A stretch of 64,000 nucleotides of DNA from Haliotis rubra (GCF_003918875.1 NW_025766747.1:930001-994000), one strand, 5' to 3'; positions 1-64,000 are shown, numbered from the stretch's first letter. Numbers and translations: made by a program. Notes: generated by a model from the sequence alone, not told the origin.

Positions 1-419
1 TGAAAATCCATATGGTTGCTCACTGAAGTAAAACTTGCATAAGAAAGAAAACACGTTTATGAGAGAGTTGATGCACAAATCCAGAGGGATGTTTAATAGC
101 ACACTTTCACGGAGAGTTACTGGTGGAAAAGTCTACGTTCAGAACAAAGAGCAAACCAGACTACTTCTATAACATATTGATAGTCCCCTAGCCGGAAACA
201 AAGGGAACAGAATAAGCTTTACCCACCTCAGTGTAAAGGTTTTATACACAGAAAGTACTCGCGATTTAGCATGTGCCGTGGAACATCTGAGCTACTGAGC
301 AACTGCCCTGAAACTTGGGTTATCGTAAGACCAAGTCGCCCCTCTGACAGGTGTTATTTAATGTAGTACTCTTCTCATGACCAAGAGCCATAATGACACA
401 AGGCCAATGCAATAGAAAG

Positions 420-552
420 TGGGTAAATGTTATATTTGGGATTACACATTCCCAGTAAAGTACTAACTCTAGTACCTTTCGGCGTTGAGTCCCTTCCGGG
501 TTTCTAACGCCAATCTGAACGTGAGGCACCCGATTCCCGCACACAAAGTCAG
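420..552 (-). mobile_element. Degenerate copy of the tRNA-like repeat also found at 61055-61200
   Basis: The reverse complement aligns by eye with 61072-61200 (ctgactttgtgtgc...gggactc...gtactttactg..gtgtaatcccaaatata). Confidence 0.55.
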
Positions 553-1969
553 TGTTGAGTTTAGTCTTACGCCGCACAGTCAGTGTTGAGTTTAGTCTTA
601 CGCCGCACAGTCATCTCATCCTACCAGGTACCCATTTACTGCAAGTAAATATTATAAGCATAGTCCTTTGCGATCAGTGCGATGCATCTCAGCCCCATTG
701 ACGTCTCTTAAATCAAAGGATATCAATAAAATATGAATGCGAATGCGGTGCAATAGATAAAAGGGTTAGTCATTTTCTTATATTGTGTTTTAAAGCTTGA
801 CCTTAGCTGGTTTACGACTGAAACCACATTCGAACATGAAGATATAATATTAATGATACTACTGTTTTCTGTTTAAACTTAGCCTCTTGTATGGTAGTTG
901 AAGGAGTGGGTCAGATTGTTAGAGGCTCCGGTGCATGTGTACAGTAGTCGAACAGCTGTGATGTCAACACGACACAACACTTTGGACCGTCATTGTTTAG
1001 TTTCGTTATCTCATTACATGTAACCGTCTAACCATGTTCATTGCAGTCTTTCCGAGAATACAAGCCGTACCAGGAAGTTGGCAGTGTGCCAGCTGTATTT
1101 GTCACGTGTAGCTACAAGGTTAAGGTCAAGCCTTAAATAGCGCACAACACAGTTCTAAATATACATTTTATGGAAATTCCAACTTTAAACGTCGTGTTTA
1201 CAGACTACGATTTGGTAATGAAACAAACTTCTATAGTTTTCTATCGTTTGCAGTGCTAAAGATTAACCAAGGTAAATTCATTTTGTTTTACGTGTACGAA
1301 TTGGTCAATCAGGATGTGATTTCTAATGGCGTATGCGCTCGTGGATGTATTGCAGTTCTGTGATGATGTGTTCTACTTTCAGTCTTGCTGTGTCCTGTTC
1401 CCTCACCAGGAAACACATTTGGTTGTGTCGCTAGCTCTGTTGTCAGTAGTCAAATGTATGGTCTCTGTCACTATTTCGGGTAATTTCCAGAAGTTGTTTG
1501 CATCATGTTGATATTCTGTTAATACAGATAATATGTAAACAGTGGAATGGCTATATTGGGTCAGATAAAGCAAATTATGTGGGTAGACCTAAAGTTATAT
1601 GTCCAATATTAATGTTTGCTTGATTAGCAAGTCTGAACATACCATGCATATCAACATAAAAAAATGTAACCCGTGAACTATTTTAAGAAACAAAATTAGA
1701 ACCACCCTCACAAAGTTATTTCCCTTTGACGCTGTCAGTGGTGACAGCTATTGTCATGTCTACCCTCTTCTATCAGTGTGTAAAAAGGACAAAATGCAAG
1801 TACTGCTAAAATTCGAAATTTTTGCGAGTACTATGTGGCTGTAAATATATCAAACTGTTTAAAGAAGATATATGCCGCTTCTCGCAATATTCCGCCGGGG
1901 GACATTTCATGTCGATATTGTCTAATTATGGATAATGTCTTATTGTCGACTGTCTTATACTGAACCCAG

Positions 1970-2065
1970 GGCCTAGATTTTCGAAGCTAAGATAGTCGCA
2001 AGTTAATGTTAATGTATGGCATTTACGACTATCTTAGCGATAAGAGAGCTTCGAAAATCTAGGCC
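1970..2065. mobile_element. Palindromic MITE, PIF/Harbinger-like
   Basis: TIR GGCCTAGATTTTCGAAGCT...AGCTTCGAAAATCTAGGCC flanked by a CAG 3-bp duplication. A second, half copy is at 56961-57019. Confidence 0.7.
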
Positions 2066-2234
2066 CAGGACTGCAAGTTTCTGCCACTTCCACCTTTTGT
2101 TAACCAATGAAAGCAAAAAATGTTTTTGATACTCCTGAAATGTAACATTTAAGACCAAGTGGAAAAAAAAATACCTGTATTTTTCGCAAATTGATAATTC
2201 CTAGCTATGATGTGAATAGAAATCGTGGTACAGA

Positions 2235-5200
2235 ATGGACATGCGTCGGCGAAGCGACCCTCGACTCTACTTCCGGTACACCGACCCTCCTGACCCGTCG
2301 GATGACCCTCCCAGACTGTGTCTGCTTGATGTGTGCGTCAACATCGATCTGCTTGAAGCTCTCAAGGAACATCAGGACGTTAAAGGTTTGATGTCGCCCG
2401 TACGATTTCAATGAACGAAGGCGTTGACATTATTTCAGACATATCGCGGCCTTATGGAAAGCCGTTTTCACATTCATTAAGAAATACTGACATCTTAAAT
2501 TGTTTTAGAGATATCTTGAATGAAAATAGAAATATTCTGAATTCAATTGAAGATATCTTGGATTGAATTGAAGGTATCTCGAACAGAGATAATTATAGAT
2601 ATCTGCAATAAATTTCATGATATCGCGAAACGAATTAAGGATATGATGAAGCATATCAATGATATCTTGAAAAGAATTGCTGATATCTTGAAATGAATTA
2701 AAGATATATCTAATAGAGATAATGTAATTGGTATTTTGTAATATCTTAAACACATTTAGAGATATCACGAAACATGTTATTGATATTTCTGTAACATTTT
2801 GAGATATCAGTAAATTAAATGGATATCAGACATTTATTAAAGGTATTTTCAATTATGTACTGACCCTACTCTTTGCTGACAGATAACATCCTCAGACAAT
2901 ACCATCAAATCATGCACCTCTCCCTGCTGCACGGGTTTCACGGTGTGCTTTCAATGTGCAATATCTGAATAGGCACATGTGCCTCTAGTATGGACTATGC
3001 TTCACACATAATTTTCATTGCAGATTATGGCGTTCTTCTTCGCATTCACTGGGACGAGACAGGAAACCCTGATGTAGACATGTCAACCCTCACACTCTCG
3101 CAGGTACCGACTGATAGTTCCTCAGGTGTTCTCAACACTGATTACGCCATAGGAATTTCCACTAATCACACTGTCTTGGAGAACTTCATTACAAAAATGT
3201 TCGCAACGTACAATATGAAACTGGTCGCGGTTCAGTACCCTCCAATGGTGCTGACATTTAAACACGGCCTTGATTCCGGCATCAGTAGGTTAACTTCAGA
3301 TAAAACCAGACTGCATGGCTTTGTGAAAGAACTCATTACGCAGTGCACAGTCGCCAAGCACCAGATGCAGTTGAAGATAAACATGAAGAGAGGGTCTAAG
3401 GTAGTGTTGTCCCAGAGACACGCCTGTGGATGTTTTGGACATGAGCAAGGTAGCGACGGAGATTCGTGTGCTCTTCAGGCTGACAACAGCAGCCAGACGG
3501 ACGAAAACCATTATGCAAGCATGTAAGTATAAACCCAGGCATGTGAGTACCCAAGCATAGGAGTGTATAGCCAAACATGAATACCCAGTTTGACATACCC
3601 CGGTCTAAGTGAGTGAGTTTAGTTTTACACCTCACTCAGCAATATTCCAGCTTGATGGCGGCGGTCTGTAAACAGTCGAGTCTGGGCCAAACAATCCAGT
3701 CATCAACAGCATGAGCATCGATCTACGCAATGGGGATACCAATTGTCAACCAAGTCAGCGAGCCTGACCACCCGATTCCGTTAGTTGCCTCTTACGAGCA
3801 TATGAGTTACTGAAGATCAATTCTAACGGGTCTTCGCGGGTCATACCTAGTCTTAATTCAGTTGATTCAGCATGGTTCATATCTCCATAATTAAAATGAC
3901 CCTTTCTAAACTTTTTGATTTCGTATAAGAATATTTAAATATATCTAGTTTCTAAAGTGACAGTTACAATTAGTATTTGTTTATACTTACAGGTCAAGAT
4001 TTCGTATAAGAATATTTAAATATATCTAGTTTCTAAAGTGACAGTTACAAGTAGTATTTGTTCATACTTGCAGGTCAAGTCTTTCCACTATGTGCGATGA
4101 CACAATAGAAGTGGATCACAAAGCTCCATCATCGGTAGAGGTGAGGTTTAAGACCGTGGAAAGCGAACTTGCCGAGCAGCGACACTTTATGGAGTCTCAG
4201 TTCTATGAACAAAAGGGACAAAACGAGGAAATCAAAGCGGCTCTGTTACAAATATCAGATGTTTTGGCACAGAAAGGTGAACAGGAGGAATCCCGACGAA
4301 AAGAGGAACCCCAACTAGCTAAGGATATTCTTGATGAACCAGATTTAATGCAATTTTCTTTGGAAACGGAGCCATCAAAATCCGAATCTATAGGACCGCA
4401 GGATGAGAGTGAGCACCAAACAGAAGTAAAGGTGCAGGGTAAGGGAGAGTCGCAAAGTGGAGAGGAACTTGTGGAGGAAGTCAACCGACATCAAATGAGA
4501 GACGAATCAGAAGAAGAAGAGTCGAACGTAAAGGTGACAGAAGTGGAAGAAGAGAACATGGTCAGTGAAGAGGAAGAAGAGAGTACGAATGACGACGAAG
4601 AGGTTGATGTAGAGAGTGAGTCAGGGGAAGAGTATTCCGAATATCACTACCAAAAGCGCAAAGGACCTATCATCAAAGAAATTGATGGCAATGAACTTAG
4701 AAGTTTGTCTCCTCCAAGAACGGAACAAGAAATGCGTTTTAGAACTTCCAAACACAAGCCGACTGTTTACAACGGCACCAACAGTCGTTCGACTTACTAT
4801 TTAATTGGGAAATACCCACAAGCTTCACAACATAACAGTCAATCATCTGTGAAACAAAAGCAACCAACCACATACACAGGCAATGTGTACAACGATGACC
4901 TGTCAGGAGTGGATCCTTACAAGAATACAAGATATAAAACGCATACGTGTCCTCTTCATGGGAATTATTTTGCGACGCAGCAGACAGCTGCACCCCTCAC
5001 TCGACCACAAAGACAAGCTGGAAGGATGACAGGCAGCCACGCCGGGGACCTGGATGATTTTGGATTAAGTGGACCGGTAAATGAAGACCTCTGGAGTGAG
5101 AGAGACGTGTATTCTGATCTACAGACGGATGAACTGAACTTTGACATCAGCAGAAGGGATCGCCGGAAGCAAGAATCGTATACCATAGATGGGCAAGTGT

Positions 5201-8200
5201 TTTTTAATATATGTACTGTGTATTGAATGTCAAAACACTTGATATAAATGTAATGAATGCCACTGTAGTAGCAGCTCTTCCGTCACTGTAATAGCCTAGT
5301 GCCTTGAAACATCGTACCTATTTACAGATCAAGTTGTTTTAGTATTATGTGATCTAAGATGAGAAATATTATGCATATACTGACAAAGTCATTGTTTTCA
5401 GACAAGTGATAATGACCAAGACCCGACTATGCGATGAACCAAACGGAGAGCAGCGGATGCAGACACTGTTGGAGAGCATGGTTGGAGAGCAGGACAGCGC
5501 GGACAGCAGCAGAATGTGGGAGAGTGTGGCGGAAGCTCAATGTGAAGGTACCGTTATTTCCCCTGGGGCTCCACGAAGCAGACATTAAAGAACGTTTCTG
5601 GCGCACCAATTAGATGTATGCAGTTGCGCAGAGTAGTTGGACTGGTGACTAAGTTTGGCAAGCTGGATTTGTGACAGTTTCTGGGGCCTTGGATCGGCTC
5701 TACATTGTTGCAGAAGTGCAACGTCATAAGTGTTTACTTGGCAGATGAGATTTTGCGCTCTGTAAACCGCCATTATTTTTAATATTCTGATAAATATCAA
5801 CGAACAGATACAAAAATATATGTATATAGCATTAGTGAGTGACATTACAGATCTGGTCAATGCATGTTTTTGAAGCAGTAACAAACAAATTACAGACTCG
5901 AGCACTGTACCCAGCGTAGAGGCCGCCCTGGACACCGTCATCTGTATCGACACATCGGACAGCGTGAAGGGAGAAGCATTCCAGCAAATAACCACCATTC
6001 TCCACGACTTCATAAACGGTACGTTTGTACTCAGCTCCTTATGTCCCGTGATGACGTGCGGATTTTGTTATAAAAAGAAACTGGAAGCAAAGGAATTTTT
6101 TTCTTGCGAGTACTTCTTTCAGCTGGGATGCCAGCTAACCTATAACAGAGAGCTGAACAGATACACGTATTCGTTTTAGGTGGTAGTATTATTAGGCCCT
6201 TTCGGATTCATCGTTGTCAGCTCAGCTTGAATATAATGATGTACTGTAAATGAGTTACAGACAGAAATTGATTAAATTTTGTGTGGTGATGTGATAGTAA
6301 GATATGTTTGATGTACATTCAGGCATTGAGGATATCGCGGAACAATACGAAATGGAGGAAAATATCGCCCTGGTTACTTTTGGAGGTCGTGCCCGAGTGC
6401 TACACCAACTGTCAAATGACTACGGGAGTTTGAGGGATGCTATAGGTATGATGTCATGCCTTATCAGATAATGTGTGTTAATATGTAAAGTGAATGTGTC
6501 AGTCAGACGTCAGATTGTGTTTGCTTTCTTTGCTCTGAATGCATATTTAGAGGTATCCTGTTCTTGTGTATATCTAATGTGTATATGTTTGCCACCCAGA
6601 TACCCTGAAGCCAGGAGGGCCATCCCCGCTGAATGAAGGGCTTCTGGTAGCGATGACGTGCACAGGAAGAGGTATGTACAACGCCGTCACCTACATGGCC
6701 GGTATATCGTTAGATGGGGTACACTTTGACGGAAGTTGTCAACCCTTAGTCTACATAATACATTTCAATTCTATGTAATCATATCTGCTGTCTGTATCTT
6801 AGTAAGCAGATTCTGTCGTCCTGTTTGATGGGCATTTTAGAAGTTGAGTTGATGAAGAATAATGACAATTATATGGATATACAACTTCTTTTATTCTGTG
6901 GAGGCGACGTTTCGACATAGGTTTTCATGCTGGAATATGTTACTATTTGTCTTCAGAAGACATACTTAACATCAGAGGGTGTTCATGCTGGAATATGTTA
7001 CTATTTGTCTTCACGAGGAATACTTAACATCAGAGGGTTTTCATGCTGGAATATGTTACTATTTGTCTTCAGGAGGAATACTTAACATCAGAGAGTTTTC
7101 CTGCTGGAATATGTTACTATTTGTCTTCAGAAGAAATACTTAACATCAGAGGGTTTTCATGCTGGAATATGTTACTATTTGTCTTCAGTAGAATTACTTA
7201 ACATCGGAGGGTTTTCATGCTGGTATATGTTACTATTTGTCTTCAGGATGAATGCTTAACATCAGAGAGTTTTCCTGCTGGAATATGTTACTATTTGTCT
7301 TCAGTAGAATTACTTAACATCAGAGGGTTTTCATGCTGGACTATGTTACTATTTGTCTTCACGAGGAATACTTAACATCAGAGGGTTTTCATGCTGGAAT
7401 ATGTTACTATTTGTCTTCAGGAGGAATACTTAACATCAGAGGGTTTTCATGCTGGAATATGTTACTATTTGTCTTCAGAAGAAATACTTAACATCAGAGG
7501 GTTTTCATGCTGGAATATGTTACTATTTGTCTTCAGAAGAAATACTTAATATCAGAGGGTTTTCACGCTGGAATATGTTACTATTTGTCTTCAGAAGGAA
7601 TACTTAACATCAGAGGGTTTTCATGCTGGAATATGTTACTATTTGTCTCCAGGATGAATACTTAACATCAGAGAGTTTTCATGCTGGAATATGTTACTAT
7701 TTGTCATCAGAAGGAATACTTAACATTTTCATGCTGGAATATGTTACTATTTGTCTTCAGAAGGAATACTTAACATCAGAGGGTTTTCATGCTGGAATAT
7801 GTTACTATTTGTCTTCAGTAGAAATACTTAACATCGGAGGGTTTTCATGCTGGAATATGTTACTATTTGTCTTCCGAAGAAATACTTAACATCATAGGGG
7901 TTTCATGCAGGAATATGTTACTATTTGTCTTCAGAATAAATACTTAACATCAGAGGGTTTTCACGCTGGAATATGTTACTATTTGTCTTCAGGAGGAATA
8001 CTTAACATCGGAGGCAGCCTGAAACTCCCACCAAGATTTATAATCATCACGGACGGTCTGGCCACAGGCACACTACCAGAGGCTGCGCAGGATGGACATG
8101 TGACTAGTGAACAGGTTAGCCCATTGATAATGCCTAGACATGGACTTGTGTACGGCTATGCTGGTGTTATAAACCGTTACGTGTCAATTCCACTGTTTCA

Positions 8201-11200
8201 GGAGAAGGCGGTCCTGACCCACACATTCAGCCAGTTGAGACAGAGACAGCCCGGGGATTATGTGCCACACCCAGTTGTGGTGGTCCCAGTGGGTCGGTCC
8301 GATATGGTTGGTACATTGTTCGTGAAGTTATGTGTAAAGATGAATAACCATCTTTAACTATATCAACCCGTGAAGGTCCGGGTTAGAATGTGCCTTGCTT
8401 TTAACCCATGCTTGTCGTGCGAGGCGTCTAACGGGATCGGCTGATCAGGCTCCCTTACTTGGTTGACATATGTCATCACTTCCCAATTGCGCAGATCGAT
8501 GCTCATGCTGTTGATCACTGGATTGTCTGGCCCAGACTCGATTATTTACAGACCGCCGCCATCAAGCTGGAATATTGCTGAGTGAGGTGTAAAACTAAAC
8601 TCACTCACTCACTTTAACTGTATCATGTTTAGTTGCATTGTGACAGTGTACCATTAAGGTATCATACGTTTGGGCTTTTAGAAAACAATTGCTATGGAAA
8701 GCAAATTTACAAAAGAGAATGTGGGTATATCAACCATGCACGGTATCAGTTTGCCATATGTGGTTCAACCAGAGAGATATTAAAAAAGTAAGCTTCAAAA
8801 ATATGTACTGCTATACGTTACCTCGAGGAAGAATCTCCATGGCCTCAATACTTTCAAAGAAAGACATTCTGATTTCCCACTGTATAAACCATGATCAGCT
8901 ATATCATATATCTGAAATTGTTTAAACGGGTTTCGTTGGGAGTGGATATTTATTACAACACGTGACATGTAATCCCTCACCACCTTGCTTGACATTTTCT
9001 ATTTGATATATTCCCTGTTCAACTGTTAATCATTCCCCACCCAGAGTTTCCTGCTGTCAATGGGAAGGCTATGTGGAGGTATGCTGATTGAGGGCAGCGC
9101 CATCAGGAAGCTCTGCCGACATCAACGGCTGCATGTAAGTAGAGATGTTCAGACACCTGATATAATTGATCACATACTACTGACATTTGCCACTAAACGG
9201 ACACATCCGTGCTGTTTGTTTTTATTTCTGAATTACCTTTGTAGAAACTTGCTGGGGATTCCTTGGAACTGATCAGAGACAAACGCATGGACTCTGCCAT
9301 GTTTGAAGACTTGAGGTCAAGGCAACTGACCATCCAGCTTTCACCCGATACTAAACAGGACGAGATGGTAAGCTAAACGATGTGATATAAAGGAAGTTTA
9401 TACATTCGATGGTGTAAGGCGTCAAGAGTCAAGTCAAGAGAAATGCACACAACTCTCGCCACACATAAGTTATGTGGGATGCATTTATATAATTAGCTGA
9501 ACATCATGTGACGAGAGTAACCAGTGATGATGCGGTCAGGAATCAGCAACCCATGCTGAGTAATGGAATCATATGGTGTAGCTCACTGACTTGTTTCCAT
9601 TTGCATAGTTGCATCCTCATGTCATCCTCGAAGTCATTATTTTCAGACCGTCGTCGTATTGGTGGGATATTGATACGTCTAACAAGAAACGAACAAATAA
9701 AACCTTGCTTAAAAAAACCTCTCCAGAGCACAACGTTTAATGCCACTGTACATCAGCGTACATCCCTTAGTGACTATACAACATTTACTTGTCTTTCTCC
9801 GCTGTGATGTTGCTGGAATAATGCTAAAAGCAGCGTGAAACTAAACTCACTCACTCACTCACTCACTCACTCACTTGTCTTTCTGACAAGAAGATACAAC
9901 CTGATTAATGTCATAACAACTGCTTGTCTTCAGGAGGACGTTAGAGACCTTACACAGGAACATCTATACAAAGTGGCCATTGTTTACGGTTCCAAATACT
10001 CGTTTGCGAACATATACGAAGCTCCAAGTCTCCCCTCTTTGGGTACACGAGTAGTGCGCAGCCAAGACTGGGTGTGGGGCAACCAGGATACGGAAGGGGC
10101 GGGAACGATCATTAATCACGGACTGGACGCCAGTAAGTCGCTGTATTGAAACCAGAATCCTAACAGTTTAGATAGATTTGTAACAGTCGGTTATTGTTTA
10201 TCGCAAATGACTGACAATCATGACAACCCTGACGGTATTTACCAAAACACTTTAAGTATATCGAGGGTTATATCATAATATTTCATTACATAGGATTATG
10301 GGGCGTTTTAGAACCGTCCACCGTTTGTCATCTCTGATGCTTAATAGTTTTCGTTGTACTAACTACGTCATCTTATTTACTGCCAGAGTACGTGTGGGTA
10401 TACTGGGACAGCGGCCATCTTAATGTGTACAGATTTGGTCAAAATGGATGCTATGACGTCACTGAGGTACATGACCAACCGCGAGTCCTGGACGGCGGCG
10501 GAAACGTTGACGTCGGCTTGCAAGTAGAGAGAGGTCAGAGGCTGAGACAAAACAATGAAGTTAGATAACGTGTATATAGGACGACCATAAAGCCAAATAC
10601 TTGTGTTCATTATGCGCACTTTCTACGTAACGTTCGTACCTTTCCTTGATCAGGCCCCAAATGTCCACATGTCTGACATATCTGACGACACACATAAGAG
10701 GTGGGACGTATATCAACATGAAAATACCTTTCAGTTATTCGATGATACGTGTAATATGTATGTCCATATGCTGGGGGTATGTCAGGACACTTCTGATTCA
10801 TATCACGACACATATGGGTTATGTCAAGTTACATGTGGAGAGGTTGGGTAGCCTAGTGGTTAAAGCGTTCGCTCGGGTTCGATTCCCCACATGGGTACAA
10901 TGTGTGAAGCCCATTTCTGTTGTCCCCCCCCCCCCTCTGGAATATTGCTAAAAGCGGCGTAAAACTAAACTCACTCACACACTCACTCAAGTTACATCTG
11001 ATTTATATGACGATACACATGAGCTATACGATGATACATCTGATTCATATGACGATACATCTTAGTCATATGACGACACATCCAAAGTATGTAGTAGTTA
11101 TATTAATGACTGTCCATACCAGGTCCTGATTGGCACATGACGTATGGAGACCAGGATGGCGGTCGTGGCGGTACAGGTGCCATCATCAGAGTAAACATGG

Positions 11201-14200
11201 ATGGGAAAGTCATGGTAGGATGTGTCGCCATTCAACCATGTAATGTGAACTGTCTATAAGACAAATCTATTAGTAACAGTTTCTGGGACACATCAAACAA
11301 ATGTGTAAATTTGCACAAGTAAATTAAAGACAAACGTCGTCCTCTGTCTTTTTTAGTCATTTAACATAATATATGTTTAACGGGGACGGCCCTCTGTCAA
11401 CAAAACACAGCAGCGAGAGAGAGAGAGAGAGAGAGAGAGATCATATTTAAAAGTTATTGCAAATGGATTTTACAAAGCTTAATAGACATTAGTGAGGTTG
11501 ATATTCTACACATAAGCTCTTCTGTTTTGTAGGTGCGGTGGCAGAACGGAAATATATATGTATACAGGTTCGGGGAAACCAACAAATTTGATTTATCTAT
11601 CCGGTGAGTTCTCCGAAACGTATCCTTTCTTGTGAGTCGCTCCTCGCCCGGTTCACCTTGTTCGCCTTGTTACCATCCGTATGTCACGGTTCATGTCCGA
11701 CATGCCAGTTCGCCTTCTTAATTGGAGTTCAATGGGTTTGATTCTTGAGGGATATCTCTTAAGTACTGTTGAAAGCAACGCTGAACCAAATTAGCTATCT
11801 CTCACTTTCACAGAGATCCTGTCGCTTGTCTTCTTGAGTCAACAGCTAAACCAGATGGTGAACAGCCAGCAAGACATGAACAGTTGTCGAGGACTGGACC
11901 AGGTACGTCTGGTAGATAGTATGAACAGTTACCTTTCACTGGACCAGGTACGTCTGGTAGATAGTATGAACAGTTTCCTTGCTCTGTACAACAAGGTAAC
12001 ACTGGTAGATAACATGAACAGTTACCTTTCACTGGAGCAGGTATGTCTGGTAGATAGCATGAACAGTTTCCTTGCTCTGAACAACAAGGTAACACTGGTA
12101 GATAACATGAACAGTTACCTTTCACTGGAGCAGGTACGTCTGGTAGATAGCATGAACAGTTTCCTTGCTCTGAACAACAAGGTAACACTGGTAGATAACA
12201 TGAACAGTTACCTTGCACTGGACCAGGTACGTCTGGTAGATAGCATGAACAGTTACCTTGCTCTGTACAAGAAGGTAACACTGTTAGATAACATGAACAG
12301 TTACCTTTGACTGGAGCAGGTACGTCTGGTAGATAACATGAACAGTTACCTTTCACTGGAGCGGGTACGTCTGGTAGATAACATGAACAATTACCTTTCA
12401 CTGGACCAGGTACGTCTGGTAGATAACATGAACAGTTACCTTTCACTGGAGCAGGTACGTCTGGTAGATAACATGAACAATTACCTTTCACTGGAGCAGG
12501 TATGTCTGGTAGATAGCATGAACAGATTCCTTGCTCTGAACAACAAGGTAACACTGGTAGATAACATGAACAGTTACCTTTCACTGGACCAGGTACGTCT
12601 GGTAGATAGCATGAACAGTTTCCTTGCTCTGAACAACAAGGTAACACTGGTAGATAACATGAACAGTTACCTTGCTCTGTACAACAAGGTAACATTGGTA
12701 GATAACATGAACAGTTACCTTTGACTGGAGCAGGTACGTCTGGTAGATAACATGAACAGTTACCTTTCACTGGAGCAGGTACGTCTGGTAGATAACATGA
12801 ACAGTTACCTTTCACTGGAGCAGGTACGTCTGGTAGATAACATGAACAGTTACCTTGCTCTGTACAACAAGGTTACACTGGTAGATAACATGAACAATTA
12901 CCTTTCACTGGAGCAGGTACGTCTGGTAGATAGCATGAACAGTTTCCTTGCTCTGTACAACAAGGTAACACTGGTAGATAACATGAACAGTTACTTTTCA
13001 CTGGACCAGGTACGTCTGGTAGATAGTATGAACAGTTACCTAGCACCGTACAACAAGGTAACACTGGTAGATAACATGAACAGTTACCTTGCTCTGTACA
13101 ACAAGGTAACACTGGTAGATAACATGAACAGTTACCTTTCACTGGACCAGGTACGTCTGGTAGATAGTATGAACAGTTACCTTGCACCGTACAACAAGGT
13201 AACACTGGTAGATAACATGAACAGTTACCTTGCTCTGTACAACAAGGTAACACTGGTAGATAACATGAACAGTTACTTTTCACTGGACCAGGTACGTCTG
13301 GTAGATAGTATGAACAGTTACCTTCAGCACCGTACAACAAGGTAACACTGGTAGATAACATGAACAGTTACCTTGCTCTGATCAACAAACAGTAACACTG
13401 GTAGATAACATGAACAGTTACCTTGCTCTGTACAACAAGGTAACACTGGTAGATAACATGAACAGTTACCTTTCACTGGACCAGGTACGTCTGGTAGATA
13501 ACATGAACAGTTACCTTTCACTGGAGCAGGTACGTCTGGTAGATAACATGAACAGTTACCTTTCACTGGAGCAGGTAAGTCTGGTAGATAGCATGAACAG
13601 TTACCTTGCTCTGTACAAGGTAACACTGGTAGATAACATGAACAGTTACCTTTCGCTGGACCAGGTACGTCTGGTAGATAGCATAAACAGTTACCTTTCA
13701 CTGGACCAGGTACGTCTGGTAGATAACATGAACAGTTACCTTTCACTGGAGCAGGTACGTCTGGTAGATAGCATGAAAAATTACCTTGCTCTGTACAACA
13801 AGGTAACACTGGTAGATAACATGAACAGTTACCTTTCACTGGACCAGGTACGTCTGGTAGATAGTATGAACAGTTACCTAGCACCGTACAACAAGGTAAC
13901 ACTGGTAGATAACATGAACAGTTACCTTGCTCTGTACAACAAGGTAACACTGGTAGATAACATGAACAGTTACTTTTCACTGGACCAGGTACGTCTGGTA
14001 GATAGTATGAACAGTTACCTAGCACCGTACAACAAGGTAACACTGGTAGATAACATGAACAGTTACCTTGCTCTGAACAACAAGGTAACACTGGTAGATA
14101 ACATGAACAGTTACCTTGCTCTGTACAACAAGGTAACACTGGTAGATAACATGAACAGTTACCTTTCACTGGACCAGGTACGTCTGGTAGATAACATGAA

Positions 14201-16036
14201 CAGTTACCTTTCACTGGAGCAGGTACGTCTGGTAGATAGCATGAACAGTTACCTTTCACTGGAGCAGGTAAGCCTGGTAGATAGCATGAACAGTTACCTT
14301 GCTCTGTACAAGGTAGCACTGGTAGATAACATGAACAGTTACCTTTCACTGGACCAGGTACGTCTGGTAGATAGCATGAACAGTTACCTTTCACTGGACC
14401 AGGTACGTCTGGTAGATAACATGAACAGTTACCTTTCACTGGAGCAGGTACGTCTGGTAGATAGCATGAAAAATTACCTTGCTCTGTACAACAAGGTAAC
14501 ACTGGTAGATAACATGAACAGTTACCTTTCACTGGACCAGGTACGTCTGGTAGATAGCATAAACAGTTACCTTTCACTGGAGCATGTACGTCTGGTAGAT
14601 AACATGAACAGTTACCTTTCACTGGAGCAGGTACGTCTGGTAGATAGCATGAACAGTTACCTTTTACTGGAGCAGGTACGTCTGGTAGATAACATAAACA
14701 GTTATATTTTGCTTGACGAGAAACGTCTATTAGATAACATGACCAGTTACGCATTCGATAAAGAATTAATCTGGACATATGGAACTGATATGTTTGATGT
14801 ATAGCATGTTGCCATGTGACCTGCAGAACAACACATAGCCCGAGTGGCTGACAGCTATCTGTGGCAGAGGGAGGACAAGCAGCGAGGGTGGCAGGACTAC
14901 TCTCCGTCCGACAGTGACAGAATAACTTCAGCCTACAAGAAACGTTCTGAAGGTTCTTGCCTGCTTCAGAGAAACAATGAAAGGTGACAACATTCCTTGT
15001 CATTCGGACATTGCTATGTGAGGGAATATCACAGAGTCATATCGTAATTTACAACAATGAAAGGCGATAACATTCCTTGTCATTCCGACATTGCTATGTG
15101 AGGGAATATCACAGAGTCATATCGTAATTGACAACAATGAAAGGTGATAACATTCCTTGTCATTCCGACATTGCTATGTGAGGGAATATCACAGAGTCAT
15201 ATCGTAATTGACAACAATGAAAGGTGATAACATTCCTTGTCATTCGGACATTGCTATGTGAGGGAATATCACAGAGTCATATCGTAATTTACAACAATGA
15301 AAGGCGATAACATTCCTTGTCATTCCGACATTGCTATGTGAGGGAATATCACAGAGTCATATCGTAATTGACAACAATGAAAGGTGATAACATTCCTTGT
15401 CATTCCGACATTGCTATGTGAGGGAATATCACAGAGTCATATCGTAATTGACAACAATGAAAGGTGATAACATTCCTTGTCATTCCGACATTGCTATGTG
15501 AGGGAATATCACAGAGTCATATCGTAATTGACAACAATGAAAGGTGATAACATTCCTTGTCATTCCGACATTGCTATGTGAGGGAATATCATATCGTAAT
15601 TTACAAGAGTCATATCGTAATTTACAAGAAGGCCAAACATCATACTGTTTCAGTGAAACCTTAAATCAGAAGAACAAATCTTTATCCTGGAAACGGTATC
15701 ACTAATGCATCACAGTCTCTCATACCACCTTTCACAGGGATGTTGCCATTGCCATATGGGCTTCTAAATGTTTTCTTTTCCACCCTTAGCTACAGAGTTA
15801 TGTTCAAGTCTATGCAAGAAAAGTCAATTACAAACCAGTCAACCGTTCGGATCAGGAAACGAGCTATAGGTAATGTTTTGAAGGCCACACACAATTGATA
15901 CATGTATTGGAAAATACATAGATAACTCACATGTGCACATTCTGATTCTGTGATGTGGAAACAATAAGTATTATTTGACCAATAACCATAATAGACTTTC
16001 TATTAATTATTTCAAGGCATTCTTCCTAAATCTTAG
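2235..16036 (+). CDS. Gene 1: multi-exon N-terminal domain / coiled coil / VWA / 2x MIB-HERC2 / WWE protein, about 1175 aa
   Basis: Manually spliced exons: 2235-2385, 3024-3522, 4074-5192 (GC donor), 5402-5547, 5896-6018, 6323-6445, 6600-6671, 7993-8114, 8202-8306, 9045-9134, 9245-9367, 9934-10132, 10387-10533, 11123-11214, 11533-11603, 11814-11902, 14827-14983, 15790-15869, 16017-16036. All phases join into one open frame of 3528 nt. Motifs: VWA LDTVICIDTSDS..ENIALVTFGG..FIIITDG; MIB/HERC2 GTRVVRSQDWVWGNQD..VYWDSG and VERGPDWHMTYGDQDGG..VRWQNG; WWE YLWQREDKQRGWQDYS. The start codon and the last micro-exon are less certain. Confidence 0.85.
2505..2850. repeat. Degenerate AT-rich tandem repeat with recurring GATATC
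   Basis: GATATC(T)TGAA-like motif recurs roughly every 20-25 bp. Confidence 0.55.
3608..3841 (-). mobile_element. SINE-like dispersed repeat, family A (about 245 bp, TCAC tail)
   Basis: Reverse complement of the element at 8366, 29741 and 45650 (ACCCGTGAAG...GTCGTAAGAGGCGACTAACGG...TAAAACTAAACTCACTCAC). Confidence 0.85.
3917..4078 (+). repeat. 81-bp tandem duplication that includes the splice acceptor of gene 1 exon 3
   Basis: Two near-identical copies ending TACTT(A/G)CAG|GTCAA, with AG at 3991-3992 and 4072-4073. Confidence 0.9.
6920..8012 (+). repeat. 59-bp minisatellite, about 18 copies; the last copy is the acceptor plus the first ~20 nt of the exon at 7993
   Basis: Unit GGGTTTTCATGCTGGAATATGTTACTATTTGTCTTCAG|GAGGAATACTTAACATCAGA. 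Confidence 0.95.
8366..8612 (+). mobile_element. SINE-like family A with target-site duplication
   Basis: Full copy flanked by CTTTAACTATATCA / CTTTAACTGTATCA. Confidence 0.9.
10835..10986 (+). mobile_element. Short tRNA-derived SINE (family B) sharing the 3' tail of family A
   Basis: A-box-like TAGCCTAGTGGTTAAAGC, B-box GGTTCGATTCC, tail GGCGTAAAACTAAACTCACTCAC, TSD TCAAGTTACAT. Confidence 0.8.
11415..11440. repeat. (GA)n microsatellite
   Basis: Seen directly. Confidence 0.95.
11875..14750 (+). repeat. Intronic minisatellite of interleaved 45-bp and 48-bp units (about 60 copies) starting at the exon 11814-11902 donor
   Basis: Unit A ATGAACAGTTACCTTTCACTGGACCAG|GTACGTCTGGTAGATAGC; unit B ATGAACAGTTACCTTGCTCTGTACAACAAG|GTAACACTGGTAGATAAC. 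Confidence 0.95.
14974..15627 (+). repeat. 80-bp minisatellite, about 8 copies, starting at the WWE exon donor
   Basis: Unit ACAATGAAAG|GTGATAACATTCCTTGTCATTCCGACATTGCTATGTGAGGGAATATCACAGAGTCATATCGTAATTGACA. Confidence 0.95.
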
Positions 16037-17574
16037 AAAAGATAAAATTGCTGAAGGCTGATGTTTACACGCCTTGAAGTGATACTAGTCTCTAAGAAGT
16101 GTGCAGGAAGGACATCTCCGACAAGGAAATAAGTTCGCATCTATACAAAACAACACAACTCCTGATGTGTTTATAACTTTAAACGTAGTCAGGATTTGTT
16201 GAACGAGTAATCGGACATGTTTGCCTCCTCGTGTGTAGTCTCTGTTGTCATGTTTGGTTATTTTCAGAATGATCGAGGGGACCAGTCTGATGTTTTCGTA
16301 GTACGCCAACAAGAGCTTTTCATTTAATCATTTCGTGTGCTCAGACCGTAATTAGAGTGCAGTGATAAACTGACCTGTCGCTAATCAAACCCCAGTACAG
16401 GATGGTAAGCTTTCCTTCCTGCTGCTGTCACAGCGACAGTCATGATTCATTTTAGTTGTGTACAATGTGTTTGGTCAGTGCTAAAATAATCACATGTCAG
16501 TTTTATTTGTGAACACTAAAAAATGCCTATAAACCTTTAATGTACGTGTACACGTAACAGTGACTGATTACACGACTCAAAGCATGCATCAATGTATCAC
16601 TGAGCACAAACGTTTAAGTTTAGCCTAGATGATATCCTAGAATAAAACTACACAAAACCTATATCTTACACATTACTACATATTTGTGTTTAATTTTATG
16701 CAAATATTCCATATAGATTATGAGCTGACATGCTGCAACATTCTTGTATTTCACATAAACGTTCAAAGCTTAGTTGTCATGTAATATAGTCACCATAGAC
16801 ATTGTATAGGGACACAAAATAAGAATCTTTGGAGGAAAAGAAGCGGGGTTTACCTGAGATTGTTGTGTTGTAGACAGGATATTTTTTTTTATCTCTACAG
16901 TTCATGTCAGTTAATTCTCTGAAGGGTGTAGCCAAACAATTTCATTCCTTTTTACGACATATTTGATTCAGGACATCAAGCACGTCCCAAAACATTGTTC
17001 CGTTTTTTCAAATATTTTTTGCATTTTGTCCTCACAATAGTAACGACGGATTTTTTCTGGGATTGTTTCAATCGTATTTTATTGTCCAAAAAGACAACGG
17101 AATTGGACACAAGTGCACTACTTACTGTCGCCTTCTCCCCATCTGTTAGATAACTGGTTATGATTTAGAATCATGTGCGCTATTATTCTTATGACCACAT
17201 GCTTTATCATTGCGTTATGCTTTTGTCGATTTTTCCTAATTGCAAATGAACAAACATATATTATGTATTTTTCAATCTATGCGTGAAATAAAGATGAAAC
17301 ATTGAACATGTATCTGTTGTATGTATGTGACACATTGTTTGGATAACAATGACTTGCTGCTGGAACTTCCAGTCAACAATGTCGCGGAGGATTCTGTTAG
17401 ATCATTCCATCCGCCGACTCGCTGATCACATATCAAGCTCCCTCTCTGTTGCAGTCGCTGTTGTTTACTAATGGAAGACACTGTAACAATCCTGTGCATT
17501 ATTTTGTTTGCGGATTTCCTGCTGAGACATCGCAAGAAGACAGGATGTTGCTACTTCTACTATGGGACATTCAA

Positions 17575-17681
17575 TCCTGCTGTTGATCACTGGATTGTCT
17601 GGTCCAGACTCGACTATTTACAGATCGCCGCCACATAGCAAGAATATGTCTGAGCGCAGCGTTAAACAACAAACAAACCAA
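17575..17681 (+). mobile_element. 3' fragment of SINE-like family A
   Basis: TGCTGTTGATCACTGGATTGTCTGGTCCAGACTCG...GCGTTAAACAACAAAC. Confidence 0.7.
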
Positions 17682-18218
17682 TCCTATCCAGCATATATAC
17701 ACTCCAAGTACACGCGTGTCTGCACGTATCTCATGGCATCACATTTTGTACACAACTGTAAAATTCACGTTTTAGTGTCTACGTTTAACGTTATCCCAAC
17801 ATGTAACATTTATTCCGACAAAAGGCAGCAGGCTGTAAAGTTTAGTCATCTATTCATGACATCATCCAGTTCATGATCCGACAGCTATCACAAACTCCAG
17901 CTGAACAGATGTGTAACAATGAACTGACCCACGTGTAACAATGAACTGACCAACGTGTAACAATGGACTGACCCACGTTAACTGATGCAAGACGTAATTC
18001 CACATGTACATTTTCAGTACATTTAACACAAATTCTAAAAACAAAATTTAAAGAATAGACATGTTGTTTTCAAACCGGATTAAACAAATATATGATGTTT
18101 GCACTTGACAGATCTGGAATCGCTTGTCAGCTCCGTCGCATTAGGTACGAAAAACAACACATGGTCAGTAAAATCATGCCATTTATCAGACGTGACACAT
18201 ATGTTTTCAGAGTACACA

Positions 18219-18372
18219 GGACCGCCACAGGTTAGAGCGTCCGCCTGGAGAGCGGAAGATCGCGGGTTCGACCCCGGCCGCGTCATACCTAAAGACGTTA
18301 AAATGTGGTACTTGTTGATCCCTGCCTGGCGCTCGGCATTAATTGGTACAACAAGGACTGGTCGGCTAGCGG
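18219..18372 (+). mobile_element. tRNA-derived SINE 5' part with a Meta-like core, truncated at the start of the satellite
   Basis: tRNA-like head (GGTTAGAGCG...GGGTTCGACCCC) followed by GTCATACCTAAAGACGTTAAAATGTGGTAC...CCCTGCCTGGCGCTCGGCATTAA. The resemblance to the MetaSINE core is from recall. Confidence 0.6.
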
Positions 18373-21300
18373 CTGACAGTTCAGCAGGTTCCCCTTTAAC
18401 CCTCAGATACACAGGCACATCTTATATATCCACTGACAATTCAGCAAGTTCCCCTTTGACCTTCAGGTACACATGCACATCTAATATATCCACTGACAGT
18501 TCTACAGGTTCCCCTTTAACCCACAGATACACAGTACATCTAATATATCCACTGACAGTTCTACAGGTTCCCCTTTAACCCACAGATACACAGCACATCT
18601 TATATATCCACTGTCAGTTCTACAGGTTCCCCTTTGACCTTCAGGTACACATGCACATCTAATATATCCACTGTCAGTTCTACAGGTTCCCCTTTGACCT
18701 TCAGGTACACATGCACATCTAATATATCCACTGACAGTTCTGCAGGTTCCCCTTTAACCCACAGATACACAGCACATCTAATATATCCACTGACAGTTCT
18801 ACAGGTTCCCCTTTAGACCACAGCACATCTCCAGATACACAGCACATCTTATATATCCACTGTCAGTTCTACAGGTTCCCCTTTGACCTTCAGGTACACA
18901 TGCACATCTAATATATCCACTGTCAGTTCTACAGGTTCCCCTTTGACCCACAGATACACAGCACATCTTATATATCCACTGACAGTTCTACAGGTTCCCC
19001 TTTAACCCTCAGATACACAGCACATCTTATATATCCACTGTCAGTTCTACAGGTTCCCCTTTGACCTTCAGGTACACATGCACATCTAATATATCCACTG
19101 ACAGTTCAGCAGGTTCCCCTTTAACCCACAGATACACAGCACATCTTATATATCCACTGACAGTTCTACAGGTTCCCCTTTGATCTTCAGGTACACATGC
19201 ACATCTAATATATCCACTTACAGTTCTACAGGTTCCCCTTTAACCCACAGATACACAGCACATCTAATATATCAACTGACAGTTCTACAGGTTCCCCTTT
19301 AACCCACAGATACACAGCACATCTTATATATCCACTGACAGTTCTACAGGTTCCCCTTTGATCTTCAGGTACACATGCACATCTAATATATCCACTGACA
19401 GTTCTACAGGTTCCCCTTTGATCTTCAGGTACACAGCACATCTTATATATCCACTGACAGTTCTACAGGTTCCCCTTTGATCTTCAGGTACACATGCACA
19501 TCTAATATATCCACTGACAGTTCTACAGGTTCCCCTTTAACCCACAGATACACAGCACATCTAATATATCCACTGACAGTTCTACAGGTTCCCCTTTAAC
19601 CCTCAGATACACATGCACATCTTATATATCCACTGACAGTTCTACAGGTTCCCCTTTAACCCTCAGATGCACAGTACATCTTATATATCCACTGACAGTT
19701 CTGCAGGTTCCCCTTTAACCCACAGATACACAGCACATCTTATATATCCACTGACAGTTCTACAGGTTCCCCTTTAACCCTCAGATACACAGCACATCTT
19801 ATATATCCACTGTCAGTTCTACAGGTTCCCCTTTGACCTTCAGGTACACATGCACATCTTATATCCACTGACAGTTCTACAGGTTCCCCTTTGACCTTCA
19901 GGTACACATGCAAATCTAATATGTCCACTGACAGTTCTACAGGTTCCCCTTTAACCCACAGATACACAGTACATCTAATATATCCACTGACAGTTCTACA
20001 GGTTCCCCTTTAACCCTCAGATACACAGCACATCTAATATATCCACTGACAGTTCTACAGGTTCCCCTTTAACCCTCAGATACACAGCACATCTAATATA
20101 TCCACTGACAGTTCTACAGGTTCCCCTTTGACCTTCAGGTACACATGCACATCTAATATATCCACTGACAGTTCTACAGGTTCCCCTTTGATCCTCAGAT
20201 ACACAGCACATCTAATATATCCACTGACAGTTCTACAGGTTCCCCTTTGATCTTCAGGTACACATGCACATCTAATATATCCACTGACAGTTCTACAGGT
20301 TCCCCTTTAACCCACAGATACACAGCACATCTAATATATCCACTGACAGTTCTACAGGTTCCCCTTTGATCTTCAGGTACACAGCACATCTAATATATCC
20401 ACTGACAGTTCTACAGGTTCCCCTTTGATCTTCAGGTACACAGCACATCTAATATATCCACTGACAGTTCTACAGGTTCCCCTTTGATCTTCAGGTACAC
20501 AGCACATCTAATATATCCACTGACAGTTCTACAGGTTCCCCTTTGACCTTCAGGTACACATGCACATCTAATATATCCACTGACAGTTCTACAGGTTCCC
20601 CTTTAACCCACAGATACACAGCACATCTAATATATCCACTGACAGTTCTACAGGTTCCCCTTTGACCTTCAGGTACACAGCACATCTTATATATCCACTG
20701 ACAGTTCTACAGGTTCCCCTTTGACCTTCAGGTACACATGCACATCTTATATGTCCACTGACAGTTCTCCAGGTTCCCCTTTAACCCACAGATACACAGT
20801 ACATCTAATATATCCACTGACAGTTCTACAGGTTCCCCTTTAACCCTCAGATACACAGCACATCTATTATATCCACTGACAGTTCTACAGGTTCCCCTTT
20901 AACCCTCAGATACACAGCACATCTAATATATCCACTGACAGTTCTACAGGTTCCCCTTTGATCTTCAGGTACACATGCACATCTAATATATCCACTGACA
21001 GTTCTACAGGTTCCCCTTTAACCCACAGATACACAGCACATCTAATATATCCACTGACAGTTCTACAGGTTCCCCTTTGATCTTCAGGTACACAGCACAT
21101 CTAATATATCCACTGACAGTTCTACAGGTTCCCCTTTGATCTTCAGGTACACATGCACATCTAATATATCCACTGACAGTTCTACAGGTTCCCCTTTGAT
21201 CTTCAGGTACACAGCACATCTAATATATCCACTGACAGTTCTACAGGTTCCCCTTTGACCTTCAGGTACACATGCACATCTAATATATCCACTGACAGTT

Positions 21301-24300
21301 CTACAGGTTCCCCTTTAACCCACAGATACACAGCACATCTAATATATCCACTGACAGTTCTACAGGTTCCCCTTTGACCTTCAGGTACACAGCACATCTT
21401 ATATATCCACTGACAGTTCTACAGGTTCCCCTTTGACCTTCAGGTACACATGCACATCTAATATATCCACTGACAGTTCTACAGGTTCCCCTTTAACCCA
21501 CAGATACACAGTACATCTTATATATCCTTCAGGTACACATGCACATCTAATATATCCACTGACAGTTCTACAGGTTCCCCTTTGACCTTCAGGTACACAT
21601 GCACATCTAATATATCCACTGACAGTTCTACAGGTTCCCCTTTGATCTTCAGGTACACATGCACATCTAATATATCCACTGACAGTTCTACAGGTTCCCC
21701 TTTGACCTTCAGGTACACATGCACATCTAATATATCCACTGACAGTTCTACAGGTTCCCCTTTGATCTTCAGGTACACAGCACATCTAATATATCCACTG
21801 ACAGTTCTACAGGTTCCCCTTTGATCTTCAGGTACACATGCACATCTAATATATCCACTGACAGTTCTACAGGTTCCCCTTTAACCCACAGATACACAGC
21901 ACATCTAATATATCCACTGACAGTTCTACAGGTTCCCCTTTGATCTTCAGGTACACATGCACATCTAATATATCCACTGACAGTTCTACAGGTTCCCCTT
22001 TAACCCACAGATACACAGCACATCTAATATATCCACTGACAGTTCTACAGGTTCCCTTTGACCTTCAGGTACACAGCACATCTTATATATCCACTGACAG
22101 TTCTACAGGTTCCCTTTGACCTTCAGGTACACATGCACATCTTATATATCCACTGACAGTTCTCCAGGTTCCCTTTAACCCACAGATACACAGTACATCT
22201 AATATATCCACTGACAGTTCTACAGGTTCCCTTTAACCCTCTCAGATACACAGCACATCTAATATATCCACTGACAGTTCTACAGGTTCCCTTTGATCTT
22301 CAGGTACACATGCACATCTAATATATCCACTGACAGTTCTACAGGTTCCCCTTTAACCCACAGATACACAGCACATCTAATATATCCACTGACAGTTCTA
22401 CAGGTTCCCCTTTGATCTTCAGGTACACAGCACATGTAATATATCCACTGACAGTTCTACAGGTTCCCCTTTGATCTTCAGGTACACATCACATCTAATA
22501 TATCCACTGACAGTTCTACAGGTTCCCCTTTGATCTTCAGGTACACAGCACATCTAATATATCCACTGACAGTTCTACAGGTTCCCCTTTGACCTTCAGG
22601 TACACATGCACATCTAATATATCCACTGACAGTTCTACAGGTTCCCCTTTAACCCACAGATACACAGCACATCTAATATATCCACTGACAGTTCTACAGG
22701 TTCCCCTTTGACCTTCAGGTACACAGCACATCTTATATATCCACTGACAGTTCTACAGGTTCCCCTTTGACCTTCAGGTACACATGCACATCTAATATAT
22801 CCACTGACAGTTCTACAGGTTCCCCTTTAACCCACAGATACACAGTACATCTTATATATCCACTGACAGTTCTACAGGTTCCCCTTTGACCTTCAGGTAC
22901 ACATGCACATCTAATATATCCACTGACAGTTCTACAGGTTCCCCTTTGACCTTCAGGTACACATGCACATCTAATATATCCACTGACAGTTCTACAGGTT
23001 CCCCTTTGACCTTCAGGTACACATGCACATCTAATATATCCACTGACAGTTCTACAGGTTCCCCTTTGATCTTCAGGTACACAGCACATCTAATATATCC
23101 ACTGACAGTTCTACAGGTTCCCCTTTGATCTTCAGGTACACATGCACATCTAATATATCCACTGACAGTTCTACAGGTTCCCCTTTAACCCACAGATACA
23201 CAGCACATCTAATATATCCACTGACAGTTCTACAGGTTCCCCTTTGATCTTCAGGTACACATGCACATCTAATATATCCACTGACAGTTCTACAGGTTCC
23301 CCTTTAACCCACAGATACACAGTACATCTAATATATCCACTGACAGTTCTACAGGTTCCCCTTTGATCTTCAGGTACACATGCACATCTAATATATCCAC
23401 TGACAGTTCTACAGGTTCCCCTTTGACCTTCAGGTACACATGCACATCTAATATATCCACTGACAGTTCTACAGGTTCCCCTTTGACCTTCAGATACACA
23501 TGCACATCTTATATATCCACTGACAGTTCTACAGGTTCCCCTTTGACCCTCAGATACACAGTACATCTTATATATCCACTGACAGTTCTACAGGTTCCCC
23601 TTTAACCCTCAGATACACAGTACATCTTATATATCCACTGACAGTTCTACAGGTTCCCCTTTAACCCTCAGATACACAGTACATCTTATATATCCACTGA
23701 CAGTTCTACAGGTTCCCCTTTAACCCTCAGATACACATGTACATCTTATATATCCACTGACAGTTCTACAGGTTCCCCTTTAACCCTCAGATACACAGTA
23801 CATCTTATATATCCACTGACAGTTCTACAGGTTCCCCTTTGACCTTCAGGTACACATGCACATCTTATATATCCACTGACAGTTCTACAGGTTCCCCTTT
23901 AACCCACAGATACACAGCACATCTTATATATCCACTGACAGTTCTACAGGTTCCCCTTTAACCTTCAGGTACACATGCACATCTAATATATCCACTGACA
24001 GTTCTACAGGTTCCCCTTTAACCCACAGATACACAGTACATCTTATATATCCACTGACAGTTCTACAGGTTCCCCTTTAACCCTCAGATACACAGTACAT
24101 CTTATATATCCACTGACAGTTCTACAGGTTCCCCTTTAACCCTCAGATACACAGTACATCTTATATATCCACTGACAGTTCTACAGGTTCCCTTTAACCC
24201 TCAGATACACAGTACATCTTATATATCCACTGACAGTTCTACAGGTTCCCTTTAACCCTCAGATACACAGTACATCTTATATATCCACTGACAGTTCTAC

Positions 24301-24680
24301 AGGTTCCCCTTTAACCCTCAGATACACAGTACATCTTATATATCCACTGACAGTTCTACAGGTTCCCCTTTAACCCTCAGATACACATGCACATCTTATA
24401 TATCCACTGACAGTTCTACAGGTTCCCCTTTAACCCTCAGATACACAGTACATCTTATATATCCACTGACAGTTCTACAGGTTCCCCTTTGACCTTCAGG
24501 TACACATGCACATCTTATATATCCACTGACAGTTCTACAGGTTCCCCTTTAACCCACAGATACACAGCACATCTTATATATCCACTGACAGTTCTACAGG
24601 TTCTCTTTTGACCTTCAGGTACACATGCACATCTAATATATCCACTGACAGTTCTACAGGTTCCCCTTTAACCTTCTGCT
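18373..24680. repeat. 6.3-kb intergenic satellite of 59/60-bp units, about 105 copies
   Basis: Unit ATATATCCACTGACAGTTCTACAGGTTCCCCTTT[AACCCACAGA|GACCTTCAGG]TACACA[G|TG]CACATCT(A/T). Confidence 0.97.
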
Positions 24681-25349
24681 ACACACATACATTCATGGAT
24701 GTATCTGGGAGCTCTTTGATTTGCTTCTGTGTGCGTTAGCGTGTGTGTATGTGTGTACCTATCAATATTATGTTGCTGTTGTAAATAAGTGAGGTCATGT
24801 TTGTGTTAGAATATTCCTGAATATATAAATGCAAATGGCTGCTTGATTTAGCTAACACCACACGAGGAAATTGAAACGCTGGCAAAGAAACACGAGTGAT
24901 GTCATGTGCATGTGACAGCTATTTTTAGTACGTTCGGGAAAACCGGATTGATGTGAATACATACCTTCCGAGCTGGGGGACAACACTGGGTGGCTCGAGT
25001 GAGTATTACTATTCCCCAGCTTATGCTTTATCGAACTTCGATTTTAAAGTATATTTCTTCATCGATGAGCAGACTGAATCTACGTGGCGGATGAAGGTGT
25101 GATGAGTGTTAAGATTGCTCTATATATAGCCATGCATCAGGGGTGTTCTGGCGTGTCGGTGTGGGAGATAACTCTGTCTGTCCTAACGGCTAAATGTTCT
25201 GCGCCTGAGAAGGAATAATTGTTTTCAGTTTGAAATGGAATCTTGAATATATATATAAAACTCATTCTCAACTATTAGTAAAATTTCACCAAACAAAATA
25301 ATATCTGATACTGTCTGTCAGTTCTATTCTTGATTCAATTTCGTAAACG

Positions 25350-25720
25350 TTCGTGATAATATCAAATCCTTATTTTTAAACACTTTCCATGCAATGAATA
25401 CATGCTGTGATAATATCACATCCCTATATTTAAACACTTTCCTTACAATGAATCCATGCTGTGATAATATCATACCCTTATATCAAAACACTTTACATGC
25501 AATAAGCAGATGCTGTGATAATATCAAATCCTTATATCAAAATGCTTTCCATGCAATGAATACATGCGTGATAATATCACATCCTTATATCAAAATGCTT
25601 TCCATGCAATGAATACATGCGTGATAATATCACATCCATATATGAAAATGCTTTCCACATCCCTTCTTTCCAAACTCTTTCCATGCAAATAATAATGTGA
25701 TAATATCACATCATGTTAGT
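25350..25720. repeat. Degenerate ~55-bp tandem repeat
   Basis: GTGATAATATCACATCCTTATATCAAAATGCTTTCCATGCAATGAATACATGC, about 6-7 copies. Confidence 0.8.
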
Positions 25721-26099
25721 TAAACGTTTTCCATGAAATTGTTACACGTTGCGGTAATAATCATTTCAATCTGAATTAAAGTTTTCAAGAAGTTTTACGG
25801 TTGACATGTGGAGGAAATTTCAAAATTTGATTAAGTGACAAACATGATGTCCGATGCATTTCCCTATTTTTTCTGTTTTACATATATTTTTTCCTCCTTC
25901 CCTGTTACAAATGTGACAGCTCTCACCCAGGGTAATGTGAGTTCCAGCATGCAATGCATGTAATAGTGTATTTCGTGGGTGTTTAAAGCATGTACAGAGG
26001 ATGAAGGGTTTTTTCCATAAGGACAAACACTCATTCACCTTCTTACACACCTACATTCACACGCACCTCGATAGGAATCTGCTGGCCTCGTATCACATG

Positions 26100-26850
26100 T
26101 TGAATATATTCAAAGGTCTTGATTATTGCTGCTTCAATGATATAACACCCAAGCCTGATCAAACTTATGTTGGTCACTGTTTCTAAGAGCTATGTCCTTT
26201 TCTATTTTGTATCTAATGTTCATTTCCATTACAAATCTGCTAAAATTAAGTTTTGAATTTTGACATTTGCATTTGTAAATAAAGAATTTTGCGAAAAGCA
26301 AAATGAAATAAAAAACCTTATCTGTTATTATGTTTTCTTGAACTCCAAATAGTATAAATTCGGCACTTAGCTTCATATTGCATACATGACCACACTGGTC
26401 TATCCATTTCAGAAACTGATCCCAAAAGTTCTTAGTAACATCACATTCCCAAAATAAAAGGACGATAGTTTCTGTTTGTCTCTTACAAAAAGAACAAAGA
26501 TCATTCTGAACATATTTTAGTTTAAATAAAAAGGAATCTGTTGTAAGTATATTGTGCACAAGTCTATACTGAAACCAGCGCAGTTTCACTTCTTGACATG
26601 TACTAAACACCTTAGCACAAATCTCATTCCAGGCAAGCTGACCAAATTTAAGTTCCCATTTTTCCTGGCCTTTTGTTTTTATTTCTGCTGCTACAAGTGT
26701 AAAATAAACATGCTTAGAACCTGAACGCACACTGCAAAGCTTTTGTATAGTACAGCAGTGTTCTTTGACACAGTCTGGTGTACTTTTGGTTAACATAAGA
26801 GTTGCAAGATAATGTTTAATGCTGTTTATTACACCATAAAATGTTCCAGG
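26100..26850 (-). mobile_element. 3' fragment of an L1/Tx1-type LINE ORF2 (zf-RVT region)
   Basis: KLRWFQYRLVHNILTT...CSFCKRQTETIVLLFWEC..FW is the typical C-terminal zinc-binding region of L1/Tx1 reverse transcriptases. Confidence 0.85.
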
Positions 26851-27406
26851 TATGATGAACGAATAAGATATATTTCTCTGAATTGCATTTCCCTATTTTG
26901 ATTTATACCATATATTCCAGAATTACTTCAAGTGAACAATTGACTAGACTTAGCATTTGTCTATGATGGGTTCCACCGGTGGGGCAAAATACGCACACCT
27001 TTTCGCGAACACCTGGTATCATCACTATTTGATAGTGATTCATAAACGCATGCCCTGTCATCGGATCGCAAGGTAACAATCACTGGATTGTCTGGTCCAG
27101 ACTCGATTTGATTACAAACAACATCGTACAGCTGAAACAAATATGTACTCATGATTTCGCCACAACTGTACAATCAAATCCGCTTTTAGCAGAGATTTCT
27201 TATGGACGTGGAAAGGGTTTTGTCGCTTTAATTTCCATACACTGAGTAACTGTGCTGTGTGCAGGTGGGCCTCTTTCCTCTTTCGCAATCACACACTGCT
27301 GCATTTTAACTGGCAGTCTCCATCTGGTATCTGTGATATACCTTTCACGCTTTGAACCTGTCATGACTGGGAGGAAATGCCTGTTCTTTTTTTCAGTAAG
27401 CACACC

Positions 27407-30400
27407 ATGGACTCTTTGCATTTCCGAGAATATCAGAGAGGAATGATGGTTTCAAACAATGAATCATTTCCCGATGCTGATGTTCATTTAAACGAGGTGT
27501 TGTCAAATGCAGTTGGCCGAGGAGAAAGGATACAGGGTACGATTAGACATGATCTATTTTGATGTTGCCAATAAGTATAAGGTACTTCGGTACAACATGA
27601 CGAATCAGTTCCTAACTGAACGAGGGAGCAGTTATCTAATTTTCGAGAGATGAGGTAACAAACAAAACAATCCACAAACGAAATAATTGAATTCTTTGGA
27701 CACTTTAAACAGGACGCACAATATTTTTGGACACACTTAATGTAAATATATTTGTATATGTTATAATGATACGATGTCTTAAATTCCATGTTCAGATCAT
27801 AATGTTTACATGAATTGTATTGATACTTCGAAATTAGAATACAGATTCATAATATCGTATAGTGTAGTAATTACTTAAAAGATTATAAATTTCTTTGTAA
27901 AACTTACATTAAAAAACTGAAATGAAGAAAACAAACATTGTGGACATGCATTTAATTTTCGGATGTTCACCAAATGTATTCCTTTTCAGTTACAGACACG
28001 CTCGCCTGTATCCACTGGAAAGGATCTCATGGTTCAGTGACATCAACACTAACCCTCACACAGCCGAAATTAGAAGACCCTGATCGAATTGATGAGGAAT
28101 TTTGTGAAGCCATGGTTCGGGATCCGACTCAACTACACACCTTCATTCGTGATGTACATAAGCACCAAGCAGTCAAACTGGTTACGGTGAAGGTCCATCC
28201 CATTGCTTTTACATTTCGTCATTTCGAGAATGACCTGTTCGTCAGATGTGCAAAGGACTTTATGAATGCTATACGTTGTCTTGTTTCAAACTGCGTGCAT
28301 TCAAAACCTGAGATCAAAACAGCCCTTAAAGTTAATAGAGAAAATACAGACACTTGCACTTCTTTCCATCGCGGATTTGGGAACCACAGAACCGGTAATC
28401 AGTCCACCAGGTAAATAGTTCTCCGCTTGTTCTATCGAACTGTAGTGAACCAAGACGGACAATTCGTACTCCATTCTTGACCTTTGCTTGGACTAAATTC
28501 AGAAATTAGATTCTACATGTATTCATGTATGGACGAATTTTGACACAAGGACCATTACTTATGCTATCAACCAGAGGTGTGCGTTCACATACTTCTCTGC
28601 CCATATAAAATGATAATAATATATTACCAGATGGCTAGATATATTAGGGATCATAACTTACAAGTTCGGAATAATGTGGCATTATACATCCCTACACAAT
28701 GCACTTTAAATAGTTATCTAGAAAGAAAACTGTTCAAATTTTAATTTACAGGTATTGCATGACGGAGGGAAGAAACACACAACTGGAGAGTGTAGCATCC
28801 ACAAAGGAGAGGTTTGCTGTTATTGATAGAGAAATGAAGAAACAAAAACATTTCATTGAAACTCAGTTCGCCCTACACAGACAGCAGAATGATGAGATTA
28901 TGTCGACACTCTCTCATGTACTGTGCACACTCCAGGCAGGCCTGACCAGTGCTGAGATCCAAAAAGTCATAGCTGAAGAAAAAAACCGTTTGACACAAAG
29001 TTTTGAGAAGAATGACGAACCAAGATTAACTGTCAAAGATGAATCACAAGATGATTTGGCGAGCCACACGTCGCTCTCCACGTTAAGTTCTGACCATCAG
29101 GTACAACGCAATGGACCTGATGACTTCTCAAGAACTGATCACGGGAGTCAAGAGAACCATGGCTGCACCCATGAACCTGTCCGCAAGGAAAACAGATCAG
29201 ATGCAGCCCAAACAAAGGAAAATGAACGAGCCACTGCAGCAACTGCAGATGCAACTACCCATGCATCGGGTTCAAAGATAAAACCAGAAACCAGTCGTAA
29301 CCATGAAACGTCCGGTACCATAAACACAACGAAACAGGATGGCGTCGGCAAGGTCGCTGATAGTCTGGCTGCGTCCAAAGTTCAGACGAAATACTCAAGA
29401 AAAAATACACGACTGTTTTCGAGTTCAACGTCAAGCAACGTAATGACGCTTGATCGCTTGAAAGCAGGTCAGGACACGTCGGGGTATAAACCTTCTGGAA
29501 AAGGTGAAGGTCAAAAGGTTAAGACACTCGCTAACTTGAAGGAAGAAGAATGGAAAGAAGATCGCGAAAAACATGACGCAACTCTTGCATATCTAATGGG
29601 TCTCCATGATCCCAGCGACGGAACAGTAGACAGGGATGATGTCTTGAAGAGTCTCACCAGGTAATTCCATTTCCTTATGAAACTCAAATGTGTGAACGAA
29701 CATTTCAGCGTTATCACACAATAATGTCACACAATAAACGACCCGTGAAGATCCGGGCTAGAATTGATCTTCAGTAACCTATACTTGTCGTAAGAGGCGA
29801 CTAACGCGACCGGGTGGTCAGGCTCGCTGTCTTGGCTGACACATGCCATCGTATCCCAATTGAGTAGATCGATGCTGATGCTGTTGATCACTGGATTGTC
29901 TGACCCAGATTCGATTATTTACAGACTGCCGTCATATAGCTGGAAAATTGCTGAGTGCGGCGTAAAACTAAACTCACTCACACAATAAACATCGGAACAT
30001 TGTTCGGTGTAAATATTTATGTTTTAGTGGTAAATCGCTCGTGCCCATTAAAAAGGAAAGGACAAGGTCTGGCGAACCGTCGAAAGGTAGAAAACGTCCG
30101 GTGTTAGATGTACAGAGTCTTATTAGCAGTAATCCAGATGACACAAGGCTGTGGAGCGGACTTGAAGACGTACTTCAGGAAGGTACGCTGTACTGTTTAC
30201 ACATCGAGTTATGCCAATGTCGCGCCTTGCCGTATTTTAAACCGGTTTTCTGTCTATTCCTGCATCATTATTCCTGTGTGTATATATTAATATACAACAT
30301 GGGTAGCTACATAGACTAGTGGTTAAAGCGTCCGCTCGTCACGTCGAAGGCTCGGTTTCAATTATCCAATTAGACACAATTTGTGACGCCCAGTTGTGGT

Positions 30401-33400
30401 GTCACTGTTGTGATATTGCTGGAATAATGTCGAAACGGCATAGCCCCATACTCATTTACTGTATGTTAAATGTGTCCTCTTGGGTGCGGTTGTTCCAGAT
30501 GACGACGGATCTCTCCGAGCTGAAGCAGCATTGGACACAGTGTTTTGTCTGGACACGTCTGGGAGCATCAGTGAACAGGCATTTGCACAGATGAAGGATA
30601 TTGTCCTTGACTTCCTTACTGGTATTTATAGTTACGTTAAAGATGCTAAACAACTAAAATATATAATGTGAAACAGTTGTTGTATCGTGTGATAATTGAT
30701 ACCTTTCAATTGACTAGGTATTGAAGAGGTTGCTGAAAAGTATGATATTGAGGAAAACGTCGCTTTAGTGACATTCGGAGGAAAGGCTAAAGTAATACAC
30801 CATCTTTCGAATGACTACGCAAGTCTGCAGGATGCTCTTGGTAAGTCTGATTGCAATATTGGGCTAACAAATGCAAACTGAGTTATTTTCCTTTTCCAGA
30901 AGCCTGCAGCTATCTATAAATGTTCCCACATAACATAGCAAAGTCTATGAGCATATTATACTAAGATTCCGCTTTTGTATATTCACACTTGTATATAGTT
31001 TGACGTTTTCAAAGCCGAAGGAAGTGTTTCATGTTGCAAATTGAACATGCATTTCTCATCAGAAAAAGTAGAGCGAGGAGGTCCTTCTCCACTTCTCCAG
31101 TCCCTGGTGGTTGCCCTTGCCTGTCTTTCAAGAGGTGTGTAACTCATCGTGTCACAACGTTGTGATCTTTTATCCTTGTCATTATGTGTCAACATTACTT
31201 TACACGGCCTAGGAAATATGTGTCTTTGTCATTGATTCGAATGTAAGGAGCAGCCAGATATCTAACTATTTAAAATGTTCATCTTCTAGCTATCTTGTTT
31301 GGCTTTTGTGTTTTAGTAAAAGTGTTTCTTTTTCAAAACCATGTCATGTGTAATATGTAGGTGGCATCTGTAATATGGGAGGCCTTTTGGTTCCACCAAG
31401 GATTGTCTTCATAACTGATGGATTGGCATCTGCAGAGTTACCGGAGACAGCGCCAGATACAACGTGCCCATCTGAGAAAGTACGATGTCTGGATGTTGTA
31501 AAAATGTACATTATAGCCTGATCTATGTTGTGCTATTTAGTTTGGAGTTTCTTTTACACGTTTATTAAAGAATGAATGATCTCGACACACCAGTTGGACA
31601 ACATATCGCATGATTTAATAAACATTTTTCTATATTTGTCTTCAGGATAAAATGCGCCTCATTGGTGCAGTTGGAGCATTAGGAAGTGAACATGCCAGAA
31701 CATATATAGCAAGTCCTCTTGTGTGGATCCCAATCGGGGAGGCCGACAGGGTGAGTTTGATTGGGTGTTTTCGGTTACGTTTACGATATTGCATTAACAT
31801 CTAGCCAAACATCCCATTAACCTTGGTGCGAGTGCTCATTTGGAAGTGAAAACGTATTATCTTATGATTGTGTTTGTACTTGATATTTGTCAGTAATGAC
31901 GGATTATGTTCTAAAGAACCGCGAAAAGCCAAAGATACTGGTTCGGTTCCCTACATAGGCGTTCGGTGACGTGTGTGCTGGAGGGGGATGGGGTGGGGAA
32001 TCGGGGGTAGGGTGACAGGTTTTTTGTCAGCGCTCTTCAATAGCATTGAAAATCTATAGTAATTTTGAACAATAATCTTATGTTTTCAACAATGCAGACA
32101 TTTCTCGAATCTATGGTGAAGTTGTGCCACGGAAAACTGCTGGAAGGAAAAGACGTGAAGACACTTTGTAACCACCAACGACTTCGGGTGAGCAGTGTCT
32201 AAACATATGTAGACTATTCATGTAGACGGTAATTATAACTTTTCGGTCTATAAGGCTTTTGTGGCAGCATGTGCCGAATATGGCTATGGTTTGTTTTGAA
32301 GAGGGACGGGAGAGCCTCGATAATTTGAAACAAATATATTCTCACTATTCTGATTTACATTCGTCGACACAGAGTAAAGATAACAAAGTAAAGTAAGGGT
32401 TTTTTCTAATCATAATTGTGTTTAAAAGCAATATCCAGTGTTCTTCGGGAGGTTTAATTAACATTCAAAACCTTGGTATTTACGTATAAAAGAGACACAC
32501 CAACAAACAACAGCAGAGGGCAGCAGCCTGCATGACTTGTGTTGAATGTCCCATCTTGAGCTCATCATATTATTCATCATTGAAGTAAACAACTGTTTAT
32601 TAATTACAGAGGATAGCGAGTAATGTTTTGGTGTACATGAGACGTCGGGATACCGAGTCAGATAACTTTAAAAGTGAAATGGAAATGGTGATCAACGCCT
32701 TAGGCGACACTTTGACAACATCAGAAAAGGTGAGACTAGCATGTATACTTGTTCCTTGTTGTATGTCTGGACTTATGTTTGCCCAATCTCAAATCGAAAA
32801 GGCGATTTAATTATATAGTTTACAGTTTTTCTTCCTATCCTTTCATCTCAGGAAGAGATTGCCACATTGGTCAAAATGAACATCTACAACGTTGAGGGCA
32901 ATCTCGGAGCTATTGACAGTTTTGATAACATCACGACAAGAGACAACTTACCCCCACTGGGCAGCAGAGTGGTCCGTGGACCAGACTGGATGTGGGGGGA
33001 CCAAGACTCGCAGGGTCCCGGGACAGTCATCAACCACGATGCTGATGGCCGTAAATACAATAACATTCACATAATATACCAGCTGGCTGTAAACGTCATA
33101 TATACAGTATTTTCATCTTAGGCATCTAGATCTGGGTTTGTCGCCGTGCCTGTCTTGTTTTATTGTTCCTATTCATGTACGTACAGTCAACAACGCTGAG
33201 CACACAACACAGCACAGATATTTTACTGTGTTGGTGACTCAGGTTGTTCGGTCGTCTCAGGCGTTTCTATTCTTTGAGCAAGACAAGAAAAGTGTCTATT
33301 TGCTTCAAAGACTTGGACTAACGTCCCTCGTCTGTTTTCTACAGAAATGTACATTTGTGCCAGAAAATGGAGGCTTGACTTATTATCTATACAAACACAT

Positions 33401-36400
33401 TTTAATATACTTAGGCAAATGCAGCAATGGAAGTTTAGATGTACACTCCAACAGCTCTATGAATTTAGATTCATCTGGATGTTCCCAGTAATATTTACCT
33501 ATATATTTCACTCTGTTTGTATGGTGATTTGGACACACAAGCAAAAAATGGTATTCGTCCTCTATGACGTTGGTACCAGATGACAGACAAAATTCACAAA
33601 ATCTCAAATTTCTATCTATGTTTTTGTAACGTCCTATTTCAATTTGTAGCTTATGACATGGTATTCTAATCTTTGTTAGATAGCATCGTATATTCTGTGG
33701 AATCCAACTAAGATAATAGTCATATTCAAACACCTGTTTAACTTTCGTATACAATGTAAGTTTACTACTCTTTTCTAACTCACTTCGCCATTTCTGCATA
33801 TAATTATCATTCATGCGTTGTTTAAATGAGGCCACAAATGGCATGCAATCAACAGAATACGGATCTAGCCAAACACATGCATAACCATTTCTACACAACA
33901 ATTCCTTCACTGAGTTACACCAATCTTTTCACCTTTTTCACAATAAAGCAGTGATATGTTATATGCAGCTTTCAAGACCATGTTTTCAGTGTATACCAAT
34001 TTAAACCAGTAAAACTCTACAATATCTATTTACATACAACGGTATTCTACCAAGTTCACTGTAAACTGCTGCATTTGATGCTTTAGGATGGACGTGTAGT
34101 ATTTTCTTACAAAACCTAAGATGTATTTTTTCTATTTCCGGTGCATAGTTTAAGCCCCATATCTCACAACCATAGCTAAGAGTACTCGTTACGAAAGAAT
34201 CAAAGAGTTGACAACATATTTTGGGTGAGAAAACTCCACACCTTAGATGAGAAGACAAAACAGAGTTAGGTAACCGTTGAGCACGCCCAAAACAAATGGT
34301 CCTGGGTTCGAATCTGGTTTCACGCCACTAATGTTTTTAGGCAGGTAAGCGCCATAACCATTCATGTGGTTTTTATCTTAGTGGTAAACGTCCAAGACTT
34401 GCATCACTTTAGGCTTTACCCCCATAATAGGCTAAGGTGCGGAGCTATAACAGGAATACTCGTTATCTGTCGAAATCAGGTCTGCATTGCTCTTTGAAAA
34501 GTTGTGTACCTAATATTTTATTCTAAACCTCTGGAATTTTCAGCAAGTGTGTGGGTCTTATGGGACAACGGTCAACGGAACGTTTACAGATGCGGCGTCC
34601 AAAACGAGTTCGATGTTCTGATTGTGGATGACCAACCGCGGACATTTGGTGATAGCCATATGGTTGAGATAGGAGCTCAAGTCGAACGAGGTAAACGCCT
34701 GCAACTGTTAAAGTTAGTTCACCAAGAGTACATAAATACATAATTTAGAAATAAGGACATCTCCATCCTCGATAATCTCCAGGGTATAGTGGAGAGTGAT
34801 CGTAACGTATACCCTGGAGATTATCGAGGATGGGACGACTCGTGCGCAGCATTAATTTGGATGTTGCAGAAATATTGATCTGCGACCCAGCGTGTTCCTT
34901 CGATATACACATGAATCTAACTTTACTGTTTATGGGATCTTAACACAACACATTCTTTGAAATTTGAGGTCTGTACTGGGCATTTGACCATTAGTGTCTA
35001 TGTGACGTATTGTTTGAGGTCTGTACTGGGCATTTGACCATTAGTGTCTATGTGACGTTTTGTTTGAGGTCTGTACTGGGCATTTGACCATTAGTGTCTA
35101 TGTGACGTTTTGTTTGAGGTCTGTACTGGGCATTTGACCATTAGCGTCTATGTTACGTTTTGTTTGAGGTCTGTACTGGGCATTTGACCATTAGTGTCTA
35201 TGTGACGTTTGGTTTGAGGTCTGTACTGGGCATTTGACCATTAGTGTCTATGTGACGTTTTGTTTGAGGTCTGTACTGGGCATTTGACCATTAGTGTCTA
35301 TGTGACGTTTTGTTTGAGGTCTGTACTGGGCATTTGACCATTAGTGTCTATGTGACGTTTTGTTTGAGGTCCACACTGGCAGGAGTCGTATGGGAACCAG
35401 GATGGCGGGCCCGGGAGTCACGGAACTGTCATAAGACGCAAAGGACAGATAATCATGGTGACGTCTTTCTTCTTGTCTCTAGCTTATGTTTCTAAATAAT
35501 ACAACGATTCTCCTTGCAGCTAATCAATCTGAGATGTTGCTAGAGGTTTGACTGTCCCATCAGTTATATCTTTCCTCTATTGTAAGTCCCACCAGACTAT
35601 TCATTAACATTTTCCACTGGTATCCTAACTCTTGTCAAAACTTGAATTTTCATGTTACCATGAAAAACGCGTGTGTGACATCAATTATGTAATATGTTTA
35701 GATTATGCATGTGTATAAATATCATATGTGCGTTGTTCGTAGGTGAGATGGGACAATGAAAGTATCCACAAGTACAGGTTTGGGGAAAACAATATGTACG
35801 ACGTGGCAATGAGGTGTGTTCCTAAACTTTTAGTTCAATATATCATTAAGTCTATTATGTACTGTTACCCAGCCTAGTTATCCCGCACCTGGGATCCCAG
35901 TATAACCATATTTGAAATTCTACCATGACTTCAGTAAATTCTGGATTGTGATTGGTTAATCAGTCATTCAGAGGTATATAATCAAGTTATATACCTCTGA
36001 TTTTCCAACACAGTATGTTTATCTCCTAAGTATCATGACTCCATTAGTACATGTCAAGTGTTGTTTTTTTTCATTTATTTTAAGGTTTTAATATTACGAC
36101 ATGTTGTCTTTCATTGTTTCTTTGCTGTGTGTAAAACGCATTAATATTAATATCGCTGGAATATTGCTTAATGCGGCTTAAACCCATTTTCCTTGTACCC
36201 GACCGTGATATTGCTGGAATATTAGTTAATGAGGCAACCATCACTCACTTTACTGTGTGCCATGGTGTTGAGGGAATACTGAAGTTTGCAATGTGCACCG
36301 TGATATATGATCCATTCAGGGACCCATTTGCCTGTCTGCTGGAGAGGAGTTCCCCACAGTCAACCAAGAAGAGTGATACCAGCCTCTCTCTCAGTCACCC

Positions 36401-37978
36401 TCAACATACAGGTGAGGATCAGTACATCGCCTAAAGGCTCTACCTGAGATTATCATACATGAACAAGCTAACTTAACTTGGTTTCGGCTGTATATAATAT
36501 TCACGAGACATGATTCACTTATTCGACGACATCGGAATTGGTCCTCCGCATCCCCTGCTTTTAAGACGCAACTAACGGGATCGGCAGGTCAGATTAGGCA
36601 GGTCCATGTGATTGTATACAATTTGCATAGCTCGATGATCATACTATCATTTGATGCAATCACTGGACTGTCTGATCCAGAGGCGAATATTTACGGATCA
36701 CCTTCATATAGCTAGCAATATTGCTGAATGGGCTCTAAACATGAAAGAAACCAACATTTTACAACACTAAATGTATTACTGGTTTGATTTGGTTTTGTTG
36801 TTGTTTAACGCCGCAATCAGCAATATTCCAGCTATATGGCGGCGTTCTGTAAATAATCGAGTCAGGACAAGACAATCCAGTGATGAACATCGACCTACGC
36901 AGTTGGGATACGATGACATGTGTCAACGACAAGGATGGGTTGCTGAAGACCAATTCTAACCCTGATCTTCACGGGTGAAATGTGTTATTGTATCAGGTAA
37001 CATGTCTTGCTGTATCAGGTTAATGTGTTGCTGTATCAGGTGAAATGTATTGCTGTATCAGGTGAAATGTGTTGCCATATCAGGTGAAATGTGTTATTGT
37101 ATCAGGTGAAATGTGTTGCCATATCAGGTGAAATGTGTTATTGTATCAGGTGAAATGTGTTGCTGTATCAGGTGAAATGTGTTGCTGTATCAGGTGAAAT
37201 GTGTTATTGTATCAGGTGAAATGTGTTGCTGTATCAGGTGAAATGTGTTATTGTATCAGGTGAAATGTGTTGCTGTATCAGGTGAAATGTGTTATTGTAT
37301 CAGGTGAAATGTGTTGCTGTATCAGGTTAAAAGTGTTACTGTATCAGGTGAAATGTGTTAATGTATCAGGTGAAATGATCGAACACGTTGTGTTGTATTC
37401 AGAAAAGCATGGCCGACCAGAAAGTGACAGGTCGTTTGTGTGGCAGAGGAACGATGGGCGACACGGATGGCAGGACTACACAGAGGCTGAGAATGCCAAG
37501 ATGATGACTGAGTACAGGAAGCGAAAGATGGGGTCGTGTCTTCTCAGTAGGAATGGCCAAAGGTATTCTTGACCACTTATCTGTTAGCAAAAATATCGAA
37601 AAATGATATTAAAAAACGCACCTTTTGCTTGTGCATATTTCCTAAATGGATATAGATTATTTGTATTATACAAATTGAATTGCATTGTATTGTATTGTAA
37701 TTGTCATGTTAAAGAATTATAATATATGTCGGCACATTTCAGTTTCAGAATATCCTTCCGAAACAATATTGAGAGATCTGTGGAGGATAATACGACCGCA
37801 GACATACGGAAACGGTTCACCGGTAGGCAGATTTCCTTGTCTTACAATATGCATCACAATATTATTGTAGCGTACAGCACGTTCAAATTTGGATGGATAA
37901 ATATTTCCTAGTGTCGTATCATATTGTACATTTGAAAGGATTTACATAATTCCAGTCCTTGTTTTCATTTCAGATTAA
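27407..37978 (+). CDS. Gene 2: paralogue with the same VWA / 2x MIB-HERC2 / WWE architecture, about 1069 aa
   Basis: Exons: 27407-27536, 27990-28410, 28752-29660, 30028-30182, 30499-30621, 30718-30840, 31063-31134, 31361-31479, 31646-31750, 32098-32187, 32610-32729, 32852-33050, 34544-34690, 35369-35457, 35743-35813, 36320-36411, 37403-37562, 37743-37822, 37974-37978. Open frame of 3210 nt. Intron phases match gene 1, and many exon lengths are identical (123, 123, 72, 105, 90, 199, 147, 71, 80). Motifs: LDTVFCLDTSGS, IVFITDG, GSRVVRGPDWMWGDQD, FVWQRNDGRHGWQDYT. Confidence 0.85.
29741..29980 (+). mobile_element. SINE-like family A with target-site duplication
   Basis: Full copy with TCACACAATAAAC on both sides. 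Confidence 0.9.
30300..30456 (+). mobile_element. Degenerate SINE, family B
   Basis: TAGACTAGTGGTTAAAGCGTCCGCTCG...GATATTGCTGGAATAATG matches the copy at 10835. Confidence 0.6.
33370..34258 (-). mobile_element. 3' fragment of a CR1/L2-group LINE ORF2 in a gene 2 intron
   Basis: LSYGCEIWG...IEKIHLRFCKKIL...AVYSELGRIPL and CHKLQIEIGRY...RFCEFC...IEDEYHFLLVCP; the two pieces are frameshifted relative to each other. Confidence 0.85.
34763..34833. repeat. Perfect inverted repeat with 26-bp arms (hairpin or tiny MITE)
   Basis: CCATCCTCGATAATCTCCAGGGTATA ... TATACCCTGGAGATTATCGAGGATGG. Confidence 0.85.
34963..35371 (+). repeat. 50-bp minisatellite, about 8 copies, ending in the acceptor of the exon at 35369
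   Basis: Unit TTTGAG|GTCTGTACTGGGCATTTGACCATTAGTGTCTATGTGACGTTTTG; the final TTTGAG|GTCCACACTGG is the real junction. Confidence 0.95.
36516..36977. mobile_element. Two family A SINE-like copies tail to tail: a degenerate + copy at 36516-36750 and a - copy at 36790-36977
   Basis: CTAACGGGATCGG...GCAATATTGCTGAATG on the + strand; CAGCAATATTCCAGCTATATGGCGGC...GATCTTCACGGGT on the - strand. Confidence 0.7.
36976..37378 (+). repeat. 22-bp minisatellite, about 18 copies, just upstream of the gene 2 WWE exon acceptor
   Basis: Unit TGTATCAG|GTGAAATGTGTT(GC/AT). Confidence 0.95.
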
Positions 37979-40479
37979 CTTTGGGTTATCCTGGAAGTAG
38001 GGCCTGAGAGGGTTGATTGAAACATGGTGCAAAACCAGCGTTTGTAAAGTGGAGTTTGAAAGATCCTGTAGTGAATACTATTTCACAAAGGACGACAGTC
38101 TTTTTTTTTCAATAATATGATTTGAGTAAATATCACATTGTCTTCTTTCTATAATGAATGTGCGAGTCTTGGATCATTTCGTGTTTGTTTGAGTAAACTG
38201 TTTTGTAGATCATGTGTAAACTCAACTCAACGTTACCGTCCTCCGTAGATCGTAGATGCTATGCATAGCACTGAAACCAATGTGGTGGCCAGGAAAATGA
38301 ACATGTAGACATGATAACAAGAAACTGTAATTGGTTTTGCCTGTCGGAGATATAAACCATACAAGAGATCAGTTGTATGCTCAGTACGATACACATACGT
38401 TATGGTAACGATTATTGGCTTTGGTTGATCCAAGATGGATCTGATATTTGTGAAACTGAACCTGGCTACTTTGATGTAGTAGAAAGTACACGAGATGACG
38501 GAGGACAAGTGTACGTTAATGAGTACAGTGTACATCAGACGCTGCTTATATGTACTCAGTGCTGAAAATTCCCCAAACTTATTTCATCCAGACAACCGGT
38601 CTGGCAACTCTCCTAAGTTACCAGACCGGATAAAATGCTGCCAGTCCAGAAATTTCTGGACTAACAAAAGCAACAGGAAGGTAAATTTGAGGAAGGCACG
38701 CTTGAGTGTCGCCATATTGTCAACTTTAACCAGAGCTCCATACACACGGTCGTAGGCATCGCATGTCTATAGCTTCCTCAGTAATACACTGTTATGAGTG
38801 CAATTCTAAAACGGACTCTAATTGGGTAATTTCGATTACTTGGCCAATGGCAAATGAGGACCGAAACACAATTATTATCTCAGAAAACGTAAGGAAGAAT
38901 AAGGTAACTTCTTACATTAAGTTAGAGTTTACCTCGTATATATTAAAATGGATTGCATTGAATACATTACGCAATAACAACAACAGCCCGACCATCGTGT
39001 GACTCTCCGGGAGCAAAACAGACCTTCGGGCAGGAGGGAATTTCCAACGCTGATATACTCATATTCATGTATCCTGTTTTATTTTCCGGAGACAACACAA
39101 ACTCCATCCTGAAATAACGTTAACCCTTGTAGCTTGTCATTCACCACCAGTGGTACATATGTTCCTTTAACACCAGTCCATCATTATCGGAATTATTCCA
39201 TACTCTGGCGCTATCCTGTATGAGTAGCTGTTATATGTTTACATAAAGAAGTGAATGTATTTAGAAAATGTGAGAGCATAACCGAATATATATATACTTC
39301 TTTATATATGAAGAAGTATAGACCAACATCTGTCTAAAACGTTTTCAATATGCTATGGCCACTTTAATGTGTACATATAGTAAATGCAATGTACATATTC
39401 TAAGGCACAAAAATCAATAAAACAATGTGATCTTGGTATGCATTTGTTTTAAATTATTTCAGTACCCACATACATGGTTAGCTGATATATTCCAAATGTT
39501 CTCTATATTTGTCGATAAAACATTGCAATACATTGACATTGACAATGACAGTACATTTTTACCCCCAAGGGAATTCTTTACATTTGAAAGTGATCACATA
39601 ATTAAAAATTGAAAATGACATAAATGTTAAGATAACACTAACAATATGAATGTACAACATGTTGAGAAAATGAGTAACCTGAGAAGCATTCATTCCTAAT
39701 ATACAGCACACCATCTATCCATGAACATGTAACTGTGTGTACAAAAGCAAAGGTTCCTTTCTATTAATACGATTTATCTTAATAGTCAACCAAATCACAT
39801 AATACCTTAAGGCTGTGAAATAATGGATGTTCAATATGTCTCCTTCGTCATAATTCATGTAAGTGAACTCCTTTATTCTGAGGACCACAGCATTTGGCAA
39901 TAAACCATCAAGAAAGAGTGGGGAGCATTTACTCCTCGGAAACGTTCTGATGGTTCTGTTTATCACTGTGATGGTGGTTGGAGGGATGAAGTACCTGAAT
40001 GTTTCAGAGGGTGGTGTATCTGTTTGCCAGCCTGGCGAGCCCAACAAGGGTAGAGAGGGCAAAAACCCTGATTAGAATTAAGGCGACTATGGGATTCCAA
40101 CATATGATCAGAGGATTCCGTTGGAACTGCTGCTCGTTCAGCTAATTGGTTATGGGTTAACGTAAAAATATCACAAATGTTTTGTTTCACAGTCATATAA
40201 ACATAGTCGACAATTCGGGATTTTATACTGGTTGATGAGAAAATACATTTTCAAAATTAGTACATGTTAGCATATTCCAGACACAGCTCGCTGAACCACA
40301 AATAGACAGTCAAGGCCGATTATCTATTTACATAATATATATCGTCCATGAACACACACACTTTACTTACGCTCCCTCACTTACTTTTATGTTCAGTCAA
40401 CTATCACCTCTCTTACACATACACACATAATAGTGCACGAGGTATCTGGATGAATACTTTGCTTTGAGATATTTTAACG

Positions 40480-40900
40480 TGTGATACTGAAATAACAAAG
40501 GTATTTCAAACTAAGGCTAGGACCTTCCAGTTTAAATTGAGGCACAGAATAGTTTCAACAAAGTCATTTCTATGTAAAATAGGTATTAATCAAGATAATC
40601 TCTGTACTTCATGTGTCAGAGAAACAGAAACCCTTGAGCGCTTAGTCTTTGTATGTGAGAAAACTAAACATCTAATCTCTCAGTTTACAAACTGGTACAA
40701 CTCGCAAGACTGGCGCTTGCCTCAATATTGATATTACTAAGTTTCTACTGGGGGATTCTAAAGCAAGCGTATTAGTAAACCGAATTTTCATTATTACCAA
40801 TGAATACATCAATAAAGCGGATTAAAATGTCAACCAACTCTTCTACCTCATGAAAAAACACACGACCAATTGGAACATATTTCGGGGAAGACCACTCTGA
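40480..40900 (+). mobile_element. Degenerate 3' fragment of an L1/Tx1-type LINE
   Basis: RTFQFKLRHRIVSTKSFLCKIGINQDNLCTSCVRETETLERL..C, the same zf-RVT region as at 26.1-26.8 kb. Confidence 0.75.
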
Positions 40901-42063
40901 ATTTAAACGGAATGGTCATGCCTCTTCCAAGACGACTAAATTACAGACTAGCAAAGTGAGTTTCTCCATTCTGCATCCTTTTTCTTCCCTTTTCTGTCTC
41001 ATTCCCTATCCTCATTTTCTTTAATCGCAAGTTACAAGTCACATATTAATAACAGCATCAAATATTGATCAACTGTAATATGCGTTGTTTATATGCATTA
41101 TCTGTGATGAAATGTGAAATGCTATGTACCGTTATTAGTAATAAAAATAAAAAATAAATTAAAAGAAATAAGAAAGGTAAGTAATAGGAAATTTGAATGG
41201 GAATAGTTGTTTGAATAATACATGTCATTAGAGAATTGTAATGGGTAGGAAACAGGCCGGCGCCTGTTCATATAATTATCAACCTTTATATGCTTCTCCG
41301 AGCATTAGATCTCTCAGACACAATATCTGGTCTCAATGAGTTGTATTGGGTCACCTCGACCGGGATGAGAGTCGACATATCATGCGCCAGTAACGGCCAC
41401 ACTCAGCCAGGCTATTTTCAGCTGGGGGATTCCCATGTAGTTTCCTGGGATTACACTTTCGGTATGACAAGACCGTTAAAATAGGCTATTTCCCGTGTGG
41501 CTGAATGTACGTTACAGAAAGAACAGGCGACATAGTGAAACCCTATCTACTTGATATCTCAGTAGGCTTGTGAGTATGTTTAGAAGTGTGACGGTATTTT
41601 CAGTGTGACCCTTTAACTCATCTTAAATCTGATGTGAAACTTCTGATATACTGATTATACTACTAGTCTATACAGCCACTGTACGACCACCATCAGACTT
41701 GGCCCAAATGGCTGCATGAGAGAGAGAGAGGTAAATAGCCACACAAACAAGGCACTGCACCCTCACAATGGAGTCTTCCGATGAAGAGTTTATAATCGAC
41801 ATACCGCCGGAGCCCTCTGCTGACAGTTGTAACGGCAGGGAACAAGGGCATGGTGACATTGACAACAGTCAAGGAAATCAGAAATTGGGACGCCTTATTT
41901 TCCGAGAGACAATGGGCGCTGATGTTAAAATGATTACAGAAAACTGTGACGTGGTGGATATCAACACAGACCAGGATGCTTTGAACATGTTGTCAGCGGG
42001 AGACAAGATTAAAGGTCAGAGTCTCGCCACGAATGATGTGTTGTTTGTAGTTATTGAGAAGAT

Positions 42064-42065
<2 letters not shown>

Positions 42066-42103
<38 letters not shown>
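42066..42103. repeat. (TA)n microsatellite
   Basis: Seen directly. Confidence 0.95.
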
Positions 42104-42106
<3 letters not shown>

Positions 42107-42879
42107 GCTACCGTTACGAAATTTGTAACGTCATTTTGAAAGAAAAAATCCAAAGGTGAAATCATTTGATGTACATCATTATATATTTGAATATCTAGTT
42201 TTATAACAAATATAACATGGCTAATGAGTTTTGAAATTTTATATTTATTGCTACAAAAGGGCCAACAAGACCACAAATTCCTTTAATTTCTGATTTGCAA
42301 ACAAAGTAATATGGAGTAAAAGATTCAAAATGAGAATATGAATTATTACGCTTTCTTGAAGCTCTACTACCAAACATATTTGCTCTTCAAATTCCAGACA
42401 TAAACAGATAAATCAAATCTAATTAAATAATGAAAATGATAATGTTACTGCATGGACAGTGGCATTAATTGTTACGGTAGTGACACAGTAATGGTAGTGA
42501 CATTTTTTATAATAGCCGGTTTTATATGTTTACTTTAAAAGCTGATTTAATGAAATTGTGAGCTAGATATTTCAGAATGCTTGAAGAATATGTAATAGGC
42601 CAAACATTTACTTGGTGTCCGTGTCATGTAAAACACAGGTAAAGACTGCATGTACGTCAATGACATTGTGACGGTATATAATGTCACTACCGTAACGACC
42701 TTTCAAATGATTTCCCCTCATATCTAACAACAATCAACGTTTAAACCTTTATTACCATACGTTTACAAACACATGTTAAACAGTATGGGGGTATTTATCA
42801 GAAATATATCACATTTAAGACTATGGCTTGAATCAATTTAACAATTACCATGTGTTGATAAACTAATCATGTCTTTTTG

Positions 42880-44680
42880 ACAGACATTATGATGGAAAGA
42901 TATTTACATAGATTTCGTAATTATGGGTTTTACATTATGAGTTTAATTTAGGGCTGACACTTTATAATAGTTAGGATTGTTCACAAAATAATTATTTAGA
43001 TACATATTTCTGGAGGCAGTAAATATATTACATTGAAGTAAATCAATGAAATTCATCTCCGATTTGGGAGGGGCGATGGACAAATTCTTTTTTTTTTTTG
43101 AGGAAATACTTTCCCAGCGACCTGTTTCAATAGGTAATGTATGGTTGGCAGTTTTAAATTTGCTTAAAATATTACAGTGCTTTGTTCCTAATTTACGTTC
43201 TAGTAAAGAAATATCACAATGAGATTTCATACATTTATAGTTAACAGCTTTAGAGGAAGATGTTATTGGGTTGTTAGGCAACTGAAGCGATTGATCTGAA
43301 ATGTTAAGTTGAATAGCATTTTTGAACCAGGAAAAAGGAACTCTATCTTGAGAGTTATATTTATTGGACATACCAATACTATCTGATATGATTTAATTGA
43401 GCTGAGCCATGTATAGTTATGGTTGTATTTCATTGATATAAAGCTGTTAACGTAGAATTTCCTGATACTTTTCTGGACCAGAAACACAGCATGCGCAGTT
43501 TGGTTTTATCAACAAGAGGTAGTCTCCCTGCTTCACGATACAACATATATGTTGGGGCACTGCGTCTTAGGTTTAAAATATATCTAATAAAATCACTTTG
43601 AATCCTAAGACCCTTTCAATTGCTTTTACATTTTCAAATCCCCAAATTTCGCTCCCATAGAATCAAATAAATACCATAAATAAAACATAAATTTTATAGA
43701 CATATCAGTATTTCTTTAACGCTTGTACAACAAATGCATTGCTTTATTTGCCTAGGTAATATGAGATTTTATGGCATTTCAATAAAAACGATTGTTACCA
43801 AAAACAAAACCAAGGTATTTATATTGGTTTACACGCTCGATGCTATCTTGGTGAATCATAAAATTATAATTTCCTGTCGGGTTCTTCTCATCGTGGTCAA
43901 TTGAGTATTTATGGATACTTTGTTTTTAAACAATAGTGGTAAAAACAATCTAACGAATTTTGTACTTCTTCTGGATCATCTGATAATATGACAGTATCGT
44001 CAGCATATAGTCGAACAAATATGTATATATCATTATCATCGTGTGTAACTGTAACACCGTCAAAATTATTTCTAAGAAACGAATTTTCTAAATCATTTAA
44101 GTACAGTGCAAATAGTATGGGGGATACATTTTATCCTTGTCGTACACCATTTTTGCAATAAAAATACTGGAAGTGTTGGCCATTGTGTTCTACGCAGAAT
44201 TTAATACCTTGGTACATCGATTTGATTACATTGAATATATTACCATTAATATTGTACCATTAATATTTATTATCCAGCAGTACCTTCGTGTTTTCTACAG
44301 AAGGGGTAAGTCTATTGTTGATAATAGACGTAAACAGCTGACTGATACAACTTAAGAGCGTCTTGGTCACCTTTACTTTCAAATATAGGTTTTATACTGC
44401 CCACTAGCCACTTATCATGAAACACACCCGACTGTAGGACAATATTAAACGGCTTTCCATACATGGGGACAAGTATACATTTCCAAGACTTTATATATTC
44501 ATTATACACATTCTCAAAACAGGCTTTGTCATTTTTAAGATCGTCTATTGCTTTTGATATCTCTTTTTGATATCTACAGCCTCGCCAGTGCCGTCGTTTA
44601 TATCCTTGAAGTAAGCAAACAGCTTGTCAAGAGTAATTTGTTCATCTTCAGCTTTTTTCGATAACGAATTTCCTTGCTAA
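42880..44680 (-). mobile_element. Decayed LINE reverse transcriptase (CR1/L2 group) in gene 3 intron 1
   Basis: Minus-strand LYADDTVI (near 43985-44010), FHDKWLVGSIKPIF, KYLG and KFKTANHTLPIETGRW, with many frameshifts. Confidence 0.8.
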
Positions 44681-45649
44681 ATGATATTTTTTGTAACTTT
44701 TTTTTAGTTGATGCTGATCGACAAGATATCTATGTCGGTTAAATGGTGCTTCTCATTACAGATGCCCATCCTGTTGTGACACTGACTTGGGCTTGTCTGA
44801 CAAACACGCCACGTTCCTTCTGCCAAGTCCACCTTCATGCAGGATCGAAAACCATGAATGCGGACATTATCCTTGGCTTAATTGGGAACAATTACAGACA
44901 TCTGCGGGGACTAACAGAAAAGATTCACTCAGACTACCGAGCAAGAGTAACATACGTACAGGATAGCCCGTTTGGCTTTGGGCTAGCTCATGAGAGTGCT
45001 GTAAGCTTGGATGAAATTGGGAGGGTGATAGAAGACTTGGAACGAGATGTCCAAAGTGTCTTATCTGCTTGTGCAAACAGAGACATTTCACTGGAACTAA
45101 GTTTAGACCTCAGTGATGCAGCTGATACAACTTATGATGAACGCAATACTGGGGCAGACAATACTCCAGTACCCATACAGACAGCAAACCTAGCACCTTC
45201 TGGTGGTGCCCCGGTTTTGGCAAACACAGCTGACAACGTTGATGAAACCGGGTATGTTGTGTACATTTTGTTGTCAGTCACGGCTTATTAAACATGTAAA
45301 AGCGTTATGCCTATTTATCTGGTGCTACTAGGCTGATCAGGCACGATGTTCAGTGTCAACTTATAAGCCCATTGACAATTCCATAAGTAATTCCATTCGT
45401 TAACATTTGATGTTTAAGGTGTGCGAATGAAGCTGGAAACCGGAGTACAGTGGTTAATTCACTGGACGACAATGGTAACCCTTGACTTTTTAAAATTAAA
45501 TTCTAATTTATGAAATGATTTGAATGTGAATGTAGATTTAAAGTAAGTAATAGTATTGTACATACAATGCAAATTTCGGGTCGTCCCTATTCCAAGTTTA
45601 ACATGCTAATGTCTTCGGTGAACGATGTCAGTAAACCTCTCCTGCATGG

Positions 45650-45894
45650 ACCCGTGAAGGTGCGGGTTAGAATGAACCTTCAGTAACCCATGCTTGTCGT
45701 AAGAGGCGACTAACGGGATCTGGGGTCAGGCTCTCTGGCTTGGCTGACATATGTCATCGGTTCCCAATTGCGCAGATCGATGCTCATGCTGTTGATCATT
45801 GGATTGTCTGGTCCAGACTCGATTATTTACAGACCGCCGCCATATAGCTGGAATATTGTTGAGGGCGGCGTAAAACTAAACTCACTCACTCACT
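45650..45894 (+). mobile_element. SINE-like family A
   Basis: Full-length copy ending in (TCAC)n. Confidence 0.9.
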
Positions 45895-46820
45895 CTGAAT
45901 GAATGTAAACATTGCTTACACACGACCGATCTATGCGTATTGCAGACTGTCAGACAGAGAGGAAGTTTGATGATATCGAGGAAAATCTGAAGGCTCAAAG
46001 AAGCGTCATTGAGGCGAAGTTTGAAGAACAGCGATCCCAGAACGAGGAGATTAACACCACGCTGAAAACGCTCATGTCCTTCGTGCAGCAGAAAATAAGC
46101 ACAAAACAGCCAGAGAAAGGCGCCGCTGAGACCTCACATCCGTCTGGGTCGCCTAATTTGGACACTGACGGTGACACTCATCTGGCATCTACCTCAGAGG
46201 GAGGTCAACCTGACAGTGGTGGAAGAAAGGAGGACATTGTCGCCATGGCTCATGTAACTAACTCTGTAGGCCCAGTGAATGTACGCGGAAGCCAAATGGA
46301 ACCCGAGATTGATACGCTGGAACAGTTGGGCCAAAATCAGGAAACAACAAGAGGATACTGACCAAGAAAGCATTGCCCGTCAACACATGGTACAAGAAAC
46401 CAAGAGAACATGGAAAACCCGTCAAGTGATAGTCGTTTGAAGCTGGATGACAAACTGTCGAAGAATGGAGTTGGAAATCCTTTGTCGAATGTAAAATTAT
46501 CTGAGGTGCAACGTCAGGAAGGTCAATGGAATCCTGAGGACTGTATGTATGACGTCCTTTTCCACAGACAAGCACCACTATCGACTTCCGGGAAACCGGA
46601 GAAACAGCAGAAACCTTCATCAACTACTGATGTAAAACGGTGAGATCCTGGGGTATATATATGGTAAGGCATTTAGTACGAATATATTAATGATGAATGA
46701 ATGGGTATATCTGGAAATAACATGCTTTTTGTTGCATCAATATACTAACCAAAACAACTATGATATGATATGTGGTTATTTGTTAAACTTCGTTCTCTCA
46801 ACCATTTAAATTTATCTTAA

Positions 46821-47329
46821 AGGCACAATGTCACACCACATGTCTATTTAAATACACAATGCATTTCTCCCAATAATACTAACAATCAGCCCTCACTGAA
46901 GCTACCATATAATTTATTCCCTAAAATTACGTATTTAGATTACAATATTAAATTTAAATGCTCGAATGAATTAATGCAACGTTGCATTAAATCGACTCTT
47001 GCGCCCTCTACCAGCCGAACATTATTTGAAGCGAACCCTATAGAGTTATGTCCCTTAGGAATCCCTTTACGAATATCCTACGCATAACTTGTGATTGAAA
47101 ACCAGTTTGGCAAACACCGACAGCACCTAGTGCAACAGTTACATTCCATATATGGCAAGTGTTTCTGTTTGGAAGCTGTTCGCCTCGAAGGTTCACATTA
47201 TCGATTTCAAGCAAGTCGTAAGGCATAATAAGTATTTTATTGCACCAACAGGAAGCTAAGTGAGTGCTTATGCCCCCAATATATACAATATAGGCCACAA
47301 TATTGTTAAAAATGTGTGACATTGTGCCT
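46821..47329. mobile_element. Non-autonomous DNA transposon, Kolobok-like
   Basis: TTAA + AGGCACAATGTCACAC ... GTGTGACATTGTGCCT + TTAA: 16-bp perfect TIR, TTAA duplication, AG...CT termini. Confidence 0.75.
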
Positions 47330-50300
47330 TTAAGACCTATGCATTTTACCCCAGTCAAGAGATGCCCGGGCCAAGCCAAGGCGCAGCAGATGGTTACAGA
47401 CTTAACCCAAAGTTAATGGCTGCGACGCACGGAAGGGACCTTATGCCAACTCATGACAATAAAGCTGGTGTTTCTGGGTAGGTTAATTCCTCTAATGCAT
47501 GGAATATATTGCTCTGAAAATTATGTTTTCAGTGAAAAATAATGCAATAGCTAAGGTTGTGCATGCAATAGCTAACCTTACATGTTTCCCATGGATTTTA
47601 AATGTACATGTACACTCTCTTATTACAGAAACAGCAGACCACAACCACAACCACAACCACAACATCGTCCACCTCAGATTCAAGGACATGAAAGACGTAA
47701 GAAAATTTCATGCATCCTCCTCTTGTGTAAGTCACTCGTGAACTTTGATTGAATATCAGAACATACGAAGGCTGATGGTTGACAAACAGACACACTGAAG
47801 GTAACGCAATACTGCTTTGTTAATTACAGAACAAGCACGGAATTTCTTGAAGGTTCATGGAGTACACGGCTCATCCCCAGAAGTACAACGTTTGATCAAA
47901 ACAGTTGAGCTGGCAATGATCGACGGTACGGCCATGTACATGAATATTCATACACGTCAATATTGTTAAACTTTCATTGGTATAATGTTAGAGTTCCTCG
48001 AATGGTTCATATCTAAATAAACTCGTCTTTGTTTTATTCTGGTAAATTCAACTGAAAATTTGTCAACAAAAAAAAACTCAGAGCTGTTGAAATTAGTGTC
48101 ATAAAGCTGTGGTCAATTTTTGCCGATTAGCGTTTCAGTGATGTAAAAGTGAATAGAATATTTGTTTATATCTTTTAAGGTGGATTTACAGGCCGTTATA
48201 TGTTTGCAGACCAAGCATATGTAATGCCTATTTCATAAACTTTCGCTTATATATTCCCGCAGAGATACCAATGCCCCCAAAGACCAAAGCCCTCGACACG
48301 ATCCTTTGTCTGGACACTTCAAACAGTATGGGACAGAAAGGACTTAAAGAAATGAAGACCATTGCTTTATCATTTATTGACGGTATGCAGACTCTGATCA
48401 GTGTCAGTATGATACATATGTGTGAATACCTAACGGAAATACAAATAAACCAAATACCACGTATTGTTTCAGCCCTGGATGATATTGCCGCGAAGCACGA
48501 AATCGAGGAGAATATTGCTGTTGTAACTTTCGGAGGACGTTCAAAAATCGAACACCATTTGAGCAATGACTATTCCAGTATCAGAGACAAAATTGGTAAG
48601 ATATACACGATATACGAAATCATTACAGAATGCTTACTGAAACAGCTGTTAAAATTAATGTCTGTAAGAATTGTCGTAAACCAATCAAAGTAGATGTGCC
48701 TTCAAATATTTCTCTCTTAGATAAACTTCAACTTGGCGGTCGGTCACCACTATTTGAAGCACTTCTGGTGTGTCTCTGCGCCATAAATGGACGAGGTATG
48801 TATGTTACAAAATACTTACACAATTTGTGTACACTTTATTTGTGTACGTCTGAAGTGTCACAGTCATCTGATTAGTGTATGTGTGTAGACTCAGGGTGTC
48901 GTGACAGCTATCACTAAAACCATAGTCACCTTTTTGTGCGTAGATGATCTCATCATCTCGTGTCCAAATTATCAGATTAGTGTGTTGATGTGGTTGTGTT
49001 ATCACGTGAGTAGTTTATAGATGTAATATTATCACTTGATTAGTGTATGGATGTAGACATTGCGTCATTGGATACGCTTATTGGTGTTGTACAATAGACA
49101 GGCCAATGTATCGTTGAGTCTATGATTTTCAGGGGGTGCGCTGAGCATCTCTGGCGTCCACCGTCTTCAGCCCCGGGTCATCATAATCACAGACGGGAAG
49201 GCCTCCGATGAATCTAAGGATTGTGCAGGTGATGTGGACAACGTCGATGACAACGTAAGGGAGTCCATATAGCTGTGTCAGGACTTTCATTTCTTTCTTA
49301 CCACAGAGATCTCCTTTTTGATGTTTTTTAAAAGAAATCATAACACATTAATATAAGCTATCACGCTTTCCATAACACTGTCCAATGCTGCTCGTAGTAT
49401 AATTGTATAATTTCGCTCTGCTCTCATTTACCAAGATGAACTGATACAACAAACATTGATAATCTCTTTATAAGGTCAAGTTGCGCATCATTCAGTTGAT
49501 GCAAGAATTTACGGACAAGAAGAATCAAACAACGTTTCCCAGGCCTTTGGTGTGGATTCCGGCAGGAAATGCCGATACGGTACGTGCCGTGTCCTGGCAA
49601 GTCAGCAAAAACGAGGTTGGAAACTTATGCATTTGACTCAGAGCCACATAGACGTCACACAAATAATTCACGCGTATTACGTACCCGTTTTGTGCATGCC
49701 ATCTCACATCAGACGGATATGATTGTAACGATCATATTGGTACCCAGAAAGGTCAGACCTGAAAATGCATGTCATGATGTCATTTCAGGGATTCCTGAAG
49801 TCGCTGGCAACTATGGGCAAAGGGCACTACATGGAGGGTGGTCTCTCTGTTGTACCGAGACTGAGTCAGTACCAGCGAATACAGGTAACAGGATCCGCAG
49901 TTCAATGTTTCTCATACTATAACGGGAAGTTACAAGATACACTTTTCTCAGGTTTACTTGTACTCTTGGTGTTAAGCAATACGTTTACTCAAAAACCTCC
50001 TGAGATCGATGCACTGTATATGTATAGGCACATTATAAGTTGTTTATTGGTCATGAGGGGGACATGGGTCCAGTGAACAACGTATTTATCTTACCGAACA
50101 CCTCAATGTTAATTTTAAACTCTTGAAGCATGGGCGTCGGATCATAATAAGGAGTACCAGAGTTAGGCAATTAGCCAATACCGACAACAGCCAAAACAGT
50201 AAGTATTCACTTCGGCATTCCCAGCGGGTAACATAGATACAGGCTTGTTAGCGGGGAACACTGAAAATAATAGAAGAACGCTCAGCCAATCTTATATGTG

Positions 50301-50822
50301 AGGTAAGATAATTGGAATTGACATGGTTCCTATAGCACTGACATGCCTGCGTTTATGCAAACTGTTCAGCTATACTAACATCATCGAAATATACTGGACA
50401 GAAATAGTTAGGGATATATGTAAATTTTGAAATTATGAATAATGATCTATTTATACATGGACACACTGATACAATATCAATCATAAAAATACCAATATCC
50501 CTCAATTATTTTGTCCTGTATATATACATAAGACTCATGACAATACTCGTATGATAGTATGCCTGCGTCTGCATCGGTTTGTATGACTGTTCAGGAAGCT
50601 GTGGGCAAGGTGTTCGTGTGTCTCCAAAGACAGATTGGTCCTGAGTCAGGAGACATTCGTCAGGACATCGAGACGATTATGGGGGCACTGGTTGGAGACA
50701 TGGAGGAGGAGTACAAGGTATGTGAGGCGCGCACATTTAGTCCGTTATAATTAGTTCTATTCCCGCCTAAATGGCATTCTGAAAACCATAGCATTTAGTC
50801 TCAGAGGTCCAACACCTTCCAG

Positions 50823-50929
50823 AGCCCCGTTCCTCAAAGCGATCGTAGCGCAAAGTTGATCGTAACTCCCATACTTTAACATAGACTTGCGACTGTTGTA
50901 GCGCTACGATCGCTTTGAGGAACGGGGCC
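50823..50929. mobile_element. Palindromic MITE, PIF/Harbinger-like
   Basis: GCCCCGTTCCTCAAAGCGATCGTAGCG ... CGCTACGATCGCTTTGAGGAACGGGGC with a CAG duplication. Confidence 0.75.
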
Positions 50930-52206
50930 CAGAACGTTTCAATCTTGAAATAATGTACATCGAGAAGCTCTGCTATATTGCATCATGCACTCGCTGAATT
51001 CACGCAACTTTGTATTGTAACCGCTTTGCAGGCCGAGGTTATTGACAGTGTCATGGCTAAGCTTGAAGGAAAAGAAGGATATGGGAACGAAGACCAGGGC
51101 GCTGATGGGTTTGACAATATAGATGAAGTGGATGGCCTACCTCCCTTAGGGACTAGGGTGACCAGGGGTCCGGACTGGCACTGGGGAAACCAAGACACTG
51201 AAGGCCCGGGCACAATCATCAACCATTATGAAGGAGGAGGACGACATGGGGGAGGAAAACGTAATTATCATTTGTATTACCTTTGAAAGTAGATACATAA
51301 TACTGAGAACCCGATAACTGTGACTTTATGTTGTCGTCTTGAAATGGTAATTGAACATTGCATTTACAAAAGGGACATTAATTCATGAACAATGATTCGA
51401 ACATGCCCATGTCACAGCCAGGGTGATACGTGGTTTCCAACCCTCGGACACATGTTGTACAGTACGCCAGTGATGTTTCTGTTTAGATTTACTGTATGTC
51501 CAGTGGGACAATGGGATTTACAACCAGTATAGGTATGGTTTGGACGGGGAATACGACGTGTGGCCAGCCCCTGATCAACCCAGACTAATTGCATCGGACA
51601 TGCTTATTGATGTGGGTTGTGAAGTCACGAGAGGTAAGTGTGAAGATGTATTAACATCAAGTAGGGACCATTTATTCATGGAACATAAGTTAATGTTTCC
51701 AGCTGAAAAATAGATGTGAGAAAGCTTCGTGAAACACTTAAATGAACAAACAATTATGCCACACCTTAAAAACTGCATTTTATGATTATTGGCACGGACC
51801 CATGAGCTGTTTGTGCATTTTAAATGAATGCTGTAATTATCTGATATGTTTAATATCGTTTTGAAATACTAAAAACAATCACTCTTTGTGCAGGGCATGA
51901 TTGGAAGGACGACTACGGATGCCAGGATGGAGGACCTGGTTGTGTGGGTGTTGTCATCAGAAAGAATGAACATGGGATGGTAAAGGTAAGGGGAATTGAC
52001 TACAGGCGATATCTCTGTCTAAGCGAATTCCTTCTTCAAGTTGATTGAAACCAACATAACGACCTCCATTGTATCTCACCAGGTTCGCTGGAAACAGACC
52101 TGTTACATAGGCGCATACAGATATGGTGCTGACGGGAAACTGGACCTCAGTGTTAGGTATTGTTCCTCTAACTACTTCCTTCACTATCTTGCAAGTACAC
52201 AGGTTA

Positions 52207-52524
52207 CATGTTGTTCAGCTTGACCTCATCAAGTGAATACTAATGCATTGCGTGACCGTGTCACAACTGGTTGAGTCTATTATTGTGAAGGGGTGCACAT
52301 TTGTCAGTTTATTGTCAACATGTCCGAACAGCCGATGTCCGAAAAAACATGTCTTTCTTTTAAAAAGAAGCTACAGATGGTTTACGTTCAATCATGCATG
52401 CATGCTTCGCAAAACGCTCGGCTCCATTATTTTTTTAATGAAGTTAAGTCGACCTGCCTTTTGTACCATTTGACCTCCCGGCTCATGCATATGTAGAGTA
52501 GCTCAGGTCAAGCTGAACAAGCTG
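52207..52524. mobile_element. MITE with TA target duplication (Tc1/mariner-like)
   Basis: TA + CATGTTGTTCAGCTTGACCT ... AGGTCAAGCTGAACAAGCTG + TA. Confidence 0.65.
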
Positions 52525-53295
52525 TAATATAACGTATATTTTACTGCATCAGAGAAACACTTTAATCATGGTGTTCTGACAGTTCAGAAAAATGACAAAC
52601 ACATGTTACTCTGAAACGAACTAAACATTTTCTCATGAGTTAATCGGCGTTTAAATATTATTTCAGAGACCCTGGTGACATACTGACTGAACTGACAAGA
52701 TCGTACCAGGAGGGGCTCCCAGTCAAGGTCGAGGGAGACACGCAAGGTTACGTGATGTTAGGTTTGAGTGATGACAATATGTCTACCATATCAAGTAATA
52801 TGGTTTAGTATATCTGTATCAGTATAACCCCTCATTACACATCTATGTATCAGAATTAAGACGGTCTGCTGTGCAGTGATGACACATGGCCAGTATCTGA
52901 TGCTGGACTTGTCTACATCTCAACTTACTACTATCTTACAGGCAAGGTACAGCAAAAGGGTACGTGGGTGTGGCACTGGAAGGACGAAAGAAAACAGTGG
53001 CAGAAATATACAGAAGATCACCAGAGAAGACTTGAGGACCAGTATAAAAAACGGCCAAATGGGTCATGCCTTATACAGAGGAGTGGTAAAAGGTAAAGAT
53101 AAGTCTGAAACGGATTGTTTCCTTGGCATAACTGTGATTGGTTTCATGCCCCGCTCTAGGTTTAGATATACTTTTCCTGTTTGACACTGACGTCATCTCA
53201 GTTAGGTGAGACTGATCAGTCAAAATTGATAGGAATCAGATATTAGATTGATTCGATCTGATTGACATTTGTTTGCCTGCAATGCCGTGTGATCA

Positions 53296-53685
53296 TTCAC
53301 ACATAAATACAGATCCACACATATACTTACAAACACACACCCACCCCCATACGTGCGCGTACACAAACTTACATATTCACACATACACTTACAAACATCC
53401 CCCCAACCACACACACACACACAAATGCACACATGCATTCATACAGATCTAGACATATACTTACAAACATAAATCCACACATACAGGCATACTTACAGAT
53501 CCACACGTATATTTAGAAACATAAATATCACACACACACACACACATATATACACACACACATACATACATACACATCCACACATGTACTTACACACACA
53601 TAAATCTCCCACACACGTATGCGCAAAAGTGTAAATATATGGATGCATACACAATCACACACATTCATATACAACGAATACACGT
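53296..53685. repeat. Degenerate CA-rich microsatellite tract
   Basis: Seen directly. Confidence 0.85.
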
Positions 53686-53756
53686 ACATGATTGTGATAA
53701 CTATCATGAATTGTACGTCCAGAAGCTCATTTCCACATTTATGTCCACTTAACTAA

Positions 53757-54287
53757 GTTGCCAGAGACTATAACTTTAACGTATATGTACTGGTATTGCC
53801 AGAGACTATAACGTTAACGTATATGTACTGGTATTGCCAGAGACTATAACTTTAACGTATATGTATATGGTATTGCCAGAGACTATAACGTATAACGGTA
53901 TTGCCATATAACTGGTATATGCCTGGTAGAGACTATAACGTTAACGTATATGTACTGGTATTGCCAGAGACTATAACTTTAACGTATATGTACTGGTATT
54001 GCCAGAAATGTACTATAACTTTAACGTATATGTACTGGTATTGCCAGAGACTATAACGTTAACGTATATGTACTGGTATTGCCAGAGACTATAACGTTAA
54101 CGTATATGTACTGGTATTGCCAGAGACTATAACTTTAACGTATATGTACTGGTATTGCCAGAGACTATAACGTTAACGTATATGTACTGGTATTGCCAGA
54201 GACTATAACTTTAACGTATATGTACTGGTATTGCCAGAGACTATAACGTTAACGTTAACTATAACTTATATGTACTGGTATTTACAG
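53757..54287 (+). repeat. 38-bp minisatellite, about 14 copies, ending in the acceptor of the gene 3 exon at 54288
   Basis: Unit GCCAG|AGACTATAAC(T/G)TTAACGTATATGTACTGGTATT; the last copy reads TATGTACTGGTATTTACAG|. Confidence 0.9.
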
Positions 54288-55582
54288 CTACAGAGTACTT
54301 ACAGAGTACTCTTCAAGGAAATGTTTGAGAAGGATTTAAATAATGAATCCAGAAGAGAAGTCAAGAGAACATGTAAGTGATATTTGTTTTGCTCACTGCA
54401 TGTATTTCCGAACAAAATCTAAATTAAATCCTGGTTGACTTTTAATTTTTATCTTGCATTTATTTGCAGGTGTTGACGAGAAGTGATTCCACCTTCCTGA
54501 TAGTTTTAGATGTGAGTCATTGAAGAACAGTTGTCTATGATGAAATGTGAGGCAGCTCGCAGGAAATTGATGGTATGCTACGTTAACGTCAGTGTCTGCC
54601 CACAGCTGGTTACAACGACAAAACAATGCGTCCCAGTTATCTACATGAGACTTTGTCCTTTTTGTATAATCTGCACATTTGATCTGAATATGATATTTGC
54701 GTGGAATATCAAATTTAGGGCGATCTAAGATAGTCTCGCTTTTTTAATATTTTAATTACAGCTTTCTTACACTACGATAATATTATTGCCTACTTTCTAC
54801 TCTTAATACATTGTTGCATCTCTACTTGCTAAATATAGCTTACTACCTTAAAAAGATTTTAACACTTAATAAAAACGTGAATTATGAGAGATTGCTTATG
54901 TTATAGTGACTCATTCAGGACAGTCATCGTCCAAATATTTTAAAAGTCCATAACCTATGTAGTCCAGATATGTGAGACTTTATTGTAATAATTTATATGA
55001 CGCTAACCTGTATTCTTAATCACTACTGTACATCCTTATCATTACCGCATTGTACATTGACTTGTAGGCCCAATAATTATTGTATAAGCTTTTTATAACC
55101 TTCATTGGTAATCCCCCTTGGCCGTGTCTGCCATCCCATCAACTGGTCAAGGAAGTGCTATTGTTTTTCTGCCTGTCCATTGATGCGTCGTCGCCTGTCC
55201 ATTGTTGTCAAAAACTGTATATATACTTAGTATGCTCACATCTAGACAGTGAAGGAGTCGAGTCCGGTATACCGCCTGCTTGTGTAAGGACGACCGCGAG
55301 CAGGATAATGCCGCTCGTAGGATCCGTCCTGGGGTTGAGCAGGTACTCCGCTCACCACATTTTATGTCTTGTGTATTTGCTTGTCATGTAACTAAAGAAG
55401 TTTGAACTCAACGTACCCTTCGTCTTATCAATGTATTGCACGTACACTTAATCTTAAACATGAGCTAATTCCCGAGACGACGCATACACCAAGCGTTGAC
55501 ACTTACTTGGCACCGAAATCAGATATCTTGAGGGAGAGCTTATTTTCTATTTGTTGCAACGTCGCACTCAATGTCAACAAAT

Positions 55583-56606
55583 ACGTGTATATATACATGG
55601 GTAAATGTCTACATGTACGTCGTATACCAGGCATATATCCACAATGATATGTCTATAATGGTGTATGTGCGTACATATACATGGGTACATGTCTACATGT
55701 ACGTCGCATACAAGGCATATATCCACAATGATATGTCTATAATGGTGTATGTGCGTACATATACATGGGTACATGTCTACATGTACGTCGCATACAAGGC
55801 ATATATCCACAATGATATGTCTATAATGGTGTATGTGCGTACATATACATGGGTACATGTCTACATATACGTCGCATACAAGGCATATATCCACAATGAT
55901 ATGACTATAATGGTGTATGTGCGTACATATACATGGGTACATGTCTACATGTACGTCGTATACAAGGCATATATGTAATGTAATAGAATATTTATATAGC
56001 GCACATATCCACGCACTAGTGCATGCTCAAGGCGCTGGTATTTTTTCCCTCGATCATTGGATATCCACAATGATATGTCTATAATGGTGTATGTGTGTAT
56101 ATATACATGGGTACCTGTCTACATGTACGTCGTATACAAGGCATATATCCACAATGATATGTCTATAATGGTGTATGTGTGTACATATACATGGGTACCT
56201 GTCTACATGTACGTCGTATACAAGGCATATATCCACAATGATATGTCTATAATGGTGTATGTGTGTATTTATACATGGGTACCTGTCTACATGTACATCG
56301 TATACAAGGCATATATCCACAATGATATGTATATAATGGTGTATGTGTGTATATATACATGGGTACCTGTCTACATGTACGTCGTATACAAGGCATATAT
56401 CCACAATGATATGTCTATAATGGTGTATGTGTGTACATATACATGGGTACCTGTCTACATGTACGTCGTATACAAGGCATATATCCACAATGATATGTCT
56501 ATAATGGTGTATGTGTGTATATATACATGGGTACATGTCTACATGTACGTCGTATACAAGGCATATATCCACAATGATATGTCTGTAATGGTGTATGTGC
56601 GTACGC
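55583..56606. repeat. 84-bp tandem repeat, about 11 copies, interrupted by an ~85-bp retroelement tail at 55975-56059
   Basis: Unit ATATCCACAATGATATGTCTATAATGGTGTATGTG...TACAAGGCAT. The insert reads AGCGCCTTGAGCATG...GCGCTATATAAAT(ATTAC)n on the minus strand. Confidence 0.9.
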
Positions 56607-58649
56607 AGATGTAGCTGACGTTGACAGACATTGATCAAATACATTTTGAGATGAGATTTTGCAACCTGATCCACATACGCATTAAATCAAAATATTTCGC
56701 TCCCAGGATGTATCCTTCAACGTTACAATTTCACAACAATCGACCCATATGTAAGATTATGTGTATGTGTAATGTGCTCAATATATTTTGTGATTAATGA
56801 CAATGCTAAGAAGAATATAATAGAGACCAAGGAATTCACTGATTTAACCCAAACAAAGAGTGGGTTGAAACAACTGCTTGCACATGCCCATCGTTCACAA
56901 AATGGTCCCTATCAATTGTTGGGCCTGACACACTCTTTGGTTGCAAGTTTTCTGAATCAGGGCCTAGATTTTCGAAGCTCTCTTAGCGCTAAGATAGTCG
57001 TAAGTTAATGTTAATGTATATTAACATACCATTAATGGTATAGCTTGAACCTACAGTGCGGAAGGAAGATAAAGTAATCCATCCAACCAAAAGTTTCTTT
57101 TAGCATACGCCTTTGTAATCTTCGTAGTCTCCATTTAATGACATTTGATGTTGCCGAGGCGGAATATTTGTCCCATGGTGTCGACTGACAGTCATATTAC
57201 ATTTCCGACATCATAACCTTTGGGCTAAACAAGGCAAATGAATACACGAATATATAACTAAACTATTGTTAAGATAAGATGGGTGTATTAAATGTTTTGA
57301 ACAAAGTATATTTTGCCTAAATATGTACCATCTAGATCTTATGATTTCTAGAAGGACAGAAGGATTCTATAATTCAGGAAGGAAGAGTAGTTTCTTTTCT
57401 TAAGGTGAGTAGTTTAGGCAAACATTAGTGGTCAGATGAGTGCGAATATGATGTTATCTTTCAGAGAAAATGTAATGTTACAGATTATTGTTACAGACGT
57501 TGCCAGGTATATTTCATTTGTTTGTTGGTAAATAAACTATATTTGTACATTTTATTCTTCGTCTGTTTCTTTATCCAACAACTAATAGTCTTGTTTTGGA
57601 CAATAGTAGTGACGTGCATGTCATCAGTGGAATGGCAACCACCATTATTCATCTATTTGATCCATGAAGTATATAACAATCTAGTTGTGAATTGCTTGAA
57701 TACACAATGCCTTTCTCAGCGTAGTTAAATGCAACACATGTTATTGTTTAGTTATCCCAGATATACCATATGTTGTTGTGTGAACAACAGTGTTAACTGA
57801 ACTACAAGAGGACTAACATCTAAAGTCATATACTTTTTCCGGGAAAAGTCAGTCGTCATCTAGTCCATTTTACATAGCCAGAATAACTCTCCTGGGAAGC
57901 ACATCCCAAACCCCTTGTTTAGAAACGTGTGGAAAACGTTTTTTAATAGTCTAAGCCTTTACGTGGTGACATCAGATTCGATCGTCTTCATACAATATAT
58001 CAACCTCGCTTTTCATGCTGGTGTCAAGGTCGCTTTGAGTAACTACAGAAAATAATGATGATATGCTTTTAACATACTTTAGGAATGACTGAATCGAACT
58101 TTCAATACCTCTTCTTGTCCCTTTGTAAATTCAACCACTATCTATTTGAGCTAATTAAACGCTACCAACATGGCAATCTGTAATCATGGACACGTTTACA
58201 TGATCAAAAAGGTCTTCATAAAGGTACATAGTTTCTTATGCATGACTTTGTGAGCTAATTTTAATGTCAATACACGTGTCTATTTGTATGTTCGCAGTGT
58301 CTATGTATTCCTATATCCGTACATACTCTGATACATTATAGGCATACAATAAAATTGAAGTTCTATTCACATGGGCAGAACCATTTGAAGTGTAATTCAA
58401 AGACACTATTGTCAATCGTATTGCAGTAACTACTATATACAGTACCTTTCGAAATGTAGTATGTATTCGGAGCTCATTCGGTATATTCCGTCCAGTCGTG
58501 TTTCCAACCAGACAGACGATGTCGATAAATAACAATAACAAGGTATAAGGAGCCCATGTACCTTTTGTACGTCGCTGTGACTGCGATATTCTCTCATACA
58601 TAAGGTCCCCCTTCACTCCCCTCTCTCTCTCTCCCTCCTCCCCCCATCT

Positions 58650-58849
58650 NNNNNNNNNNNNNNNNNNNNNNNNNNNNNNNNNNNNNNNNNNNNNNNNNNN
58701 NNNNNNNNNNNNNNNNNNNNNNNNNNNNNNNNNNNNNNNNNNNNNNNNNNNNNNNNNNNNNNNNNNNNNNNNNNNNNNNNNNNNNNNNNNNNNNNNNNNN
58801 NNNNNNNNNNNNNNNNNNNNNNNNNNNNNNNNNNNNNNNNNNNNNNNNN
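58650..58849. other. Assembly gap (N run)
   Basis: N characters. Confidence 1.
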
Positions 58850-59125
58850 AATAGTTCCACCTTCTGGTGACAAACGAATGATGTAAACCAAGTCTAATAA
58901 CGTGGGACGCAAGTAGACATGTTATTTGAAGAAATCATTCCTAAATAGGTTGATGTGCTCAGAAAAGGAATTTGGCGAATTATTAGGAATGGCAATTTGG
59001 TTGATAATCAGTAATCAACACCTTTAGACCTGTTTTATAGATTCAAATATACATGTAGATCTTAGAATGCAATATTTTGTATCCTCATAGGATATGACAG
59101 ATAAAAAATATAGTTTTTTTCTTAC

Positions 59126-59229
59126 ATGACTTTTGTCCACTTGATCCACTTTCCCAATTGTCAGTCCGTCTGTTATGAGGATAAGTCGAGGGGGCACAGT
59201 TGTCCTCCCACCAAAGTTACAAACTCCAC
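59126..59229 (-). CDS. Isolated exon of an inverted paralogue (VWA exon carrying the TDG motif)
   Basis: The minus strand reads ttccag|GTGGAG...AGTCAT|gtaaga and encodes GGVCNFGGRTTVPPRLILITDGLT, homologous to gene 2 GGICNMGGLLVPPRIVFITDGLA, with the same phase 1 to 0. It lies on a contig of about 430 bp between two N gaps. Confidence 0.75.
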
Positions 59230-59278
59230 CTGGAAGTGTGATGATAACCTTTATTAATAAATCATTATGGTAAATGAA

Positions 59279-59461
59279 NNNNNNNNNNNNNNNNNNNNNN
59301 NNNNNNNNNNNNNNNNNNNNNNNNNNNNNNNNNNNNNNNNNNNNNNNNNNNNNNNNNNNNNNNNNNNNNNNNNNNNNNNNNNNNNNNNNNNNNNNNNNNN
59401 NNNNNNNNNNNNNNNNNNNNNNNNNNNNNNNNNNNNNNNNNNNNNNNNNNNNNNNNNNNNN
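59279..59461. other. Assembly gap (N run)
   Basis: N characters. Confidence 1.
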
Positions 59462-60330
59462 CACTCCCGCCAATACGTTATCGCATCTATATATAGATCC
59501 AACTTAACTATCTATTTTTAGTCAAGGGTTTCCCAAGAGGAATGTAGTATCGTTTTCCACTTGTTTATTTCTATTTACACTCCAGGATGTTGTATGGGAG
59601 AATATTATGTCCTGCTTAACAACGAGGTGAGACTGGAATATAACGACCCATATTAACATCATCAGTGACATATTGAGGAGGTGAGAGATGTCCAAATCTG
59701 TTGTTCAAACGAAAAGTAGCCATAGCCACAAGCAGCTAGTTAGTGCTTTGTTTAATTCGTTTTTATGATACTGATCATATTTATTAGATACTTATGAGGA
59801 TCTAATTTTCATACATGAATGTGTATTGGGTGGTTTTGATATACATAACCAGGAAGTAAAAGTGAACGATATGACCGAATATCTACTTGAAACATAATGT
59901 TGTCAATCTGTATTTAATAAGGACATCACGCGTCCTATCTAAACAAAGACTAGTCACCCGATGTCCCACGAAAATATTTGTCATTTCGTATATTGGCACA
60001 TTTAAAAGGAAGATCTGTTCTCCTCTCAATACCGTTTACAGAGCACTATTGTGTAAGCTGATACAACACAAACACACGCACACACACGCGCACGTACACA
60101 CACAAATATACACATATATTAAAATCTACAGCGACATTACTTGTACAATACATGTAGGGTTATAGCCTTTTAGCCGTGTAACCTCTCACGTGACAATCTG
60201 TTATTTGCTTCCTGATACACCTGTTATAACTCTGTGTTTTCTGTCCTTGGTATAACTGGGATTATAACAATCGTCACTAACCTACATGTGCATGCAGTTA
60301 GTAAGTTAACTGTTTGCCACAGTCAGTAGA

Positions 60331-60541
60331 GTGTGTGAGTGAATTTAGTTTTACAACTGTAAATAATCGATACTGGACCAGACAATCCAGTCATCAACAG
60401 AATGAGCATCAATCTACGCAATTTCCATACGATGGCATGTGTCAACCAGGTCAGAGAGCCTGACAACCCGATCCCGTTTGCCGCCTCATACGACAAGCAT
60501 TAGTTACTGAAGATCGATTCTAACCCGGATCCACATGGGTT
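60331..60541 (-). mobile_element. SINE-like family A, internally deleted, with target-site duplication
   Basis: Reverse copy flanked by ACAGTCAGTAGA on both sides. Confidence 0.85.
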
Positions 60542-61054
60542 ACAGTCAGTAGAAATCCTTTGGGGTTAGACAAGGTCAATATCAGCTGATAAATGGGATT
60601 TAAGAACGAACTACCATTAGTCAGACACAGTATAGCAGTCCTTGTTTTGAGCACTTAATGCCGAACACCAGGCACAGTGACTGATCAACCACTATCTGTA
60701 GCCGGTGTGACGCGAAACACCGCTCGTCAGTCCACTTGAATGCCGTGTCAACCAGACCCCGGGTGAAGTTAGATCATCAGCAATCCATGTCGCGACAATC
60801 GATAGAATGGATAGATGTCATGGCGATATGGTGGACAGAATATCATCGTCCCCGAGACGTTGATCACAATATCAATCACTGGTTTGTCTGCTTAAGTCTT
60901 GATTATTTACACCATGTGTTTGTCAAATAAACACATTTAAATATGATTTATATATGAAATAAAATATTTGACTTGTAATAATTTAGATGACCATGGAGAA
61001 AATGCGTAACAGATAAACTGCTGCTTCCTACCTGATCCCTACAGTATTCACGCA

Positions 61055-61205
61055 TGAGCGGGTGAGGCGGCTGACTTTGTGTGCTGGCGATTAGGTGCCT
61101 GACTCTGAGGGTGTGGGTTCGAATCCCGGATGGGACTCTACCCAACAAATGTACAAAATCTGTACTTTACTGAGAAAGTGTAATCCCAAATATACCATAT
61201 GTTAC
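61055..61205 (+). mobile_element. tRNA-derived repeat directly upstream of the gene 4 start codon
   Basis: B-box GGTTCGAATCCC; no clean cloverleaf; a related copy lies at 420-552 on the minus strand. Confidence 0.55.
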
Positions 61206-61289
61206 GTGTCATAACCATACCTCTCATACCTGATAACGAGTGACCGGAAGTGAATTATTGTTACATTACTTGGTATATATACAATCAAA

Positions 61290-63880
61290 ATGGCAAAGAA
61301 GGTATCACATAAAGCCAGCAACACCGACGTGACGTATACTAACTACACGGACCATAATATCATATCAACGTCAACACATTCCATTCTCCAAATGGGAAAC
61401 ATTTGTACAGCCTACACCATCAACGTCACCCGGGACTTCTTGGACGCCATCAAAGACAAAGGTGGAAGTCTGACGTGTGAGTTACATTTTCCATATTAAT
61501 GATTATATTTTGAATTGGCTCATTAATGATTTATCATTTGTGTATGTAGAGGGTAACGGTAGTGTGCTTATACAAGGGAGGTATTAGCGTTCAAAACCTA
61601 TCAACACAGTAGGAAGTCATAATTGTATGTATGTGTGGTGAATCTACTACTGTGAACCACGCTATCAGGATGACAATTTCCAGCCAAATGTCGTACCTCG
61701 CTATGTGTAAATGTATCTCATCGACATTCTAAGAAGGGAACAATGACACCTTCACCCCCCCAAATGTCAATATCAGTTTCAGGGTCGGAACAACCACTGC
61801 TACGGCTGAATTGGAAAGGAAACATAGACGTCTCCCAAGCCTGCATCACGAAGTGGAAGGTGAATGTATTGTCAGTTTTCAAGGGATGTAAGAGTGCGAT
61901 TCTGCAGGAGATCTCCAAAGACATATTTGATCCTCTCCGCCGAGAGATCATCGAACGAATATATCAAGAGCACGACGCCCTGCTGTCAGCTTTACTTGGT
62001 GGAAGTTTGATATTTGTGTTCATGCACAGAAACAGAAATGATGCAGATAAGATGATCGAGAAGAAACACGAGATAAACAAGATCTTCCAGCAACTCATCG
62101 GAAATATTGGCAACAGGGAGGTTAAGTTTGCTCTGTCTGCTGAAAGGTAAGAAATCTTTACCCCTTTCTTTATATTGTATGATAGCAATGTTCAACAGAA
62201 ATCAGTACAATTTGCAAACGCGTTCCGCTGCATGTATTAAATCTATACGTGCATGGAAATTAAGGGATATAACCTGTTCTGTAGCCAATTCCAACGTTCA
62301 ATTACGCATATACTGTGTGTCCTTTTGCATTGCTTTTCTGACAAGGTAGGCACAACACGTTTCCTTTTTTATTGCATGAAGTAAACTGGATACGTTATTG
62401 TCGACTTCAAGGGGACCGTTGTACAAAACAACCTTTGCTGAGGTTGGATTGAGCGACTATGGTTAACCTTAATGTAATCTTAACAAAACGTTACGTCCGT
62501 TGCACAAAGCTACCTTTGGTCAACCTTAACTCTGGGAGGGTATTTAGCGGCAACGTTAACTAAGGCTGAACTGTAGTGCAGGAAACTCGATGATGTCCGT
62601 AGTTACGGTTGTGAGTTATCTCCTCGCCGGAACAATTAATGGTTTGAATGTGTATCGCACCTGTTTTGGCATCAAATTAACGTACGTAAAGAAGAATATT
62701 TCATAACACAAATATATGTTTTAGGATAGGATTTGTCTATTTGGCTATTGCTCCTCATAAATATACAAGGATCGATCCAAGAAGATATCAAAATATTGAT
62801 GTAAGGTTTGTCCAAAGGAAGATGTGTCATGGCTCAAATATATTTTTTATCATTCTTGTAGAATAGAAATAAAGTTACGGTTAGCTATCATGTCATCACA
62901 ATCTTTTCTTTCGAATATAAATTGATTTTATTATCAACAATGAATAAATCGTTAAACGTTTGTTACAAATGGACACCTGGTCTATCGTTATACATCATTG
63001 TTTTGTCCATAAAACGGCATTAACACATTAAATGAAAAGACAATTCCTTTTAAACTATGTGCATATTCAGTTCGTAAAATATATCAATCATTATCATTAA
63101 GATTGTCAGTTTTACTTATAAGGTTAAATTAATCGGTAGTATTAGCAACTGATGCAAGACCTCGGGACTTTGGACTTTCAAACAGAAGGCTTGGGGAACA
63201 ATATGCATGTACAGTTAACTATATACATCCCGAGCGTTCGGTGCTCTACGGCAGCAATCCAGACATGTCCCTAGACACTTACAACAGGGTGTGATCTGTG
63301 TCAACTATGTTCTTTGATTTTCAAGGGATGTCGGGTCACGACAATGGATTCAAAGTTCGGTTGAGGGTAAGGAATTTTTGGTGACTTCCTCAAATCACGG
63401 CACTTTTGTTAAATATGTTTCCAATTTGAAAAATATGGGCACTCTTATATAAAATATAAGTGTATATATATGTAGAATACATGTTTCGAATTTGGGGTAC
63501 TAGATATCGATTTTGTTCCACATGCATACTTCTGTTAAAGAACCCAGTGGGAATTATCCATCGGATGACAGAAGCGAGTCACACATACCGAGTAGCAGGA
63601 TTGACGGTATTGAGATGGAACTGAAGCAGCTTCGAGAGGCAGTGTCTGAAATGAAGAACATACTGCAGAAAATGTCGGACAAGGTCCTCAGCGAAACTCA
63701 CGCGTCGAAGTTCACACCAATGAGTCAGACAGAAGAACAGCTGACGACCATTATACTACCGGAGAAGTACAGTCTAGATACTTCTATAGTTCCAGTACCA
63801 GATATACCTGTGGCACCAGCAACCTTATCTGCGCCTGGGCCTTTCGTTGACACACGTGCAGCAGAAGATGGTGTCATGGG
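61290..63880 (+). CDS. Gene 4 (5' part only, continues past the window): probable fourth paralogue, showing the N-terminal domain and coiled coil
   Basis: Exons 61290-61476, 61783-62146, 63326-63366, 63541-63880 with end phases 1, 2, 1, 2, the same as gene 3. Exon 1 ends INVTRDFLDAIKDKG (gene 1: VCVNIDLLEALKEHQ). Exon 2 starts PLLRLNW (gene 1: VLLRIHW). A coiled coil SRIDGIEMELKQLREAVSEMKNILQKM follows. No VWA, MIB or WWE exons fall inside the window. Confidence 0.7.
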
Positions 63881-64000
63881 GTTAGTATGACAAATGTCTA
63901 CACCAAACCATCAACCAGTGTTTAGAAAGGATCACTAGAGGTGGAGTACAACAGATGATGGCGACATGGGTAGTATAACCTAGATATACACCAAATCGTC

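Follow-up and report, generated by a model that had tools for sequence, protein, structure and literature searches.

The 64,000-nt stretch of Haliotis rubra DNA analyzed here (the window) holds part of a tandem cluster of abalone genes encoding large enzyme-free proteins. RefSeq proteins of H. rubra match it residue for residue with canonical splice sites, and four plus-strand paralogues, designated genes A to D, lie within it (Table 1), D being represented only by its 5' part and continuing past the window end. At least nine loci of the family are found on a single 1.35-Mb H. rubra scaffold, and an initial annotation, which had described a lineage-expanded tandem cluster with the order N-terminal domain, coiled coil, VWA, two MIB/HERC2 and WWE, is borne out on these points by the loci, Pfam and AlphaFold, the coiled coil being putative. 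The most likely function is that of a non-catalytic scaffold or adaptor, and we put at roughly one half the probability that the cluster encodes large, soluble proteins of this kind, belonging to a family that is specific to molluscs and has expanded in tandem in abalone. Outside this family, MIB/HERC2 and WWE domains are known from enzymes (E3 ligases, PARPs); a conserved, expanded family that combines both with a MIDAS-bearing VWA domain and no enzyme domain points to a reader or scaffold role, unstudied in any organism.

The family is confined to molluscs and unstudied. Its members are already predicted in RefSeq, where they are labeled "uncharacterized protein," and a literature search found no paper on them, in agreement with the earlier remark that this is not a named gene. 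The VWA-MIB-WWE C-terminal module was found in gastropods and bivalves only, and the next-best matches are true MIB2 proteins, which align through the MIB domain alone. Orthologues of genes A and B in H. asinina, H. cracherodii and H. rufescens are 74-93% identical; identity is 81-93% in every folded domain versus 69-79% in the linker, which indicates purifying selection.

Table 1. Coordinates of the gene cluster and associated features within the window
Feature	Position	Strand	Basis or remark
Gene A (LOC124280402)	1170..16272	+	Exact residue mapping of P0023/P0001; Pfam on P0001
Gene A CDS exons 1-10	1170-1214, 2220-2385, 3024-3522, 4074-5192 (GC donor), 5402-5547, 5896-6018, 6323-6445, 6600-6671, 7993-8114, 8202-8306	+	
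Gene A CDS exons 11-20	9045-9134, 9245-9367, 9934-10132, 10387-10533, 11123-11214, 11533-11603, 11814-11902, 14827-14983, 15790-15869, 16268-16272	+	
Gene A N-terminal domain	2220..3522 (exons 2220-2385, 3024-3522)	+	P0001 residues ~11-173
Gene A helix, linker and pre-VWA exon (5402-5547)	4074..5547	+	No Pfam family matched
Gene A VWA exons	5896..8306	+	P0001 ~650-830; Pfam VWA_2/VWA
Gene A tandem MIB/HERC2	9934..11603	+	P0001 ~930-985 and 1003-1060; Pfam MIB_HERC2 80 bits, 2 stretches
Gene A WWE exons	14827..15869	+	P0001 ~1101-1168; Pfam WWE 35 bits
Gene B (LOC124280404)	26963..37823	+	Exact mapping of P0040 in two parts
Gene B CDS exons 1-10	26963-27072, 27397-27536, 27990-28410, 28752-29660, 30028-30182, 30499-30621, 30718-30840, 31063-31134, 31361-31479, 31646-31750	+	
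Gene B CDS exons 11-19	32098-32187, 32610-32729, 32852-33050, 34544-34690, 35369-35457, 35743-35813, 36320-36411, 37403-37562, 37743-37823	+	Plus tiny unplaced terminal piece
Gene C	41768..54339	+	Exact mapping of two RefSeq loci, LOC124280406 and LOC124280405
LOC124280406 (402 aa) exons	41768-42014, 44762-45251, 45419-45474, 45946-46361	+	
LOC124280405 (701 aa) exons 1-9	46410-46639, 47355-47477, 47629-47696, 47830-47925, 48263-48382, 48473-48595, 48721-48795, 49133-49254, 49475-49579	+	
LOC124280405 exons 10-18	49789-49884, 50595-50717, 51032-51260, 51487-51633, 51894-51985, 52083-52156, 52667-52746, 52942-53092, 54288-54339	+	
In-frame TGA, gene C disordered-linker exon	46359..46361	+	Same frame open on either side (45946-46639)
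11-nt tandem duplication (TACAGAGTACT x2), start of gene C last exon	54289..54310	+	Versus orthologues P0057, P0051
Two assembly gaps	58650-58849 and 59279-59461 (span 58650..59461)	.	Spacer between genes C and D
Isolated inverted VWA exon	59126..59260	-	On 429-bp island (58850-59278) between N gaps
Gene D, 5' part	61290..63884	+	tblastn P0003 (95-98%), P0005 (64-83%); splice-site phases
Gene D exons	~61290-61475 and 61767-62146; ~63541-63884	+	N-domain with GGS turn; helix and linker
Exon where N-domain begins	A 2220-2385; B 27397-27536; C 41768-42014; D 61290-61475	+	

Exon sizes and intron phases are common to genes A, B and C over about 15 exons, as had been proposed for the phases, and each of the four genes has extra 5' coding exons beyond the models of the initial annotation. 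Genes A and B are intact, with 20 exons each. Gene A has isoforms X1 (1190 aa) and X2 (1170 aa, start ATG 2235), and isoform X2 of gene B (1089 aa) skips 60 nt (~29247-29306) of exon 28752-29660. Of the words of positions 2200-12000, a share of 0.25-0.26 occurs in the RNA-like runs of study P1, versus an exon share of 0.34, which is consistent with a spliced transcript of gene A. The introns of the cluster are full of minisatellites.

Three full spliced genes had been claimed; A and B stand as such, and gene C yields spliced transcripts but carries damage in this assembly. In contigs of transcripts from three runs, reaching 4305 nt, its exons are joined at 13 GT..AG joints that match RefSeq, one apparent TA..TC joint being GT..AG plus a synonymous SNP. 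The damage consists of an in-frame stop codon in the linker exon and a tandem duplication at the start of the last exon. With this duplication and the annotated acceptor, the frame is shifted, the last WWE strands are replaced and the domain is truncated; the ancestral reading (YRVLFKEMFEKDL...KRTCK) persists in another frame. These two lesions explain why RefSeq splits gene C into two loci. In two other Haliotis species, the orthologues P0057 and P0051 each span both halves in one protein (1114-1118 aa), and the two-locus annotation represents one gene.

The start of a fourth gene, also noted earlier, was recovered by tblastn as the 5' exons of gene D. Both assembly gaps fall between the end of gene C (54339) and the start of gene D (61290), so no exon of genes A to D crosses a gap. 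The fifth, inverted fragment of the initial annotation exists as a single minus-strand VWA exon on the gap-flanked island, but neither its position nor its orientation is reliable: the protein sequence it encodes is identical to that of the corresponding exon of LOC124280408 (P0055), elsewhere on the scaffold. Between 54400 and 61200, no other family exon was found on either strand. This orphan exon, the premature TGA and frameshifting duplication of gene C in this assembly, and the minisatellite-packed introns would all suit a cluster made mostly of decaying lineage-specific DNA, with predicted proteins of little or no function. We consider this very unlikely, given the intact reading frames of A and B (1089-1190 aa, canonical splice sites), their 74-93% identical orthologues in three other abalones, the presence of transcripts, and MIDAS and MIB core residues that are invariant across gastropods and bivalves.

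The encoded proteins consist of an N-terminal domain (N-domain) of ~175 aa, a short helix, an acidic disordered linker, a VWA domain, a three-helix linker, two MIB/HERC2 domains and a C-terminal WWE domain. Pfam was run on single exons, which revealed VWA, split MIB_HERC2 and WWE, and then on full-length RefSeq proteins, in which VWA, two MIB_HERC2 and WWE scored well over the cut-offs (MIB_HERC2 PF06701, 33.5 bits, gathering; WWE PF02825, 21.1 bits). Among 18 full-length family proteins, Pfam matched no PARP catalytic domain and no RING, HECT or DTC domain of the Mind bomb, HERC2, HECTD1 or Deltex type. Family proteins stop 2-5 residues past the WWE (two in gene A), and of the AlphaFold models, which cover the N-domain and the last 601 residues, the latter (pLDDT 81) contains a short beta/two-helix lead-in, VWA, helical linker, two MIB domains and WWE, with no further fold. 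The absence of a catalytic domain, on which the initial annotation had let its reading depend, therefore holds, as does that of an obvious signal peptide; no TM-like segment was seen in family proteins either. The helix at the start of exon 4074-5192 is amphipathic and conserved, with paralogue similarity limited to ~50-60 aa at the exon start, and its sequence pattern, together with a crude heptad scan, suggests a putative coiled coil. The linker of gene A (~350 aa) is acidic, Ser/Thr-rich and of low complexity (14% E, 10% S, 8% D).

The motifs listed earlier are present, DxSxS...TDG being invariant and LGTRVxRGPDWxWGNQD and WQW..W..Y conserved. The VWA domain (Pfam VWA_2, 30-59 bits in family proteins) carries a complete MIDAS formed by D-x-S-x-S, GGxSP and TDG; across 39 members, D88, S90 and D196 never vary, most members have the second Ser, and GGxSP is conserved. 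Foldseek matches of the AlphaFold model include CMG2/TEM8, Rpn10 and TFIIH p44. These proteins and INTS14 share the VWA fold (TM by target 0.65-0.74), but identity is only 15-17% and none of them joins a VWA to MIB and WWE domains. MIB_HERC2 scores 80-103 bits in two stretches in 14 of 17 full-length family proteins, whereas P0061, P0062 and P0063 have a single stretch, which falls under the cut-off in P0062 and P0063; both domains of gene A are interrupted by introns, and exon-level scores are lower because introns split the domain.

The family WWE (35 bits in gene A, 21-42 bits in most relatives) matches DTX1 (E 9e-13), ZAP (1e-7), TRIP12 (9e-7) and PARP11 (3e-6) in the PDB as a profile, and the WWE of gene B, at 17 bits under the Pfam cut-off at exon level, aligns throughout with the family. 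It shares its fold with Deltex/DTX1, TRIP12, HUWE1, RNF146, ZAP and PARP11 and lies at the C-terminus, but unlike those E3 ligases and PARPs it has no catalytic partner domain, and its pocket differs. In all solved WWE-ligand structures a Gln hydrogen-bonds adenine, and the ADP-ribose- or PAR-binding domains of RNF146, HUWE1, TRIP12 and DTX1 also have a stacking Trp/Tyr and phosphate-binding Tyr and Arg (PMC11269756). All aligned gastropod members have Glu instead of this Gln, and Ser, Ala or Asp instead of the Asn beside it; genes A and B have Arg in place of the stacking Trp, gene B has Phe in place of the phosphate Tyr, and the Arg position is variable. Bivalve members, read against the same structures, retain four residues of the ADP-ribose pocket, Trp, Tyr, Gln and Asn. 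Judged from the alignment, the abalone domains lack the residue set of that pocket; canonical ADP-ribose binding by them is doubtful, and binding of PAR or ADP-ribose may have been lost or changed, which weakens the earlier proposal that the WWE reads ADP-ribosylation. With these natural Gln-to-Glu and Trp-to-Arg changes, the determinants of ligand specificity in WWE domains could be tested directly.

The kinship of these modules raises the question of ubiquitin. Mind bomb 1, HECTD1, Deltex, TRIP12 and HUWE1 domains are parts of E3 ligases, and the family proteins might act in trans as substrate receptors or decoys, bringing targets to, or shielding them from, a separate RING/HECT enzyme in developmental or housekeeping processes rather than immunity. 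The MIB pair is closest to Mind bomb 1 and HECTD1 (4XI6, E 1e-9, and 7.5e-7, respectively, by sequence; the Mind bomb 1 MZM-REP structure as best Foldseek target, through its MZM part), the WWE is closest to Deltex, TRIP12 and HUWE1, and the folded domains evolve under ordinary purifying selection between species. However, although the family shares with MIB1/MIB2 and HECTD1/HERC2 the signature GxRVxRGPDWxWGxQD...WDxG..N.YR, in two copies, its MIB domains are not separated by a ZZ finger, and it lacks REP, an ankyrin block, RING and HECT, carrying VWA and WWE instead. The window holds no E3 gene, the family is confined to molluscs, and at least nine tandem copies at 20-50% identity would be unusual for a core developmental factor. 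We therefore regard this role as unlikely.

The N-domain, for which a variable output had been suggested, turns out to be a single homologous domain, which is conserved in Haliotis and can be recognized at the same position in Batillaria, Babylonia, Littorina and Nucella. Its identity is 20-28% between paralogues and 81-89% between orthologues, which argues for old sub-functionalized copies rather than a fast-evolving tip; being as conserved between orthologues as the other domains, it gives no arms-race signal. AlphaFold predicts an RRM/ferredoxin-like beta-alpha-beta-beta-alpha-beta core (pLDDT >90) preceded by four extra strands and a short helix, and W60 and H131 are invariant in the family alignment. 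The matches from fold searches are all generic ones (RRM, ACT, ferredoxin-like, eIF4E-like and xRRM), and an N-domain profile had no PDB match at E up to 10. These results would also suit an ACT/RRM-like sensor of a small molecule or RNA, with W60 and H131 in a ligand pocket and the VWA-MIB-WWE half as the output that recruits downstream proteins, and H. rufescens LOC124128465 carries four N-domains in tandem ahead of ankyrin repeats. Such a sensor is improbable on balance, since no RNP motifs were seen in the N-domain and its language-model neighbors point to TRADD-like_N rather than to ACT or RRM families.

That neighborhood, in which the nearest clusters carry PF20694 TRADD-like_N for two paralogues ~20% identical, suggests that the N-domain may, tentatively, be TRADD-N-like. 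Like TRADD-N/TRADD-like_N (PF09034, PF20694), it stands at the N-terminus of a multidomain protein in a lineage-expanded marine-invertebrate family, and a paralogous architecture with ankyrin repeats exists. The TRADD-N fold is a two-layer, RRM-like sandwich in which two helices are kinked; the modeled core of the N-domain is RRM-like, and DSSP breaks each of its two main helices into two parts, possibly corresponding to those kinks. PF09034 and PF20694 gave no match at E up to 5 in 22 N-domains and nine further N-terminal regions. The signature of TRADD-N is a beta2-beta3 turn that combines a tiny residue with Ser or Cys (G-[SC]; PMC8195603). Among 45 N-domain sequences, the turn reads GGS, SGS, CGS, NGC or DGC in the eight of the gene D clade and x-Pro in the remainder, genes A, B and C included.

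As scaffolds or adaptors, the proteins would act through their C-terminal half as a multivalent reader, with the MIDAS holding an acidic residue on a partner, the two MIB domains taking up a short peptide in the manner of Mind bomb 1, and the WWE accommodating a nucleotide-type ligand. The helix would mediate oligomerization, and the N-domain, possibly a divergent TRADD-N-type adaptor, would relay the signal to partners specific to each paralogue. By analogy with other adaptor families that have expanded in particular lineages of marine invertebrates, these proteins could plausibly serve in immunity or stress. Farmed abalone and oysters suffer herpesvirus and Vibrio losses, which makes an expanded adaptor family a reasonable candidate for such signaling. 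A bolder version, which we hold to be quite unlikely, is a mollusc signalosome scaffold joining a divergent TRADD-N-type adaptor and an oligomerizing helix to this MIDAS, MIB and WWE reader, retuned by the gastropod Gln-to-Glu change to a ligand other than ADP-ribose. It would be a natural example of a WWE with switched specificity and would extend TRADD-N expansions to gastropods, for which only an NCOA6 orthologue was listed among TRADD-N proteins (Kaur et al. 2021; PMC8195603).

As the genes were already in RefSeq, the gain lies in their interpretation, in the corrected split of gene C and in the correction of misleading names. Family members appear in databases as "E3 ubiquitin-protein ligase MIB2" (oyster) and "HERC2-like protein 3" (scallop), both of which are misnomers.

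Pfam assigned a VWA_2/VWA domain and a MIB_HERC2 domain to all 17 full-length proteins of the mollusc VWA-MIB-MIB-WWE family that were searched, with two MIB_HERC2 stretches in 14 and a WWE domain in 16, and found no RING, HECT, PARP, ZZ, ankyrin or other domain in any of them. For protein A, the product of gene A (LOC124280402), the C-terminal 601 residues were modelled with AlphaFold at a mean pLDDT of 81: a short beta/two-helix lead-in is followed by the VWA domain, a linker of three helices, both MIB barrels, one short helix and a disordered loop, and the chain ends with the WWE domain. Foldseek matched this model to the Mind bomb 1 MZM and to VWA domains of a generic kind. The Pfam results and this model uphold the enzyme-free VWA, MIB/HERC2 and WWE architecture described in the initial annotation. 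Across 39 family members the MIDAS residues do not vary. The N-termini are polar and no 19-residue window reaches TM-like hydrophobicity, in agreement with the earlier statement that no obvious signal peptide is present. The middle region, about 350 aa long in A, has an acidic, low-complexity composition and no Pfam match; at its start lies a helix of about 50 aa, conserved among paralogues, which, judging from its sequence, may form a coiled coil.

The best reading of these features is a soluble non-catalytic scaffold, in which the C-terminal half would provide multivalent partner binding, and the N-domain, an alpha/beta domain of about 175 aa that may be TRADD-N-like, would act with the helix in assembly and output. 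A rival reading of the same domains is a trans-acting E3 adaptor. For the scaffold, an immune or stress role may be suggested purely by analogy.

The family WWE profile matches DTX1, ZAP, TRIP12, PARP11 and HUWE1. We assessed the pocket by reading alignments against the ligand contacts reported in PMC11269756. Four pocket residues are retained in bivalve members: a stacking Trp, a phosphate Tyr, an adenine-binding Gln and the Asn beside it. The Gln is replaced by Glu in all gastropod members aligned, the stacking Trp by Arg in genes A and B, and the phosphate Tyr by Phe in B, changes that make canonical ADP-ribose reading by the abalone proteins appear doubtful. This weakens the link to ADP-ribosylation suggested earlier.

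Identity among the four N-domain copies of the window is 19-23%, with a Trp and a His invariant. When 1.84 billion representatives were searched exhaustively with a profile of this domain, only 22 proteins emerged, all those checked being from Haliotis; a richer profile also detects the domain N-terminally in the homologues from Batillaria, Babylonia, Littorina and Nucella. H. rufescens LOC124128465, isoforms included, represents a different architecture, with four N-domains in tandem followed by ankyrin repeats; the fourth copy has a marginal match to DUF6572 (E 0.0012). The AlphaFold model of the N-domain (core pLDDT >90) shows four strands and a short helix, then a beta-alpha-beta-beta-alpha-beta unit, both main helices of which are cut in two by DSSP. 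No specific fold family emerged from Foldseek against the PDB, VIA-align against 48,161 chains or an ESM Atlas shape search, where the sole specific shape match was the family's own Atlas cluster; likewise, Pfam (E <=5), a PDB profile search (E <=10) and a word-indexed profile search returned no outside relatives. For this domain, a small-molecule or RNA sensor is the rival to a part in assembly and output. Language-model neighbours of two paralogues, themselves about 20% identical, carry PF20694 TRADD-like_N (scores 0.92/0.91 and 0.84); starting the same kind of search from the oyster N-terminus gave no result. The G-[SC] turn that is the TRADD-N signature (Kaur et al., PMC8195603) occurs in the gene D clade, whereas A, B and C have x-Pro instead. 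We consider the odds of kinship to TRADD-N roughly even.

Word-dependent searches, which do not prove absence elsewhere, placed the VWA-MIB-MIB-WWE module in molluscs only: in the gastropods Haliotis, Littorina, Batillaria, Babylonia and Nucella, and in bivalves including oysters, scallops, Mytilus, Mya, Mercenaria, Mactra, Potamilus and Dreissena, some forms of which lack the WWE. The next matches are true MIB2 proteins, by the MIB domain only. Predictions for these genes already exist, yet the genes have been neither named nor studied; no paper on the architecture or the locus names was found, and the earlier view that this is not a named gene holds. The domains are known; what is new is their enzyme-free combination and the N-domain, as variants. 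Database names can mislead, as the Magallana gigas and Mizuhopecten yessoensis members are called “E3 ubiquitin-protein ligase MIB2” and “HERC2-like protein 3” with no ligase domain at all. Differential-expression studies citing these names may concern this mollusc family.

The window, animal DNA with a GC content of about 40%, contains two N gaps and is rich in tandem repeats. Searching with a profile built from the N-terminal exons retrieves Haliotis RefSeq models. Several H. rubra models agree with the window at every residue and have canonical splice sites, which places it on an H. rubra scaffold of 1.35 Mb. The sizes of exons and the phases of introns in gene C alone were enough to predict the correct splice sites in genes A and B (LOC124280404) for about 15 exons, as checked against the RefSeq mapping, which bears out the conserved intron phases first noticed. 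Genes A and B are spliced genes as initially described, but the 5' coding exons of each gene had been partly overlooked. These upstream exons encode N-domain strands 1-2, which rules out the ATGs at 2990, 27974, 44743 and 61743 as N-domain starts. In gene B, a stretch of 60 nt (20 aa) within the linker exon, at about 29247-29306, is missing from RefSeq isoform X2. No GT..AG or GC..AG intron exists there, and a short repeat, GAAACCAGT, stands on either side; a deletion allele or a non-canonical splice could account for the difference.

Gene C transcript contigs of up to 4305 nt, from three small runs of a single study, show 13 GT..AG joints in 47700-53600 that coincide exactly with RefSeq exon borders and thereby support the spliced model; none of these 13 joints occurs in a DNA run of H. 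rubra. For the gene A region 2200-12000, the word share in the same kind of run is 0.25-0.26, compared with an exon share of 0.34, which fits a spliced transcript rather than proving one. A TE insertion in a gene C exon, prompted by a TA..TC joint (52153/52665) and high local DNA depth, was rejected because the joint resolves to an ordinary GT..AG intron (52157-52666) with a synonymous T>A SNP at 52154. The contigs extend to 53099, the annotated exon end being 53092; no downstream exon begins with the GTAAAGA sought to account for this, and the 7-nt overrun is most simply aligner extension into the next exon, with 5/7 letters matching.

In this assembly gene C carries lesions. Its otherwise open linker exon (45946-46639) is broken by an in-frame TGA (46359-46361), so that RefSeq annotates the gene as LOC124280406 (402 aa) and LOC124280405 (701 aa); the unbroken orthologues of H. 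asinina (1118 aa) and H. cracherodii (1114 aa) each span both halves. At the start of the last exon, an 11-nt tandem duplication (54289-54310) combined with the annotated acceptor shifts the frame and swaps the WWE end for 12 unrelated residues, while the ancestral reading persists in a different frame, near-identical to the orthologues. Of the three full genes initially counted, A and B therefore stand and C carries these lesions as assembled. A decaying cluster is the rival reading here. The scaffold bears at least nine family loci; gene A orthologues are 81-93% identical per folded domain and 69-79% in the linker, compared with 20-28% (N-domain) and 38-63% (VWA and MIB) among paralogues, which indicates that the duplicates are old and under constraint.

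Both N gaps lie in the C-D spacer, between the end of gene C (54339) and the start of gene D (61290), and hence no exon of A-D crosses a gap. The inverted fifth fragment reported earlier is one minus-strand VWA exon. It encodes the same protein sequence as an exon of LOC124280408, a paralogue that lies at another place on the scaffold, and no other family exon was found nearby on either strand. Neither the location nor the direction of this exon can be relied on.

Features of the gene cluster and its repeats (window positions)
Feature	Position	Strand	Remarks
Gene A, LOC124280402	1170-16272	+	20 coding exons, one GC donor
Gene B, LOC124280404	26963-37823	+	RefSeq protein mapping
Gene D, first exons only	61290-63884	+	remainder beyond window edge
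Lone VWA exon	59126-59260	-	on 429-bp island between gaps
Intronic minisatellites	3917-4079, 6920-8014, 11893-14750, 14973-15591, 34963-35371, 36974-37377, 53758-54255		adjoining exons of A, B, C
Donor-like CAGGTA[CT]GT	after A exon 11814-11902		32 copies
Acceptor-like TCTTCAG	before A exon 7993		14 copies
Donor of A exon 14827-14983	minisatellite at that exon		6 copies
Acceptor of B exon 35369	minisatellite at that exon		6 copies
TGTAT[CT]AG	before B exon 37403		16 copies
Intergenic satellite, A-B	18373-24685		6.3-kb array, period 59/119/178 nt, strong C-over-G skew
Intergenic satellite after gene C	55587-56604		1-kb array, 84-nt period
Dispersed SINE-like repeat	~3635-3800, 8366-8590, 17526-17873, 27009-27137, 29730-29985, 36762-36975, 45609-45899, 60305-60500	both	~150-250 bp
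zf-RVT fragment	26137-26892	-	reverse-transcriptase zinc-binding domain, E 8e-7
zf-RVT fragment	40468-40728	+	as above

In five of the seven minisatellite arrays, the counted repeat units include the adjoining exon's own splice junction, and the two-copy repeat at 3917-4079 also contains the acceptor of A exon 4074; such copies are putative decoy sites. ARAGORN found no tRNA-like part in the SINE-like repeat, whose copies lie chiefly within family-gene introns. The zf-RVT fragments are likely intergenic remnants of a non-LTR retrotransposon.
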